Source: Psammoneis japonica
Lineage: Eukaryota
DNA length: 64,000 nt
Direction of reading: 5' to 3'
Assembly: GCA_008632985.1 (NCBI GenBank)
Contig: QPGO01000095.1
Coordinates: 59,681-123,680, forward strand
Part shown: one piece after another, positions 1 through 64,000 of the stretch
Position numbering within the stretch: the first letter of the stretch is position 1
Layout of the letters: each line of letters opens with the position of its first letter
The notes under the pieces: model-generated
Seen by the model: only the letters and a program-made list of their open reading frames with translations
Told to the model about the DNA's origin: nothing
The model's database searches: none
Translations under genes and position numbers: made by a program

Positions 1-2719
1 CCTTCGTAGTTCAGGTGTCAATGCCCCCATTAGGTGCCGAAGCATCATGTCGGATGTCAAAACACTGCCATCTTCTTTTCTTGCTTCTGGGAGGCCTCCA
101 TCGCATGACATGAGATCATTGTGAAGCTCGCGCACTGACACCTGCAACAACAGTTTTCCCTTGCACTCCTTTTCGCCTGTTTCCGGATTCTTGATCAACA
201 AGGTGTCGTTGGCCATCGGTGAGTCAACCACATGTGGGTGATCCCGCATCCATTGTGCCAGCTTCTCCCTCACTTCATCTGACACCTTCTGGCATTTCTT
301 TCTTTTCTGACCAACACTCCACTTCACCCCTTTCTCGCCAGCAATGATTGCCTTTCGTTTGGCTTCCGCCTCTTTCATTCTCCGTCGCTTGTAGAATCAC
401 TCATGGCGCCGCCAAAGGCTGTCATTGTTGCATTCTTCTGAGGTGGTGGTTTGTCTGGAGAGTCTGCAGACGCCGTGCACATGACTCCGATAAAGTTGCT
501 CCTGTCATCGTCGGGGCGTCCCTTTGTGTTTTTAGCATTGGCCGCTTCAATTGGCAGGCGACGCTGCTGGGATGCAACATGATTTGCAGCAACCGTTTCT
601 TTTGTTGGAAAGAACCCTGCCGCTTTTGAGTGTGGCAGCATGCTTTGCAGTTGTTGAAATCTCGAGTCGTTAAAGCACGTTGCTCCTCTGTCTTCAACTT
701 CTTCACAGTGTCAACCAATCTCTTTAGGACACGTTGTCTGGCCTTTTCGGCCGCTTGCTTGCTTCTGGGACGACCACCCAGCCCTGCTGGAAATGCATCT
801 TCATTGATTTTGATTGTCGGGGCACCATCCAACAATTCGCGTTTGCTGCGAGACACAGCATTTGCACTCGAGCTGCGTCCTCTGCCCGAAATGATGCCTT
901 CCGATTCTACACTGCTGCCAGCAGCGACACTGTCTCCAACGACGCTCTCTCTAACATTGCTGCTTGTTGCATCTGCCGTCACTCCAACATCTCCTCTACT
1001 TGCATTGTCAGCTGCAACAGTGGCACCATTGCTGCGTCCTCTGCCCCTGATGACACCATCAGATTCTGTGCTGTTGCCAGCAGCGACACTCTCTCCAACG
1101 AATGTCTCTCCAACGCCTTCACCACATTTCCACTTGTTGCATCTGCCATCACTCCAACATCTCCTCCACTTGCATTGTCAGCTGCAACAGTGGCACCTTT
1201 GCTGCATCCTCTGCCCGAAATGACACCTTCCGATTCTACAACACTGCCAGCAGCGACACCATCTCAAACGACGCTCTCTCTAACGCCTTCTCTAACATTG
1301 CTGCTTGTTGCATCTGCCGTCACTCCAACATCTCCTCTACTTGCATTGTCAGCTGCAACAGTGGTGCCATTGCTGCGTCCTCTGCCTGCAATGACACCAT
1401 CAGATTCCATGCCATTGCCAGCAGCGACACTCTCTCCAACGAATGTCTCTCCAACGCCTTCTACCACATTTCCACTTGTTGCATCTGCCATCACTCCAAC
1501 ATCTCCTCTACTTCCATTGTCAGCTGCAACAGTGGGCAGTTTTGCTGCGTCCTCTGCCCGAAATGACACCTTTCGATTCTACACTGCTGCCAGCAGCGAC
1601 ACTGTCTCCAACGACGCTCTCTCTGACGCCTTCTCTAACATCACTGCTTGTTGCATCTGCCGTCACTCCAACATCTCCTCCACTTGCATTGTCAGCTGCA
1701 ACAGTGGTGCTGTTGCTGCGTCCTCTGCCTGCAATGACACCATCAGATTCTGTGCTGTTGCCAGCAGCGACACTCTCTCCAACGAATGTCTCTCCAATGC
1801 CTTCTACCACATTTCCACTTGTTGCATCTGCCATCACTCCAACATCTCCTCCACTTCCATTGTCAGCTGCAACAGTGGTGGCATTGCTGCGTCCTTTGCA
1901 CAAAATGATGCCTTTCGATTCTACACTGCTGCCAGCAGCGACACTGTCTCCAACAATGCTCTCTCTGATGCCTTCTCTAACATTGCTGCTTGTTGCATCT
2001 GCCGTCACTCCAACATCTCCTCTGCTTGCATTGTCAGCTGCAATGGTGGCACCATTGCTGCGTCCTCTGCCCCTGATGACACCATCAGATTCTGTGCCAT
2101 TGCCAGCAGTGACACTCTCTCCAACGAATGTCTCTCCAACGCCTTCCACTGCAGCTCCACTTGTTGCATCTGCCATCACTCCAACATCTCCTCTGCTTGC
2201 ATTGTCAGCTGCAATGGTGGTGCCATTGCTGCGTCCTCTGCCCGCAATGACACCATCAGATTCTGTGCCATTGCCAGCAGCGACACTCTCTCCAAAACCC
2301 TCTACAACGTTTCCACTTGTTGCATCATTGGCTTCAGCTTCCAAAGTGCAAACATCATCAACCGCCCTCACTCCAACGCATCCTCCATTCGCATCGTCAG
2401 CTCCAGGTTCAAAAGCATCAAAAGCTTTGCCACTCACTGCTGCTCCACTCGAATCGTCCCCTCGATGGCCCACTTCAAAATGGTCCATCACGAAGCCCAC
2501 CACATCCTCAGAAGATGCTCCAACACTGTCAGAAATGAGGCTTTCTTGACCATCGTGATCCAAACTGTCATCTGAGCGAGCTTTTTTAGATGGAGATGCC
2601 CATCCACCTTTCTGGCGAATTTTACGCTTTCCTTTCGTTGGGGCATTGCGTCCAGTCCCAGCCTTGCACTTCCTCCCGATTTTTGTTCGTTTCTTTTTAC
2701 CGCGCATTTTGGCGTTCAC
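1..2719 (-). pseudogene. Disrupted ORF of a putative DNA transposon (runs off the left edge), with internal 57-aa repeats
   Basis: Starts MNAKMRGKKKRTK (basic, NLS-like) at 2719. Frameshifts occur in the repeat array and there is an in-frame TGA near 397. My translation of 1-360 gives KRKAIIAGEKGVKWSVGQKRKKCQKVSDEVREKLAQWMRDHPHVVDSPMANDTLLIKNPETGEKECKGKLLLQVSVRELHNDL, which resembles repeat-associated diatom proteins. A TIR-like motif lies upstream at 3016-3036. Transposase identity is an inference. Confidence 0.4.
870..2330. repeat. Tandem array of ~171-bp units (8-9 copies, alternating A/B variants)
   Basis: Homologous anchor site (ctcctc-NN-ctt) at 997, 1167, 1338, 1509, 1681, 1852, 2023, 2194. 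The minus strand encodes DNASRGDVGV.ADATS...GRGRS repeats. Confidence 0.95.
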
Positions 2720-3103
2720 GAATGATCAAGTTGCTTTTCAACGTCATGTTTGTCCAGCAGCAACTGCAATTCATTTGTGGTGCAATGAAAGGCACTCGGC
2801 ACTCACTGCTTCTTGCTCTTGTTTATCCCTCCCTCACGCCACGTCTCTTCAGCCACTCAGATGAAACCCTCAACGGTTTTAGCTTCCTTCACGCACACAG
2901 GAAATAATCACCCACGAGAATGGATGATGCATCAACAACATTTGATGCTAAATTTTATGATTAAAAACTCCAAACACCAAGCTTGTGTAAATTGTGGAAA
3001 TTGTCGTTTTGCGCGTCACCTGGCGCTGGAACACGTCCCATGAGGCAACACAAATTTCCCCAAAAGCCGCGAACAAAAAACAACAAATTTGGAACAAATG
3101 CAC

Positions 3104-3358
3104 GTTCCAGCTCCAGGTGACTCGCACAGGTTCAATTTCCATCACTAGCTCATTTTTGCATTTGGCACAACAAACTCCTTCAAAATCGGTTTTTTCCCAA
3201 ATCGAAGGGTGAGTGTGCACACAAAACTCATGTTTTTTCACATGCACTCACCTTTCGATTTTAGAAACGATCAAATTTGAAGGAGTTCAATGCGCCAAAC
3301 TGCACAGACAATCGGCCTCCAGCATGATTGATTTCTCATCACCTGGGGCTGGAATGGC
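3104..3358. mobile_element. MITE-like element, copy 1
   Basis: Ends gttccagctccaggtga ... tcacctggggctggaa are inverted repeats; internal gggtgagtgtgcac/tgcactcacc symmetry; homologous to 3591-3838. Confidence 0.7.
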
Positions 3359-3590
3359 CCAAAACAAGGCATCCAGAAACTGAGGCAAGAAATCCAAAAA
3401 CTCTCAAGAACATGGCCAAGACAAAATTTCTGTTGTGGCTCATGCCCGCCAATCCAATGACAACAAATGTGCCAACTCCAATCACCCCCCACCCCACCCC
3501 ATCTCAAGCTCCACAACAAGAGTGTGTGTTTGATGTGCGTGCTTGACAAAATGGCTCTGGCAATGATGAGGGCACAGCATCTTCATTTTG

Positions 3591-3838
3591 GGCCTGTTCC
3601 AGCTCCAGGTGATGCACACAGGTTCGACTCACATCACTGGCCCATTTTTTTTTGCATTTGGTGCAGCAAACTCCTTCCAAATTGGAGGGTGAGTGTGCAC
3701 TTTGCATGCATTTTCTGGTGTGCACTCACCTTTCGACATTCAAAAAGATCAAAATTGAAGGAGTTCACCACGCTAAACTGCACAGAAAATCGGCCTCTCA
3801 CATGATGGATTTCTCATCACCTGGGGCTGGAACAGGCC
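3591..3838. mobile_element. MITE-like element, copy 2
   Basis: TIRs ggcctgttccagctccaggtga (3591-3612) and tcacctggggctggaacaggcc (3817-3838), one mismatch. Confidence 0.75.
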
Positions 3839-4049
3839 GTTGGGGGTGGTGACTGAAGAGACAACAAGCCAGCAAGTCAGCTTGCCATCAATGTTCTTGC
3901 AGAGGCCACAACCTCAAAGACAACAAGGGCTTGCAGAAAAACAACAAAAAGTCAAGGCCATGAACTGGGCCAAAACTGACGAGGAGCAAGAGACACTCCA
4001 GCCCTTTCTCATGTTGGAGGGCTGGGGTCACAGGCAGTTTTTGCAGGAC

Positions 4050-5925
4050 AGACAGAGACAAAGTTGCAGCGGGAGATGCGCTGATGATTGTGGACAATGT
4101 GTCAAATTTGTGCTTGCAACTCAGAGCGAGGAGCTTTGAGGGTCTTGTGCTCACTTTTTGGCTTCTGCACCTGGTTGACTCGGCAGTGGCAGTTGACAGC
4201 ATCAGAAGTGTGTGCGCAAGCTGTGCTGTGAGCTCAGAGCAAGTGAGACTCTGTGCTGCAAAAACCACCTTTGGCCATGGATTAGCCTCATGGACATCTC
4301 AAGCACTGGAGGATGACACATGAAGTCCATGCTGCCCAGAGCACCATGTTGACCATTCTGCCGATTCCCACAGCTCACATCTTCTGACTCTGCCAACAAA
4401 TGACCATCATTGGTGCAATTCTTTCTCACATGCCCAACCTTGTTGCATTTCCAGCATTTGATCTGCTTCTTCTCATTCTGCACAAAAAAGTGCCATCAGG
4501 TTTCTTGTTGGTTCCACAGGCTCCCAACACCTGCAGCTCCTCCTTCTCAGCTGAGTTGGGGCAAATGTCACTCCCCAATCTAAGCTGCCAACATGGGTCT
4601 TTCAAGACATGCCAACATTCCTTGGTGTTTTCCATTGGTGCGCCAATGCTGTCAACTTGTTCCTTTCTTCATTCTGGGCATCATTGTCAGCAGCATTCTT
4701 GCCAAATCCATCTTCTTTCTTGGCGGTTTCTTCCGGGATGATCCTGCTGCCATGGGATGCTTCCACCACTTCAACCACACTCACAAACCAACCACAATGA
4801 TCTTGAAGTGCCTCTCCTTCATCTTGACAAATTGGCACCAACTGCTTCAAAGCCTTGGCTGCCTGGACATGCGGATTTGTCTTCTGATTTGCATCGAACA
4901 AGATTTGCTTCTGAGCACCCAGCAGCAGTGCCACCCCCTCTCCTTCGCAACTCTTGCAAACTCAGCCACCCATTCAATTTTGTGAAAAATGACCTTTGTG
5001 CATTGCCGCACAATCATGCCAGATGCCTTTGCCTTCTGCATCTTGTAGATTGCACTCTGCTCTGCACAGTGGGTGGTCACATTGCTTGCCCCAGATTGCC
5101 TTGTCCTCCTCCAACATGATGTTTCCTGATGGACAGCCTGGCTTTTTTTGGCATGCTCTCCTGCTTAGAGATGCCATCACCTGCATCTCCAGCCCAAAAA
5201 TTCTTCCAACATGCTTGCCAATCTTCCTCACAAATTTCATGCAACCATCCACCCCTGTCATCCCAACTTGGCAATGGTTTCATGCTGCACCCACTCCTTT
5301 GAATCCTTCACGCTTGTGCACTCAGCTGTGTCCTTGCCCCTTGCACGCATTTTCCAGGTCTTGTGCTGGAGTTTCATGGCTGGCCAACAGCCACATGCTC
5401 AGTCTCACTGACCCTGACACAACCTCATCACACCCTCTTTCAACAGACACCCTCAACAGCTTCTTTGGCAGCAAGGCCCTTCAGAGTTTGTTTCTTTACC
5501 CTCATCCAGCTGGCTTGTTTGCCACAATCCACCAACAAGAAAGATGACGTTGATCTGGGCTCCTGCTGACTTCAGATTCTTTTCAACTTCCCAGCCCTCA
5601 CATTTGGACTCCTTTTGACTTCCTGGCCCTTGAATGATGCCACTCCTTTGAGTGTCATGCCTTGACTTTGTGGCTTCTGTGTTGGAGTTTCACAGCTTGG
5701 TGGCTGGTGCACACCCAGTCTCCTCACTGACCCTGAACTCACTGAGTGGCTTGCAAATGCACTCTGAATGCCAACCACTTGCTGCCATCACCATGTCAGT
5801 TGTGTGCAGAAGCGGAAGCAAAAAGTGAGCCCAAAACCTGCAACTCAATCTGAGTTGCAAACACAAATTCACCACATTGTCCACAATCATCAGCACATCT
5901 TGCGCTGCAACTTTGTCTCTCTTCC
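4050..5925. repeat. Diverged ~120-bp inverted repeat pair (4050-4170 and 5803-5925)
   Basis: gagacaaagttgcagcgggagatgcgctgatgattgtggacaatgtgtcaaatttgtgcttgcaactcaga matches the reverse complement of 5849-5925. Confidence 0.8.
4200..5300 (-). mobile_element. Degenerate LTR-retrotransposon gag remnant
   Basis: CCHC zinc knuckle IKCWKCNKVGHVRKNC in ORF 4202-4483. Fragmented frames; TA and CG nearly absent. Confidence 0.6.
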
Positions 5926-5929
5926 CTGT

Positions 5930-8800
5930 GAAAACTGCCTCCGACCCCAATGTTCCAACAGGGGTGTGCTGTGGTGCATGACCCATGACCCCTCCACACA
6001 CAATGATGGGTGCATCTTGACATTGAGATGGTGGACAAGCAAGTTGGCAAACAGGCAGAAAATTGCCTTTGAGTTTTCTCACAGACGCTGACCACACACA
6101 TCCACACATGGCATTTGAGCTGCTGGGTTCACCAGAAACAGCGGCTTGGCAACAAAGGCTTTTGTTGCACTGCTGGCTGGTGGGGCACAATGGGCAAGGT
6201 TTCAGAAAAAGGAGTTTGGCACTCCAGGCAGACACCGCTGTTGGCAAGCCAAGCTCAGTGCAGGAGTTGACAAATGGCTCCAGCAGCAAAAGCAGCAGAA
6301 CCACAGCAGAGGTGCCCCAGAGGTGCAAAGTGGAGAGCAAAGACATTTTGAGTGCAGTCACATGCCCCAATCATGCATGCTGGCATGGCAGAACAAACTT
6401 CTGCACAAGCTCATCAAGTGAGTGGACAAGAACGATGCTGCTTGTGGTTTCTCCACAGCTGCTCACAACCATCTTCACACATGGAAAGATCACCACAACA
6501 TGCTCTCATCACAGTGGGCTGGCTGGTCAGTTCCTCACTTTGCTGGGCACTCATCTCACATGCAGGCCATTGGAAGGGGTCAATGCAAAGGATCAGGCCC
6601 ACCAGCTCAAAGACAAATGATGCAGGTGGGGGGGGTTCTTGTTCCACATGATCAAGTTGGTTTGCAGGTGGGCTGCAGCACTGCTGCTGCTCTTCCACAA
6701 CTCTGTCAGCAAGCAATCACAGACAAATGTTTTGGCAGCTGGGTCTGACAACACCACTTCTGTCTTCTGTCAGGGCATGGAGATTCTTCCATCTCTGACT
6801 TTTCTGCTGCTGCTTTTGAGGACATCTTGATGATCTGCTCTCAAAGTGTTGCGCACAACAAAGCTCATGGGGGCTGCCAATGTTGTTGCCACCTGGGAGC
6901 AACAGTCATGAAATCTCAATGCCAGCACATGCAGCTGTGGGCTGAGAGAACAATGCTTCACAACTGGGCAGCAGCTCTCCCTCCCAGCAAAGTCTGAAAG
7001 AACTCAACACACTGAAGCAGCCACATGCTGCCAAAGAGTCAAGCCCTCCCTCAACTCATCATGTGATTCAAGAACAGGAGGGCCAGGCAAGCAAATCAGA
7101 GCTGTTGGGCTCTGATGATCCAGGCTGGGTTTTCATTTTTACACTGCTGTTCCACAGGGGGGCTGCTCAGCAAACACAATGAACACCTGATGGCAGATCT
7201 CCCTGGCCATGAAACAACCTGTGCCAGAGTCCTCATCGAGCTCTGCACTTGACCTGGGCAGCTGACATGCTGCTTCTCAATCTTGTTTCAAGCAGAAGAG
7301 CTGCAACTCCATTTTTTGGTCACATGTTTTGGATGATGATCTAAAATGTCTCTTCTTTTGGTGGCGCAGCACCAGATCTGGCATCTCCACCTTGCACTGC
7401 AACACAAACAAAAACAGAGAACTGTGAGCAGTGCCACACAAGACAACAGCAGGCAGCACAGTCAAGGCCACATCAAAAACATGCCATGCTGCACCCCAGC
7501 ACAAGAAAACAAGCAAGCACAACCCAGCACACTCTGCATTTTCTCACAATGATGTCACATGGTGTGTGCATCAGTCTCATTTGGATGGGGGTCATTGGCT
7601 GGTGGCAGCTTGGAGCCCATCTTCTTTGAAAAGCAAGCGCTGTCACAAAAATGATGAGAGTGCCATTTTTGCCACTGGCAATTTTTGAACTCTTGTGCCC
7701 ATCTTTGGAAAAGTGCCAGAAGCCATGCCTGGATGGCAGCTGACCACTCAGATGTGCTCCAGCCTTGGGCAGAATGTCTCATGACATTTGGCCCATTGAG
7801 TTCAATGCTCAAGCTCTGCAGCAAAATTGTTGGCTGCTTGGCTTGCTTTCTCTTGGCTGACCATGTGTTCTTGGCATGGTTGTTGCCATGAACAAAACAA
7901 GGCAGCTTTTTTCAAGAACCCCCAATTTCAAGCACACCAGTGCTTGAAAGCACACTCATGCTTGAAGCACACCCGTGCTTGAAGCACATTGTCTCTGGTG
8001 TGCTCAGCTGCATCATTCAGACATCAAAGAAAACAACCAGAGGCTGAGCTTTGTCACTGGAAATGGCCGCCAACATGAAAATCTGTGGAGATCTTTGCAG
8101 AAGAGCACACACAGAAATGTGTGCAACTTTTGCATGATGTGCATTGTCAAAAAATGTGCTGAGCTGGAGCATGTCTGCTCAAGCATGAGAGATGCACACC
8201 TGTGTGCTGCTTCACTCCCTGCTTTGGCGCAAGGCTGCATGTTGTTTTTTGGCATCTTGTTTGTTTCTTCTTGAGACTCCAAATGCCAACAACACTGAAA
8301 ACAGCTTGCGTGCCAGTGGGCCACACAGATCCCTTCTTTTCTGTCTAGAATGAGAGCAGTCCTCCCCACATTGCAGCTGGCAGGTGGTGCAAGAAGCCAG
8401 GGGCAGGGGTGCGTGCACCACCATCACCAGCCAGCAGCGCTGCGCACAGAGACAACGGCAGAAATGCGCACAAAAAACTGCACCACCCAGGTGTTGGCTT
8501 GCAGATTTTCCAAATTGTGAGAGCCTCTGGACAAAAGGTTCTCAAAAGCCAAAAGTTGAAAAAAGATGTCTTGACTGGGTCTTTCTCTGACACTTGAGCA
8601 CTGGCGACTTCACAGCAAGCCAACACAAGAGCATGACTGGAAAAGAGCCAGACAGTTCCCATCGGTTTGCAGTGCTTGTTCTCTCATTGTGTCTGCTTGA
8701 GTGGGGATCAGCCAATTTTCTTGAGTTGATTCAATCCCAAAGAATGGTTCCCTCGAAGGAATGGGCTGGAGGGCGGGCACACAACACACATTCCATTCGC
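5930..8800. mobile_element. Highly degenerate repeat-derived DNA, family not recognised
   Basis: Same TA- and CG-depleted, CA/TG-rich composition as the recognisable Copia relics; no credible ORF; small tgcttgaagcacac triplication at ~7941-7990. Confidence 0.4.
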
Positions 8801-9508
8801 AATGGAAGAGCACACGTGCCTGCTTGGGCACGCACAGTCTTGCAAATAACGCCGTCCGCCCATCTACCGTCTGATCTGATCTTCCCGCCCAGTCGAATAC
8901 TTACGTCCAAAAGTGTACTGATTCCTACGTACAAACACACGCACACGCCGACGTCAGCACAACCACGTGACTTTCTTTTGCGCGCGGCGGCGGCACGCAG
9001 AAGATTTTGCGGGAACAAACAACGCATCGCGATTGTTCTTATTTGTTGCAACAACCACTCCAACATTGTTGTTTCCTTCCTCTGAGGTGCTCTTGTTGTG
9101 CTACTTTTGATACTCCTTTGTTTGTGGTGCATAGTATTCTTGAGAGATACTCTTTATAGATATTGTTGCTTTTCTGGAATCAACAGAGAAGAAGAGAAAA
9201 GAAAACATTCCAACATACCGATCGATCCGCTGCAACAGCCCCTCGTGTTTGGTGGAGATTATCTGCTACTGTTGCTTCGTTTCAAGAGTTACACCTTACT
9301 TCAAAGAGACATTAGTACAGGAAAACGAACATCAAAGGACAAGATACTTGTGCTCTGAAAAAGAGCATACGTTACGTGCAAGAAAGGGCAAAACTCTCAT
9401 TTTTCTGTTATCGGGACTGGGAATTTGCTCAGGCGTTCTTAGGAGCAAAAGGTAGCAGGAGAATTCTCGTACACAAATCATCATTGTGTACCAGATTATT
9501 GATACGAC

Positions 9509-10947
9509 ATGGGTCAGTGTTTAACAACAGACGCTGCCACGAGTGAATCTGCGGGCTACCGTCGCCGTACATGGGGTAGAAAGCACCACAAGAACAAGAA
9601 GCAGGCGCCCGCTTCGCAATTGGATGTTTACGACTTGGTCCAGCAGGGTCGATCCAGCAATAATTGCAGCGGACAGAATCATTTGTTGTACAAGAAAAAG
9701 GGAAACTCGAGTGTAAAAAAGAAATCACAACCACAGCCACAGTCACCTACTACCAAAGATGAGGGATTTCTGCCAACTCGCTTGTTGAAGCGAAAGCACG
9801 CGGAAGACGGATCCAATCATATTTATGCCGTTCGTTGTCACGATGATGTGTTGGCAGAAATGGAAAACACACAACCGCGGGATGCTGTAGTTGATCATCA
9901 GCCAGAGCAGCGTCCCGTCGACCACCAAAGCCCGTTACGCCAGCACCTGCAACTGCCGAGCCTCCAAAGCCTGTTGCTGCCGAGCCCCCAAAGCCTGCTA
10001 CAGCCGAGCCTCTCTCCACGACCACGACAACCACTACGACGGTCTCTCATATTCCGGCTCGAAAGGTCATGGTGGATCCGACCACTAGCACCAAACGAGA
10101 CAATAAGGACAATGCAAAGAATGATGTGTACTCTCCCGAAAACATGGCAAACTACACATCCAAGCCTGGTGAGTATACTTCTTGTATTGATGCTGCTATG
10201 CTTTGTAAGTCGTCGTCTTTTCAAAACTCATCTATCTTTTGCTTTTCTTACTCTAGTCCTCGACTGGGTCTGTGTGTCACCAGAGAATCACGTGTACGTG
10301 TGCGACACGGGCTTGACGTCGGAGCAATGCAATGAGATTGTTCAGGAAACCGAACTCGCCTGCCGGGGCAGCTATGCCGCGTATACCTATGCCAAGCAAA
10401 CCTTGGGCTGTCGTGATCACGATCGCTTGGCACATGTTTGTTTGGATGTGGTGCATGCCGTGTGTACCTCGATTCATGAGAAATTTCCACGAGACGTTCC
10501 ACTCTACTTGGACGATCGGGAGCCGCATCTCGTCAAGTACGATGTGACGAGACGAGAACGACAAAAGCTGGATATGCATACGGACAAGTCGGAATGGACC
10601 TTTTTGATTGCGCTCTCGGACGGTTGTGGTGTCGATTATGACGGAGGCGGTACCTACTTTGAAGCCTTGGATGCCACGGTCCACGTCTCTCGGGGACACG
10701 CGTTGGTGTTTCCCGGAAATTGCGTCATTGTGGCAAGAAAATCCACAAGGGATTGCGTTTCTTGTTGGTGGGATTTCTAGTGGACAAGAGTGCGACCCAG
10801 TCAGCACAAGCAGCAGCGCAAGCAGCAGCCCAAGCGGCTCAGGCAGCCCAGGGAGGACAAGCGACAAGCAGTAAGCAAGGCGATTCTCCGGCGGCAGCAG
10901 TCACCATCACGCCCGTGTCGTCCCAGCCCGTATCTCAGGATAAATAG
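9509..10947 (+). CDS. 2OG-Fe(II) dioxygenase (prolyl/lysyl hydroxylase-like C-terminal domain) with a long low-complexity N-terminus; two apparent frameshifts
   Basis: HxD motif LDMHTDKSEWTFLIALS, then YDGGGTYF and distal LRHCG...GLRFLLVGF. GT-AG intron 10169-10256. Frameshifts near 9890 and 10718 (cccggaaattg lacks one A). MGQC start is a possible myristoylation site. Confidence 0.75.
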
Positions 10948-11165
10948 GAGAGACACAAACAACAACACGCACAGCCAGGCAAGAGCAATTTCGTTTTCAA
11001 TTTGTGGTTGTGCATTTGTAGGAAATATTTATATGTACATATCGTAGAGAAGAGTTTTCATGACTGCTTGTTCACCTCAGCGCGATGGATAGAGCGAAAC
11101 AGTCGCTCTACGATCAAAAACAAAACTGCCAACTGCTCTCTCTAGAGAGCTAGTAGAGAGAGTAA

Positions 11166-12423
11166 TCAAGGGCTATCCGTTATTATCTCGTTAGATCCCT
11201 CCTCGTCGCCGCCGTGGTCGCTCATGATTTCTTCCGATTCAACTTGATGTTTCCCGTTAGAAGAAGAAACCATTTCCAAGGCTGACTCTTGTGGTGAATC
11301 ATCATTCTCGACAGCAGCCGTCTCGTCCACTACAGTAGCTTGTCGTTCCGCTTCTTTTTCTGCTTCTCGCGCCGCCACAACATTTTTCAATTCACGCTTG
11401 GCATAAATGGACGTCACGACAATGGCCAAGACACCAAACACAATCCCCAAGACAATCACCACAATGGTCACAGCCGGACTCGTATTGTTATCGGCACTCC
11501 CCGTGAGACTTCCCGCCGACGACCCGACAAACACATACAAGATGGTACCCGGCAGAATGCAAACGAGTGCCAAGCAATAATTGCGAAAGGAAATGGCCGT
11601 GACACCGGCGATATAATTGACGGCATTAAAGGGAATAATCGGTGACAACGCAAAAGCGACATGATGCGGAGGCCCTTTTCTTCAAATGCTGTGATAATGA
11701 AAAAAGGTGGCAAGAAACGATAAAGGTGAGACAATTAGTTCTCAAAGCGACATGGTTTTCATTCATTCCCGTTCCAACTACTCACCAACATCGAGTGCTT
11801 CCACAATGGCAAACTTTTTTGTGAGTCCCTCCACCCACCCTCGAAGCAAGTACCGTCCCAGCAAAAAGGAAACAATAGCTCCGGCACTGGCCCCGACAAA
11901 GACAGCCAGCGTGGCAATCACAAGACCCGCCCCAAGTCCAAAGGCATTACCAAAAACAAATCCGGCCCCGAGCGTCAAGATGAGTCCGGGAACAAACAAT
12001 ATGTAGCCAAAAAGTAAACGAGTGAAAACAAAAAGGCTCCGGCTGCGGGATTGTCTTCGATCCAACGCAAAAAGCTCTCGATACCTTTCCGAATGTATTG
12101 ATTCGTGGTGGAATCGACAATGACAAAAATGACAAAACCAAGCAATACGAGTGCCACGAGAGCCTTTTTGAAGCGGCTGCGTCGTACTTGTTCTTCTATT
12201 TGTTGCTGCTGCGATGCTTCATTTTCCTGAAAGGAATCGTCTTCAGGTAGTGGCGTTGGATGTTCTTGATGATGTTGCTCGGACAACGTTGCCCTTCAAG
12301 ATCGTGATGATGAGATTCTACATCTTGGAAATTATTCTGACTGATGTTATCCTCTTGATAATCAATTGCATGGTCGTTGTCGGACGATACAACATCGATT
12401 GTTGTTGTTGTGGCTAAACTCAT
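11166..12423 (-). CDS. SNARE-associated/VTT (DedA, TVP38/TMEM64-like) membrane protein; apparent frameshifts
   Basis: LFVPGLILTLGAGFVFG...GAIVSFLLGRY and LR-SPIIPFNAVNY...ILPGTILYVFVG motifs. Intron 11689-11785. One-base shifts near 12286, 12003 and 11648. Confidence 0.85.
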
Positions 12424-13352
12424 TGGTGTATTTTTTGTGTTTGTTTGTTTGATCGCACATACACAGCAGGTTTATGAACAATTTCTTCTCAATCAAACTG
12501 AAAACTTGTAGTCAAGATACGTTTGCTCGTGAATCAATGAGGCCTGTGAAGCATTTGAGTGATAACGTCAGAGCACACAACCGCAAACCGTGTATGAAAA
12601 CAGCAGCAACAACATCATGGTCGATGATGGGTGATGTGGCAGAAGTCATCGTGCTCGGGAATTCAGGCAATAGAACAATAAGTATAATAGGACAAAAGAA
12701 GGGCAATATATGTTAAAAACACCAATGTCCATGTTTCCTGCCTGGGCAATGTTCAATGATGTGCGTGTTAAAAGTCGCTCGCGCGCCGCATGTCTCAGCT
12801 CATTATTCTCTCCGATTGCGGTCCCAAACCATTTGCATTGCCTGCCGAGGACCGAGGACCAGCTATTGTTGTCGCATCCAAGCCATTCAAGACTAGCAAA
12901 AAATGCAATGAACAATCAGCTCCAAGTAGAGAAGTGGCAGTGTTGTTTGAGTGGTGGCTGTTGTCAAGCTGATGATGAGCAAAACGTTTTTCACCTCATA
13001 CGGCCGTACCATAGCCGAGATAGATCCATCAAGAACGAAGAATAAAAGCCGTACCGAGGAGAGCTGAACGAAGACTATGAGCTGATGGGAGTGGGCCGAA
13101 TGACAAAGCGGGTTAGGCGCGGATCCACCGTACCACAAACGCTACGCCAGCGCGCTGCTATCAGGAAGGCAGATTACTAGCTACCGAGGATCGAACTCAC
13201 TCTATCCACTTTCGAGTCAGAAATGATGATTAGCTTATAACAATTGTTTCTTCCATTGGCCGTCACATCGATTCGAAACTACCAGACTCGTCCTACTTCA
13301 TATTAAACAACTCATTTCTTGTTCAGCACCCGTTTTGCTACTAAATAATATC

Positions 13353-14937
13353 CTATTCAGAACCAATCTCCAAAAGCTGGTGTGCCATGCCTATTCTGAT
13401 AGGTGCGATCCTTTCCAGACGGTTGGCAATGCACCACGGACTGTTTCGGGTTTTGGCATGTTTCCCGTACCACGGACTCAAACCACCACATGTGATTGTA
13501 ACTTGCAGCTCTTGGCTTGCTACCGACTGGAGTGCAAATAACTTTACTCCTAGATCACCTACAACCGACCATTTCTTATCACAGACGTCAAAGGAGCGCA
13601 CAACCGAGAAGCGTTCCCAGCGACGGTCGTCATTTCATCAAGATCGTAGTGCACGCCACCATAGTTGAGAATCTCCCTTCCATTACTAGCTGTCACTGTT
13701 CCACTGGCATCTCGAGGACAATTTACAACATCCTCTCGTCCATTGTATGTGATGTTGGCATAAATGTACCAGTTGCCAGGATCCTCTTTTTTCATTCTCA
13801 CGATATCCCGAAACGTCCACCCCTCGGACGGGAGATCAAACGCCATGACTTCCCCACGTTGTGTGCCATACGACTCGGTGCGAAAGTTGAGAATGAGCAG
13901 CCTTGCAGGGTCGCCCGAATTGCAGGTATTGGAAGGGACATAGGAAATGCTCCCATGATCAAATGCCATTGGTAACTTTCCAAAAGGATACCACCATTTT
14001 TTACTCTGACGATCATAGCAGGTGGAGTATGGTAGGAACTCCCCCGAGTCATGACTATCAATGGTTCCGCCAAAGGTGCAAATCATGGGGGCTCATTAGG
14101 TATGACCTCAATTGCTTGAGCAACACAGCACCTCCCGGGTAAGGAAGCTTGGGACCCAAACGTATTTCGAGCGTCTTGAGATCTAGTATGCGAGCATAAT
14201 GAATGCTCTTTTCTCATTGACCGCATCACCATTGAACCCACACGGCAACCAGAGTTCCTTATCTTTTCCATCCAAACTGTCCACCAGAACAGTATACACG
14301 TGATTAAGATTGTTGAGGGGAAATCCTTCTGGGTCATTACCAGGAGTGGTTTGCGCCCACTGCTTTCCAGTGGTCAAATCAATCGCTTGAACGTACGACT
14401 GTGTCGTCCCAAAACATTGATTAGAAGCTGCTTTTTCTTGTTTTCAAGAATAATAGAATCATGGTTACGCGTAGGGTGGAGAGCCTTGTAGGGGAGAACC
14501 CACGTGGTGTCATTGTCCAATCGAATTTTCCGGGGTATTTCGCGCTCAATGTCTTGATAGGTGTCAAAGTCGTGATACTCCCGCTGAAAGCGATAATCCG
14601 TCTTACCAAAAAGATAGTACTCCTCTCCAGGGTCAATTAATTCCGTGTTGGTTTCAACCTCATACGAGTCACCTGTGTCTTGTGCGGATGAAGTCTGCGG
14701 TTGAGAAGCTAAGAGAGCAGTCGCTTTTTCGAGCGCAATCTTTTGCCTTCGAAGCGTTTCTAGTTCTCTCCCTTGTTTCGTCACCATGCCAAACATTGCC
14801 ATCATCAGCACGAAGCTGAAAACTGACACTGTAGGCCTTTTGCGTTTTAATGGTTGATGGTCATTAGAGAAGTACGGATCTTGTATCGCCGGGATGGATG
14901 CCCATCGTCGTGGGCGCCTGCTGACAACTTTGGTCAT
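13353..14937 (-). CDS. Putative type II membrane protein with kelch-like repeats; several apparent frameshifts
   Basis: N-terminal TM (VFSFVLMMAMFG). Repeats ICTFGG...CYDRQSKKW, ILNYGG, SFDVCDKKWSVVG and TCGG are spread over ORFs 14374-15009, 14183-14377, 13559-14086 and 13353-13601. Confidence 0.55.
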
Positions 14938-15417
14938 TGTCAATAAGTGATTGATTATGATTTGGAGAGAATGGCAAAGATGAGCTATCCAAGTACGTTG
15001 GACTGGCAAAAATGCGAATTGTATTGACGAATAATATAGAGTGGCGTCAAATTCTCACGAGATTACCAGGATGTATCGAACAGCATGGGTATCACACAAA
15101 AGCACAATTTCTCCTTTTCACCGCAAAAAAATGTGAGCGAAAAAAAAAACGCGCGCGTGAATAAGGTCGCGCGAGAAATTCGAAATCCGAAAAATCCCTC
15201 CAACGCAACACGACGACATATTTCCCCAACACCACAACTACCGACCCCATAAACATCTAATTCCTACTTAATCTTCATTCGCACGTTACGTTTCCAACGG
15301 TCAACCAGGGTCAACGGACTCCGCAACCTGATCTGGAGTTGGCGACTCTCTCCCATTGACTAAATCCTTTTTCAAGATAGTAAAGCATCTGCTTACGCTA
15401 CAACCTTATTCATCAAC

Positions 15418-16041
15418 ATGGTCGTTGCCGGTTTGTTAAATTTCTGCTTTTCCAAGACAAATTGTTACTCCAAAATCCCCGAATGCAATTTTCTATGCTG
15501 TTGTTGCTGCAACGGTTCGCTTTGTGCAGCCCTTGACGAGAGGTTCCCGGAACCCACCGAGGCTCAAAAGGAATATCGAAAAGAAAAGTGGAATCTCTGG
15601 TTAAACTCGGTTGCGGACGATTTAGATCTTGTTGCAGATTGGTTGTTCTTTGAAGCCGTCTTTTCGAGTCGTGGCGGTTTTGACGGGGGAGCGACGCGCG
15701 ACGCGGAAACCATTGCGCTGTTTGTCTTTACCGTCATGGGGACTATAACGTGGCTACTGGAGATTTGGGACGTGACTGTACGACAACCACAAGGCAAACC
15801 GTGGAAGTGGTTGGGTTACAGTGTGATTTTGGTTGAGGATTTGCCACAGATCATCATGACGCTCATCATCAATGATGCCTTTGACAATTTGTCGGGACGA
15901 GCCGGATTCAATGTCACAACGTCCTTGTATGGAATTTTTATCAAGATTTCATCTGGCATGTTTTTGAATTGTAACTTTTGCTATTGCAACGAGCCGGAGG
16001 ATTTGGAAGAACAATATGAAGAACGCAACAAGAGAGTCTAG
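15418..16041 (+). CDS. Hypothetical multi-pass membrane protein with Cys-rich ends (207 aa)
   Basis: Clean ATG-to-stop ORF of normal composition; hydrophobic segments; D..ADWLF and EDLPQII motifs. Confidence 0.7.
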   Translation: MVVAGLLNFCFSKTNCYSKIPECNFLCCCCCNGSLCAALDERFPEPTEAQKEYRKEKWNLWLNSVADDLDLVADWLFFEAVFSSRGGFDGGATRDAETIALFVFTVMGTITWLLEIWDVTVRQPQGKPWKWLGYSVILVEDLPQIIMTLIINDAFDNLSGRAGFNVTTSLYGIFIKISSGMFLNCNFCYCNEPEDLEEQYEERNKRV

Positions 16042-16668
16042 CGAGTTCTCTCAGAGAGCGAGTTTTGTGTATTAGTTGCTACTGTTGGCTATTTGCGACT
16101 GAGCTTGTTAGATTTTCCTTTTTTGGAAATATCTTTTGTGAGATTCTTTTTTCAAGGCAATAACCAAAGTTGCTCAATTCTTGTAAGTATGTTAAAATCA
16201 TTCAAAGCCTCTGCGACTTTGTCATTCATTAGCAACCAGTCGTCATTGATAGAGTTTGGAGCACAGTAGGGTTGAAGAAAGCAGTGGAATTGCAGAATTG
16301 CCGATCGGAGTCTCATCGAATAGTTCGACTCTACCGTTCGACTCACGTGATCTCTTTCGTACAAGGTAGTATTGATTTTACATACGTCCCGTCAGTATTA
16401 TCTTTGCGTTGAATCGATGTCACATGTTACACTCCGTTCTCCTCAAACAGAGATCCCCCTCACAATCGAATTTGTATGGTCATCAATTGATTATCTTTTG
16501 AGGGGCAGTCCCCCCTCTCGAAAATCTTGAAACGTGAAATTTTTCCATCAAAATCCGCTGGGTCTTGTGACTGTGCCTCACTACCGGTACTGTCGCGGAT
16601 AGGTCATTCTACGACCGCTGTTCGTGTGGTTATTGTCGTCACAGTTGTTATTGTTGTTGTTTTTTACC

Positions 16669-17443
16669 ATGGCGAAACGTCTGCAAAAGGTATGTATTGA
16701 TGTTGTGGTTACTGATTATGCGGTGAACTTGCTTGTATGGAAAATAAAACAAGCTGGTATATCGGTGGTGGTGGGTTTATTCCCTGCACGACTCGCAGTG
16801 CTGCTATGGATTCGGACAATTGTCAGATGAAATTAAATGCCGATCCATTCATGGCCTTCTGGCACTGAGGATTGGCTCTTTGCTCTTGTGGTCTAGCACG
16901 TCATGGTTCTATACCTCGTTATGAACTCTGTTTGATGTGAAACAGATGGCTTCCGTTTTCTTACAGATTTGTATCTCATTTATTTAACCCCCTCCTATTT
17001 TCCTATTTGCATGTCAGGAACGCGCTTCTTTCGAAAAGGACCCATTAAAGTTTGTGGGTGACATTGACTTTGTCAATGACGACGTGTTTAATTGGCGCGT
17101 CAAGCTCAAGGGACCCTCTGGCACTCCGTATTCGGGCGGGACCTTTGAAGTATCCATTGCGTGCCCCGATACCTATCCGTTCAAACCACCCAAGGTTGGT
17201 TTCGTGACAAAGGTTTACCATCCATCGGTGGAAAAGAAAACGGGCAATGTCTGTGCCGACATTATTGGACAAGGATGGGGACCGACCCTCAACATTCGAC
17301 ACGTGTTGACCGTCTTGTATGAAATGTTGGAATCGCCCAGTCCCGATCATCCGCTCGAAGAAGCCATTGCGCAATTGTTGCGAGAGAAACCCAGGGACTT
17401 TGAGAAAAAGGCCAAAAAGTACACCAAGGAATATGCCAAGTAA
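16669..17443 (+). CDS. Ubiquitin-conjugating enzyme E2 (Ubc4/UBE2D- or UBE2L3-like)
   Basis: Exon 1 MAKRLQK (16669-16689), intron 16690-17017, then GPSGTPYSGGTF...YPFKPPKV.F.TKVYHPSV...GNVC (catalytic Cys)...W.PTL. Confidence 0.95.
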
Positions 17444-17653
17444 AAGAACAGCGAATGACTGGATGTTTTGATGTGTGTGGTTATGCTGTGATTTTATTTC
17501 AATCGCAAGCGTACTTAGCGACTAAGAGTATAAAAATTGAATCTATCTCTGCCTTTATTCTGTCAATCTCGGCATATCTCTTATACTTATGTTTGCTTAT
17601 GTGTTGTGTGATCGTCTCGCATGGCAGTTTCCTTCGTAACCATGGAAACATGT

Positions 17654-18354
17654 TCATCCCTCATTTGCTTCTTGTGTCAATTGGTATTCATCTTCAATCT
17701 CCACATCAATAATTTCCGGTATCCGTCCCATGAGATAGGCTTTGACGCGTGCCAATACGGTGGGACGCTCGTGCCAAAAGCGCCCCTTTAATCGAATCAC
17801 CACGATTGGGCCGTCCAAGTCGACAAAATCGACACCACCCGTAATGCCCACGCCTCGATTCTCGGCGCTGTACCCAAAGAGGGTGCCAATCTCGTCTCGG
17901 CATGCTGCCAAAACTCCCAAAATGTTTTCTTGAGTTAAATCTAAAACAGAACCTAAAATGGAAAAGAGTGAAAATATGATGTGAGGAAGTTGTGTGAATC
18001 AAATTATGAGGTTCAAAGCATGGGGCCTATACCTTGCGGAACAAAAATCGGTTCGGCATCCATTTCAATCGACGGTGGTTCAAGCAAGGAACCAACCTCG
18101 GCTTTACGTTCTTGAGAATCTTCTTCCTTGGCATACTCCATTGTATCAATTTCATCTTCCTCCTCCAGCAATATGTCATCATCGTCGTCCATGAATTGAA
18201 AATTGGAAAAATCATCCGACATGGACAATCGCGTTATTGCAAAAGGACGAGCACTGATAATTCCAAATGAAAGAGAATGGTGCGCCAAGAAGCCCACTAG
18301 TAGAACAAGTAGCAGCATCATGTTGTGGGGTAAACAACATGGCGGGATCATCAT
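17654..18354 (-). CDS. Plastid-targeted NifU C-terminal (NFU)-like domain protein
   Basis: Signal peptide followed by SLS-FG. Intron 17941-18032. Domain LTQENILGVL...GGVDFVDLDGPIVVIRLKGRFWH...LMGRIPEI. Confidence 0.7.
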
Positions 18355-18504
18355 ATGGTGATGATTCTCAGTTCTGCAAAAAGAAAAGCGCGGGAATAAT
18401 ACTGTAAGCGGGAAAGATATGATGCTGACGTATGCGTCGTGTGAGCGAAGGCAGACAGACTGAATTGAAAATGCTGAACTAACTAACTCTCTACCGGTGC
18501 ATGG

Positions 18505-18526
18505 CTCTCTCTCTCTCTCTCTCTCT
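18505..18526. repeat. (CT)n microsatellite
   Basis: Seen directly. Confidence 0.9.
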
Positions 18527-18919
18527 ACTGTGCTCTAGTAGAGAGACGGCTCTCTTCTGCTATAGCAATCGATTGTGCGCCCCAAACCCTAATTTGAGTG
18601 CAGAAACCTAAAGCACAAATGACAGAGGGAGCAGCAAACGGCAAAATCTAAAATCGTCAAACACGGTGCTCGCTGTTGCCGCACCACCGGCACGAATGCT
18701 CGCCCCATGACGAAAAGAATTACAGACATTGGTCCTCAGCAGTGTGAGCACACAGTCCCTCCAACTCCTTTGAGGGCAATGGATGCACACTTGCAGGAAA
18801 GAAATTCAGTGTCAAAAACAAGCTTCGCGGCAAAATTTAGAGACAGGAACGGGAGTTGCCAGTGGCCAGCTTCGTTCCCACCGATGAGAATGTGTGTGAT
18901 GCCTTTCATGTGTCAAGCA

Positions 18920-20090
18920 GAATCAAAGTCCTCCGCAACGCCAATGCAAGGTCACCTGACCTTCCAGATAAAATGGCGTGTCATGGCGCTTGATTTCCGC
19001 AACATTGTCCTTCCCGCTGTTGCCACAGAGAGTCAAATCAAGAGTGTCGAAAAAATCATACAAAAAGACCGAGGCAGCGCCCCCCTCGGATGCCTCGTTT
19101 TGTTCAAACACGCTTTCCACAATGGTGAGTTTTGGCATTTCACCAAGATCAGTGGCCAAAAATCCACCACCAAAGGTTCCAGTGTTCTCACGAAACACTG
19201 CTTGCACAGGGCATTTGTTGCCCAAAAGGACCGGAAGCTGTGGTGAGCATGCCTCCCCACCTGTGCCATCTGCATTGTTGTTCAAAACTCGCAATCAATT
19301 GTGTCAACCTGTGAAGCAGAGACAACCAGCAATCCTCCGCCAGCTTGCGCATCACCTTGGACAAATCGACTGCTCTGAATGAAGACATCGTCTGCCGTTC
19401 CAATGTGCAAATTCCCACCTCCATCGCGGTGTGGCCACCTTCAAATCTGCATCCAAAGATGCGGTGAGTTCCATTTGCAGCAATTGCCACATTGCCACCA
19501 CCAACTCCTTCCGCGTTCCTGCCTCCAACAAAGTCAACATTGACTAGAGTGAAATCCTCTCCCATCACCAACACATTTCTCGTGTCGACTCCAGCGTTCT
19601 CCACAATGCAATTCTCGGATTCGCAGCACAATGTCACGCCGGACTGTTCGACCGTGATTGCTGCAGGCGTTGTGATTGTGTTGGATCCACAAAGTGAAAC
19701 AGTGGCGACAGATCCCGCTTGATCAATCACTTGTTGTAATTCTGAATGGGACGCGACACACGGTCCCGTTGTGGGGACGCACGAGGGAGTTGGACTTGGC
19801 ACGGGAGCAGGGCCACAAGTTCCAGGTGGCATGCTCATGGACTCGTCTTCTTCCAACAGTCTTTTCCAAAATGCGGCACTCTCGGAAGATTCAACATCAC
19901 AATCGTGCATTTGGAGCATCCCGCGTCTGAGATGCGTCTCTTTGTTCTCTACTTTGGCTTGTTGTTCGCATCGATTTCGTCTCTGTTTTGTGAAATCAAT
20001 TGCTTGCACCCGTCCAATGGTGGTGTCAGTCAATGCCAGCACTGCTGACAAAAAGCTTTGACAGAACAATCTTAGACTGAAGCTTTTCAT
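18920..20090 (-). pseudogene. Secreted pectin-lyase-like/parallel beta-helix repeat protein, frameshifted and TA-depleted
   Basis: Signal peptide, diatom-type LRRG/RLL..SMSM motif, PAPVPSPTP linker, GGN/GGG...F..N.A..GGA repeats. No Tyr in the 300-aa ORF 19188-20090. Confidence 0.6.
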
Positions 20091-20541
20091 CTTCTTTGGT
20101 CAAATGCGGCGGCCGTTGGGCAATGGTTGTCATCTGTTTTGGTAGAATGCGGTGGCCGTCGGCATGGGCATGGCTTGTTTGGCATTGTGTGGCTTCGCAG
20201 AAAGAGAATGTGAGCGATCCAAGACAATGTTCGTAGAAAACTGTTGCCTTGACATTCAAATGAGGCCGGCTGTTCAGCAGTTCCTCCCAGCCAGATAGAA
20301 GAAGAAGAGAAAAGGAAAAGGAAGGAAAAAACAAACATTGATGAAGGTTTGAAAGGGTGCACTGCAGCACCGCAGTGTGCACAGTGATGAAGACGGACGC
20401 AGACAGGTGCAGACGCGCTGCGTGGAATTTGGTGCAAAGTTTCATGCGTTTGCGTGTGCAGAAGGATGTGGAACGCCAACGGCTGGAACAAAGCAGCACA
20501 CCACACAGCAGTCAGTGCAGCTCTGTCATCACGGTGCTAGA

Positions 20542-22004
20542 ATGGCGGAGGACAACATCATTGCGTCTGGCAAAGCTGAGGATGCAGCAGCTCCGGAAGT
20601 CATGGCAGAAGTCACGGGCACCAAAGGCGCGGCGGCAGTTGCCATGACTGCACTTGGTGCCGAGGGAAGTGCCGAGGGTGTGTCCGTCGAGTCCGAACGC
20701 GCAAGGATGTCGGAGAAGCCGGCGCAGTCCCAAACTGAAAAGAGGGAGAAAGCCGAGCCGCCGGAGCCAACCTTTCAAATTTGTGGTTGGAATGAAGCAC
20801 AGCAGCTGGGTTGCACCACCGAGCAGCTGCTTGAGGCCGGTCACAAGATCGAGTTGGTGGGTGATCAGGCCACCTTTGTGAAACCGGAGGTCCTGCCTTT
20901 TTGCAGCGGCAAAAGCGAGGAGGCAGCCAAGCCCGCGGCCAAAGTGGTCGCGAAAGCAACGGCGGAAGAGGAAGAAGAAGGAAATCAATTTCCGGACCCC
21001 AACGAACCGTCACTCGACTTGTGGGACTGGGTGTTGCGGCACGAAAAATCCGACAATTTCCAGGAGTCCATGTGCCTGATGAAGGATGCGCCGAACAATC
21101 CCGACCTCTGGTTCCCCGCGCTGGGAGAACTGGGGTGCATCAGGAGCGACCCTGAAGCCGTCGCGAATGCTCACGGCAAATGCTGCAAGTGGGTGTGGAG
21201 GTGCCGCACGGAAGTCGGCGAGAGGGGCATCCCAGACTTGACGCCGAAGAGCAACGAAGTGTTCAAGACCACCGTCGAGGCTTTCGAAGCGGGGTGGTCG
21301 CTCGCACTGGTCCACCTCGTGAAGAGAGTAAGCACAGAAGTGTGCACATTTGGATGAGGTGCCGTGTCATCCAACCTGCGTTGTTTTGCCTCAAAAAGTC
21401 CATTTGCTCCGCAGGCCCCAAGGAGGTGGAGGTGGGCGAGCTGCGCGCATCGCAACGGAGGGGCGCAGGCATTGGTTTTTTTGCTTTGCGCCAGTTCCAG
21501 AAAGGCAGTGCGGTTGGAATCTACGTGGGCCCCAGGGTGCCCGGCACGACGAGGAGCTGCTTGTGGTGCGACCACGACAGCAAGTTTGGAGAAGACCACA
21601 GCGTGTGCTGCTCTGCCATCCGTGACAGCGAGGGCCACTGCGTCACAGTGGAGCCAAAACCGCTTGATTTTAGCGGTCCAGGGAACAAGAATTCCCATCC
21701 ACTCTACCTCGGAATGCACCACGTGAACGATGCCACCGAGTCGTTCAAGGACAAGAAGAAGATCAAGGCAAGCCAACACGTGGACAACAACTGCAAGTTC
21801 TACAACGACGGGTGCTTGGCAGTCACGAAGCGAATCATGCCCGGGGAGGAATTTCTCTGCAGATGCAATTTGGACGAATCGGAGAAGAAGAAGAAGAAGA
21901 AGAGGAAGGCGACGTCGGGTGCCATGAATCGGAAGAAGAAATTGCGTCCACTCCCCAAGTCGGGGAGGAGAAGCTCCACGTCTGGCAAAACGTCTGCCGT
22001 GTAG
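20542..22004 (+). pseudogene. SET-domain protein (putative lysine methyltransferase), frameshifted
   Basis: AGIGFFALRQFQKGSAVGIYVG ... LYLGMHHVND ... NNCKF.NDG.LAVTKRIMPGEEFLCRCN follow the SET motif order; the terminal Tyr appears as Cys. Poly-K tail. Confidence 0.7.
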
Positions 22005-22226
22005 TTTGCTCTGTAAATTGGCAGCACAGTGTGTTGGTGTTTTTCAGCGAAACTGCAGCATCAGTTGGAAAGGCGTAGCCCCAGTTGTGGTTCGAAAAAT
22101 GGGAACGAGGAAGAACAGAAAGTCGGTAAATTTGATCAAATCTAGCAAATTGGTGGGTGCCTGCACAGTCGCCTGAGTGCAGAAAGTCAGCAAATTTACG
22201 CAAATTTAGCAAGTCATTTTGCACTG

Positions 22227-22805
22227 TCACAGTCGCCTGAGAATGGTCTCTTCCTCTAGAGAAAGGGGGATTGAATTGTTGTTCTTGCCCACTGCAGCAC
22301 TCTTCAGGTGGAGAGACACGCAGAAGAACTTGTCGTTTGAGCTTGTCCTGCTGGAGATGCAGTGGCACTTGGTGGGGTTAAAAATGATGACATCACCAAG
22401 CCGGAGTGCAACGGAGATGCCTTCGGTGGGGAAGCAGAAGTGCGCCACAATCCCGTCATTCATGGTGTGGCTGCCGGATGGAGGGACTCCCACCACGGTG
22501 ACTGCTGACAGGAAGAAGTCCTCGTCCCGATGGGCGTGGAGGAAGACATTGCGCCCAGCCGCCAGAGAGGAGAAAATGCCATCTGACTGCACCAGGGATT
22601 TCCAGTTGTGAAACTTTTTGACACAAGCGACACCCTTGAGGATGGCACAGTCCACGCACTCATTGACAAGGTGCTCCATGCGTGAAAGAAGTCTGGTGAG
22701 GTGGTGAGTGTGTTGGTCGGCTGTGCCAGGCTGCTTGCAAGAAATTCGAGCGTCTCTCGTGGCAGCCAGGCCAATCGTGGAACACTTGCTCCTGTCAGTC
22801 TCCAT
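22227..22805 (-). CDS. TET/JBP-like 2OG-Fe(II) dioxygenase domain (probably mutated)
   Basis: GIFSSLAAGRNVFLHAHRDEDFF (HxD), FCFP..GISVALRLGDVIIFNP..CHC (distal His), VSLHLK; layout like algal/fungal TET/JBP domains. Confidence 0.6.
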   Translation of the reverse strand: METDRSKCSTIGLAATRDARISCKQPGTADQHTHHLTRLLSRMEHLVNECVDCAILKGVACVKKFHNWKSLVQSDGIFSSLAAGRNVFLHAHRDEDFFLSAVTVVGVPPSGSHTMNDGIVAHFCFPTEGISVALRLGDVIIFNPTKCHCISSRTSSNDKFFCVSLHLKSAAVGKNNNSIPLSLEEETILRRL

Positions 22806-23739
22806 AGACGCAACCTGTTTGACGGGCAGACAGACGAATTGCTGTGACCGCCTCAGATTCCATTATTTTTTCTTTTCACGGAACTACCATGGGCCGATCC
22901 GACGACACTGTCTTGTTGACGCCGGTGCTCGACAAGAACGTAAATCTGCCGGACACCACTCGCGCTCGTGACAGCAAATACGGGGAACGTTTGTTCGGTC
23001 AAATAACATCCGGCTTGGGTCACTTCAACGGGCTCAGACTCCACTTGTGTCGACGAGGTATTTTCTGTCTCTTGCCGCTCGCTCACGGCACGAACCAATG
23101 CCTTTACTCGGCGACTTATATCTCTCTTTCCAAGACAAGCAGCCTGTCACCACTGGCGCTTTTATTCGGCCTTTCCTTCCTCTACCTGCTGCAGTGGCAT
23201 GCTTTCTGATGCGTCGTGCTGCTGACAGTAACTATGACAATCAATAACGTGTACGTTGATGTTGTGCACCGGCCCGAGTTCGACCTTGTTGATGACAAGC
23301 CGACAAACAACCAATCAGAATTGACAGGTTTAAGTGCTAAACTGTTGGTGCGGTGACATGAGAGGCTCTAAAGCAATTGACTAAAGTGATTGAACATTCC
23401 GTTGTTACGGCGAACGTTATCGTCATTGCACACGGTCATTTTTGCTGTGCTCCTTTCGTTGCGGTCGTGCATGTAACTAACGGCGCTTTTTGTTTCGGTG
23501 CAGTTACATCGTGGTTACTCCAGCTTCTTTGCGACAAAAAGCACAGAATAAGATGGGGATGCGGAAAGAACTGATGAAATCCGGGGGGGTTCTGTGAAAA
23601 CCTGGGGTGCGCTACTTCACTTATGTGCGTCCTCCGTCAGCACAATGACAATAAGATACAGAAGGAGTGTTGAAATGGCAATGGATAAGTTAGGTGGCAA
23701 GTGTTGGAGATATGCTAATAAGGATGGGAATACGATAGC

Positions 23740-24040
23740 TGGCATTCAACACATACTAGGTAGGTAGTGTTCGATAGCTACCGGTGGCATTCGATGCGAT
23801 GGCCAACAGTGGCCAGCATTCGATACTGTACGACAGGGTAGCTAGCATTCGACACTGTACGATAGGGTAGCTAGCATTGAAAAGCTAGAGTACTAGCATT
23901 TGACACGATGCGACAGATAGTAGTATTCGATAGCTACTGGTAGGAGTAGTATTTGATGTGATACGATGGATAGTATTCGATGCGATGCGGCAGCTAGTGT
24001 TTGACAGCTAATGTTCGATACGATACGATAGCTAGAGATC
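23740..24040. repeat. TA-rich short degenerate tandem repeats (~28-bp unit tagcattcgatactgtacgacagggtagc)
   Basis: Repeated tagc/ttcgata/tacgat motifs seen directly. Confidence 0.7.
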
Positions 24041-24169
24041 CCCAATATTGGATGACTTCTTAGATTTTACAACAGAAGCTGAGGGGATAAATGTGTCCTC
24101 TGACCCAAGCTATTAAAGTCAATGATAAAAACGGAAGTTATCCTTTAGTTACATGCACGACCACAACGA

Positions 24170-24680
24170 AGAAGCTCAGCAAAACGACTTTTGACAAGGA
24201 CGACAACGCCCGCCATGAAATGCAACACTCGGTTGCTCTTCTATATACAATAAACAAATGATACCAGCGATGAAATTCAATGGATGAAGCCAAATCAACG
24301 AAGTATAAACGACACGGCCAACGGCATGCGATCAAAAACAACAACACTGTGTGAAACGACTTTACACAACGACGACAACACCCGCCATAACAACAAAACA
24401 GTCGGTCACTCTTCTCAATGCAACAAACAAATGATACGAGCCGTGAAAGCCAATGGATGAAGCCAAATCAACAAAGTACCGGTGTGAACAACACAGCCAA
24501 TGGCATTTGATGAAAAACCACAACACTGCACACATAAAACGACTTTGTGCGACGACGACAACGCTTGCCACAGCAACTGAACATTCAAGCATGCTCTTCT
24601 TGATACAATAAACAAACATGATAGCCAACTTGCCAAGCCAAATCAATGAAGTAACATCGAAATAGCCAACAACGGACGAA
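24170..24680. repeat. Three diverged ~180-bp tandem units
   Basis: aaacgacttt..gacgacaac at ~24182, ~24354 and ~24537; gccaaatcaa recurs in each unit. Confidence 0.75.
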
Positions 24681-25851
24681 AAAATTGAATCCAATGTACT
24701 CAAAATTGCCTGTGGGTCCCGGTGGCACACAAGAGTTCCCAACAAGGTGCCCACACACCACATCTCTCATGTTGTTGTTGCTTGCATTGCCACTTCCATA
24801 ACACGGCCTTCTTTTGCTGGCACACGGCAGATGCAAGGGTGGAGCCGCACACCTTTGTAATGGTTCCTCTGGGGATCTCGCTTGCGTTTTGGGAGACGAT
24901 GCCGTGGGCGATTCTCATGTCATCACTGTAACAGGTAGAGGAAGGAGAGGTCAAATAAAAGCGCCAGTGGTGACGGGCTCCTTTTGACGGTAATGGAGAT
25001 GCACGTCTTCGAGTGGGGTGTGATGGGTCGAGCCGCAATGGGAGCTGAAGAGGAAAAAATGGGTTGGTGCCGATGATTCCTGAGCCCGTGAAAAGCGCAC
25101 AATAAAGGATGCAACTTGCCAAACATGAATCTCTTGGTCTCTATTGTTAAGAGCGCAAGTGGTGTCTGGGAGAGCAAGCGTCTTGCTGAACAGTGGTGAC
25201 ATCAAAAGAGGTTGTCGTCAGCGGCTGTGGTTCTGTCGTGGTAAAAAAATTCTGGCTCTGGAGGTGTCACAGCAATTCAGCGTCCGGGTTCCGTCTATGA
25301 AGGTAACGCGTTGTTTGCCGCGCACGGTGGGACTGGGCGGTGCAGCATTCTAGTGCTTCGAGCGCTCGGTGCTGAGCAACCAGTTCTGCTGGGTTGGGGG
25401 AGCTGAACACCACAGCAGAACGCGGCAGCAGGGTGCAGGTGTTGTCGCAGCGGCAACCGTCCAAGCCAAAGAAAGGCTTCAGATCGAGCACAGGGTCACA
25501 GACGACCAGAGGAGCCAATCCGGCAAAGTCAAAGTCAGCAAGACAAGGTGGTGCAGGCTGAGTGTAGTCGCCGTTATAAACTGGAGTGCGGTCAGCCACG
25601 CAGTGCATGGAGAGACTCTTAGTGGCGCACGGTGCGAGTGGAACGAGGCGAGCAATCTTGGATGTTTTCCTGCTGGCGCGGCTGCGGATTCGCCCACGGC
25701 TGCGGTGGGCCTTGCGAAGTGGCGGTTGAGCCCTCAACACGTGCTCGTGTGTCCTGGTGCGCATTGACGATGCGGTGTTCGCAGAGAACGTGTGTGCGAA
25801 CTTGCCGGCAAACGTTCCGCTGCTTGACACTGTCACTGTCGTCTCAACAGT

Positions 25852-26020
25852 GCCCAAAGCAGAACTCTGTCGACAGGGACCGGCGGACTCCAGGGGAGTG
25901 GGGTCAAAACCTAATCGAGAGATGTGTCTGCTTTCCGTTGCCTCAAGAGCACCCAAAGCAAAACTCTGTTGACAGGGACCGGCAGACTCCAGGGGAGTGG
26001 GGTCGAAACCTGATTGCGAG
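25852..26020. repeat. Two copies of a 99-bp-spaced direct repeat
   Basis: cccaaagca.aactctgt.gacagggaccggc.gactccaggggagtggggtc.aaacct at ~25853 and ~25952. Confidence 0.85.
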
Positions 26021-26504
26021 AAGCACTTGCTTGTTGTCGGGCTGCGAGCTGCACGTCCCAAACCCCCACACTGTCGAGACCGGCTGTAACTCGATCGCGA
26101 CAAGTGCTTGTCGTTGGTGGGACGACGCAGCAAGGCACGAGGCAGTTGCGACATGGTGTGTCTCAATTTGAAATGTGTTCAAAACACAATGACGGAAGTG
26201 TTGTCGCATTGTTTTTGTCTCCGCGGAGGGAGGATCATCCCACGGCAATCTCAGTGCGAGTTCTCGCGTAGAAGTGCATTGCGTGCCGTGCCAGCTCGTG
26301 TGTTTGAATTGCACGGACATGCAAGCACGGCAGCGATGAGAAGCAGGTCGAGATTCAAAACAAATTTTGCCGCCTGAAGGCGTCTCATTGTTTCAACGCG
26401 TCTGCACATCTGTTTGAAATGACTTTGTGCGTCGCTCCATGCGCAGGTAGAGGCAGCACGCAGCATTTGAAAATTTCGCGTGCACAGAGGGCACGACGGC
26501 AATT

Positions 26505-27472
26505 TTGCGCATTCTGCGCACGTCACAGTTTGGTTTGAAAACGCGACGTCTGGTCGAACCCGCTGCAAGCAAGGTTGATGTTGCCACAAGGTTGGATGCG
26601 ATGAACCATCGTTGCAGAAGTGTTGGGGAGTTTTGTCATCAAACGGCTCCGGACTCCGCGTTCCAGAGCAGGCATGTCTCCGGAGACGGAAGCGGATCTT
26701 TGCACGGCGGCGAAGTTGGCTTTGCTTTGAGCAGCGAAGTGTTTTTGAACGAACGCCTTCTTGGCGTGAATCACACCTGCGACACATCTGTCGACATGGG
26801 CAGGGGAGTTGCTGGACCCAGCATCGGGCTCAAGTTACTTCATCGCCGTTGCACCGTGGTGAGCATCGAGGCCGACCACGATCGTCACCAAGAGGCTGCA
26901 CGTTGGGCTCATCGTGCTGGCCTTTGCTCGAACGGTGGGTTGGAGTTGATCAACAAGTCATTCTTGGACGAGAGGCTGGCTCCTTTGTGGAAAAAGAAAG
27001 GACTCAAGGTGTTCTTCAACAACCACAACTCCCGCATGGTCGACGACAAGAACACACAGCAGAAGGCAGAAGCAATGCTTTCAAAGTTGTGTCGTGCTGG
27101 GACCGTGATGTGGTGGCACTAGATCCGCTGTTCGCGTCGTGTGCGGGAGAGTGGATGTGCGAGTCGTTCACGGCGGATTGCCATGATGGCGACTTTTTGT
27201 GGCACAGCGGAGACGTGAAACATCTCGTCTTCCACAAGCACACCAAGAAAGAGGAGACTTCTCAGTCAACCAGCCAGCACATGCGACGTCCCACTCCGAC
27301 ACACTTGGAACGGAAGCACTTGCCCGTCGCGAAATGGCCAATTTTACTCAAGAACTCAACTGGACTGTTTTTTTACTGTCACTGCACTAGACGTCACATG
27401 CTAGTTGCTCCACTCAATTCGCCATCGCTTCGTAGTGACGTAAAGTTGTCGTCGGAGATGGTGCATGCTTGA
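26505..27472 (+). pseudogene. DOT1-like class I SAM-dependent methyltransferase, frameshifted near 27105
   Basis: GSLHGGEV (cf. YGE), VDMGRGVAGP (motif I, DLGSGxG-like), VSIEAD, KSFLD, VFFNNH (cf. IFVNNF), then VVALDP...FLWHSG. Confidence 0.5.
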
Positions 27473-27559
27473 AGAGACAGAGGAAAGCTGAGTTGCAATC
27501 GACACTTAGTTTGCCAAACATTTGCAAATTTACACCACACCGGCAAAAAAAAAAACAAC

Positions 27560-28432
27560 TCAGTCTTCGTCACTGTCCTGAAGCACCAAGTCGTCATCGA
27601 CGTTCAGGTCAACTTCGCAGTTGAGCTCGACATCATCGTCGGCCTCTTCTCCAGCTTCTTCTGCCGGAGCTCCAATGAGACGACAGAGTTCCACAGGCAA
27701 CGACCCCTCGTAGAAGCAACTGTGAAGTGAGTTCTTGTTTTGGGCGTGCCAACCGATGTGAAACTGACCACCTTCCTTCTGAAGCTCGGCAATCGCCGCC
27801 TTGTTGCCGATCACTTCGGACCAAACAGCATCCTTCATCCAGAAGAAGTCATCTTCAACGAAGACCTCAGTGTTGTTCTCAGGGTCATCGTTGAGCTGCT
27901 TCGCAATGTGCTTCCCGAGGCCGCGCACTTTGGCTTCGGTTGGGACTTCTTCGAGGAAGATGAAGAAGAGACGCGCAGCGCAGTTCTTGGCGTTCGTCTG
28001 CAACTCGCCTTCGTGAACCCACCTGCCAGCGCAAGGGTGGAATCCGACTTGAACCGCCCACGGAGTCCTGCTGCGAAGGTTGTCAAACAAAACCTTCTCC
28101 GACCAAACATTGGTCAAAAGGGGATTCTTGGCTTGGAGACGAAAAACGACGCCTTTCTTGCGGCCGACAGTGACGGTGGCGCAGCGCAGGAGGGCGTCCT
28201 CATCGGAATGGCTGCCATCGTCAGAACCGGCGGATTTGGAAAGCTTGAACCCATGCTTGGCAAGGCAGTCTTCCGGTTTGAGGTTGTCGTCGGTCAAGCC
28301 ATTGGTCTTGCGGGGCGGACTTGGTTTCTTCAACAGAGCATCAGAAAACTTCGTCTTTGCCTTCTTCTGTTTGGTTTTGGCAACTTTGGCTTTCGCAGCC
28401 GGGGAGGTCGTTGTGTTTCTTTTGCATGCCAT
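27560..28432 (-). CDS. Hypothetical protein (basic N-terminus, acidic tail), probable element cargo
   Basis: Open ~290-codon frame with protein-like composition and a single Tyr. Confidence 0.55.
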   Translation of the reverse strand: MACKRNTTTSPAAKAKVAKTKQKKAKTKFSDALLKKPSPPRKTNGLTDDNLKPEDCLAKHGFKLSKSAGSDDGSHSDEDALLRCATVTVGRKKGVVFRLQAKNPLLTNVWSEKVLFDNLRSRTPWAVQVGFHPCAGRWVHEGELQTNAKNCAARLFFIFLEEVPTEAKVRGLGKHIAKQLNDDPENNTEVFVEDDFFWMKDAVWSEVIGNKAAIAELQKEGGQFHIGWHAQNKNSLHSCFYEGSLPVELCRLIGAPAEEAGEEADDDVELNCEVDLNVDDDLVLQDSDED

Positions 28433-28908
28433 CGAATCAGTCGGAGAGAAATTGTGGGAACAAAAAGTGCGATCATCCAGATGTGCCAAGAAAGACCCAG
28501 CAAAGCTGCGCACATCATGCCAAGGAGAACTGGCAACGTCAGCAACTAGATCCAAACACGTCGAACTGCAACAAGGCAACCTTCCAGGTGTCAGCACTTG
28601 CAAGTGGTGCATGGATTCAATTTGAACAAAACAGATGCAAGGATCGGAGCATGCAAAGTCGCACTGAGTTTGCTGAAAATGCGTAAAATCACGCGCAATT
28701 CCGTCCGTGCTTCGTGTGCATTTCAGCCGTTGCTGCCGCGTAGCCAAGGTGGGCCCATCACCCATTTGGAGGATTCGCGCGCACTTTGGAAACACGAATG
28801 ACGTCAATCGCATTGTCGCTGCCACACGACTAACTCAACTGCCCCGCCACTCGTTAAAACGTGATTCTACAGAATTTACGTAAAGCTGCGCCCACCACCA
28901 AGATTGCC

Positions 28909-29011
28909 GAAACAACTTGAACAAGATCCGAATCTTACCCCATGGAATGTTCAGAGCAGATGGTCAAAACAACTTGAACAAGATCCAAATCTCATCCCAT
29001 GGGATGTTCAA
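28909..29011 (+). repeat. 57-bp tandem duplication (KQLEQDPNL.PW.VQ x2)
   Basis: Seen directly. Confidence 0.85.
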
Positions 29012-29249
29012 CGTCGACGAAACCAAGCAGGATGTCATGCGTCTGGTGCAAAGAAGGACGTGGGAGGAACGCACATGTCGCTCTTCCATCGAGGTGAAAG
29101 AGGCACACTTTCGTCTCACTTTTTTGTGACAGAACCTTTGCGCAAAGGGAAACGAAAAGCATCCAACTACAGTGATTGGGCCACACCAATCGCAGTTCTC
29201 AGTTCTCACAGTGACCTGGCAACGCAGGTTGTGAGATGATGCACAAGCT

Positions 29250-29830
29250 CAGCTGCGGTGACTGGACAACACCAGTCGCAGCTCTCACAGAGACCTGATC
29301 GCACAGGTTGTGAGAACACGACACAACGCTGCGGTGATCGGACAGCACTGACGCAGTTCGTCAAGCAACTAATTCACTTGGCTGCGGTGACTGGACGACA
29401 CCAGTCGCAGCTCTCACAGCGACCTGATTGCACAGGTTGTGAGCAAACAACACAGCGCTGCACCTCGCAACGTAGGTTGTGAGATGACGCACAAGCTCAG
29501 CTGCGGTGACTGGACGACACCAGTCGCAGCTCTCACAGAGACCTGATTGCACAGGTTGTGAGAACACGACACAATGCTGCGGTGATCGGGTGGCACCGAC
29601 GCAGTTCGTCAAGTGACTGATTGGCTCGGCTGCGGTGACTGGACAGCACCAGTCGCAGCACTCACAGTGACCTGATTGCACAGGTTGTGAGAAGACGACA
29701 CAGCGCTGCGGTGAACGGGTGGCACCGACGCGGTTCGTTGATCAACTGGACAGAACCACTGCAGTGACTGGACAACACCAGTTGCAGTGCTGCAGGTGGT
29801 GAGAAAACACACATCGCTGTGGTGATTGGA
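29250..29830. repeat. Tandem ~120-130-bp repeats upstream of the Rep-helicase ORF (about 5 copies)
   Basis: gctgcggtgactggac.caccagtcgcag at ~29252, 29381, 29500, 29629 and 29760. Confidence 0.9.
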
Positions 29831-29932
29831 CAGCACCGATCGCAGCTTCACGGTGATCGCACTGAAAAAACAACTGTTTTCACTGAGCAACTTCTTGAAA
29901 TTTGTTGAGTCAAAGTGTCAGCTTAAATTAAA

Positions 29933-32900
29933 ATGGACGAGGCCAACTCCCGTGTTTGTAGTGCAATCAACAGAAAGTTTGAGATGCTTTTTCTACATGG
30001 AGACGGAGAATTTAGACCACACGCATGTTCAGTCTGTGACGTTCTGCTGAAACCTAGAGAAGTTTGTTGCTTGCCGCTCGAAACATTGGAATCAGCAAGA
30101 AACTCACTCACCCCTTCAGACTGGAACAGCGCATCTGATCGTCTCAAGTCCTGCTGCACTGTAGAGCATGAAGACACTGATTGGATCAAAGACCTGCCAC
30201 TTTCTCCCCGCGCCCAATGCGCAGTGCAGGAAGACAGACGACGCGTCGACGGATTCACTTGCTGCAGCGAATGCCGAAGAAGCCTGGGAAGAGCCGTCAC
30301 GCCAATGTGCGCGACAGCGAACAACCACTGTTTCGGTGCCCCGCCGCACGAACTGTTGTCTCTAACCGAGGTAGAATTGGCAATGCTCACACCAGTGAAA
30401 ACACACGGATGCTGCTTCAGTTGCCTTGGCGGCAAACAGAAGAAGCTTCAGGGAAGTCTGACACACTGCAAAGTCAAGATACAAAGCATCGTAAGAACTG
30501 TTGTGCACTTCGACGTGCTGAATTTACATCAGAATGTGATTGCACTGATGACTGGAAAGATGACTCCGGAGCAAAGACAACTTGCGCGTTCAAAGAACAG
30601 AATTAGGACGCACCACATGCCAAGGGCGATGGAATGGCTGTTGTGCCACAACCAAGAGTGGGTGTGCCAACAGACAAATCTAGATGAAGTCAGGCGTAAT
30701 CTGCGGAATCCCGCACTTGTCGACAGCACCAGCGAAGAAGAAGGAGAAAATGCAAACATTGAGACCTCAGAGTCATTTCACATTTGCTTTCCTGATGGAA
30801 CCATGTCTCCTGCGACCGGTGGTCAGTGCAACCTGGGCTGCTTCAAAGATCTTGTGCACGAAGCCACTGCCAACGGATTTGATTTAGAGGTGCAAGCACA
30901 GTTGTCCAAAGAATCTGCGAGTGATTTCAAAGGCAACAACTTCGTCAACGCGTGTCTGCTGCAGTTTCCTTTTGGCAGAGGAGGAATCAATGAGACGAGA
31001 ATGAAGAAAGACGGAAGTCTTGCAGATGGCACCAACCTTGCACACTGTGCCGACCACTTGGCACGGATTTCCCAGCCTCACTTCCACGAGCAGCTCTTCG
31101 TGTTAACATGCTGCAACTTGACAATGAAGCAAAGGATGCTGCAGAGCGCAGGGTGGAAAGTCAGGGACAAGAATCAGGCTGCACAGTTTGCAAACGAACC
31201 AACAGTGGACGATGTGGATGGAGCTGTTTGTGATCGCAACTTGGGCAAGAGAAGAGATTGTGGACTCGGGCACCACTTTTTGCGCGCACTCGACGTTGCA
31301 TCTGCGTCTCTGCCACACAGCAACGAAGCAGCAAAGAAAATGAGGAGAAACGCCGAAACTTGTCAGCATCATTTTGGTCAGGGTGGCATTTTCTTAACCG
31401 TCAGTCCGGACGATGCAAATTCGTTTCTTGTGCAACTGTGCTTGGGTGTCATCCTGGACCCAAACGAAGATGTGACACAACTGACGGACGAAATTCTTGC
31501 CAGCAGGGCCAAGCAACGTAATGAACTGCATCTAAAGATTCCCGGTCTAACAGCCTTTGCATTCGAGTGCTTGTTTGACATTGTGACAGAAGAGGCAGTG
31601 GGTTGGGATCTGAGCACTGACCAACCAAGAGAAAACTTTAACTTCTACATTGACAGGCCAGCCGCATTTTTAGCCGCAGTTGAGGAGCAGGGACGTCTGA
31701 CAGTGCACGGACACATGCAGATCTGGTTCGCATTGATCAACAATGCAAGAGAGAAACTGCATTTGCCAATGAGACAGATCCAACACAAAGGTGCTGAGCA
31801 CCTTGCCAACACAGTTCAGAAGATCTGCAGCACGGAATTAATCTGTGGCGAGGACTTCAGCACCAACGCGTTGCGCGAAGCATTCGATCATGACTGCACA
31901 GTGCCAAAAATGTGTCACACCTCTCCAAAAGCAGCAGACGACCAACAGCTGAGAAACCTGAGGCACAAAGACGGCCAGCAGTCGAAGAACGGAATGTTTG
32001 CTTGTTGTCGTCACTGCACCAAGCACTGGACAAACGTCGAGTTTGTAGAAAGCTTTTTACAGTCACGGCACCGTGCACCTGGCCTGACTCGCCATCCAGA
32101 CAACCATGCAAAGCGACTAAAAGCAATGTGTGTGCAACACCAGCGAAGTGGTCCGCAAGGGACAGTGGGGGCACACATGCCGGACGCAGCTTACAACCAT
32201 CACATGCACGTTACGAAGTCGTGTTTTCCCAAATGCGCAGAGTTACGTAAAATGCGTAAAAAAACCCCACACGAGGAACTGGACACGCAGTTAAGGAAAA
32301 GGAAACGAGAGGAGCTCAAACTGGGTGACTGCCGTCACAGGCAACCAGCTGCTTCGTGTCCAAATAATTTGGCAAGGAACGCAGATGACACTCAGACAAA
32401 GTGGTTCAGCTGGGATGGAACTTTTGCGCATCGGTGCGTGAAGGAAGTTGTTCCGAAGAGGAGAAAGTGCGATGCTTTTCAAAACGTGTCGTGCCCTGCA
32501 ACAAGCAGATCAAAACTGACACGCAACACAAACATTGCTTCGTTGATGCCTGGACCGTCTGCTCAACACACGATCAAGTACATCCTAAAAGACACCCAGA
32601 AAGATGACACTGCATCGTACGACGAAGTGCTTCGAACTGCGAACAGGATGGCAACGGAATTACGGAAACATGCATCTGATGCATCGGAAGCAATCAGACG
32701 TCTCATGTGGGGTGCTTGCTCGCATGACAAGACGAATGTCATTGGACCACCACTTGCGTCTTACATGACAAGGAACGGAAGCCGTTTCATCGAATCTCAT
32801 TTGACCGCATGGTGCCCCTTGAAAGACATTGTCAGCACACTAGAAAGAGACGAAGTGTCTGCGACTGTAGCCCATTTTGGCGATGCACCGTTCTTCCAAT

Positions 32901-35584
32901 GCCAGGTCTTGCACCACCTGTGTCGTCCAACAGCACTGGAGAATCTCAGTCCATTTGCGTTTTTTGGTGAGTGCGAAGTTCTTCGCAACACAAGGAAAAA
33001 CGAACACGGCATGATGATGTTCGACAACAGAGCGCACAGGCACCCGTCTTGTAATTCAACGAAGAACAAGTTTCTTCAAGGTGTCAGACAGCGACAGCAA
33101 CCGCGATTGTTGAAAGTGCTTCAGCACGATCTTCCTGATGCAGCCAAGTTTGGCAGTTGCCTTGCAGATCCACAGCAACCAACAACACTGGACAAAGAAT
33201 TGTGCTGCAAGTTGGCATTGGCCTTGTTTGCGCCTTGCAGAACAATGACGGAACTCAAACCAATGGCCCACACATGCCTGCATGAATTCCAACTCTCCGC
33301 AGCAGCCGGTGTCATTGCAGAGGAAAACTTGAACTTCTTGCAGAACCTGCAGGATGCCAAGTCCAACTGCCTTCGTCTCAAAAGTGCATCTGACGATCTG
33401 CAAAGAAAGACGGAGCAATTTAGACCTGCTGACGTTGCGTTTGACTGTTGCGAAAGTGACGAGGAAGAAGGTCTTTCAGGCGCCGTTCAGGGTCAACTGC
33501 TGGATGCACTCTTGGAAGAAATGGCAGAGCAGCCAGAAGACGATGACATTGGGTTGAGCGACCAAGCAGTTGTTCCTGCGCATTTGAGCGGCAAACGTGC
33601 AAGACAGAAAGGTTCACACATGGGTGGTTGCAAATGCTTGGCAGACATGCACACTGACCCACCAAACAAGGAAAGCCAGGTCAATGAACGACAACTTTTT
33701 GAGAATCTAGAGGGCGGCGATGACACCGACGAGGAAGACCAGAATGAAGGAGTGCAACAACACATCCACAGCAGACCACTGTCAAGAGACGACATTGTTC
33801 GAGTGATGCTGACTAGAACGCAAAGAACAAGAAGGTCGTTTGAGGACATGACAGGTTTGGAAGAACACGTCGATGTACGTCAAGCAAACGGATCTGCAGC
33901 AAGCATCGTAGACTGGGCTGGGAAAGCAAGACTGGACAGGCAACAGCAGCGTGCCTTTGAAATTCTGGCAGGAACCTTTGTGCTCACTCACTGCCAAGAC
34001 GCTCTTCAAGACGAGACGTCACGCAATGGACTCAACAGGAGAAATGGCAGACACGAATTCGCAACAAACCTTCGCCGATTGAAGAAACTCGTGGAAGTGC
34101 AAAGACGTGGAACGTTGCAACTTGTGTGTTTTTTACATGGTGCAGGTGGAAGTGGCAAATCAACCACAACAGACCTCGTCGTGGAATGCGGAAGAGAGTG
34201 CTGCTCGCTTGTTGAGCAGCCGTTCACAACAAGCACAATCAGAGTGACTGCACTGACCGGAGTGGCTGCGACTGTTCTCAAAGGGGACACAATCCACCGA
34301 GTTGCATGCCTCATGAGAAGAAAGCAAATGACCGAAGAGCAAATTGAAGCATGGTCAGACACGAGACTTTTGGTGGTAGACGAGATTTCTTTTGCAAGCA
34401 AGAGAGAACTAGAAAAACTCCATGAGAATTTAACGGCATTGAAGAGCGAATTGAGCAAGCCGTGCGGTGGTGTGAACATTGTTTTCGCAGGTGACCTCAG
34501 GCAACTAGAACCAGTCGGAAAAGGAGTGAAACCACCACACAAAGATGCATGTCCTGAGTTTCACGAGTGGATCAACTGCTGCGTGGAACTTCGTGGTGTA
34601 CACAGGTTTAAAGACGATCCATCATGGGGAAAACTGCTTGAGAGATTCCGTGCTGGTAAGATTGCAGTTGACGACATAGAGTGCATCAACGAACGAGCTG
34701 TTCAGAACGAAGATGATCTGCCCAGTGACCTCCGCTGTGCTGCGTACGCAAATAACGACAGAGATGCAATTGACACTGGCCCATTCGAAAAATGAGTAGA
34801 AACACTGCATGGAAGAGATGGAGACGTCCTTGACTCAATGTTGATTTTCAGTGACGACTTGCAGGTGCAGAATGGCACGAGACTCTGCCAACCATTTCCG
34901 GTTTGCAACAGCTTCTGGAACAACTGTGGTGAAGGAGACGTTGTCATGCAGTCAGGAAGAATGGATCCAGTCTTACGAATTTACAGAAGATGCAGAGTCA
35001 TGACACCTTTCAACGAAAATGCAGCAAACGGTCAAGCAAACGGAACGCAAGCCACTGTTGACAAGGTCGTTCTCAAACCAGGACAGGAACCAAGACTGGT
35101 GACTTTAGACAACAACATTGGCATTCCTGCTGCACTTGCCAGTCAGGTAGACCACGTTGCATTGGAACACTGCAACAAAAGCATCGACCCCGCGAAGTTT
35201 TTAGTTGAGCCAAAAACAAATGCTTTCAGGGCTTGCATCGCCAAGCCCAGCCTAATTTTAGAAGAAGGCGACAAACAAAGGCACACTTTCCAACTGAAGG
35301 CAACCCAGCTGCCGTTTGTCATCAACAATGCCACTGCAGGGCACAAACTGCAAGGGAGTGGAGTCCCGCAGTTGTTTGTGCACTCTTGGAGCTACACTCA
35401 GAATTGGGTGCATGTTGTGCTCTCCAGAGTAAAGACCAGAGAAGGGCTGTTCATGCGAAAGCCACTGAGCAAGGACCTGCGAAAATGCAAGGTCCCAGAA
35501 GGCTACGAAGCCTTGACAAGACTCATGAAGGAGAGAAGCGCCACGCATTTTTCTCAGCAACAGTGCGCAGAAATGTCAATGTAG
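29933..35584 (+). mobile_element. Helitron Rep-helicase (DUF6570-like region, HUH Rep, PIF1 helicase); one in-frame TGA at 34793-34795; hypermutated
   Basis: FGQGGIFLTVSPDD; VEEQGRLTVHGHMQIW (HUH); HTIKYILK (YxxKYxxK); GAGGSGKS; LVVDEIS; GGVNIVFAGDLRQLEPV; HRFKDDP; ANGT; HKLQG; VHVVLSRV. ORF 34838-35584 is in the same frame. Confidence 0.93.
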
Positions 35585-35730
35585 TGCGCAAACATTAGAT
35601 TAGGATGCTCAACCACTGCACAACTGTTTGGCGACCCCAACCGTAAAAATGCGGAAATTTCGTAAAATAAAATGTTTCGATTAGATCAGCACATTGCGCA
35701 GAAATCTACACATGCGTCACACAACGTCGA

Positions 35731-36201
35731 ATGGATTTTAACCAACAAACCAAGAAACGCGAACGCAACCGTCACAGAAAACGCAGCAACAGAGAAAACA
35801 TGGATTTGCAACAACAAACAAAGAAGGCAGACGAGCCAAAGAAAACTGGTGAGGACAAGAAAAAGGTGCAGACATGTGCGGAACTTCTTCAGTCATTGAT
35901 GAACAAGGAAGACGAAGAGGAGACTACCTTGGAAGAAGCAAGAGCGGCGTTTGACCTCACCTCGGGAAATTTTGATGTCACTTCTGCACTTGTGCAAGAC
36001 AACACGACAGCGGACAGTCATCATGTGGAAACAACGGTCGCACCCAAGGATGATTCAACCATGGAGGAGCTAAAGGCAGCACATGCAGCGGCGATTCCAC
36101 AGCGGTCGGGGAGATTTTTCACCGAGGAGGAGATGGTGGAGCAGGAGAAGGAGCAAGCAAAGTCCCTTCAGAAGAAGTGTGGCCAGAAACAATGGAATTG
36201 A
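35731..36201 (+). CDS. Hypothetical charged protein downstream of Rep-helicase
   Basis: 156-aa ATG ORF, K/E-rich, no Tyr. Confidence 0.4.
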   Translation: MDFNQQTKKRERNRHRKRSNRENMDLQQQTKKADEPKKTGEDKKKVQTCAELLQSLMNKEDEEETTLEEARAAFDLTSGNFDVTSALVQDNTTADSHHVETTVAPKDDSTMEELKAAHAAAIPQRSGRFFTEEEMVEQEKEQAKSLQKKCGQKQWN

Positions 36202-37139
36202 GCAAGTTGCAAATGACTGTTTGGCAAAGACAACCGCATCAATGCGCAAAATGCATGCACATGGACTTTCACTTAAGCCGCCGCGGATTGAGTGTGGCCA
36301 CAAACAAGGACTGACTGTTTGGCAAAGAAACTGTGACAATGCGTAAATTTCGTACATTTCCACATTCACTTAATCCAACGCAGCTTGCCTTGGACAACAT
36401 CAACGTGCACAACTGTGCAACATCAACATGCACAGACAGCCTCATGAAACCTCACAGAAGACAGAACGGTCAGAAGCAAAACAACCAGCACCATGCACTG
36501 ATGCATGTCAGTCATGTCACGTGGGTCACGCAAAAGTGTGCACTGAAACAACCGTCATGTGTTGTGATTAATTCGAACACCCGGCGCAAAATGCAGCAAA
36601 ATGACTGGTGCAGGCAATCGTCATGGCTCCATTTTCTGATGGTGGCGAGGGCGGCAATCCAAAATCTTTCAGTTTCAGACTTCGATCTAGAGAGTTCCAC
36701 CTAAAAGAGGAGGAGCCAATTGCACTCTTCTGGACAGTGCTGCGGAGGGCGGGCAGAAACTGCTTTTGCCGACCTGTCGAACGATTTTCGATTTCGGCAC
36801 TTGCACACATCATGCTCGCTCCGTGATGGCATCTGCGCAAACTTCCGAGCAAGTGCCGATGCAATCAAACGCAAAACTGCACCCCAGCAGATGAAAGAGA
36901 GCTCAAGAGCCAGTGCCACAACAACATCCTCCCACACGGTCACAACCTTCTAAGACATGTGTCACCCCTTCTCGTGGAGAGAGAGAGAGAGCCCCCTGCA
37001 CAAATCTGAACCGTTCCGCACCAACGCCAGATGGGACCACAATTCACTCTCAGTCCCCGCAAAATGTCAAGTCCATTGCCGATTCATCTAAACTGAAACA
37101 TCTTCTCATGTGGAGAGATGAAACACACACAAAACCCAG

Positions 37140-40100
37140 ATTTGGAGACCACCAGTCCAGCTGCACTGGCCTGGGAGGCCAGCACATGTGATCATGAGCT
37201 GCAAGTGCACAGCCTTGGTCACAAGGACACCACCATGTTCACACACCACAGGCTCCAATGGCTCTCTCTCCAAGAACAACATTCACAAGCAAATCTGCCA
37301 AAATTTGTGTCCACATCTTCCTTTCCAAATTGAAGAATCCCAGCCACAACAGCATCTTGAGCCACATGGCGACTGGCCCCGCATTGTGCTTCTTGTGCAG
37401 TGCAGACTCCTGGGCAAGCTCACATTCTTTGCCACTCCTTGGTTCCCACACAATGCACATTTGCTGGACCTTGAAATGGAGTGCCAAACATCCTCAACTT
37501 GCACTCAAAAGCCACAATCAGATCCTTGCAAGAAGTTCTCAAAGCCACCTGCTCACTTCCAAAAGCTGCTGATTCAACTGCACTCTCTGTCTCTTGCCAA
37601 ACCAGCCAATTAGGGCATTGTTCACACAAAGAAAATAGCACCTGAGTGCAGACTGCAGGTGATGACATTCCCAGCACAGTTTGCATCAACAAATGTGGGG
37701 ATGGCTGTGCAGCTTCAGTGGGGGCTGAGCACACTCAGTGGCAGTGCTTCTTCAACAGTGCTGCAGAATTCTTTCCATTTGGTTGAGCAGTTGAAGATGG
37801 GCTCATGGGTGGCTGGGTCCTTTTGGGACCACAGCTGAGCCTTCCAACATTTGTGAACAATTCTTCACACAAGCAAAAACACAAGTTAAAGCCTCAAGAT
37901 GTGCTCCTTCCTTGGATTGCCCAACACTCAGAGAGAACAGAAATTTCATGATGAGTGTGCTGGTGCACCCCAGCTCAGCTGCACCCTTCTGCAAATCCCA
38001 GCCAACTGCAAGCAATTGTGCAACAATGGACCCAGCCCCAACTCACCCCATGTGCCCAACTCCAGCTCACACTTTGATGGCAGCACACTCACCACACTGT
38101 TCTTCACACCACCTTGTCATTTCCATGTTCTTCAAGCAACAACTCAACAGCCTCAACTGCATTCTTCACAGCACAGGTCCTTGGAGAATGGTCATGAGCC
38201 CAAATTGCCCTGCCATCTTCCATCTGAGCCTTCTCAACATCTGCTCTGAGGTGCTGTGCTGCAGCTTTCCCTTTGGTGCCTGGCTTGATTTTGTGATCTC
38301 ACAGTCTCCTTTGTGGCTGTCTCACCCCAGTGCAACACAATCACAACATCATCCACATGGATGCCATCAGCATCTCACAGTGCTCACATCCATTCTCATG
38401 TGCAGCTCTGCTCAAACACAGACATTGGAGATTCGCTTGAGTTGGCTCAAGCTCTCTGGGTTGTGAAGAGCTGCAGCAAGTGGTGATTGTCACAAGAACC
38501 CAGCACTTTTCAAGCCATCATACAATGCTCTCACCATGATCAATGCACATTGTTGCATCTCTCTGCATTCCTTCTCTCCTTCAAACCATGTCTTCTCAGC
38601 ACATGTGGTGCACCAAGATGCACATTCTCTAGATCAATCATTGCAACATCTGCTTTGTTCAATGCTGCCAAAGTGAACCTGAGCCTTGAGCTCTTCCTTG
38701 ACACTTCACTTGAGTGGACAGTTGGTGGTGGTGGCACCTCTGTTGTGTGGCTGCCTGTGATGAATCTTTCCTCATGAGTGAAGTCCATCTTGATGCCAAA
38801 TGCCAAATGTGGATTTCTCAACAACCTCGTGCAGCTCTTCCCTTGCCTTGCTTTCTTGGGAGTCTCCACCTGATGCCTTTTCCAAGATGCCTTCACCTTT
38901 GTCATTTTTTTTTGTCAACAGCATGCACCCACCAACCCATCCCCATTTCCAGGTCTGTCTGCAGAGAGCTTCATCAACTGATTTGAGCAGCCTGACCCCA
39001 CACTTGTGAGTCATTCTCCAGCACTTTGACTCAACCTTCAAGATGAACCAGCTCCTCTTCTGCCACAATGTGGTTGGCACTCACCAAGCAAATGCTGGTT
39101 CATCACCAACTTGATTTGCCACCACAGGCTCCACAACTTCAATCCTGAGGCACTTCAGCTTTGCCCATGATGTGCCACAATCCTTCCACACCACCAGAAA
39201 CTCCCACCTTTTGGTCATGATCTTGTGCTCTTGACCACCTTGCCTGACATCACGTGGGCACCTTCCTCCTTTGGCCCTGCCCATTCTGTCTTTTGTGATG
39301 GTCCTTTGCCTCAAGGTGCAGAGAGAATGAAACACTGGTTTGCATTGTTGTCAACCTGAACAACCACATTCTTGGCAATGATGTCAGCTGAGCACTTGTC
39401 TGTCATGCTGTTGGCATTTTGGGACCTTGTGCTCCCTTGTGCCAAATGGCTTCTCCCAACTGGCTTTCCATCCTGACCCCTGGCTTGTTCAATTGCCGCA
39501 CTGTGGTGCCACCTGCCTTTCATGCCCACATCTCCTCAAAGATGAGCCTCATGTTCAGATGCTGGTGTGTCAGTGGCCTGTTCATAATCATCACAGGGCC
39601 TTGTTTCATCAATTGACATGTCTTGGTGCTCTTCCACAATCTTTGTGCTCAGCTCCAAAGTTGTTGTCAATCTCAGCATTGTCCAACACAAATGCTGGCA
39701 CTGCAGCTTTGTTGCCTTCCAGTGCAAAATTTGAGCCATCTGGTTGTTTCTCCAATCTCTCATTGAAGTGCTCCATCTAGACTCTCTTGTCTGGCTACAT
39801 CCAAGCCACCTGCATCACATGTTTCATCAGTGTTTTTGATGCTGCCTTCCCTGACTCCATGACAATCTAATGATGCACATCCAAGCCAACCTCACACAAG
39901 ATTCTCAACACTCATCCAAGTCTTTTCCAGGGTCATCTGCCATGTTGGGCTTGTCCAGTTGATCCTCTTGCCAGACCAGGTCATGGGGAATTCAAAATCA
40001 AGATGCCCGTCAATCTCCCCGGTGCTTGTCCAGTGGTGTTTGAAACTCAAGGGACACACACTTGTTCCTGTGACACACGAAAGGGGGTGAAAAGGCTTCA

Positions 40101-42100
40101 TCTGCTTCAATGCCAAATTGTTGAGTGTCACAAGGGTCATCACACATTGGTGTGCATTGTGCACGCATCATTGATTTGGGTTGATGAGAAAGTGATCCAT
40201 GTCAACTCCAATCCAAACCAAAGAAGCACTTGATTGCCAGCTGGCAAATGGTCATGAGTTGTCCCCCAGTTTGTTCCTTCTGCCTGTGCTGATCTCAAAC
40301 TCCAAGCACATTGCTGCCTGGCAGTCTCTTTCTCCTCTGCTCCCAAATCTCTGTCATGCATCTGCACCAACTTTTTGATTGACTCATGAGCACTCACAAG
40401 CTTGCGCCACACATGCCTGCCTGCCAATGAAGCTTGGTTGCTGCTGCCAGCCATCCTGCTGAGTGAGCTGCCCAGCTGGGGTGGGCCAGCAAGTTGTCCA
40501 GACCAGTGGCCACAGTGTGTTGTGGTTTGAGAGTCCATGGCCACCCCTTCCACCATGGCTCCCATGTCTGCACCCACCATGACAGTGGCTGCAGCCTCCA
40601 CCACCAAAGAGGTCTCCATTGTCTTGTGCTTTGAATGATGCTGAGCCTCCAGTTAAGGCTCTGGGTGCAAGCACAAGACTTTTGCAAAACAGAAAGCACA
40701 TTGTGAGCTCACAAAATTGAGAAGTGATGTTGGCTGACAATGGCTGCACAAGCCTGGAGACAAGCACCACCACTCTTCATGGCCTCAAGCAATGTCTCCA
40801 CCTTTTGCTGGTCTGATTTCTGCTCATCTGGGTCTTTCTCTGGGTCAGCCAATGTGCTGGTTGACTTTTGTGTGTGATGCTCAAACAACAAGTTCCACTC
40901 ATTCTTGCAGCACAAGGTTTTGACATGGGCCAATGCCAAGTGAGTGCACTTGCTGAGCTTGCCCTGTCCACCACAACAGTCTGCCTGTGCCCACAGAATG
41001 CATCTCTGTCACCACTCTCTGGAGCACTGTGTGGCTTGACCCATGCCCAAGCTGCAATGTTGATCAAGTGCTCCTTTGGCATCCAATGAACAGCATGACT
41101 GTCATCTTCAAATGCAGCCCTGTCAACTGGCAGCTGGCACACATGCACTCCTCTGCATCATCCTTGACAAATTTGTCAAACGCAGCAGGGCTGCAGATTA
41201 AAAATGTGCTTTGTCCCCAGCCACACCACAAAATCCTCCTGGACAAATTTGGCTTGGCCACTTGCTGGGGCATCTGATTCCAACCTGTCTTTTTGTGATG
41301 CACTCAAGCTCAAGCCCCACATTCATGGCTGCTCTTGATCAAACCAAGGCACTGCCATGGCTTGCCCACACTTCTGATGATGCTCAAGACACCGTTGCAC
41401 CACAAAGCCCATGCAAACTCTCAATCTCTACTTTGCCAAGCTGCTGCACCCATCAACTCTGGCTCATCATTCACAACTGCAATGTTGTTTGAGGCAGAAA
41501 GACCTTCCATGGTGTGCCAACTGTGCCCTCATGACATGACCGGGTGCTGGGATGCCACACACCTGCAGAGCAGCACCCACATTTGGTGCTGTCATCACCA
41601 GAGCTGCCACAACACTGCTGCCACTGCTGCAGCCCCACAATGTGAAATGAGGCAGACAAGCTCATGTCCAATCTGGGTGCTGCACTGTGACCCCAGGAAT
41701 TCTGGGTGAAGGAGACCTTTTTTCCATCTGGATGATGCAACAATGGGCTTGCACTGCCAGCACACACTGGGGTGGCCAGCCCCACACAATTTTGTCAAGT
41801 TTGTTGAACACATGCCCAGACATGCATGCATGATGCTGCAGCAGCCCTGCACCCACTGTTGGTGACTGCTGCTGTGTGGGGAGAACATGTCTGTCACACA
41901 TGATGCTCACTGCTCTGGCTGTTCCACGCCCACAAAAACAAAAAAATGAGGTCCTGCCAGTCTCAACACTTGATGATTATGATGATGTGCATGCATGAAA
42001 CCCAGCACAAAACTCACACACAACAGCAGCCCATTTGATCAACACAAGTGATGGCTGCAGTGCCAAAGTCATCAACATGACCTGCTCACATCTGCTTTTG
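37140..42100 (-). mobile_element. Degenerate Ty1/Copia (CoDi-type) retrotransposon with gag, chromo-like region, RT and RNase H
   Basis: Relics: AFGIKMDFTHEERFITGSHTT...VHSSEVSRKSSRL...DLENVHL (RT); WEFLVVWKD.GTSW...DEPAFAW; SKCWRMTHKCG; ESALHKKHNA (RNase H); AWAWVK (gag). Confidence 0.88.
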
Positions 42101-45100
42101 CACTCGCATGTGCGCGTCTGCCCATGCAACTGCACAAAGAGCTCCAACAAAGCAGGAAAATGCCAGCACAATCAACAGTGACACCACACAGACAAATGAC
42201 TTGCTGAGTGGCTGGTGCTGCTGCAACAACCTCCTGCACATCTCAGAAGTCAGTGACTTTCTTCTCATGGAGAGAGAGCGAGCCATCTGTGCACTTCAAT
42301 TGAAGCCATGAAGGAACCATTGGCAGACAGACCACTGCACCCCAATTTGAAATTTATTTTCACACCAAACAAACACATGCTGATGTGATGCTGTGTGGCA
42401 GACAAACAACAGTCAACAAAACAGCAAAGACTTCATGATCCATGGCTGAATGATGACTGGCCCACAACTCAAACTCTTTTTTTGACTTTGAGCCAAAGCA
42501 AGAACATTGCAAATCATCAAGTGTCATTTCCACTTCGGCACAAAGAGAGTCAAATGCTTGCTGCAGCAGTCAGATTTCAAATTCTGAGCAATGCAGCAGA
42601 GTCAACAGTGAACAAGGATTTGCTGTCATTTTTTGCCATTGCAACATCAATCCAATCCAGGCAACAAATGTGCAAAATAATTTGCACCCCACATTCTCAT
42701 TTTGAACTTTGATGCATCAGCATTTGTTGATGCACAACAACAACAAAAGCATGCTTTTGTGTGTCAGGCCACAAGCTCTGAAGTGCATGTTCACACCTGG
42801 ATTGAACTTTTGGGGAGCTTGATGTTGAAAGCAGCCATTTGTTTGAATTTTGTCATTTTGCATTGTCCACAAACTGGGATTTCAGCTGAGTCGAGTGGAT
42901 GTTCGACATGTTTCAAAGCACCAAAATTGATGAACAATTAAGGGCTGTGGTTTTACAGTGCTTTGCACCACAGAAACATTGACAAAACAGTTGAGGACTG
43001 TGGTTTTACAGTGCTTTGTGCCAAAGAGACACAAAATGGCAAACAGGTTGACAAACAAGAAGTGATGGGGGGTTTGCAATTTTTCTAAATTGTGAGAATG
43101 AAGATTGCAGCACTGCCTGATGACTGACCAACAACCAGAAGAAAGAAACAAGAAGTGACTCTTCTCTTTGCCCTTGAATTGACAGAGATGAGCACATGCC
43201 AAAGACTTGAGGAGAACAATGCATTCTTGAATGCCCAAAATGAGAAAAGAGAGTTGATGCACCTCACTCTTGTCTTGAACCTTAGACCAAGTGGTGGCAT
43301 TCTCATGGTTTGACCACCCCACAGCTGGTTGAGAGGTTGATGGCATTTTCTGTGACTCACAGCTTGAGGCATGTTGGTGCATGAACACATGTGCAGCATC
43401 GCCTTTGGAGCATGCTGCTTGCTGGAACTGGAAGGGGCAGTTCTCTGTGCCCAGGCTTTGTCCATCAGCCACTCTGTCACAGAGGCATCTCTGTTGCTGC
43501 ACCTGCTGCTTCTTTGTCAAGAGAAAGTCCAGAGTCAAGGCCACTCCCCAGCTGTTGACAAAACAGCACCTGCAAAACCTTCATGCCTGTGTCCCCCCCC
43601 ACAGAGCAGCTCTTGGGGACAGTGCCGCCCACATGCTGGGCTGCAATCAAGGCTGATTTCCAAGCTGCAAGCTGAGACATTCAACCTGGGGGTTGTGAGC
43701 ACTCTCACAATTGCTCACAAGACATGGGGCAACAGGCCCATGGCAGCACTGAGTTCTTCCTGCACAGCTCACCATGGGTGCACCCAGACCTCCAGAGTGC
43801 CAGCCCAGCTCACACCAGGAGTCACCCTCCTTGCTGCCACAACAGTGCTTTGTGCCATTGGGAGAGCACAGACAAGCTGGCTGGACTGGGGGGCTGCCCA
43901 ACCCCACACATCACAGCCCCTCACAACCAAAAGCACCAGCTTGAGGGTTGCCACTGCTGCAAAGATCCCAAACCAAAGCTGGTGGTGGTGGCAGGAGCTC
44001 TTGTTGGCACCCCTTGCTGCTGCAGCAGCTGGTGAACAATGGTGTGCAAGCCTGCTCAAGTTTCTTTGCCAGACTGTGTGGGGCTGCTCACTCCTTTAAA
44101 TGACAAGCACAAAAATGCTGTCAAGTGGGCCATTCTCTCATGTCCAAACTTGCCCCCATCCATTGCCAACACACAAATGTGTGAGTGGCCTGCCCTCAGT
44201 TTGGCTCTGTCCTCAACCACTTGATGGGATGCAAAGAAGCTGTTGCTGTGTGGTGACAGCAACAGGTTTTCCCTCATTGTTGACCCCACCCATTTTTTCC
44301 CTGCATGTCCATTTTGTTTTTGCTGGAGGCAAGCCTGATGTTTGTGTGTGGACATGAACTGAACACATTGTTCATTCACTAAATTAAAATGTGTGAAAAA
44401 TGTGTGTGCTCAGCCATGAAGAGCCTCTGTGCAATGATGCACCTTCTGACACAAATGCTTGACATTTCAAATTTCCCATGACTTGTAAAAAATGCAACAC
44501 ACACTCCATCAACAGCCACAAACTCACCACAACACTGACACATGTCAACAGATCACAATTGGTTTCACATGCACATGCCATGCTGTGCTTCAAAATTGAT
44601 TGATTGCAGCAAAAACAGCTGAACAAATGTTCAATTTTTGCCCATCACTTTTCAACTGCACAAGTCAACAACAAGCCTGTCACACTCTCACACGTCAATT
44701 GTGCCACACATGAGTTCACAAGATGCAACACAGTGTTGATTGTTGTGGCTTTTGAAGGTGACACCATTGAGAAAATGGTGACCACAAAGTTGCCATGGTG
44801 AGGTGATTTCAGTGGTTTCTGGCTTCAGCACACCAACAGGCAAGTTTGCACTGAATCTGAGTCGTGCTTGTTGAGTTAGCATGGCTGCCACTTTGTGCAT
44901 CATGTGCCCACCATTCTCAGTGGTGGGGCAGGCAGCAAAAAGAAAATTGTGATTCAGCAAAAAAAGAAACTCAGATTGTTGACACAGCACCTTGCTTGCT
45001 GCTGCAAGCAGGAGAGCACCCATTTTTGCTGGCCAATGCATGGTCTGAAACAAAAGCATGTGCTCCCAAACAACAACCCATTGTTGGAAACACTGCTCAC

Positions 45101-46019
45101 ATTGAGCTGAGCTTGACTTGTGATGTGTCAGCAGCAGAGACAGACAAAAAAAAGACTGGGAGGCTCCTCAAGGGCATGTTGCCAGCCACAGACAAGCACG
45201 CAAGTTCATCATGCACCCAGCCCAGGCACTGGCACATTGGGCACAACACACAGTTGTGGGTGGAGAGCATGATGCCATTTGCAAGTCAAGCAATGTGCTC
45301 CCAAAGCACACATGATCCACCAGCAGCTGGGAGGAGCCTTCCTCAGCAAAGAGGGCAGCATCTTAGAGGTGCAGTCACCCTGGGCAACAAAGAGCCAACA
45401 AAAATCTGGTCCTGTTTGTGTGGTTGAAGTGAAGAAGCTCTTGGCAAAGTTGGGTCCAAGAGTTCAAGCATGCCAAGCATGTGACCTGAAACATGCCAGC
45501 AATGACAACTCTCCTCTGCACATGCCAGCACAGGGTCTGAAGCAAGCAGCCAGGCTTGCAAGTTTTTTTTCTCCCTGGCCCTTCCCAAATGCAGCCTTTG
45601 AGTCAATGTGTGGCACAGCTTGAGCAGCCAAATCATGCTGCTGGAGGAGAGCACCTAGAGGAGCAGTGAGGAGCTGGCTCAGCCAGTGCCCTTAAAGCCA
45701 GTCTGGCATGCTCAGCTTGGCAACACACACCACTCTGTGTCACATGGTTGCTCTGCAGCAGCTGCAATGTGCGCTGCCCCAGATGACAAGGAAGAAGCCA
45801 ACAAATCTCTGGCCCTGCTCCCATGTCAATTTTTGTGTGCGCTCGGTTGCAGTTGTCAAAAATCCCCTCCTTTTTCCCCTTTTCCTGTTGTCCGGCCATG
45901 AACATAAAAAATTGCCAACAGAAGGCTTCCTTGTTGTCAACTCAAAAGAAATGAAACAAGCCCTTCAAGGGGGCACTGATGACTGTGCTCACGTGAAACA
46001 TGAGAAATTTCCAGAAATG

Positions 46020-46925
46020 CAGATGGAAACAAATGGTGGTCAATGTGTGCACCAGTGCTGTTGCCACATGGCAGGTGTGAGAGCATGAAGGATCCTGTGA
46101 CACAGTGGTGGACAGCACAAAGTGTGCAGTGGAGTCACTGCACAAGGTCCTGACCCCCCCACAACTCTCGCATGAGTTGATGCCACAAAATCACCACACA
46201 TTGCAATGCATGAACTCCAGTCAGAACCCGGATGGTTTGCAACAAACTGCTGCATTCCTGCAACCAATCTCAGCACTGAGTCACACACTCAGTCAGTCAG
46301 TCACTCAGTCACTCACAAAAACAAGCCCTTTGGCACTGACCATGGCAAGACTGCACAATGTGCAGGGTGGCGTGCTGGGCCTTCATGTGTCATTTTGACA
46401 GTGTGCACTTTTCGCGCAGCTCCATCAGAACAAGGTTCTTGCATCAACTGTTGAGATGCATGAATGCTGCTCAACTCAACACAAAAGAGCAACAAGTTGT
46501 TGTGTTGCATGACACACAGTCATTTGACACTTCACAAGGGCAACCACACAAGGTCCTGACCCATCTCAACTCTTGTGCAAGTCAATGCCAAGATTGCCAC
46601 AGATTGCAAATGCACAGAAATGAGGATGGAAATGAACAGTGGCTGATGTGTGTGCCAGTGCTGTTGCCACATGGTGTGCATGCATTGAGGATCACAGAAC
46701 ATGGTGGCCCACAGCACAAAGTGCACAGACGAGTCATTGCACGAGCTCCCAACCCCCTCACAACTCTCACATGAATCCATGTAAAAACACCATGCATTGC
46801 AATGCACAAACTCCTGTCACAAACTGTTGCACTCCTGTGACCAAACTCAGCAGCACTCACTCACTCACTCACTCACTCACTCACTCACTCACTCACTCAC
46901 TCACTCACTCACTCACTCACTCACA
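46020..46925 (+). repeat. Two diverged ~300-bp repeat copies (46020-46320, 46625-46925), each ending in a (TCAC/TCAG)n tail; possible non-LTR 3' ends
   Basis: Shared ccagtgctgttgccacatgg, cagcacaaagtg and cacaactctc.catga; tails at ~46290-46316 and ~46855-46924. Confidence 0.65.
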
Positions 46926-46975
46926 AAAACACTTTGACATCACTTGCCTGGGTGGTCAGTGAAAACTTTGACATT

Positions 46976-47288
46976 NNNNNNNNNNNNNNNNNNNNNNNNN
47001 NNNNNNNNNNNNNNNNNNNNNNNNNNNNNNNNNNNNNNNNNNNNNNNNNNNNNNNNNNNNNNNNNNNNNNNNNNNNNNNNNNNNNNNNNNNNNNNNNNNN
47101 NNNNNNNNNNNNNNNNNNNNNNNNNNNNNNNNNNNNNNNNNNNNNNNNNNNNNNNNNNNNNNNNNNNNNNNNNNNNNNNNNNNNNNNNNNNNNNNNNNNN
47201 NNNNNNNNNNNNNNNNNNNNNNNNNNNNNNNNNNNNNNNNNNNNNNNNNNNNNNNNNNNNNNNNNNNNNNNNNNNNNNNNNNNNNNNN
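46976..47288. other. Assembly gap (N run), followed by (CA)n
   Basis: Seen directly. Confidence 1.
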
Positions 47289-47329
<41 letters not shown>

Positions 47330-50200
47330 TTTGAAAAAATGAGGCCATGGCCATGCTGCGGGCCTTTGGCCTGGCACCTCCACCCCCAAATCTCTGAAAA
47401 GTTGCACCAATCTCTAGAGCATTCATGCGCTGAGGTGGTGCGGATGCAAAAGTGGGCCAGATTGGAAGCGCATGGAGCTTGGCATGTTTTCCACACAAAT
47501 CGCAACTTCAACTCTTTCCAAACCAACAGAAACTTGGACATGTGAACATTGGGATGATTTGACAATCTGGTGCATCGCAGCTTCCACGCATTTGAGCCAA
47601 CCATTCCAGCACTGTGTCATGCCCCCAAAAGACACTGGGCTCTTCATTGCTTGTGTCGGTCAAGTGTGTCAGCAAAGCCTGAGCCAGTGTCTTGCCACCA
47701 TTTCCGGCACAGCAATCCACCATGGTTTCACCAGCCTTTGCCTTGGTGGCTTGCACTGCGAGCATCTTTCCAACTTGGCATCACCCAATGGACTGTTTGC
47801 GTGGATGGTCCGGCAATTGGACCGGCCTGCATGCTTTGTGATGCACTCAGGACAAATTGTCATTGTTCACCATGACCATGCAAACACTCTGCAGAGATGC
47901 AGCCACAATGTCTTCCTCTTGTTCAAGCCACTCTGCAAGAGCATCCGCAGATGGACATTTCAAAGAGTTGCACCTCAGTGTGATTGGACCAAGCTGATTG
48001 AACATTCAACACAGCTGCTTGGCATCTTTTTTCCCACATTGATCTGCAAGAATCTCCACAAAAATGAGCAGTGGGCTGCACTGTGTGGACAAATGTTTTG
48101 TTGTTTCACGCGACCTTTAGATTGCAGGGAATGCGCTGTTGTTTTCAATGCAGAGCGCTTGGGTGTCAATCATGGATCTGATCTTGTGGCTGTTGGGTCT
48201 TGTGTTGAACACAACTGCTGCATTCCACAGGTGCTCATGATGCAGTCACATGATCAATGTGCCCAGCATCAGTTTTGACAACCATGCTTGCATCCACTGA
48301 AAGTCCTGCCAGGTGAAACTTTCAGCATCTGTGGATTTGGGTGCTTGTTTCAGAGCCTTTTCTGTGCTTGCAGCACTGTCATTTTGCCCACTCAATGCCC
48401 CTTTGAGTGTGTTTGCCACCGTGGTGCATGCAAGGTCTTCCAAAGGATGAGTGGAATCAATGGAATCTTTTTTCAGTTGACAATTCATGCCTCCCAGCTC
48501 CAATGGCAGCAATGGCCATCTTGACAAATGACGGTGGCAACAACACCTCAGATTCAGTGAGCACCACGCACATTTCTGAATGAAGCCTGATGGCAACAGT
48601 GACACCACTGCAAATCTCATGCTTCCTTTTCCATGTGGCATTGTCATCTGACTCCCTTCTGCTGTTGCATCGATGCACTGTGTCATGGCGCCATCATTGT
48701 TGTTCTCAACTCATTCAAATGCAGAGGTGTCAGCACCAAGGTGACAGGTGTGGCTGGTGCCAGTGTGGCCACTTTCCAGAAAGAACTGTTCCCTGATCAT
48801 GCTTTTGGTGCCAACTTTAAAATGTCAATGCAAGTGGCAGGAGTGTGTTGGAGCATCTGGATTGCAGGAGTTGCAAGGAACCCAGATGTGTTGAAGAGAA
48901 AGCATTTTAACTCCTGATGTGGTTCCATTGGTGGCTCTTCATGAGAGAAGTTTCATCATCACCAATCTGTCACCTTTCAGTTTCATCTCACACTTTAGAG
49001 CAAATCATTTGGTTTGTCATTTGGTGTCACTGAGTGCCTGCTGCACCACAAAATTGAAGTTCATGTTGACAACTTTTGGCAACCCACAGCCTTTGCAGTT
49101 CACCAAAGCAAGTGCATCAAGCAGCACAGAAAGCCCAATGAGGCTCCCTTTTGGCGACATTCACTTGCCAGTTCAATGGCCAAGGCTTGCCAACACTTCT
49201 GATGACTCCAATCATGCCACTGCTCCAAAGCCTGCAAGCTCTTAATCTGCACCACTCCAAGCTGCACTCCTCTGTTCTGGCCCACACAATGCCCACACAT
49301 TCCCACTTGCCACATTCAAGACATTCACATTGTCATCCACAGTGGTGTTCTCTGAGACAGAAAGACCTTCCATGGTGCACCAGCTGTGCCCTCACAACAC
49401 AATCCACAGTGCCCACATCTGGCGCTGCTGCCAGAGCTGCCAAAACTGCTGCTGCTGCTGCCACAACAACACCCCACTGTGTCAGATGAGGCAAATCTTT
49501 GCACTGCAATCATGGTGGGTTGCCACAACAAACTGAAATGTCATGGTCACCAGCCTCACACCATTTTGTCAAGTTTGTTGAGCAAACACTCAGGCACACA
49601 CACACCCAACATTGCAGCAGCCCTCCACACCTGACAGAATGTGTGTGGAGAGCATTGCTGTCCTCACATGTTCTCACAGGTCACAGGTGCTCACTGCTTC
49701 AGCTGCTCCACATTCACAAACAATGCAGCAGCAACATTTTCAACACTTGACAATGTGACATGCAGTGTGAGTGCTTGCAACCCAGCACAAAAACCCCTCA
49801 GCCAGCAGCAACCCATTTGATCAACACAAGTGTGAGATGGCTGTGCAATCATGGTGGGTTGCCACAACAAACTGGAATGTCATGGTCACCAGCCTCACAC
49901 CATTTTGTCAAGTTTGTTGAGCAAACACTCAGGCACACACACACCCAACACTGCAGCAGCCCTCCAGCACACCTGCCTGACAGAATGTGTGTGGAGAGCA
50001 TTGCTGTCCTCACATGTTCTCACAGGTCACAGGTGCTCACTGCTTCAGCTGCTCCACATCCACAAACAATGCAGCAGCAATGTTTTCAACACTTGATGAT
50101 GTGACATGTGTGAGTGCTTGCAATCCAGCACAAAAACCCCTCAGCCAGCAGCAACCCATTTGATCAACACAAGTGTGAGATGGCTGTGGCACTGAAGTCG
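47330..50200 (-). mobile_element. Second degenerate Copia-like element (5' region, gag, integrase remnants)
   Basis: 49350-50200 is homologous to the 5' part of the first Copia (41480-42100), e.g. cagaaagaccttccatggtg and ttttgtcaagtttgttga. Weak integrase-like remnants at 47350-48400. Confidence 0.55.
49500..50190. repeat. ~340-bp tandem direct duplication
   Basis: tgcaatcatggtgggttgccacaacaaactg...acacaagtgtgagatggctgtg occurs twice (from ~49505 and ~49844). Confidence 0.9.
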
Positions 50201-51166
50201 TCAACAAGCTCCGCTCACTTCCACACTTCTGCCTGCAGCCAAGTCAACAGCTCTCTGTGAAGTGAGCAAGTGTCAGTGCAACAAACAGCAGCACCGCTGC
50301 TCTGACAAAGGACATGCCAAGTGGGCTGCGCTGCTGCAAAGCAACCTTCTGCAAGTGTCAAAAGATTTTGTGAGACTTGAGAGAAAGAAAGCCACCTGCG
50401 TGCCAGCCCAAGCTGTGGCCACAGTCGACGAAGGTGCTTTTTCACTGTCAACAACAAAGCTGACAAAGGAGGGGCTTGGCTGCTCAGTGTGCCCAAGAAC
50501 AGCGCCAGCACAAGTGATGATGACAAGGCCAAAGTTGCGAAAGTCGTTGGCCTGGGGCCTCAACCCCCAAATCTCTTGGCAGCCACACCAGTCTGGCATG
50601 CGTGCACCCGACAAAGTATGCCTGCGTGCAGCGCAGAGCCAAGGCACAGACAGATGATGCCATGCAGCGCTCAGGAAGGCGCCATGGCTGCGCACGAAAG
50701 GAACGAGGACAAACTCAGAAGATTCGTCAATTTTTTGAGACGTTTGAGGTAGATTTTGATGGATTGGCGATTTTTTTGAGACGTTTGAGCGAGATAGATG
50801 GATTGGCGATTTTTTTCGACACTGTACTGTAGAGGATTAGCGAGCCCAAGAAACATAAATTTCTAATGTACAATATAAATACATGTATGTGTATAGAAGC
50901 AACCATCGATGATAACAAAGTTATACACAAAATCCATAAATATGGTGTGTGATAACTAAGCTGGCACGTCACGAGCGCTATTTTTGTCGATGGCATTTGA
51001 CCGTTTCTAAACTGTACATACCGGTAGGAAGTTTGAAACTCGCAAAAAATGAGACCTTATTTGGTTTTTAATAAGAAGCGGCCGTTTGGACAATGGATGC
51101 ATTCTTAGAACACTTTCGAGTGCAATGTTGGGATCGGCAACTGAATTGAAACGAGACGAGATCAAG

Positions 51167-52683
51167 ATGTTGTACCACCGCGTCGCGTTGGCCTTGATGC
51201 TTCATGTCTGTCGTGTCGTTGCGCAGCCCTATCACGTTTTGACGCCCGGAGATTTGCCTCAGGCGAACAGAGACGCCGCGGCAGGCAATCCGTTCAAGGG
51301 CTTTTTGACAAACCCGATCTGGGCTGATCCAGCAAAGGAGCGCACGGCTATTCCTTCTTCTCTAGAATTCTACTACGTTGGGCTAAACACCACCATGACC
51401 GGTAAAAACACCTTTGATTGGAGTGAGTGCGTTCCTCATATGAAACTGCCGCGCTGCACGTTGCACCGAATGTCCTCATTCTGTTTTTCGTAGCGTACTT
51501 GAATAGCCTATTAGATGATTCTGCCAGCCGAAACAGGCACGTCATTATAAGATTCATTCTGGATTACCCAAAACGAGGCAACTACGTGCCTCAGTTTCTC
51601 CTTGACAATGGGCTAGGGCTCCGAAAGTACGACACGTTTGGCGGCGGCCTATCTCCTGACTACACAAACCCGTTGCTTCTTACAGCTCTGCAGCAATTCA
51701 TTTCGGCTTTTGGTGCGCAGTATGATGGTGATTCTCGTTTGGCATTCGTTCAAGCCGGTTTGCTGGGATACTGGGGGGAGTGGCATACCTATCCAGACCA
51801 CTTGATTCCAGATGGTACCAAAGACTCTGTCGTGTCGTGGTACCAATCGGCATTTCAAACTACGCCCTTGCAGATACGTTTTCCAACGGATGCTAAAAAG
51901 GCTCTCATTGGCTTTCACGACGACTCGTTTGCTTACTTCACGCTATCAAACAGGACGGGAGCATCGCATTGGTTTTTTTGGCCGATGGTAGAACACATCG
52001 AGGCCACCGACTTTTGGACAGACAACGTCATGGGCGGTGAGCTAGCCCCTGCCCTACAAAGTATTGCCTTTTCAGATACCTTTCCCAATCCGTATGATGA
52101 ATATCAACAAGACTTTAATCGTTGCGTCGACACCACACATGCTACCTACATGATTGTGAACTACGCCTTTGATTCGAATTATCCGGGATACGCGTTCAAC
52201 GATTTGATGAGAGCCAAGGCCGCAAGCAACCGCATGGGGTATTCCTTTCTTGTTAGCAGGGTGGAAGTCACAGCGAACCAGAATGATTTGGTTGATGTAT
52301 CTGTAGAAATCAAACAGACCGGTGTGGCTCCATTCTATTATCCCCTATCGGTATCACTCGCTTGTAACGGGATGGATACAATGTCAGTTGGTGGCGTTGA
52401 AAATATTGTTAGGCAGGGGGATACATCTACATTCGATTTTCTTAATATAAGCTCAGCATTGGAATGCTTGGACTCGCTAACCATCTCGTTGAACTCAAGG
52501 CGTACTTACGCAAGCAACCCAGTCAAGTTTTCGCAGGGACCGGCAGGAGTTGTGGAGTTGATCATCCCTCCTCCGCCCAGCGGTTCAGGTACTTCAGGCA
52601 GTCCGTGCAACCAGACAGGAGTAGAGGATTTGATTACCCCTCACGATTCACTTATTCCCAATCCAACACCTAAAAGTAAATAG
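51167..52683 (+). CDS. Secreted DUF4832-like putative glycoside hydrolase
   Basis: Signal peptide MLYHRVALALMLHVCRVVA; intron 51423-51493; motifs NPFKGF, GLLGYWGEWH, GFHDDSF, MGGE, RMGYSF, GVAPFYY. The 3' end may be spliced further. Confidence 0.7.
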
Positions 52684-52825
52684 GAAAGCTTTGGTTGATC
52701 CCATCATGCGCAGCCTATTCCGTTTATTCCAGAATTCTTTGTAGCTTTGGCGGAATTTTCAGTGCTGTCCCATCGACACCCAACCCGACCTCTGGACAAG
52801 ATAATCTCATCGAACTCACTTCTAA

Positions 52826-53305
52826 CAAACCCCGAAAGCCCCGATACAGATGCGACCAGAATTACATGTCACCACAAAGCTGTTGAAAGCTTCAAATTAA
52901 TTAACAAATCAAAATTTGTTATTTATTACACTGCACAAGCAACATTGTCCTTTCTTCGAAAAAGGCGAAAATACGCTGTACCGTACAGAACTGTGATGTT
53001 TCACAGGCCACCAGTTTGACCGCACCCACAAACCCCGAAAGCCCCGATACAATTGTAGGGCGTTGTGATGCGACCAGAATGACAGGTAATCAAAATTTGT
53101 TATTTTATACACTACACAAGCAACATTGTCCCTTCTTCGAATAAGGCGGAAATACGCCGTACCGTACAGGACTGATGTTTCACAGGCCAACCAGTTTGAC
53201 CGCATCCACAAACCCATCCAAAATTGCATCGGTTTCAGGACTGATGTTTCACAGGCCAACCAGTTTGACCGCATCCACAAACCCATCCAAAATTGCATCG
53301 GTTTC
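52826..53305. repeat. ~200-bp diverged duplication plus an exact 69-bp duplication overlapping the 3' end of the glycosyltransferase gene
   Basis: caggactgatgtttcacaggccaaccagtttgaccgcatccacaaacccatccaaaattgcatcggttt occurs twice (53167, 53236). Confidence 0.9.
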
Positions 53306-56300
53306 AAGGATTTGTTCTTCGGTGGCTTCGGGGATTGAATCCAAAGCACTCTGGAACCTTGCAGCAACGTTCTCTTTCTTCATGCTCACGAAGCATAGCT
53401 TAGACCCGGTTTCAGCAATGCCCTTCGCAGCATTCGGGTTGTTCTCAGCCCATCTCCATTTCTCATACAAGTCGCTCAAGTCTTGCCTGATGGGAATATA
53501 ATGCTTCCACGGAACGAGTTCGTCGTGCCACCAATCTGCGAAATGGAAAGTAGTGGGAAAAAAAGCAATGGTGAGTGACGAAAAATTCTCAACGTCGCGA
53601 TCGTCAGTGGCCGGTGTTAGATAACATCCTAGTTCATCCTGGTTCTTACCCTTGGCTTTAGTCGGAGAATCTACTTTGAACACCAGCATTCCACCACACA
53701 TCTTCCAGCGCAAACCTCCCCATGTTGTGCCCGAAACTCCGTAAAGATCCAGTTGATATCGGTAATGGGCCATCTCCGGAATTGTCTTGTGGTTAATCTC
53801 CGAGTCCTCAGCGTCTAACCATGTCCTCGTTGACTCATTCGCTGCCATCTCGAGTACCTTCAAGCGTGCAGGCTCTGGCTCAACCCCGTGAAGTGCACCA
53901 CGCCAGATAACCTTGTTTATCTTCTCCTCAAACGACAAGGTCGCCGACAATGCGTAACCGACAAATTCTTCGTTAAGAGTGCCAGCGTCATAAGGATTCG
54001 GAACCAACAAGAAGTTATGCTTGTTTGCAACTATTTGTGGCTGTGTGTATGATAGGATGGGAACTGGAGGTGTTCTGTTCCAGTCCAACAAGTGTGTTAC
54101 ATCTGAGTTGAGCAAGAGGGCAACCCGGCCCTTGGGAGATGGCTTGGTATGATCCACGTACTTAAGGATAGTGGCGAACCATTCACGGTAATCATAGTCC
54201 TGTGTTAAAATGGTATCCTCCATTTGGTCAATTGCGAGAGTACCATTAGCATCCCACTTGAGGAGCATCAAGTTTCCTGTGTCGAGGTAATGGTCGCTGT
54301 ACTCTCCAATACCTGCCTTGGGCGTGGTGCCATCAAAGACAGGATTGAGCTTACGGCCGCCAATGTCCGTAATCGGTGACTCCGCTTCCGAATAGCTAGG
54401 ATGGTGGAGCTGTTGCACTCCAAGGGCCCGGTCTGATCCCGCTCTTGAATATGTAGTATACTGGAGCTTGCGACTGATTATATGAGTGTTATCCAGTCCG
54501 TCTCCAGGAACTCCAGCACGCCGTGTAGGTTGACTTGCTTGACCCAAATTGACACCCACAAAGTCGGAATTTTGAGGTTCAGGTCGACTGTGTTCTATTG
54601 AGAGCCTTCGTTCCGATCCTAACCAATCCCTTGTTTTGATTCCGAGTGCCTTAGCAATGGCATCGTGGCATTCGAAAAAGTCGCCATGGCTGTGGAGAAA
54701 AAGAGGGCTTGTCTTTGTCTCGGAGTGCACTAGACGCTTGCTAGATCCATTCAAAACGTCCGAAATAAACATGCAACCACCATCTGATATGCCTCGAAAG
54801 AACCGATTGCTTCCAAACATTTCCTGGCGATAATCCAAAACAATGGAATTAGGGTTGTGGATCATAAAGTCCGTCAAAACTGCTTGATCATCTTCGTACT
54901 CGTCAATGGACACTTTTTGGACTAGCGCCATAAGATCCTCTACCATTCCTGCCATCAAGCCTGCATTAAGATAGATATCTTGAACCCCATGACCTTCTCC
55001 CATTTCCTCTTTCGCAAGCATTTCCTGTGAATCTCTCCATAGAAAGGTTTTGTCGACTCCAACCCAAGTGCAGTCTGGCGTGCCAAATACACACGTATGC
55101 TTGTTGCGGCTCCCGTCTTCATTGAAGAAATCTCCAGGCGCCGCACGTGATAACGCCGTAACACAGCACTCTGATTCAGCCGAAACAACCACGGCACCAG
55201 GATGTTCGTTGGTATAATCACGGTATTTCTTTCGGAAGTCACCCAAAGCAGAGTAGAGATGCTCCTTGCTTGAGTGAACGTTCAAATGAACGTCACGACC
55301 GTCTAGGAGCACAACTAGACTTTTCGCAGGGAGACTCTTTAGTTTCGGAATAACAGCCGAATACTTGGAACCATAGCCCGCGAATTCCTGGTCTTGTCCA
55401 AAGACTACAACGTTGATGCCTGTCAGCTCCGATGCGTGGCGGACCAGGTCAATGCTCCTCGATTTACGGATCGGGTCTGTTTCGTACACAAGAAGCTGTA
55501 TCTCAGAGTAGTCTTCACCAAGTCCGACATCCTTGCCCATGCCGTTCGATAGAAGCGCTTCGATAACCTCATCCTTGTTTGCAATGTCATCAAACGTATC
55601 ATCAATATCTGCATTGGTAGGTAGAAGCAAATAGTCCTTTTTGGTCAACTCGTATTTTGATGAATTCACATTCAAAAAATTGGCGACGTTCTCTAGGACC
55701 GCAGAAGGATCATTCAGAAGGTCCTCATACTCGACATTCAAAACTTCTGATCCATGCTTCTGTGCCCACTCGTCCCCAGACTTGTCGATCTTCTGCATCC
55801 AGCGCAAGTGGCTCAACATTTCGTTAGTCGAAACATAAAGCTCGCCGTCATTGTTGGCGTTCGTGAGGTACAACTTGTACCGGGCCCAGAGATTCTGGCG
55901 CTTTAGACGAATGACCTTGGATCCACGAAAGTGCGTCTCGTGCAGATTCGGAATGCTTGGTTCTAGATAGAGCCCGTTAGCGATGTCATCAGCCTTGATG
56001 CTCATCCCCTTCATGTATGATCCTCGTGGGCATCCGCATCCCAGAAGGTCGTGGTCCTCGGCAACGAAGGCGTCGACCCACAAACGGATAATTGCTTCGA
56101 CAGTGTAGTCTCCATCCAGCTTACTTATAAACTTGCAAAGCCTTCCAAGATGGTCAACAAGATCATCATTGCTTGCATCATAATTGGCGGCGCATCGAGG
56201 AGGAACCTCGTCCTTGGAAACCATATTGGCCGTTAGCGACCAAACGTTGTCTCGAATGAACCGAAAAGTACAACCAATTTTACAGAGCATTGAGGATGCC

Positions 56301-57986
56301 ATGGTGCTCCGTAGGAAGTTAGCGACTGCGTAGGAAAACCTGTTTCTGGCTTGCTACCTTCCCCTGAAGCACAGAGTTGAGGATGCTGGTCTAGCAACTG
56401 CATGAACAATTCCGAGCCAGAGTCTTGCGAAGTAAGAATGCTAAACAGGTTCTTCGTTGGCTCTTCTGGAAGCTGCGAAGGTAGGGTCAAATTTTCGCGC
56501 TCCATCATATCTATCCAAGGCTTCATGGAAATAGATTCAATGGGAGAATAAGGAGCAAAGGGCTTTTGTGGGCCGGTGTAGTGGAGTACGTCAAGGGAGG
56601 AGATAACGTCATTGCCAAATGTGGCTTGATACCGCTCCCAGTCAATGAAACCGAACCCATCTCGAACCTTGAATGAATCTTCTGCCCAGCACTCCACCGC
56701 TCCAGCAAATGCAATGTACGCCACTCCAAGCCCAAAGGCAAGCGACGTTTCTGGAAAGACATGCATCTTGTAGGATTCCGTCATGACTTGTTCGTACTTT
56801 TCAGTTAACTGGAGCTCCTTCCAGTTCTCAAAGTGAAAAAGAGAGAAGCCAAAATTCCAGGCAAGCTGATTCTTGCCTCCTTGAGGAATGACATTGTCAA
56901 GGAAATCTTCATAGTGTTTTGGAACGCACTGCACTTCTTCTGCACCCTTGCAGACTGGCTCTCCCCCGTAGAGAGGTGGAGTCTCTAGGATAGTCTCTCG
57001 CTGGCTGTGGAATTCAAAGATATGGCAATCCTCCGACCACTGCCATACGTTGCAGGGAGTAACAAGTCCCTTGGACGAATCTAGCTTTTCGATCGTAGTC
57101 TTCATTAAGCTGCTAATGTCCTTCTTCACCAGGATATCATCGTCGATGAAAAAGACTGCTTTCAAATCATTCAACAAACTCAAGTGAGGTATGTAGAACC
57201 GCACATGATTTAACTCGTGGTCATGGGTATGCAAATCATCCCAATCGGCAACATGAATAGTGTTGTTGTTCTTCCAATCTGGAGAGCTCGAAGAATGCCA
57301 TTCACTCCAGGTCCATATAGGATTTTGACCTTGAGACACAAGGTCATCAGTAACATCCTCCAAGGTCATAGCAACAAAGGAGCCGAGACGAGAACCAAAG
57401 TGCTGACGGACTTGCTCGTTGATTTCATGGTCGCCAATCAACAAGAGGTCAATTGGTGCATGCGACGATTCGACAATGCTCCCAACGGAGGTAATAATAC
57501 CATCGATTCGATTGGATATCAGAACAATAGGAACAGAGTCTAGTTGCTTGAGGTCGCGGCGAGGGCGAAGAGTAGAATTTGCAGCTTCTTCAATGGAAAA
57601 CAGCTTCGTCTATGGAATAAGAAGTTTTGCAACAGAGCAATGAGATTATATTTGTGAAGAGAGGGTGCGATCCACCGATCAACGGAATAGCCTTGATAAC
57701 AGCATTCAAGTTATAATAAGATACACACCTTGAGAGTATCTTTGTAATAAAAGAGACTTCCGAATAGTACGAAACTCAACATAAATGACTGCAAGAGACG
57801 CATAGAAGTGGCACGTTCACCAACGTTCCCCGCGGTCATTGTGACGACGGTGATCAAGCGATAGAGATTAGAGCCTGACTGATGGTTCTGACTGTTTGAG
57901 AAGTTGTGAGCTTCCTCATTATTTGCAAACCTTTTTTTGGAGAGAAATTGTGAGCGATCGAGAGCTAGCGATCGATAAAAACTCAT
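53249..57986 (-). CDS. Multidomain type II glycosyltransferase: GT8-like + sulfotransferase-like + PLOD-type GT + CAP10/GT90
   Basis: N-terminal TM exon 57986-~57729. GT8: FIDDDILV...HYTGPQKP. Sulfotransferase-like: TSQDSGSE...KVIRLKRQN...VEYEDL. PLOD GT: DGRDV...SAESECC...YLNAG...DDQ. GT90: KVIWRG...YRYQLDLYG...LVPWKHYIP. Intron 53536-53649; one-base shift near 56280. Confidence 0.8.
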
Positions 57987-58199
57987 AGTCGTTATAGAGT
58001 TTCTATAATAACGTCTTTTTAACTGTAACCAGCTGTAATAATTATGGCCTCACTTCAAGTTTCTTTTCCGAGCCATATACTATGTATACATAAAACTGTA
58101 CTCTTCAAGCGTCCATTATTTTATACATTCATACACATTTGTTTGTCTTATTGCTTTGAGCCGTTGCTGCCATGCAAACAAATGGGAGTAGGAGTGATA

Positions 58200-61100
58200 A
58201 ACATCATTCACATGTAAAAGCACGATGACCCATGTCCTGCCACAGGTCGCGGATTTCAATCTTGAACACGAATAGTCTGACGTTAAAACCTAACGGTTTG
58301 CTGATGTGCTGGCTGGGTGGTCGTGCCAGAAGTTTCTTGTTCTCAGCAATGGCAAGGGCTGCCCAGCTGAAGATGAGATTGGCACTTCTTTGAGGGACCA
58401 CAAGGAAGTGGTGGCTTTCAAAATGCCAGCACATGTGAAGGATTCGGGTTTGCCTCATCCTGGCTTTTGACAGGTTTGGCCCCAGTCAGAAGGCGGCTCT
58501 GATGATTTCTGCCGCTCCTGCTGAATTTTGGCGGCAAACAAGAGTCCATCAGTGCTGGCATGTGTTGTTCATTCAGCGGAGGATGGATTGCATGATCTGG
58601 GTGCCATGGTGGTGGAACTGGGAAACAAGTCTCTTGCTCTCAGGCACAGCTGCTCAGCCAGAGCTGGGCTGGCAGCTCAGTGCAGCCGACGCGTTCCAGC
58701 TCTAGGTGGGACCTCGTACTACTGAACTGTGACATAATTATTTTTTATCATCCGTCGTATGTTTCGCACGTACATTTCTACGTGTTCTATTATAAAAAAT
58801 TGTTCCACACTGCCTGTTTTGCGAAGCCAAAGGCTTTCTGTTATCTACATTTATGTCAATAAAAATGCGCTGGGTATATTCTTTAATGTCTGAAGAATAT
58901 ACCCGGGCATACTGTAAAGAATGTACTTCAAGTGTGGAGGAGGAGATACGTTCGCAAAATTGCCTCTTTTTCTGTTGGCTATCATTCATATATCCATTGC
59001 TTAATAATTTTACAACGGAGCTCGCACGTAGAATTCTACGGACCCAATGTCACAAAAAGTCCCACCTAGGACTGGAACCCGTCAGCCACGTGCTCCCATC
59101 CCCAGGGCTTTGACCCCAAAGCTTGGAGGCTCCCACTGTTTGGGGCACCTTGGGAAATGTGGCAGCAGGCTCCCAGGGTCCAAGCTCAGCATTTTGTTGT
59201 GTGAAGCAGGGGCTTGAAACTTGGGCAGATGGAAGTCAATTGGAGGAGTGACTCCAGCTGACTTGCCGCTGCTTTCAGCATGAGAGTTGGAGCTGTGCAA
59301 GACCAAGTTGGGACTTGTGCGAGTCACACAGATCTGGGCACTCCAAGGGTGGCATGCTCCAGGTTTGCACTCAGCTGGCAACCAAGGTGCACAGCCTGGA
59401 AGCATGGGAAGCCTTGTTTGCTCTGGGTGCTGTGGCGTTTGGATTGCTGACAACACTGGCAGAACTTCTGCGGATGCTTGCATCATTGCTTGACCACAGC
59501 ATGGGCAACTCAAAGTTGGGCAAGCCGGCAACTGGGTGTCTCATCCTGCAGCAAGTGTTGGGCATGGGGATGGTGCAACATTTCCTCTTGCAAGCTCGCA
59601 TGTGCTTGACTGACATTTCCTGTTTTTGGACCATGCCAAGGGGGCTGAGCCTTTGGCTCTTTGCTGCTTCTTTGAATTTCCTTTTGGGGTTGCCTGCCCC
59701 CCCCCCCCCCCCCCCCACCCCCTCCTCCACTGTGTGGAGGGGAGAGTGCTTGTGCTGAGAGCTCAACTCTGCAAGGCTCCTGCCAAGCACTCTGGTGTCA
59801 AGCCACTTTTTGGCGGGTCTTGGCCGCTGGGATCCCAGGAGCTCAGATCAGAAGCCTTGTGGAGTGCATGCTCAAATCTGGGCAGGAATGAACTGCTTTT
59901 GAACCAGGCCGACATCCGCCCCAGAGAGAGAGCTCTGCAAGAAGAAGTTCTGTGCTGTGAGCTCCTCAGCACCACCCCCTTGATGTGTTTTCATCCTGGG
60001 TGAGAAACTTTTGGACACATCACGAGGTTTTCTACGTGTTTCTACATGAGACGTACATTTAGTGCCAAAAATCTCAGTAAAAAATGAGCTCCATGACAGT
60101 GAAAACCATGTTTTTCCATGTCTCGAACCACAAACCACAATTCGCGCAAACCGAAAATGGCACCATGCCGTCGCCATGAACTCGTCCATTCTCACACCAA
60201 CGGATGTTGTGACTGAGAAGGCAAGAATGCCGAGACAGGTCAACAAGACAACGCTCAATGCGATGATGTGGTTGAAAATTTGATCTTTGTTTTTTGTTGT
60301 GCCTCGTGGATGGCCTTTTGACTCATGACATTTTTGATGCCTCTTTCTCTCTTCCTCAGCTTGCGAAGCAGGATTCTCATCAACGCGCTGCTCCATCTGC
60401 TTGACACCGGATGCTGACAACGAAGAATGTTTCTATGACACGTTGCTGTGATTCTTGTGATGTGTCGTCCGCACTTTGAGTCGTCATGGACGACGCTTTT
60501 GGGTCGCGCGACAACATCAGATTTCGCCACCGACAAGAGAATCGTCATGTGTTCGGTTTTGAGGGTGTGTGAGGATAAAGAATCTCAGATGCAAGTGTGA
60601 CAGTTTCATTGTTGTAAAGTGGAACAATGCCATTGGCGATGTCTCAGTGTTGCAGCCATTTTATTTTATTCTAAGATAGAACTGGTCATTTTGAGTGGTG
60701 AAATTTTGTCAACATTTCATCTTTAACTCTGCTTGGGCACATCAAATCACATGACAACTGGACACACATTGAACTTTGACGCTGCCATTTCAATCCCATT
60801 GTTTTGTTCACTCAAGCATCCCACACAGGTCGACAAATCAGTTGATCTTTGAAATGGCCGATCGCGCAAAAAAATCACGTGCGAAGTCAGTTCCCCCGAT
60901 TTTTCTCATGCAAACAATGGAGTTAGAATGCCGTTCTTTTTTGGCATGAGCTCTTTGCACAATGAACAATGCGTGCATTCTTTCAAAGCAGTCAGATTCG
61001 GTGAAAGAAACAGTAGAACAGTCTCTCAAATGCACCAGAATAACAACAACGAGCAGACAGCTGTCAGTTTCACTCCAAAAAATGCCGCTTTCGAGACAGC

Positions 61101-61550
61101 GCTTTTCTTGTGCGCACCCTTCAACCAATGAGAATGACGGCTGGCTTTTCAAAATAAACATGTCTGTGGAAAGAAGAAACAAAAAATCAGGGGAAAGTCC
61201 AGTCAGATTTGCTCGCACAAAAAGCACGGCGATGGAAAAGGGACAGACGAAACGTCTCACCTCCGCATGCGCGTTTCTCACCTGGGATGAAAACACATCC
61301 CTTGAGCTGTGGTGGGGGGTCTTGTGGCACGATGATTGTGTTTCACTGTTGTGGTCCCATCTGTCATTGTGGCTGCAGTGCTCTTTGTGACAAAACACAT
61401 GGTGAATGAGCACTGCAGACCTGCTTTTGCGGACGAAAGCTGGCAGTGCGTCGTGGTCGTGTCGTGTTGGCGGCAGATAGCGTTTTCCCGCTCTCCATGA
61501 CGACGTGGAGACACCACTTTGAACTTCAAGGACATGGACACTCTAAAAGT
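58200..61550. mobile_element. Patchy TA-depleted repeat-derived DNA (58230-58700, 59080-61500), family not recognised
   Basis: Composition matches the other repeat blocks; interrupted by a TA-normal stretch at 58720-59050. Confidence 0.4.
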
Positions 61551-62183
61551 CACGACTAACTCATTCGATGATGACGTGTCAAATATAGGCTTTATGTTCT
61601 GTCACGTATGTCGTGGTACCACATCATTCTGCACGACGTCATCGAAAAGCGAGTCCTCAGTTCCGCTCTGGGGGGCGTCTTTGGAAGTGAGATCGTCGAA
61701 GGCGGTCTGATCGCCAGTGCGTTTGGGGGTCTTCCCAGTACAATTTGTACGCACAAGAAAACACGTAGGATCTATCCAGAGGTCCCAAATACCCAATCGC
61801 ACTGATTGACAGACTGTTTTAGTACAAATTCTACGTAACTTTCTTCGACAGTCTCACTTCCGAAGACATCCCCCAGCTCGTTGTGTCATTCCCGCGCTTT
61901 TTCTCGTGTTGCTCGGGTGGCATGCCGACACTGTTTTCGACCACTCACGTGTCACTGCGGCACTTTCATCTTTTCCCCGTGTCATTGAAGGACGTAACGA
62001 AGCAGAGTACAAGTACCTTGTTATCCTAAACGCAAACATCGCTATTGCATTTCTTCTCGTTTAAAATCATCTGGGAAGTGAAGATAGTGATTCCAAAAGC
62101 TCGCTACTGACACTGTAGGGGATTTTCTGATTTTCCGGGCGTTTTCTTCTTTTGAAAAAGGCCATTGGTTGTTAAAAAAAAGA

Positions 62184-63386
62184 ATGAGACGACAAAGCAT
62201 AATGACTTATGCACTGTTTCTGCCACTTATTTGTTTGATATGGCCATCCATGTCATTTTCACCAGTAACGAGTTTGCCGAGGAGAAATGGCTTGCATGTT
62301 GTTCCTCGCGAGAACCAACCATGGAAGAGCACCACCAGTGTTTCTCGTTCCATGACGGCGGGCGACAATGACAAAAGGAGTACCCCAACCTTGTTTGAAC
62401 CGGGTGGTGGTCCTACGGTAATTTTTGACGAAGATCCTCCGTCTCGTGTCTATGAAAAAGCCATTAAACGAACACTGTTGTGGGTGGCTGCGGCCGGTGC
62501 CTTTGGTGGAATTCTGTGGACAAACTTTGGTCAGTGCACGGGTGAAGAATTCTTTGCAGGCTATCTTGTGGAGCAGAGTCTTTCGGTAGACAATCTCTTT
62601 GTGTTTTTGCTCTTGTTTGAATACTTCAAGGTGCCACTGGCCTATCAAGATCGTGTGCTCAATTGGGGAATTTATGGCGCAATCGTAATGCGAGCCATCA
62701 TGATTGGACTGGGCGCGGCAGCCATTTCTCAATTTCATGCTGTACTCTTGGTCTTTGCTGGTATTCTAGTGTATAGTTCTGCCAATGTCTTGGTGGGTGG
62801 AGACGATGAAGAGGATGAAGACATGACGGATAATGCCATTGTCAAGTTTAGCACCAAGCTCTTTGACTCCACCGACAAGTACGACGGGGACCGATTTTTC
62901 ACTCTGGTGGATGGGATTAAGAAGGCTACGCCTCTCTTCATATGCATGATTGCAGTTGAAATAAGTGATGTGGTGTTTGCCGTGGACAGTATTCCTGCTG
63001 TCTTTGGGGTTACAGAAGTAAGTGCTTCGACTGGTCTTGCTCCTGCTCAACTCGCGTTGATTCGTTCCTAACAATACTCGCTGTTTTCTTTCTAAACGCC
63101 ATAAAAGAATCCGCTGGTTGTCTTTACATCCAACATGTTTGCCATTATGGGTCTGCGTAGTCTCTACACAATCCTTTCCAAAGCGGCCTCCGATCTCAAG
63201 TACTTGGAGCCGGCCGTGGCCATTGTGCTTGGCTTTATTGGATGTAAAATGATTGGAGAATACCTGGACTACAGAATTTCTACCGAAATTTCACTCGCCG
63301 TCGTTTTGACGTTGCTTTCGGGTGGCGTTGTCTTGTCCGTGTTGGAACGACAAAATGAGCTTGTGGAGCCTCAGCAAATAGATTGA
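62184..63386 (+). CDS. terC: Plastid-targeted TerC-family integral membrane protein
   Basis: Signal peptide + SMS-FSP. EFFAGYLVEQSLSVDNLFVF, QDRVLNWGIYGAIVMR, ATPLF..VE.SDVVFAVDSIPAVFGVT. Intron 63018-63107, then NPLVVFTSNMFAIMGLRSLY. Confidence 0.93.
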
Positions 63387-64000
63387 AAAAGCTAATATAA
63401 TTGTATTATATATAAACGCATAACACCTACCTACATTGAAACTGAAAACTGTTAGTAAAGTGTGGAGTTGGGGTGAAAGTTTTGGAGCGCAACAAGACTG
63501 CAGTACACAGACACTTTCATCTGGGTACCTTGTACCACGATATCAACATGTGCACAGCAAAAGCAGATTCAGTGTTTTTGTGATTGGATTGATTTATATT
63601 TGAAAGAAGTTATGAGGATCGGCGTCCCGACATTTCAGAGACTCCAAGCAGTGACAGGTACCATTGAATATTAGTGCCCATTATATCTAGAAAACGCAAA
63701 AAAAAACTACCTCCACAGTCAGTTTCCCGCGAATCATCATGCTCCACACTCGAGAGTAGGTAGAACAAAGCTTGTGTGCGTATGTCTCTTACAGAATCAC
63801 ACACGCACAACCCTGTCCAACGGTACCATCACCACCATTACCACTCGAACCGCTCGCCTTTTTGCTAGACGCTTCGACTGCCTTTGGTTGTGGTCGTACC
63901 GCCACATTGACGGGTGTGGGATGGGTCCGAAAGACGGGTACTTCAAAATCCAGTAGTGTCCTGCTATCCGGCGTCAAGACTCCTTTTCCCATGCAAATCA

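Follow-up and report, generated by a model that had tools for sequence, protein, structure and literature searches.

Probable TpA-directed A:T-to-G:C hypermutation of mobile-element DNA in Psammoneis japonica

In the 64,000-nucleotide stretch of Psammoneis japonica DNA analysed here (the window; features in Table 1), blocks of mobile and repeat DNA have lost nearly all of their TpA dinucleotides, probably through a local, DNA-level hypermutation that acts within mobile elements and replaces A:T by G:C specifically at TpA, so that a TA would become TG or CA according to the strand hit. A sequence-only reading of the window had proposed such a process, and its mutational nature, its location in mobile or repeat DNA and the sharp edges of the blocks were borne out by our analysis, as was the TA to TG/CA direction, which is established by the loss of conserved Tyr in a Helitron and a Copia element and by mixed TA, TG and CA columns in a tandem array. 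The suggested RIP-like targeting of repeats, however, was not supported, and the phenomenon is no longer undescribed, since TpA-only A:T to G:C hypermutation of integrated viruses has been reported in lines of Bigelowiella natans (Mettrop et al., 2026, bioRxiv 10.64898/2026.01.13.699255; partial text, as in all later citations).

Table 1. Features of the window; o/e, observed/expected ratio.
Feature	Position	Strand	Details
TA-poor block	1-3000		TA 32 vs 131 expected
Tandem array, about 8.5 units of 171 bp (342-bp higher-order period)	872..2326		Within TA-poor block 1-3000
Old element block depleted of TA and CG	3001..8750		TA 11 vs 249, CG 61 vs 291 expected (3001-8700)
Gag-like zinc-knuckle ORF in the 3001..8750 block	4205-4495	minus	zf-CCHC, E 3.7e-5
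Host gene stretch	8900..18550		UQ_con, VTT, GT8, GT90, TerC domains in baseline stretches
TA-only-loss block	18750..22750		TA 25 vs 175 expected; CG o/e 0.76
Dispersed element, 91-bp inverted repeats (79% alike)	23106..25014		23106-23196 vs 25014-24924
Helitron block, one copy of a high-copy family	25000..36900	+	TA 126 vs 520 expected; summed read-contig depth 2400-5300
Rep-helicase frame	29927..35584	+	Helitron_like_N, PIF1, DUF6570 domains
TA+CG-loss block	37000-46975		TA 31 vs 436 expected
Copia-type RT + RNase H remains	37222..39490	-	tblastn of 14 polyproteins; stops, frame changes
TA+CG-poor DNA	42400..50600		Includes N run 46976-47288 (assembly gap) and a tandem pair of 340-bp LTR-like units
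TA+CG-loss block	47289-50500		TA 6 vs 140 expected
Smaller block beyond the flagged interval	59000..61500		TA 24 vs 109 expected; TA o/e 0.15, CG o/e 0.55

Host DNA at 8900..18550, 50800-58150 and 61700-64000 served as the baseline, with 844 TA in 19,303 nt (43.7 per kb) and strand-symmetric o/e of 0.61 for TA and 0.95 for CG. At this density 1405 TA were predicted for the interval flagged by the earlier reading (18600..50740) and 299 were found, in agreement with its description of TA as near-absent from repeat blocks and plentiful in neighbouring host DNA. The flagged span is depleted except at 23050-24950, where TA is normal over 1.9 kb (98 vs 83 expected), and the last block, drawn at 58.2-61.5 kb, is depleted at 59.0-61.5 kb and 58.25-58.75 kb but not as a whole. 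In the depleted blocks TA o/e was 0.03-0.18 (Poisson P of 6e-23 to 3e-142, observed against host-density TA) and TG/CA o/e was 1.42-1.96, compared with 1.18 in host DNA, while AA/TT, at 1.13-1.32, showed no depletion, so that the loss is restricted to TpA. The gain of TG+CA matched the lost TA in every block, together with the lost CG where CG was also depleted; in the Helitron 394 TA were lost and 429 TG+CA gained (2178 vs 1749 expected), with CG nearly normal (660 vs 608 expected). Block edges are sharp within 250-500 bases, 250-base bins jumping from 0-3 to 7-21 TA.

Two classes of blocks could be distinguished, one with loss of TA only (18.75-22.75 and 25-36.9 kb; CG o/e 0.76-0.85) and one in which both TA and CG were lost (3-8.7 and 37-50.5 kb; CG o/e 0.10-0.18), CpG decay being a second process in the latter. 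The CpG loss in these older blocks is most simply explained as separate, ordinary decay of methylated CpG; such decay cannot remove TA, and it was rejected as the cause of the TA loss, CG being near normal in the Helitron. This younger element retains about 90% of the host ratio for CG but about 30% for TA, which shows that the rate at TpA was far above that of CpG decay. The block at 18750..22750 carries long ORFs overlapping on both strands, among them a SET-like one at 21156-22001 (plus strand); the SET assignment made earlier from the motif EEFLCRCN has an Atlas SET-like feature score of 0.95 in its favour, whereas a Pfam search of this ORF gave no match even at E 10, and we treat it as a lead only.

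The direction of change in the Helitron was determined against 50 outgroup Helitrons at columns with at least 70% conservation. Only 6 of 24 conserved Tyr columns were kept (Cys 10, His 5, Phe 3), compared with 398 of 465 non-Tyr conserved columns (Fisher P 2e-10), whereas outgroups left out singly kept 81% of their Tyr and changed it mostly to Phe (107/189). Likewise, the residues of the window at 47 majority-Tyr columns were Cys 25, His 8, Phe 5, Tyr 7 and other 2, and at 10 positions with Tyr in the nearest relative (P0104, 73% identical) they were Cys 5, His 2, Phe 2 and Tyr 1. The Rep-helicase frame, 1886 codons with a single internal stop at codon 1623, is as poor in Tyr as had been noticed, with 9 residues, all encoded by TAC. 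Two replacements singled out in the sequence-only reading, the first residue of HTIKY (32567-32581), where the first catalytic Tyr of Rep is now His, and the H of WVHVVLSRV, both occupy columns that are 98% Tyr among the outgroups. The trend extends to silent sites, where 18 T-ending codons before A were counted vs 208 C-ending ones, the corresponding numbers in host genes being 127 and 212.

A degenerate Copia element extending over about 36.9-42.4 kb retained 98 of 177 conserved columns overall and 0 of 6 Tyr, and also carries CpG-type changes (Ala to Val 4; Arg to Trp, Cys, His and Gln). The substitutions predicted earlier from its motifs were recovered, the H of VHSS corresponding to Tyr in 11/11 homologues, the H of ENVHL to Tyr in 10/11 and the C of SKCW to Tyr in 8/12; the C of HKCG corresponds to Phe in 8/12 and Tyr in 4/12. 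In the tandem array, 15 variable pyrimidine-purine columns comprised TG+CA (6), TA+TG+CA (3), CA+CG (4) and CG+TG (2), the CG columns never showing both products together. Since columns mix TA, TG and CA, the units were mutated independently in place, which shows that the process acted on both strands, in place, after local duplication. Comparison of the 342-bp units gave 82 transitions among 100 differences, 56 of which formed 28 TG/CA doublets, and all 10 differences between the two LTR-like units (49505-50188) are transitions, 6 of them in 3 TG/CA doublets.

The same signature was found at 2 of 43 metagenomic Helitron loci (L008 and L014), while TA o/e at the other 41 related loci was 0.36-0.90. 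L008 has an unbroken frame of 1882 codons in which 446 of 489 conserved columns are kept but 0 of 20 Tyr, both catalytic Tyr being lost; since its non-Tyr conserved residues (426/469 kept) resemble unmutated controls (94-97%) while every conserved Tyr was lost, the TpA rate would have been very high relative to background. L014 kept 2 of 11 Tyr, and among database proteins P0109 keeps 0 of 8 and P0073 3 of 12.

Read data from run X1, whose platform is off record and which may be the sample behind the window's own assembly, yielded a contig of 5901 nt (depth 65.6) that matches 36695-42595 with 5 differences, and TA-free, CG-free text is therefore seen in the reads too and is not confined to the assembly. 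X1 and the window differed at 650 transition and 104 transversion places. Among 40 listed of 765 X1 differences, 20 fall in the Helitron, of which 9 are CpG-type and 8 lie in 4 TG/CA doublets; no lone TA vs TG/CA difference occurred among these 20. CpG decay thus shows as private changes of this Helitron copy, and the data suggest that some of its TA loss was inherited from source copies already mutated and did not arise at the locus.

The affected motif is wider than TA itself. Relative to 70.5 kb of unmutated Helitron coding DNA, TA survival was 0-0.05 in ATAN/NTAT and 0.27-1.03 in other contexts, and 4 of 70 surviving TA had a 5' A or 3' T vs 1608 of 3212 in the baseline (P 1.5e-15); TAG/CTA were among the best-surviving contexts. 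This ATA/TAT motif is a new observation; 'context', 'flanking' and 'trinucleotide' are terms that do not figure in the partial preprint text on B. natans (Mettrop et al., 2026). The motif is its own complement, like TA, and the earlier remark that a palindromic site cannot separate adenine from thymine chemistry applies to it equally.

We propose that adenine at 5'-TA in DNA would be deaminated to hypoxanthine and, when the DNA is next replicated, read as G, a candidate enzyme being of the ADAT2/TadA-like type or another deaminase; this adenine-deaminase step, taken alone, we regard as a serious possibility falling slightly short of an even chance. Targeting may rely on a silencing or 'foreign DNA' mark instead of sequence duplication, and mobile elements would be disabled as the outcome; it is in this sense that we infer a defence role and the kind of enzyme. 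At the codon level such changes turn Tyr into Cys or His, Ile (ATA) into Thr or Met and Val (GTA) into Ala, while TAA and TAG vanish and new stop codons are impossible, which is why dead elements keep long open frames. The loss is confined to mobile DNA and spares the host, although one dispersed repeat was spared too. Restriction to repeats in the RIP sense, as first supposed, finds no support in the single-copy-like Copia relic (37-42.3 kb), which was hit, or in the dispersed element at 23.1-25.0 kb, the exception inside the flagged interval, which has normal TA and CG in spite of a summed contig depth of 377-1007, 5-14x that of the relic (~70); copy number alone is therefore not decisive.

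An alteration of thymine instead, by oxidation or other modification at TpA (TET/JBP-type 5hmU or 5fU, or alkylation) leading to pairing with G and T to C change, fits the counts equally well as a T flanked by A, since TA and ATA/TAT are self-complementary, and thymine modification at TpA occurs in other protists. We nevertheless consider it unlikely, as near-pure transitions would be more typical of deamination and as adenine deamination, with a putative ADAT2-like enzyme, is the explanation preferred for B. natans by its authors (Mettrop et al., 2026). No more probable, in our view, is an untargeted regional bias at TpA in silent, late-replicating or poorly repaired chromatin, devoid of any defence function. 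The hit on the single-copy Copia relic, the sparing of the dispersed repeat and the CpG decay in the same blocks, which points to silent, methylated chromatin, would agree with such a bias, whereas the extreme depletion with its sharp edges, the loss of 20 of 20 Tyr in L008 next to control-like retention of other residues, and the activity of the B. natans process in only 11 of 15 lines (Mettrop et al., 2026) argue against it.

A systematic misreading of modified bases in element DNA during sequencing or assembly might be entertained given the uncertain origin and platform of X1. However, the 5.9-kb read contig has normal depth and 5 differing bases only, the signature recurs in unrelated metagenome assemblies and database proteins, and heritable new mutations were seen in Illumina-sequenced B. 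natans lines (Mettrop et al., 2026), so that an artefact is extremely improbable and close to refuted. We give just as little credence to a native scarcity of TA in the elements, whether selected for or brought from a TA-poor donor, which bare composition would allow; conserved and catalytic Tyr have been replaced, units within one array differ as TA, TG and CA, and 41 of 43 related Helitron loci are not depleted to this degree. No relatives are known to us that remain active in transposition with their catalytic Tyr replaced by Cys or His. Polymerase eta-type mutagenesis, for which AA and TA in WA motifs are both hot and many transversions arise, was rejected, as AA/TT are not depleted and the differences are mostly transitions.

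TpA-directed hypermutation thus remains our preferred reading, and its closest parallel is B. natans, an unrelated alga in which the signature was first reported in 2026; the Psammoneis process is a further case. Of 231 new mutations that two integrated viral regions acquired in mutation-accumulation lines of B. natans, 230 were A to G or T to C, all of these transitions at TpA, and TpA-poor coding sequences were enriched for DDE and reverse-transcriptase domains (Mettrop et al., 2026). Hypermutation of this type has an irregular onset and a per-generation rate that exceeds background by orders of magnitude. As far as the partial text goes, both systems hit only TpA, yield TpG and CpA, affect foreign DNA only and leave TpA loss with CpA+TpG gain as the long-term trace. 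They differ in host (rhizarian there, stramenopile here), in target (integrated viruses there; a Helitron family, a Copia relic and tandem repeats here) and in extent (Rho 0.45 in the NCLDV region there, near saturation here), and the ATA/TAT preference is, within the same text, shown only here.

Fungal RIP, which changes C to T, creates TpA and stop codons, and requires duplicated sequence and a sexual phase, is similar in that local hypermutation ruins mobile elements, shifts dinucleotide ratios and has sharp borders. It runs in the opposite direction, however, and was rejected, since the process seen here destroys TpA, makes no stop codons and has hit the single-copy-like Copia relic. Decay of 5mC also gives TG/CA and is present in the older blocks and the private Helitron changes; the earlier exclusion of both RIP and 5mC decay stands, with TpA destroyed and conserved Tyr changed to Cys/His. 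APOBEC3 (C to U on cDNA) and ADAR (A to I on double-stranded RNA) are similar in that they mutate invaders by editing and favour particular neighbouring bases, but ADAR prefers a 3' G, which is among the least affected contexts here. ADAR also prefers U 5' of the edited A (Mettrop et al., 2026). Moreover, these enzymes act on replication intermediates, whereas a DNA transposon and an array were changed here on both strands and in place; with the good survival of TAG/CTA, this led us to reject ADAR-type editing fixed via reverse transcription, which depends on an RNA intermediate.

In the substrates of tRNA adenosine deaminases (ADAT2/TadA), U33 invariably precedes the edited A34, from which a 5'-TA rule would follow; the base after A34 is G, C or A, so the TAT optimum, with its 3' T, is unlike their known natural substrates. 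Deamination of both A and C in DNA has been reported for amphioxus BjADAT2 (PMC10354150, partial text). As a tentative suggestion, which we hold to be possible rather than probable, TpA-directed DNA editing may be an old SAR-wide defence, present at least in stramenopiles and rhizarians, with an ATA/TAT core, aimed by a silencing mark and killing by missense while frames are left open. If so, comparison of genomes with and without the signature could lead to an enzyme that would be the first found in nature to mutate adenine within double-stranded genomic DNA.

TA dinucleotides occurred at 43.7 per kb in the host stretches of the window (8900-18550, 50800-58150 and 61700-64000), corresponding to a strand-symmetric observed/expected ratio (o/e) of 0.61, whereas the depleted blocks contained only 1-11 per kb (o/e 0.03-0.18), which bears out the sequence-only reading that TA is almost absent from the repeat blocks and plentiful in neighboring host DNA. 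Across 18600-50740, 299 TA were observed compared to 1405 expected from the host density. In 250-base bins the TA count switched from 0-3 to 7-21 per bin at the block edges, which were located at 8.75, 18.75, ~22.75-23.0, ~25.0-25.3 and 50.5-50.75 kb. Relative to the host density, the window Helitron showed a deficit of 394 TA and a surplus of 429 TG+CA, and at 37.0-46.98 kb a deficit of 405 TA and 466 CG was accompanied by a surplus of 951 TG+CA, such that the gain of TG+CA in the depleted DNA equals the amount of dinucleotide lost. Only TA was lost at 18.75-22.75 kb and in the Helitron at 25-36.9 kb, and TA and CG were lost together at 3-8.7 kb and 37-50.5 kb. Since the Helitron has ~30% of the host ratio for TA but ~90% of that for CG, the loss of TA is by far the faster process.

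The direction of change was determined from the Rep-helicase frame of the window Helitron (see table), using 50 full-length Helitron relatives (28-45% identical) as outgroups and defining as conserved those columns shared by at least 70% of them. The window agreed with the relatives at 404 of 489 conserved columns and retained Trp at 13/13, His at 17/17, Gln at 17/17 and Cys at 17/18, whereas conserved Tyr was kept at only 6 of 24 positions and otherwise replaced by Cys (10), His (5) or Phe (3), a difference in retention between Tyr and the other conserved residues with a Fisher P of 2e-10. These replacements support the proposed direction from TA to TG or CA. Among the relatives themselves, a leave-one-out comparison showed that 81% of Tyr was kept and that the 189 changes led to Phe (107), His (20), Cys (6) and, for the rest, other residues. 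When the 47 majority-Tyr columns were considered, the window carried Cys at 25 (22 TGC, 3 TGT), His at 8, Tyr at 7, Phe at 5, and Thr and Ile at one each. The scarcity of Tyr described earlier for this protein was likewise evident, as the frame contains 0.48% Tyr compared to 3.55% in the 50 relatives, and the nine remaining Tyr codons are all TAC, none of them preceded by A. Similarly, T-ending versus C-ending codons at silent sites before A numbered 18 versus 208 in the Helitron and 127 versus 212 in host genes. The closest relative found, a database protein of 312 aa (P0104), is 73% identical to the window Helitron, which has Cys (5), His (2), Phe (2) or Tyr (1) at the 10 Tyr positions of this protein; a search for protein fragments of the same family yielded no copy more than 73% identical. 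In the Rep motif, the first Tyr, conserved in 98% of the relatives, is His in the window, and the second is retained; both are probably required for transposition. The ends of the element could not be fixed by eye, and the Atlas gave no result for the 424-aa ORF at 27563-28834.

Features of the window and of two metagenomic Helitron loci (coordinates within the window or locus)
Feature	Coordinates	Strand	Description
Helitron Rep-helicase frame	29927-35584	+	1886 codons, one internal stop; Helitron_like_N, PIF1-type helicase and DUF6570 domains
Copia RT + RNase H remains	39490-37222	-	Many stops and frame changes
Upstream end of Copia relic	41776-42092		67-68% like the two 340-bp units
Two tandem 340-bp units	49505-50188		8 kb from the upstream end of the Copia relic
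Tandem array	872-2326		~8.5 units of 171 bp
Spared element	23106-25014		Inverted repeats of 91 bp (79% alike) at its borders; internal tandem repeats, no long ORF, normal TA and CG
Microsatellite	46854-46924		(CACT)n, ~50 bases ahead of 313-base assembly gap (46976-47288)
Host ORF	53249-56353	-	1034 aa; sulfotransferase-like, PLOD-type GT and GT90 matches
GT8 gene	56233-57609		Adjoins host ORF
Tandem duplication	53167-53306		Perfect, 69 bp, 2.0 copies, 100% identical; 3' end of host ORF
Repeat pair	52907-53215		90.8% identical; near the tandem duplication
L008 ORF	2047-7692		In 7761-nt metagenomic locus; unbroken 1882-codon Helitron frame
L014	1-3907		Second metagenomic Helitron with the signature; TA o/e 0.05-0.08

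The Copia relic, compared with 14 polyproteins, kept 98 of 177 conserved columns and none of six conserved Tyr, which are now His (2), Cys (2), Pro (1) and Arg (1), in agreement with the Tyr to Cys/His replacement previously claimed for it; CpG-type changes were also present (four Ala to Val, and Arg to Trp, Cys, His or Gln). In the 171-bp tandem array, the 15 variable pyrimidine-purine columns comprised six with TG and CA, three with TA, TG and CA, and six with CG and a single product, and no CG column contained both products. These columns indicate that, after duplication of the units, ancestral TA was converted to TG in some copies of the unit and to CA in others, on either strand and at the DNA level. 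Between the 342-bp units of the array, 28 TG/CA doublets accounted for 56 of 100 differences. Self-comparison of the window revealed few internal repeats and thus no LTR pair usable for dating. Both the two 340-bp units and the similar sequence upstream in the Copia relic may be LTR remnants of related elements; the pyrimidine-purine differences between them are mostly TG/CA doublets (11).

Compared to host DNA, the density in the window Helitron was 0.03 for ATA/TAT, 0.24 for GTA/TAC, 0.37 for CTA/TAG and 0.40 for TTA/TAA, and in the old blocks 0.01-0.13 for all four classes. Against a fairer baseline, the coding DNA of 16 unmutated related Helitron loci (70.5 kb, 45.5 TA per kb), survival in the window frame was 0-0.05 for ATAN/NTAT, 0.27 for GTAC, 0.43 for CTAC, 0.51-0.52 for GTAA/TTAA, 0.71 for CTAA and 1.03 for CTAG, and a 5' A or a 3' T was present at only 4 of the 70 surviving TA, the baseline figure being 1608 of 3212 (P 1.5e-15). 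The hot site can be read equally well as a T flanked by A on both sides or as an A flanked by T. Because this wider motif is also self-complementary, it does not indicate the altered base, just as had been argued for the palindromic TpA itself. The preference provides a concrete specificity by which candidate enzymes can be judged.

GC-biased conversion or a general pressure from AT to GC was ruled out, as AA/TT was not reduced in the blocks (o/e 1.13-1.32). ApT was mildly low (o/e 0.69-0.84 compared to 0.96), at least partly because ATA becomes ACA and TAT becomes TGT. RIP, mutagenesis at WA of the type known from polymerase eta, and a native composition of the elements were also rejected as explanations of the TA loss, as was an artefact. 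With respect to the assembly, contigs built from X1, a DNA read run that is possibly from the same sample as the assembly, span the window, and one of 5901 nt (depth 65.6) matched 36695-42595 with five differences and no gaps. Differences between X1 contigs were mostly transitions (650 transition places versus 104 transversion places).

The summed X1 contig depth was ~70 across 37-42.3 kb and 2400-5300 across 25-37 kb, which makes the window Helitron one member of a family with numerous similar copies. Among 20 Helitron differences listed (the listing gave 40 of 765 read differences), the window had TG/CA where all read contigs had CG in eight cases and the reverse in one, eight others formed four TG/CA doublets, and three were other changes; thus, CpG decay is at work in the window copy as well. 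These differences count against in-place mutation of this Helitron copy, whose TA loss may in part derive from source copies that were already mutated. Affected DNA includes this high-copy Helitron, the Copia relic with its single-copy-like depth, a gag-bearing old block, tandem repeats and further blocks. In contrast, the spared element, whose summed read depth is 5-14x the single-copy-like depth, contains 98 TA compared to 83 expected; among 20 differences listed for it, the window had TG/CA versus TA in other copies in four cases and the reverse in one. Hence, the proposal of a repeat-restricted process holds insofar as mobile and tandem DNA is affected, but a dispersed repeat escaped and a single-copy-like relic was hit, so that copy number alone does not explain the targeting.

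TA-free DNA lacks TAA and TAG and consequently gives rise to long false ORFs on both strands. Accordingly, overlapping ORFs of 150-424 aa with TGA as sole stop type were found on both strands at 18750-22750 and 25000-29900, with no Pfam match among these long ORFs, and ~200 ORFs of depleted blocks (105/105 and 98/104) yielded a single Pfam match above the curated cut-off, a gag zinc knuckle. Such DNA is a trap for gene callers, and real genes within it escape Pfam. The host genes of the window are long, single open frames with GT8, GT90, TerC, UQ_con and VTT domains. The GT8 protein best matched environmental proteins (56-57% identity), its sole close named match being from Nitzschia (50%), which places this eukaryotic source probably among the diatoms or their close relatives. 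Together with the GT8 gene, the adjoining host ORF may form a glycan-modifying gene pair.

A TA o/e below 0.1 was measured in two of 43 related metagenomic Helitron loci, the other 41 ranging from 0.36 to 0.90. The cleanest example of the TpA signature among the sequences analyzed is L008, with 13 TA in 7761 nt (TA o/e 0.01-0.03, CG o/e 0.30) and two Tyr. This locus shows the relative speed of TA loss even more clearly than the window Helitron. It kept 446 of 489 conserved columns and 426 of 469 non-Tyr columns (91%), compared to 94-97% of the latter in three unmutated controls, and none of 20 conserved Tyr, which became Cys (12), His (5) or Phe (3); both catalytic Tyr are replaced, and silent sites before A had 0 T-ending versus 292 C-ending codons. 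The second locus, L014, kept 2 of 11 conserved Tyr, and the normal TA density of its first ~350 bases places a block edge inside the contig. Likewise, the database Helitron proteins P0109 (NCBI) and P0073 (ENA) kept 0/8 and 3/12 Tyr and carry Cys or His in positions where Tyr is conserved, and P0110 (ENA) has no Tyr in 107 residues, while other database Helitron proteins retain Tyr (e.g., P0106, 10/10).

The sequence-only reading knew of no description of such a process, a view that did not hold, as the signature has already been reported in a 2026 preprint on the chlorarachniophyte Bigelowiella natans (bioRxiv 10.64898/2026.01.13.699255). This was the one relevant paper, and the only report of the signature, retrieved by a full-text literature search, in which no account of TpA depletion in elements of diatoms came up; the passages checked in PMC9258296 were irrelevant to the signature. 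According to the main text of the preprint, 15 mutation-accumulation lines of B. natans yielded 302 nuclear point mutations, of which 231 fell within two integrated viral regions; 230 of these 231 were A to G or T to C, those transitions all at TpA, arising at ~6e-7 per site per generation, and the effect was confined to 11 of the lines (bioRxiv 10.64898/2026.01.13.699255). The larger of the two viral regions is silent and present in a single copy, coding sequences poor in TpA are enriched in DDE and reverse-transcriptase domains, and the authors proposed DNA adenine deamination with an ADAT2-like candidate, which they left untested (bioRxiv 10.64898/2026.01.13.699255). For the process in the window we infer, rather than observe, chemistry, aiming mechanism and a role in defence; a natural DNA adenine mutator, if real, would be of interest to both genome-defence biology and base editing. 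None of the terms diatom, stramenopile, Helitron, context, flanking or trinucleotide occurs in the main text of the preprint (bioRxiv 10.64898/2026.01.13.699255). The window provides a second case of this very recently described phenomenon, independent of the first and much more saturated, and not a new category. The occurrence of the signature at saturation in a probable diatom, together with that in unrelated environmental Helitrons, suggests that algae commonly disarm mobile DNA in this way and that it is not a curiosity of one strain. Relative to the B. natans system, our analysis adds a host that is probably a diatom, transposons as targets, in-place change of tandem repeats, the ATA/TAT preference, the consequence for open frames and the same signature in environmental Helitrons.

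Follow-up and report, generated by a model that had tools for sequence, protein, structure and literature searches.

A probable Helitron-family transposon with a TET/JBP-fold dioxygenase gene and candidate methyltransferase genes in a diatom-like host

The region from ~20.3 to 36.7 kb of the window (the whole 64,000-nucleotide stretch of DNA that was analyzed) is probably a single copy of a high-copy transposon of the Helitron family in a diatom-like host, bearing TET/JBP-fold, DOT1-like, and probable SET/PR-like genes as cargo and now reduced to an inactive relic (Table 1). The whole unit would move as a single Helitron, and its apparently intronless cargo would comprise an Fe(II)/2-oxoglutarate dioxygenase of the TET/JBP fold, a DOT1-like and a probable SET/PR-like methyltransferase, and two further open reading frames (ORFs). 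In intact copies, these products may modify the DNA and the chromatin of the element, for instance, through an oxidation of 5-methylcytosine that would undo silencing, as has been proposed for the TET-carrying transposons of fungi and Chlamydomonas.

Table 1. Features of the putative element (positions are those of the window)
Feature	Position	Strand	Remarks
High-copy repeat unit, interpreted as a cargo-bearing Helitron-family element	20300..36740	+	From contig word depth
SET/PR-like candidate gene, broken	20542..22004	+	Frame A to ~21369, frame B from ~21370
TET/JBP-fold dioxygenase gene, C-terminal half	22230..22803	-	Contains the metal-binding triad H-x-D ... H
Nested element of 2.49 kb whose terminal inverted repeats are long and imperfect	22804..25296	.	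Inserted in the TET-like gene
TET/JBP-fold dioxygenase gene, N-terminal half	25297..26154	-	First ATG at 26154
DOT1-like (class I SAM methyltransferase-like) candidate gene	26505..27472	+	Frameshift at ~27108 in the window copy
ORF of 424 codons (orf424)	27563..28834	-	Lysine-rich middle, acidic C terminus
Tandem repeats of ~248 bp, ~2.5 copies	29214..29838	.	Between orf424 and the Rep gene
Helitron Rep-PIF1 helicase gene	29933..35584	+	1620 codons, TGA at 34793-34795, then 262 more codons
ORF of 176 codons	35671..36201	+	Inside the repeated unit

The Rep-PIF1 helicase and dioxygenase genes

The hallmark of Helitrons, a protein that joins a Rep (HUH) endonuclease domain to a PIF1-type helicase, is encoded in the unit. 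ORF 29927-34792, a single frame of 1622 codons, matches three Pfam families above their curated cut-offs, namely, Helitron_like_N (34.1 bits, with a cut-off of 28.9), DUF6570 (38.4 bits, cut-off 24.3), and PIF1 (54.5 bits, cut-off 25.9), which bears out the Rep-helicase named in a preliminary description of this DNA. The H-x-H motif of the Rep protein lies within TVHGHMQIW. The catalytic two-tyrosine motif of Helitron Rep proteins has the form Y-x-x-x-Y, and its sole candidate here, placed without aligned Rep relatives, is HTIKYILKD (H-T-I-K-Y), in which one of the two tyrosines has apparently been lost; the histidine at the first position is the expected outcome of a TAY-to-CAY change. Tyrosine and cysteine constitute 0.4% and 4.6% of this protein, respectively.

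A nested insertion, overlooked in the preliminary description, divides the dioxygenase gene in two: the TET/JBP-like gene that this description placed at 22227-22805 is TET-like at the level of fold (as modeled on a relative) but corresponds to just the C-terminal half of the gene, the front half of which, at 25.3 to 26.2 kb, falls among its unknown ORFs. A profile of 84 relatives matches the C-terminal half with an E value of 2.1e-66 (profile positions 148-346) and residues 132-289 of ORF 25270-26178 on the minus strand with an E value of 9.7e-11 (profile positions 7-148), and the two halves abut at profile position 148. Within the N-terminal half is a 99-bp tandem duplication at 25838-26032. 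The nested element that separates the halves begins with ATAGACG and ends with CGTCTAT, contains three pairs of inverted-repeat blocks (22836-22973/25145-25278, 23106-23196/24924-25014, and 23409-23483/24142-24214), and has a near-normal TA content. A contig joint from 22803 to 25297, which skips 2493 bases (depth, 283), reveals that copies without it exist. The preliminary description had allowed that the genes might belong to independent nested insertions; the 2.49-kb element is indeed nested, but it entered the cargo afterward and is not where the cargo came from.

The family to which the dioxygenase belongs is large, with 947 representative relatives (sequence clusters) at an E value of 1e-3 or less. 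Relatives of the dioxygenase include proteins of Fragilaria crotonensis, in keeping with a diatom-like host. Across the 84 profiled relatives, H204, D250, and H260 never vary, and D206 occurs in 99%; an intact relative with 47% identity to the window ORF (P0001) carries N at position 206, and the window copy has kept H-R-D and the distal H along with 39 of the 50 strongly conserved columns. With an AlphaFold2 (AF2) model of P0001 (pLDDT of 91.7) as query, ranks 1 to 25 in Foldseek are all TET enzymes (CcTet, NgTET1, CMD1, and TET2; best E value, 7.5e-9), as are rows 1 to 16 in VIA (Z scores of 18.1 to 13.3), in which TET2 is at the top with 18.1, CMD1, the transposon-borne TET of Chlamydomonas, has 15.7, and the first non-TET row is ALKBH3 with 12.0. 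The modeled structure demonstrates a TET fold for this cargo family. Its sequences, in turn, gave no match to Pfam Tet_JBP (PF12851) at an E value of 10 or less for the window ORF, P0001, or a second relative (P0002), none of 44 relatives matched that model at 0.001 or less, and a search of PDB sequences with the family profile returned nothing at 10 or less. Because a match to PF12851 is lacking, we assign the dioxygenase to a family that has the TET/JBP fold but is not covered by the present Pfam model, and not to PF12851.

The candidate methyltransferase genes

Two putative histone methyltransferases figured in the preliminary description, and both ORFs are present where it placed them, but each consists of two overlapping frames in the window copy, and the evidence of function amounts to one PDB match for the SET-like ORF and protein-language-model neighbors for the DOT1-like ORF. 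The SET-like frame also contains an in-frame TGA at 21355-21357. In other copies, an additional C behind 21369 (two contigs; 530 of a depth of 2008) unites both SET-like frames, and the absence of two bases at 27108 (one contig; 1174 of a depth of 1174) unites both DOT1-like frames. That indels of other copies restore long frames in both cases argues, at the level of sequence, for the two being real genes.

The single PDB match of the SET-like ORF at an E value of 10 or less is the PR domain of MECOM, a weak match (E value of 1.9) that aligns in two stretches whose order is identical in query and chain. We regard the SET-like ORF as a probable SET/PR-like methyltransferase. For the DOT1-like ORF, a protein-language-model atlas returned as rank 1 a cluster (score of 0.94; 182 of 256 features shared) in which 86% of members carry PF08123, and further DOT1 clusters are among its neighbors at ranks 2, 4, 5, 13, and 20, with some rows being other class I methyltransferases. 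The first two DOT1 matches, at 182 and 179 shared features, exceed the same-family mark of 170 of 256, to be read against a background in which 4 to 10 of every 100 shuffled proteins obtain a first match of at least 0.9. All of the evidence for the DOT1 assignment comes from such neighbors, and we treat it as a lead, not as proof.

It is also conceivable, if on the whole unlikely, that one or both of these ORFs do not encode methyltransferases and are unrelated ORFs, or ones open by chance, in DNA poor in stop codons, the element then being a TET-carrying Helitron. Of the HMM searches suggested in the preliminary description, none returned SET, Tet_JBP, or DOT1 from Pfam, NCBIfam, or PHROGs for any ORF of the window, and the SET-like and DOT1-like ORFs have no Pfam match even at an E value of 10 or less (PF00856 and PF08123 included) and none in NCBIfam or PHROGs. 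No homologues were found among 596 word-sharing candidates for the SET-like ORF or among 336 for the DOT1-like ORF, whose frames matched no PDB sequence at an E value of 10 or less (26451-27119) or none of relevance (27110-27469). The single-sequence AF2 model of the SET-like ORF is unusable (pLDDT of 36.5), and Foldseek returned nothing for it at an E value of 0.001 or less.

ORF length is itself weak evidence in this element, since the depletion of TA removes the stop codons TAA and TAG: for every 1000 codon positions, the element has 27.2 stops, versus 36.8 and 38.6 in two host stretches, and first-order Markov simulations of the element yield means of 2.27 ORFs of at least 200 amino acids and 9.98 of at least 150. 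The observed counts are 11 and 21, neither of which was reached in any of 200 simulations. Against a chance origin of the two ORFs stand the long frames restored by other copies, the PR/SET identity and collinear stretches of the SET-like match, and the two DOT1 matches above the same-family mark. All four frame pieces of the two genes, moreover, score best of six in a codon-usage test, albeit one with little power, as it fails on the validated TET-like gene.

The two remaining ORFs yielded no family assignment. Searches of Pfam, NCBIfam, PHROGs, PDB, and viral contigs gave no match to orf424, and its coding strand is uncertain because an antisense frame scores about equally in the first codon-usage test; the 176-codon ORF matches no family in Pfam, NCBIfam, or PHROGs, and its frame is not the top-scoring one in that type of test.

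Extent and unity of the repeated unit

Contigs from one DNA run were aligned to the window, giving 4219 contig pieces at 80 to 100% identity. Summed contig word depth, which does not equal copy number, is 63 to 90 over 18001-20001, 1700 to 5500 over 20002-36676, 609 over 36677-37343, and 78 over 37344-38000; depth is therefore 25- to 80-fold above the flanks over ~20.3 to 36.7 kb and nowhere else in the examined stretch. Flank contigs with no differences stop at 20304 on the left and begin at 36695 on the right. The unit is ~16.4 kb long in the window and ~13.9 kb without the nested insertion, with each end placed to within ~40 bp. Because the pile-up is confined to this interval, all of the genes share a single repeated unit with the Rep-helicase, and none of them is a single-copy host locus, which excludes the syntenic host genes that the preliminary description had held out as a refutation.

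That description also proposed a giant rolling-circle element. The Rep gene and three candidate genes do occur in one high-copy unit, but termini and empty sites were not found: near the unit boundaries (known to ~40 bp) there is no Helitron 3' hairpin (fold z-score of -0.22) and there are no terminal or subterminal repeats, and no empty site of the whole ~14-kb unit was seen. Helitron ends are characterized by the 3' hairpin and by a lack of target-site duplication. Insertion takes place between A-T or T-T (PMC10288648, in the portion available). Hypermutation may have destroyed the ends here.

A composite origin, in which the Rep part (~29 to 36.7 kb) is a Helitron and the SET/TET/DOT1 block (~20.3 to 29 kb) is another repeat or DNA beside which the Helitron landed, the two being coamplified or simply adjacent, would account for the missing termini, and we consider it rather improbable. 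It would also suit the mixed gene orientations within the unit, the depth over the SET region (1700 to 2850, about half of the 3100 to 5500 over the Rep gene), and the fact that no contig spans cargo and Rep gene. Depth nevertheless stays high from ~20.3 to 36.7 kb and does not fall to flank level between the blocks except at the nested insertion (250 to 1500), TA depletion and tyrosine loss are uniform across both blocks, and Helitrons elsewhere are known to carry TET genes. The sole long-range joint, in a contig that connects 21188 to 35585 (with only 43 bases on one side), is what an internally deleted derivative of a single element retaining both ends would produce.

It is extremely improbable that the region is instead a fragment of a large DNA virus, or of a virus-like element, that became integrated. 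Giant viruses and phages do have homologues of SET, DOT1, and TET (Mimiviridae having DOT1 and SMYD homologues, according to the available part of bioRxiv 10.1101/2021.11.30.470311), and many viral clusters are among the atlas neighbors of the DOT1-like and TET-like proteins. However, capsid, polymerase, packaging ATPase, and integrase families are absent from the 53 window ORFs that were scanned, the canonical Helitron Rep-PIF1 is the sole gene for replication or mobility, five proteins of the element have no relatives among the viral contigs searched, and dozens of diverged copies fit a transposon.

Decay of the window copy and relation to known elements

The probable Helitron lies in a block of shared mutational character, with observed/expected ratios of 0.12 to 0.26 for TA and 0.86 to 0.94 for CG. 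The shared mutational stratum of the preliminary description is thus real but overruns the repeated unit on both sides (~18650-20300 and 36740-37100), such that TA depletion does not delimit the element. Conversion of TA to TG/CA has nearly erased tyrosine codons from the window copy: within the element, eight ORFs or pieces of frames contain 0 to 1.1% tyrosine and 3.1 to 5.4% cysteine, whereas tyrosine amounts to 2.2 to 5.0% in six host ORFs and to a median of 3.3% in the TET-like family, and all three conserved tyrosines of the dioxygenase are lost. Judged from its sequence, the window copy is an inactive relic that cannot be functional, given this erasure, the frameshifts in the SET-like and DOT1-like genes, two in-frame TGA codons, and the 2.49-kb insertion in the dioxygenase gene, an inactivation that had escaped the preliminary description.

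This decay resembles fungal repeat-induced point mutation (RIP) in being a dinucleotide-specific transition hypermutation limited to blocks of repeated DNA, where it kills transposon genes. RIP, however, converts CpA to TpA and so enriches TA (PMC12730594, available part), whereas the window loses TA and gains TG/CA and, in other blocks, has lost CG as well. In the diatom literature, so far as its accessible text extends, we found no RIP-like process that removes TA, and the hypermutation may for this reason outweigh the cargo in importance; nor did we find anything relevant on JBP in diatom transposons. One speculative and very improbable account is that the oxidase of intact members, as part of a three-enzyme counter-defense Helitron of diatoms, acts on thymine (as JBP does) besides or instead of 5-methylcytosine, with oxidized thymine at TpA giving rise to the sharp-edged TA-to-TG/CA blocks. 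If so, a base oxidase, transposon-borne or borrowed by the host, would drive a RIP-like genome defense of a type unknown outside fungi.

TET-carrying Helitrons have been published for fungi and Chlamydomonas, and the element is therefore not new as a kind; new are its diatom-like host and the additional methyltransferase-like cargo. As described in the available portion of a recent survey (Kojima 2025, PMC12730594), Helitron1 elements of Puccinia graminis and Pezizales and Helitron2 elements of Agaricus bisporus likewise combine a Rep-helicase with a separate TET/JBP dioxygenase gene, the proposed role of which is escape from methylation-based silencing; the present element differs from them in its host, in a dioxygenase undetected by Pfam Tet_JBP, and in its DOT1-like and SET-like ORFs. 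In Chlamydomonas reinhardtii, most TET/JBP genes are held by Helitron2-2_cRei and Helitron2-3_cRei (bioRxiv 10.1101/2022.06.16.496473 and 10.64898/2026.10.09.758095, both available in part), which are also algal Helitrons with TET cargo in many copies (polymorphic in Chlamydomonas), although they belong to another lineage, the window copy is hypermutated, and we found no histone-methyltransferase-like cargo described in the accessible text of those reports.

Other transposons share single components of this arrangement. TET/JBP genes have likewise expanded together with the KDZ (Kyakuja-Dileera-Zisupton) and Plavaka transposons (Iyer et al. 2014, as cited in the survey and in the Chlamydomonas reports). 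Those transposons are DDE-type cut-and-paste elements and not rolling-circle ones. HarbingerS and MuDR transposons of Phytophthora carry SET histone methyltransferase genes (PMC12730594, same part) and parallel a stramenopile transposon with SET-type cargo (here a candidate SET), although in other transposon superfamilies. Judged by titles and abstracts, our literature search found no other Helitron with both a DNA-base oxidase and histone-methyltransferase-type cargo.

The element would extend the range of transposons with their own DNA-demethylation-type enzyme from fungi and Chlamydomonas to a diatom-like stramenopile, and it ties such a transposon to a large, unnamed TET-fold family missed by the Pfam Tet_JBP model. 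Should the DOT1-like and SET-like assignments hold up, this would become the first Helitron found to unite a DNA-base oxidase with histone-methyltransferase-type cargo, and direct experiments on the contest between mobile elements and chromatin silencing would become possible in an ecologically dominant group of algae.

A high-copy unit with a Helitron Rep-helicase

The window is eukaryotic and compact, with a repeat-rich core between intronless host genes. When contigs of a DNA sequencing run (X1) are aligned to it, the depth of 20002-36676 lies far above that of the flanks, which excludes single-copy host loci as the source of the genes described below. Difference-free flank contigs reach 20304 on the left and resume at 36695 on the right; contigs of a second run (X2) are confined to the flanks and to the nested element, and a third run (X3) gave no alignment. 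The 4219 aligned contig pieces from X1 span a range of divergence (1117 at 99% identity or more, 1315 at 95-99%, 1335 at 90-95%, and 452 below 90%).

Features, dinucleotide classes, and depth in the window (TA and CG are observed/expected ratios; summed depth is that of X1 contigs aligned at 80% identity or more and is not a copy number)
Feature	Positions	Strand	Property
Ubiquitin-conjugating enzyme, host gene	16988-17440
Glycosyltransferases, host genes	53252-57609
TerC, host gene	62091-63068
orf303L	19191-20099	-	303 codons
SET-like gene	20542-22004	+
TET-like gene, C-terminal half	22230-22803	-
Nested element	22804-25296		Summed depth 250-1500
TET-like gene, N-terminal half	25297-26154	-
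DOT1-like gene	26505-27472	+
orf424	27563-28834	-
Rep-helicase gene	29933-35584	+
orf176	35671-36201	+
Ordinary DNA			TA mostly 0.5-0.7; CG about 1
TA-only depleted blocks	about 18.65-22.8 kb; 25.3-37.1 kb		TA 0.06-0.28
Blocks depleted in TA and CG	3-8 kb; 37.1-50 kb		TA and CG both near 0.05 (CG 0.03-0.2)
Depleted blocks overall	1-8500; 18650-22800; 25300-50000; 59000-61000		TA 0.0-0.3
Left flank	18001-20001		Summed depth 63-90
High-copy stretch	20002-36676		Summed depth 1700-5500
Right edge	36677-37343		Summed depth 609
Right flank	37344-38000		Summed depth 78
Tandem units of 171 bp	856-2317		About nine units
Inverted-repeat pair	4054-4130; 5844-5920		77 nt, 88% complementary, 1713 nt apart
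99-bp tandem duplication	25838-26032		Within N-terminal region of TET-like gene
248-bp repeat	29214-29838		About 2.5 copies, between orf424 and Rep gene
CACT/CAGT-type microsatellites	46262-46939
Assembly gap	46976-47288		313 N

The preliminary description had placed a Rep-helicase beside chromatin-type cargo genes, and its presence there is confirmed: ORF 29927-34792 matches Helitron_like_N, DUF6570, and PIF1, all above the Pfam curated cut-offs, and its frame, after one TGA (34793-34795), is open to 35584. That cargo and Rep form one element is strongly suggested by their shared high-copy depth, although no contig among those aligned from X1 bridges the two and no convincing Helitron end, hairpin, or subterminal repeat came out of the searches. 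The 64-kb window holds no second copy. One X1 contig (depth 61.5, side of 43 bases) joins 21188 to 35585, skipping 14396 bases with GT..AG ends and carrying one extra T between its sides, and is possibly a non-autonomous derivative that has lost its interior but retains the two ends.

Stops number 27.2 per 1000 codon positions in the element versus 36.8 and 38.6 in two host stretches, because the loss of TA removes TAA and TAG, and this scarcity in turn produces many overlapping ORFs; a lone ORF of 200 to 300 aa is little proof of a gene. The coding excess in the element is nevertheless real, with 11 ORFs of at least 200 aa observed versus 2.27 in first-order Markov simulations of the element (n = 200), none of which reached 11. 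The SET-, TET-, and DOT1-like ORFs, along with orf424, orf176, and orf303L, yielded nothing relevant in Pfam (E ≤ 0.1 and E ≤ 10), PHROGs, or NCBIfam, and no relatives turned up in viral contigs across five scans, for which five proteins or alignments served as queries.

A divergent TET-fold gene and two candidate methyltransferases

ORF 22230-22862(-), which has no Pfam match, has two homologues, P0001 (47% identity) and P0002 (35%), and the resulting three-sequence profile recovered 947 cluster representatives at E ≤ 1e-3; the relatives include proteins of the diatom Fragilaria crotonensis. None of the 44 relatives scanned matches any Pfam family, and a PDB profile search with an 85-sequence alignment gave 0 matches. 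In that alignment H204, D250, and H260 are invariant and D206 is nearly so, forming an H-x-D ... H pattern. The AF2 model of P0001 built with this alignment (pLDDT 91.7) finds only TET enzymes at Foldseek ranks 1 to 25 (CcTet, NgTET1, CMD1, and TET2), and VIA-align places it closest to TET2 (Z of 18.1 over 251 residues at 3.6 A), followed by CMD1 (15.7), NgTET1 (15.1), and CcTet (14.5); for AlkB/FTO, the family that ranks next, Z is 12.0 at most. In the Atlas, a protein-language-model neighbour map, Tet_JBP-bearing clusters account for 24 of 30 neighbours. We read the gene as a member of a TET/JBP-fold family missed by PF12851. The earlier assignment to TET/JBP is therefore upheld at the level of fold through the P0001 model, but not by any Pfam match, and the ORF represents only one half of the gene. 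A metagenome scan with the TET alignment returned one contig of 1964 bp, too short for gene context.

The second half lies beyond the nested element. A family profile built without the window sequence aligns its positions 148-346 with 22230-22862(-) (E = 2e-66) and its positions 7-148 with the previously unassigned ORF 25270-26178(-) (E = 1e-10), and the DNA between the halves has near-normal TA content and long imperfect inverted repeats. In other copies precisely 22804-25296 is missing (a joint of depth 283 passes over 2493 bases), and this stretch is a later nested insertion; given its TA content, TA conversion either came earlier or spared it. Other copies also vary at both tandem-repeat places within the unit (joints 26069->26186 and 29432->29793).

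The SET-like and DOT1-like genes, the two proposed histone methyltransferases, each occupy two frames in the window copy and lack a family match; no homologue was found among candidates of near length (336 for the DOT1-like ORF, 596 for the SET-like ORF), nor did tblastn of both against 50,697 phage records give a match. In other copies a C added behind 21369, or the absence of 2 bases at 27108, fuses the frames into the ORFs given in the preliminary description, which supports the view that both belong to the family as genuine genes. The nearest Atlas clusters of the DOT1-like ORF are DOT1 families (0.94; 182 of 256 shared features), interspersed with some other class I methyltransferases, and the gene is probably of DOT1 type. 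For the SET-like ORF, the sole PDB match at E ≤ 10 is the MECOM PR domain (E = 1.9), aligned in two stretches that follow one another in query and chain alike; an AF2 model of its core made without an alignment has a pLDDT of 36.5 and gave only noise in Foldseek. With somewhat less assurance, this gene is more likely than not of SET/PR type. A codon-usage frame test preferred the frames of both candidate genes, but its positive control, the TET-like gene, failed, and the test carries little weight.

Apparent transition hypermutation in the depleted blocks

The dinucleotide composition of the window falls into three classes with sharp edges: at 37100, the CG count, 5-7 per 100 bp on one side, reaches 0 within 100 bp. 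The element genes belong to the TA-only depleted class, and depleted blocks show an excess of TG and CA. Tyr makes up 0-1.1% of element ORFs (Cys, 3.1-5.4%) versus 2.2-5.0% of host ORFs, and the TET-like family has a median of 3.3%. The window TET-like copy retains 39 of 50 conserved columns, while all three conserved tyrosine columns now read Cys, His, and His. The candidate Rep two-tyrosine-type motif reads H-T-I-K-Y, and a 1622-codon frame stays open in this dead gene because change of TA to TG or CA creates no new stops.

Differences between copies (run X1) comprise 817 transitions versus 141 transversions and include adjacent CA/TG swaps at single dinucleotides, a pattern that independent alteration of an ancestral TA (or CG) in different copies would produce. 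Many of the 40 best-supported differences show CG in the other copies where the window copy has TG or CA, so the window copy has lost some CpG too.

The depleted blocks look like the product of repeat-directed, dinucleotide-specific transition hypermutation. Avoidance of TA as native codon usage is rejected by the conversion of conserved tyrosines to Cys and His and by the normal Tyr content of the relatives. A base-calling artefact at modified bases is likewise rejected, as contigs of a separate run are difference-free across the doubly depleted flank (36695-38000). The nested element is repeated yet undepleted, and the hypermutation process is therefore episodic or selective. It also reached low-copy DNA adjoining the element, since orf303L is TA-converted (Tyr, 0%; Cys, 5%) yet lies outside the high-copy unit (depth 67-90, two diverged contigs). 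This ORF has a signal-peptide-like start (MKSFSLRLF...), no Pfam match, and, in PHROGs, a weak match (E = 0.004) to a virion structural protein.

Several other observations touch on depleted DNA. The 171-bp units lie within long ORFs (728-2572 on the forward strand and overlapping frames), are TA-depleted, and have no Pfam match. The inverted-repeat pair in the first doubly depleted block resembles in spacing the 23106/24924 pair inside the nested element and may be another copy-like foldback element. The assembly gap, in the second such block, adjoins the microsatellites. Outside the window, Tyr falls below 1% in a single member of the 150 representatives of the TET-like family, P0052 (Tyr, 0.9%; Cys, 4.5%), a relative with 39% identity to the window ORF. 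P0052 may likewise be a hypermutated copy, carried by an organism in which the same process operates.

Precedents and novelty

The literature describes TET/JBP genes as cargo of 11 DNA transposon lineages in fungi, including Helitron1 and Helitron2, and SET genes within Phytophthora Harbinger and MuDR elements (PMC12730594), TET/JBP cargo in Chlamydomonas Helitron2 families (bioRxiv 10.1101/2022.06.16.496473; 10.64898/2026.10.09.758095), and a survey of transposon-captured chromatin domains (bioRxiv 10.1101/2021.11.30.470311). With these TET and SET precedents, the core idea is already known; what is new is the host lineage and the divergent TET-fold family and, possibly, the methyltransferase cargo. 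The observation in the preliminary description is partly confirmed and its interpretation partly supported, with the proposed anti-silencing role of the cargo standing as an analogy. Fungal RIP acts in the opposite sense to the hypermutation seen here, and the literature searched, as far as it was covered, contains no report of such hypermutation in diatoms. Apart from the cargo, the hypermutation pattern is noteworthy in its own right.

Follow-up and report, generated by a model that had tools for sequence, protein, structure and literature searches.

The question raised by this locus is why every tyrosine codon of a Helitron Rep-helicase at 29933-35584 of the window (the whole stretch of 64,000 nucleotides that was analysed) is TAC, and why none of them follows an A. 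The nine codons (6 in ORF1, 3 in ORF2, with 0 TAT) are those listed in the first-pass annotation, with identical flanks: ttcTAC, gctTAC, aagTAC, tcgTAC, tctTAC, gcgTAC, attTAC, agcTAC and ggcTAC, thus A before the codon in 0/9. ORF1 (29933-34795, forward strand) holds the N-terminal 1620 codons of the TA-eroded frame, with Pfam matches to Helitron_like_N, PIF1, AAA_30 and DUF6570; its composition is low in Tyr (0.4%) relative to Cys (4.6%) and His (4.4%), and its relatives are 1850-1975 aa long, with identity up to 45%. Inspection of the sequence shows that a TGA at 34793-34795, the only one in frame, divides ORF1 from the C-terminal helicase part, ORF2 (34796-35584, forward strand, ATG at 34838), which aligns with intact relatives. 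ORF2 was considered as a separate gene and rejected: the stop-to-stop frame 34796-35584 begins directly after 29927-34795 and in phase with it, continuous across the TGA, and intact relatives align over both and measure ~1870-1915 aa, the sum of ORF1 and ORF2. The Pfam search with ORF2 (34838-35584) gave no match of its own.

The frame lies in a repeated unit at 26001-36800 (forward strand), delimited by contig depth and observed/expected ratios (o/e), which is partly TA-eroded (TA o/e 0.08-0.28) with CpG almost intact (CG o/e 0.68-1.11). Its edge was placed on the right side only, between ~36695 and 36826: in run X1, summed contig depth is ~2000-6800 over 26000-36826 and 71-81 beyond, and a unique contig covers 36695-38000. 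Contig pieces at least 99% alike number 886 of 3243, transitions account for 278 of the 290 variant places among copies, and 9 of the 40 such places that were listed are paired CA/TG places, where other copies show the opposite outcome at the same site. The Helitron transposon here is a dead copy.

The rest of the window supplies the comparisons. Heavily eroded repeat DNA at 37001-50000 (TA o/e 0.02-0.07, CG o/e 0.03-0.44; it contains an N run at 46976-47288) represents a late stage, as does a second such block at 3001-8000 (TA o/e 0.00-0.05, CG o/e 0.07-0.42). In a tandem array at 872-2326 (forward strand), the 171-bp units vary between TA, TG and CA at 9 inferred ancestral TA sites. Host-like control DNA is found at 51001-59000 (GT8 and GT90/sulfotransferase genes; TA o/e 0.51-0.72), where TAT and TAC are both in use and where the GT8 gene has its closest named relative in a Nitzschia diatom (50% identity), and at 9001-18000 (VTT-domain and ubiquitin-conjugating-enzyme genes; TA o/e 0.44-0.74). 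Eroded DNA gives way abruptly to intact DNA, with TA o/e differing 10- to 30-fold. Another partly eroded block holds a 282-aa ORF (21156-22001, forward strand), which is probably the one that the first-pass annotation called SET: it is the sole ORF of at least 120 aa with exactly three Tyr codons, all cTAC. The codon count thus stands; the SET identity does not, as Pfam yields nothing at E <= 10 and the single PDB match, a SET-type methyltransferase, is not significant (E = 1.9).

The nine TAC codons alone prove little, because the third base is C at 35 of 39 homolog-anchored conserved Tyr columns, against which nine TAC have a probability of ~0.38; the figure is 0.003 against host usage (TAT 42 : TAC 48 in five named host ORFs, which therefore do not share the exclusive use of TAC) and 0.017 against the intact relative L001 (TAT 26 : TAC 45). 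More telling are the TA dinucleotides that survive in 29933-35584 (n=69), among which, as had been judged by eye, TAT is missing: NTAT accounts for 0/69 and ATAN for 4/69, the 5' bases being A4/C17/G23/T25 and the 3' bases A23/C20/G26/T0. Under the region's base composition, the chance of no T at +1 is 8.6e-8 and that of at most 4 A at -1 is 6.9e-7; compared with the 920 TA of host-like DNA, Fisher tests give 6e-10 (NTAT) and 1.5e-6 (ATAN).

The wider evidence is strong and comes from several independent lines. The same depletion is seen in all three classes of mutated DNA. Host-like DNA has NTAT at 259 and ATAN at 281 of its 920 TA; the Helitron unit has 0/114 and 5/114 (P = 8e-16 and 3e-11 vs host-like), other partly eroded DNA 5/60 and 6/60, and heavily eroded DNA 2/53 and 6/53, for 227 mutated TA in total. 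With strands pooled, o/e in host, Helitron, other partly eroded and heavily eroded DNA is 0.67, 0.02, 0.05 and 0.01 for TAT; 0.73, 0.20, 0.14 and 0.02 for TAC; 0.54, 0.21, 0.20 and 0.06 for TAG; and 0.51, 0.26, 0.18 and 0.08 for TAA. Depletion is thus uneven across NTAN contexts, with TAT (= ATA) erased far more completely than the other three, and the trinucleotide preference proposed in the first-pass annotation is upheld and extended. Two baselines stand in for the ancestor: the host-like DNA, and relatives of the Helitron that are at most 45% identical, comprising 68 related metagenomic loci, each at least 2.5 kb long. In these loci the ATAN-or-NTAT share of TA is 0.28-0.67 (o/e 0.59-1.34, median 1.06); here it is 0.044, ~0.10 of expectation. 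Half-site logistic fits of TA retention (figures relative to A) give, for the 227 mutated TA on the host baseline, +1 T 0.08, C 0.40 and G 0.79, and +2 C 0.27, T 0.34 and G 0.60; on the relatives baseline, the values are +1T 0.05, +1C 0.58, +2C 0.36 and +2T 0.44 for the Helitron, and +1T 0.15, +1C 0.18, +2C 0.21 and +2T 0.33 for heavily eroded DNA. The order of loss is common to the three mutated classes and the two baselines: at +1, T >> C > G >= A; at +2, pyrimidines fast and A slow. Survivors are enriched in TAAA, TAGA and TACA, and TACG is over-represented among them (29/68 TAC half-sites vs 105/510 in host DNA). At codon boundaries, where a codon starting with A follows T, the Helitron ORF has T|AT 0/96, T|AC 1/110, T|AG 6/130 and T|AA 10/193, compared with 38/176, 49/155, 11/99 and 29/235 in host ORFs, for a retention of 0, 0.03, 0.42 and 0.42, respectively.

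Codon changes anchored on homologs (60 relatives, columns with at least 40% consensus) reproduce this order, with hit:kept ratios of 8:1 for ATA, 11:6 for GTA, 4:5 for CTA and 1:9 for TTA (trend P = 3e-4). At Ile columns, ATA has become ACA in 8 cases and ATG in 4, and was kept in 1, Ile-to-Thr being ACA in 8/8; at Val columns, GTA became GCA in 11 and was kept in 6, Val-to-Ala being GCA in 11/13; at Leu columns, CTA became CCA in 4 and was kept in 5, and TTA became TCA in 1 and was kept in 9. Tyr has turned into Cys or His at 32 of the 39 conserved columns: aTAC was kept in 0/11 and non-A TAC in 7/24, and CA outcomes make up 5/11 after A vs 3/17 of the other hits. At palindromic GTAC sites the outcome is one-sided (TG 6 : CA 0), so that a strand bias exists beside the context effect.

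That the flank preference is real we regard as very likely, and on balance we favor reading the all-TAC tyrosines as its coding consequence, in DNA subject to a repeat-directed mutator that converts TpA to TpG or CpA with a four-base footprint, T-A-Y-Y. The counts above demonstrate which way the change goes, that it is confined to TpA and restricted to repeats, and in what order the flanks are affected. The altered pair would be the A:T pair of TpA; on the A-bearing strand, T-A-T would be attacked fastest, T-A-C next, and T-A-G and T-A-A slowest, while a pyrimidine at +2 would accelerate and A retard the reaction, making T-A-Y-Y the susceptible and T-A-R-A the refractory word. Since TpA is palindromic, each TA would be open to attack from either strand, which would leave survivors with neither a 3' T nor a 5' A. 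The Helitron copy appears to have been caught midway, with TAT/ATA gone, ~1/5 of TAV left and CpG nearly intact; the neighboring repeats, presumably older, have lost every TA context, and CpG too. The agent would be an enzyme that recognizes ~4 bases (-1 to +2). The most likely candidate is a polynucleotide adenine deaminase that works on DNA and turns A into inosine, which is then read as G; to this chemistry we give slightly less than even weight. It is not readable from sequence: A to G on one strand equals T to C on the other. Several observations sit uneasily with this reading, the one-sided outcome at GTAC sites among them. BTAT lies ~9 per 1000 below either baseline, but the gain in BTGT is just +2.5 and BCAT is itself at -2, with BTGC at +13 and BCAC at +6 per 1000; because the mass balance for TAT is thus not closed, the ancestral element was probably TAC-rich and TAT-poor already, and part of the ORF's missing TAT may be ancestral. 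T-A-C at codon boundaries behaves nearly like T-A-T (1/110 vs 0/96), yet 7/24 in-frame non-A TAC survive, so no single set of rates accounts for all frames. Finally, the known DNA and RNA adenine deaminases prefer other 3' bases, as described in the available parts of PMC10354150 and PMC11276115.

The same ambiguity of strands speaks for a thymine chemistry, by which an enzyme would modify or remove the T of R-R-T-A, best in A-T-A (for example through oxidation to 5-hydroxymethyluracil), and the site would then be read or repaired as C. The flank order can equally be written on the T strand, as -1 A >> G > C > T with a purine at -2, and a T-A-T preference belongs to none of the adenine deaminases covered in the available parts of PMC10354150 and PMC11276115. 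We nevertheless consider this route unlikely, albeit the strongest of the alternatives: the literature searches found no paper in which T-to-C hypermutation at TpA is tied to a modified thymine, and the Bigelowiella preprint, in its available text, favors adenine deamination (10.64898/2026.01.13.699255).

It is improbable that there is no flank preference at all and that the element already favored TAC and NAC and had few TAT or ATA before mutation, through codon usage or ancestral composition. The 35/39 anchored Tyr sites ending in C, the enrichment of TGC without that of TGT, and a NAT share relative to other NBT codons of 0.61, below all 41 relatives (0.76-1.27), are what such an ancestry would leave. 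However, the non-coding 5.1 kb of the Helitron unit equally lacks NTAT (0/45 TA, with ATAN 1/45), unrelated eroded blocks are depleted in the same way, 0/68 related loci fall below an ATAN-or-NTAT share of 0.28, only 1 of at least 13 inferred ancestral ATA was kept, vs 9/10 TTA, and the order of retention is the same from partly to heavily eroded DNA.

A non-enzymatic origin would have the TpA of T-A-T, as the one most easily unstacked, undergo spontaneous adenine deamination or replication error in some chromatin state. TpA is the least stable step, and the preference forms a gradient, not an all-or-none switch; the sharp 10- to 30-fold borders speak against it, as does the protection by A at +2 (TAAA, TAGA and TACA survive), contrary to the prediction for easily melting, AT-rich DNA. 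Rates ~1000-fold over background, and in some lines only, are given for Bigelowiella in the available text of 10.64898/2026.01.13.699255, and we see very little room for such an origin here.

The first-pass annotation had instead linked TAT to eukaryotic 6mA, in which an AMT1/MT-A70 enzyme would mark the A of ApT and make it mutable. TAT does contain ApT, with the mutated A in it, a 3' T speeds the change more than any other flank, and TAT motifs are depleted in the 6mA-methylated genes of early-diverging fungi (PMC12695648, in the part available). Against this, ApT is neither required nor enough: VATB (ApT without TpA overlap) is undepleted, with o/e 1.19-1.52 in eroded classes vs 1.18-1.22 in the baselines, and heavily mutated DNA has lost TAC, TAG and TAA as well (o/e 0.02-0.08). 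In species encoding AMT1, as reported in the same available part of PMC12695648, AMT1-dependent 6mA peaks at SATS, has its minimum at TAT and WATW, lies on expressed genes while sparing transposons, which carry 5mC, and has 'no obvious mutagenic effect'; for the diatom Phaeodactylum tricornutum only 5mC is given there. ApT outside TpA is spared here, and in the published data AMT1 6mA marks active genes and is scarcest at TAT; the 6mA link is therefore unsupported and its probability slight.

Slighter still is that of an artefact, in which a DNA modification on TpA in repeats would cause systematic errors in base calling. Newly arising mutations with the same TpA signature have been measured in Bigelowiella lines, according to the available text of 10.64898/2026.01.13.699255. 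The sole public run with this stretch may be the assembly's source run, and so provides no independent sequencing check, but the 886/3243 near-identical contig pieces, the TG or CA outcome differing between copies at the same site and the coherent coding effect (Tyr to Cys/His) all argue against error. Editing of RNA by an ADAR-like enzyme, copied back to DNA, is already disfavored and the least probable of all, given that the Helitron transposes as DNA, that non-coding parts and tandem arrays are also mutated, and that different copies are mutated on opposite strands at the same sites; the 5' preference of ADARs would fit the TpA requirement, their 3' preference would not, T >> C > G being found here (see below).

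Among the known systems closest to the proposed TpA mutator is that of Bigelowiella natans, in which integrated DNA of NCLDV and virophage origin is hypermutated (Mettrop et al., bioRxiv 10.64898/2026.01.13.699255); in the available text, changes are almost only A-to-G/T-to-C, all on TpA to TpG/CpA and in foreign DNA only, and an adenine deaminase is proposed. The main text of the preprint contains none of the terms 'context', 'trinucleotide', 'TAT' or '6mA', and hence no flank order (10.64898/2026.01.13.699255). The TpA changes are alike; the hosts and targets are not, being a chlorarachniophyte with viral inserts there and a diatom-like genome with transposons here, and new mutations were measured there, while here they are read from sequence, not in real time. 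RIP, in Neurospora and other ascomycetes, likewise introduces repeat-directed, dinucleotide-specific transitions that kill transposons and spare neighboring genes. It runs in the opposite direction, from CpA to TpA, while here TpA is destroyed (TA o/e 0.02-0.25, TG/CA up). TadA and ADAT2-ADAT3 convert A to I with a 5' U/T beside the target in the tRNA anticodon loop, a reaction and a ~4-base footprint comparable to those proposed here; to our knowledge, the base that follows A34 in natural A34 tRNAs is G, A or C, never U. The best +1 base here is by far T, and TACG is over-represented among survivors. On DNA, amphioxus BjADAT2 prefers A in the context GAA (PMC10354150, available part). Human ADAR1 and ADAR2, acting on double-stranded RNA, share A-to-I conversion and the favored 5' U but prefer a 3' G (PMC11276115, available part). 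CpG decay by deamination of 5-methylcytosine, finally, yields the same products, TpG/CpA, and affects these repeats too (the heavily eroded blocks have CG o/e 0.03-0.44), but by the opposite change, G:C to A:T, and more slowly, as seen from the Helitron unit, whose CpG is still largely in place where most of its TpA is gone.

The analysis shows that TpA in the repeats of the window, and in repeats only, undergoes A:T-to-G:C change, with one hit per TA and on either strand, in a graded four-base context: with +1 and +2 denoting the bases 3' of the target A, T-A-Y-Y is fast and T-A-R-A is slow. The window is a mosaic in this respect. Host-like blocks have an observed/expected ratio (o/e) of 0.44-0.89 for TA and of about 1 for CG; partly eroded blocks, the Helitron included, have 0.08-0.28 for TA and 0.68-1.11 for CG; and heavily eroded blocks have 0.00-0.07 and 0.03-0.44, respectively. 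Falling TA is accompanied by rising TG and CA (TG/CA o/e 1.4-2.6). CpG decay trails the erosion of TA, the Helitron still holding the CG values of the partly eroded class and the block at 37001-50000 being near zero in both dinucleotides; the step in CG and TA to this block falls near the right edge of the repeat, at about 36.8 kb. Among the host genes is a GT8 gene at 56236-57609 (-), whose closest named relative is from a Nitzschia diatom (50% identity). The next named relatives are from the chlorarachniophytes Bigelowiella natans and Amorphochlora (31-32%), a likeness to a lineage with described TpA hypermutation that probably arises by chance from how databases are sampled.

The Helitron is recognized by its Rep-helicase frame on the (+) strand, 1,883 codons that run from stop to stop over 29927-34795 and 34796-35584, the two parts abutting in one frame and split by one TGA at 34793-34795. 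ORF1 (29933-34795) matches Pfam PF14214 Helitron_like_N (E = 4e-8), PF05970 PIF1 (E = 1.6e-14) and PF20209 DUF6570, and thus joins the Rep and PIF1-type helicase domains of a Helitron Rep-helicase in one protein; 129 relatives score E <= 0.001, and relatives are 1850-1975 aa long and up to 45% identical. Since ORF1 and ORF2 (34838-35584) together reach the relatives' length, ORF2 is the helicase C-terminus rather than a gene of its own. The protein is strongly altered in composition, with 0.4% Tyr, 4.6% Cys and 4.4% His, against 2.8-3.8%, 1.8-2.9% and 2.4-3.2% in the first ten relatives, and with Cys or His at eight of the nine Tyr columns that are best conserved, it is dead. The frame has a single stop over its 1,883 codons all the same: TA erosion removes TAA and TAG from every frame, so that eroded DNA is rich in long, meaningless ORFs (24 of at least 100 aa, on both strands, overlap 28000-38000).

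In the one public sequencing run containing this stretch, contig depth sums to about 2000-6800 across 26000-36826 and to 71-81 beyond, which indicates a many-copy repeat, depth not being a copy number; as the assembly may have been made from this run, the run is no independent check of the sequence. Of 290 places at which the copies in the run vary, 278 are transitions, CpG-type changes included. Forty of these places, selected by support, were looked at individually, too few for a count of contexts; at 9 of the forty the window copy has CA and others TG, or the reverse, paired outcomes which argue that copies were struck independently and on either strand, and the other places among the forty are mostly CpG-type. 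Self-comparison of the window yields tandem arrays alone and no second Helitron copy.

The flanks of the TAs that survive are far from random. The first-pass annotation had proposed that TAT and ATA are erased first, and this is borne out: the frame (29933-35584) retains 69 TA, with 0 NTAT and 4 ATAN, deficits with chance probabilities of 8.6e-8 and 6.9e-7 by the region's base composition and of 6e-10 and 1.5e-6 by Fisher's test against 920 host-like TA (259 NTAT, 281 ATAN). Depletion is thus not uniform over NTAN contexts. The same pattern extends over the repeated unit (26001-36800), with 114 TA, 0 NTAT and 5 ATAN (outside the ORF 45, 0 and 1), and is seen in unrelated partly eroded blocks (5 NTAT and 6 ATAN of 60 TA) and in heavily eroded blocks (2 and 6 of 53). 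With strands pooled, o/e in host, Helitron, other partly eroded and heavily eroded DNA is 0.67, 0.02, 0.05 and 0.01 for TAT; 0.73, 0.20, 0.14 and 0.02 for TAC; 0.54, 0.21, 0.20 and 0.06 for TAG; and 0.51, 0.26, 0.18 and 0.08 for TAA, the order T, C, G, A being identical at both stages of erosion. As a second baseline, DNA was taken from 80 metagenomic loci of related Helitrons: among the 68 that reach 2.5 kb, ATAN and NTAT make up 0.28-0.67 of TA, which is 0.59-1.34 of the expectation from composition (median 1.06), as against 0.044, or about 0.10 of expectation, in the window Helitron.

Logistic fits, in which every TA is entered as two half-sites and the baseline is either host DNA or 22 relatives, resolve the context further. 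With host DNA as the baseline and the 227 mutated TA taken together, retention relative to A is 0.08 for T, 0.40 for C and 0.79 for G at +1, and 0.27 for C, 0.34 for T and 0.60 for G at +2, with the three mutated classes concordant in direction at both positions; at +3, no clear effect is found with all 227 pooled, and those of single classes are small and inconsistent. Against the relatives, the Helitron gives 0.05 (+1T), 0.58 (+1C), 0.36 (+2C) and 0.44 (+2T), and the heavily eroded class 0.15, 0.18, 0.21 and 0.33. In keeping with these values, A occupies +2 in 45-56% of survivor half-sites and in 25% of host ones. The fits show an order of T-A-T >> T-A-C > T-A-G >= T-A-A, with a pyrimidine favored and A disfavored at +2.

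Changes anchored on homologs follow the same order. At codon boundaries, the A-starting codons preceded by T number 0/96 (AT), 1/110 (AC), 6/130 (AG) and 10/193 (AA) in the Helitron and 38/176, 49/155, 11/99 and 29/235 in host ORFs, so that retention under coding-strand hits is 0, 0.03, 0.42 and 0.42. At a 50% threshold, 11 such T-preceded sites are informative for A-to-G, 10 changed and 1 kept, too few to separate contexts; A-starting codons without a 5' T show A-to-G at 0/132 for the AC, AA and AG classes. Because A, G, C or T at the 5' side on the coding strand is T, C, G or A at the 3' side on the strand of the target A, NTA codons can be read for the same order, and they give it (trend over Ile, Val and Leu columns, P = 3e-4): of the ATA codons at conserved Ile columns, 8 are now ACA, 4 are ATG and 1 is unchanged (Ile-to-Thr is ACA in 8/8); of the GTA codons at Val columns, 11 are now GCA and 6 unchanged (Val-to-Ala is GCA in 11/13); and at Leu columns, 4 CTA are now CCA with 5 unchanged, and 1 TTA is now TCA with 9 unchanged. 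A 171-bp array at 872-2326 varies between TA, TG and CA, across its 8 units, at 9 sites that were ancestrally TA, with CA 16 : TG 8 at sites with a 5' A, TG 8 : CA 5 at sites with a 3' T and TG 12 : CA 16 at neutral sites; the direction is as expected, the units not being independent owing to a 342-bp higher-order repeat. One TATA in this array reads TGTG, TACA or CATG, depending on the unit.

The tyrosine codons, from which the first-pass annotation had started, are as it described them: all nine of the Rep-helicase are TAC, with exactly the flanks it listed and none preceded by A, and host genes do not share this usage (TAT 42 : TAC 48 in five host ORFs). It had also reported three SET tyrosine codons, all cTAC; an ORF at 21156-22001, outside the Rep-helicase coordinates, does have three Tyr codons, all cTAC, but its identity as SET comes down to one PDB hit at E = 1.9 with no Pfam hit, and a scan of 153 different window ORFs detects no SET domain. 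By themselves, all-TAC tyrosine codons prove little about flank preference. When the frame is aligned with 60 relatives, the 44 columns in which at least half have Tyr are occupied in the window copy by Cys (23), His (9), Tyr (7), Phe (4) and Thr (1); the codons of the first three residues, 39 in all, divide into TGC 20, TGT 3, CAC 8, CAT 1 and TAC 7. Nine TAC of nine has P = 0.003 by host usage and 0.017 by that of L001, an intact related Helitron locus (TAT 26 : TAC 45); the third base is C in 35 of the 39 codons, however, and P is then 0.38. T-A-C is in fact often struck at these columns (20/35 are now TGC), and sorted by 5' base, aTAC is kept in 0/11 and other TAC in 7/24.

Several observations fit this context less readily. 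Per 1000 and against either baseline, BTAT is about 9 lower, with BTGT only 2.5 higher, BCAT 2 lower, BTGC 13 higher and BCAC 6 higher; the gain in TGT/ACA expected from a host-like ancestry is absent from this balance of products, which counts against flank preference as the explanation and means that the element probably had much TAC and little TAT even before the window copy eroded. Among Asn and Asp codons that have no A after them, NAT : NAC is 64 : 92, and the NAT share amounts to 0.61 of the share for the remaining codons ending in Y, lower than in any of 41 relatives (0.76-1.27); this is not accounted for by TpA erosion and could be a codon adaptation of the transposon lineage. Of non-A TAC in frame, 7/24 survive, as against 1 survivor for about 35 expected at boundary T|AC, and TG : CA is 23:9 at Tyr columns and 6:0, with 3 kept, at palindromic GTAC Tyr sites, which points to a coding-strand bias operating beside context. 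Same-strand runs along the ORF, counted by hand, number 13 against about 14 expected, without clustering. TACG (or CGTA) is in excess among the surviving TA, at 29/68 of the TAC half-sites in 26001-36800 against 105/510 of the TAC half-sites of host-like DNA; a methylated C (CpG) adjoining the target A may protect it. Related metagenome loci L026, L027, L042 and L066 are also low in TA (o/e 0.18-0.29). L026 and L027 combine this with CG o/e of about 1.2, Tyr of 1.5-1.7% and TAT:TAC of 2:20 and 6:16, and L042 with CG o/e of 0.06 and yet a normal TAT/ATA share of 0.54; erosion of this kind may thus affect other organisms too, and may not always have an identical flank preference.

Sharp erosion boundaries, together with a preference two bases downstream that AT-richness does not predict, suggest that the agent is an enzyme. 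Adenine deamination, as proposed for Bigelowiella, would be its simplest chemistry, a choice we make tentatively, at somewhat short of even confidence. A thymine-directed enzyme reading R-R-T-A would leave the same record, as the sequence is compatible with thymine-side chemistry too, but we consider it unlikely. The context differs from that of the ADAT-edited anticodon loops, which, to our knowledge, never have U after A34. An agent of the ADAT2/TadA type finds no flank match in BjADAT2, the characterized member compared, T-A-T being first here and the DNA context of BjADAT2 being GAA (PMC10354150). ADAR-type editing shares the 5' T; however, human ADAR1/2 favor a 3' G (PMC11276115), and retention here is 0.79 for G and 0.08 for T relative to A; moreover, ADAR-type editing needs an RNA substrate, and the window element is a DNA transposon. 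No deaminase domain is detected among the scanned window ORFs.

A link to 6mA written by AMT1/MT-A70 at ApT, raised in the first-pass annotation, is unsupported. Mutation of this kind would target ApT with any 5' base, and VATB, the ApT not overlapping TpA, stands at o/e 1.19 within the ORF and 1.24 over the remainder of the unit, and at 1.52 and 1.50 in the other classes, against baselines of 1.18 (host) and 1.22 (relatives); AAT, GAT and VATB are undepleted where TA o/e falls to 0.02-0.28. TpA is therefore needed, and a 3' T merely accelerates. In the available text of PMC12695648, moreover, AMT1-dependent 6mA peaks at SATS and is lowest at TAT and WATW, lies on expressed genes while 5mC lies on transposons, and is without obvious mutagenic effect; for Phaeodactylum, 5mC alone is listed there. 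The low NAT share and 4/24 Ile/Met-to-Val changes without a 5' T hint at a weak ApT effect outside TpA, which as a general process is rejected, VATB being intact even in the most eroded DNA. RIP does not fit, since its C-to-T change at CpA enriches TpA, and here TpA is depleted and TpG and CpA are enriched.

Flank signatures tie mutators to enzymes, as TC and WRC do for APOBEC and AID. The flank order found here is a concrete test for any candidate deaminase, and it speaks against the 6mA idea and against simple moonlighting of an ADAT2- or ADAR-like enzyme. The extent of erosion lets repeats be staged, TAT going first and CpG last, and a natural A:T-to-G:C DNA enzyme with a defined context would be of interest for base editing. 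A more far-reaching reading, held with more doubt than belief, is a repeat-directed T-A-Y-Y DNA-editing defense of diatoms in an arms race with their transposons. Its agent would be either a new specificity class of nucleic-acid deaminase, T-A-Y-Y matching none of the adenine-deaminase contexts compared (those of BjADAT2 on DNA, of human ADAR1/2 and of TadA/ADAT at the anticodon loop), or a thymine-directed enzyme; and a still-spreading Helitron lineage would have shifted its codons to more resistant words (TAC over TAT, few ATA, NAC over NAT) by the time the window copy died.

Within the literature accessible to our search, a 2026 chlorarachniophyte preprint (10.64898/2026.01.13.699255) is so far the sole description of A:T-to-G:C hypermutation that strikes invading DNA specifically at TpA; the search yielded no TpA process in diatoms and no flank preference for one, and this preprint on Bigelowiella natans as its only relevant item. 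The portion of its text available describes TpA-only hypermutation as new mutations, proposes adenine deamination and makes no mention of flank context, for which its Table S2 may hold data. New here are the order of the flanks and the effect at +2, the exclusion of ApT/6mA, and a context at odds with those of BjADAT2 on DNA and human ADAR1/2. In its outline, the process in the window agrees with that of Bigelowiella: the changes are almost only A:T-to-G:C transitions, 32 of 39 conserved Tyr columns now being Cys (TGY) or His (CAY); they are confined to TpA; and they are local to repeats and spare genes, with TA o/e of 0.44-0.89 in host-like and 0.00-0.28 in eroded DNA.
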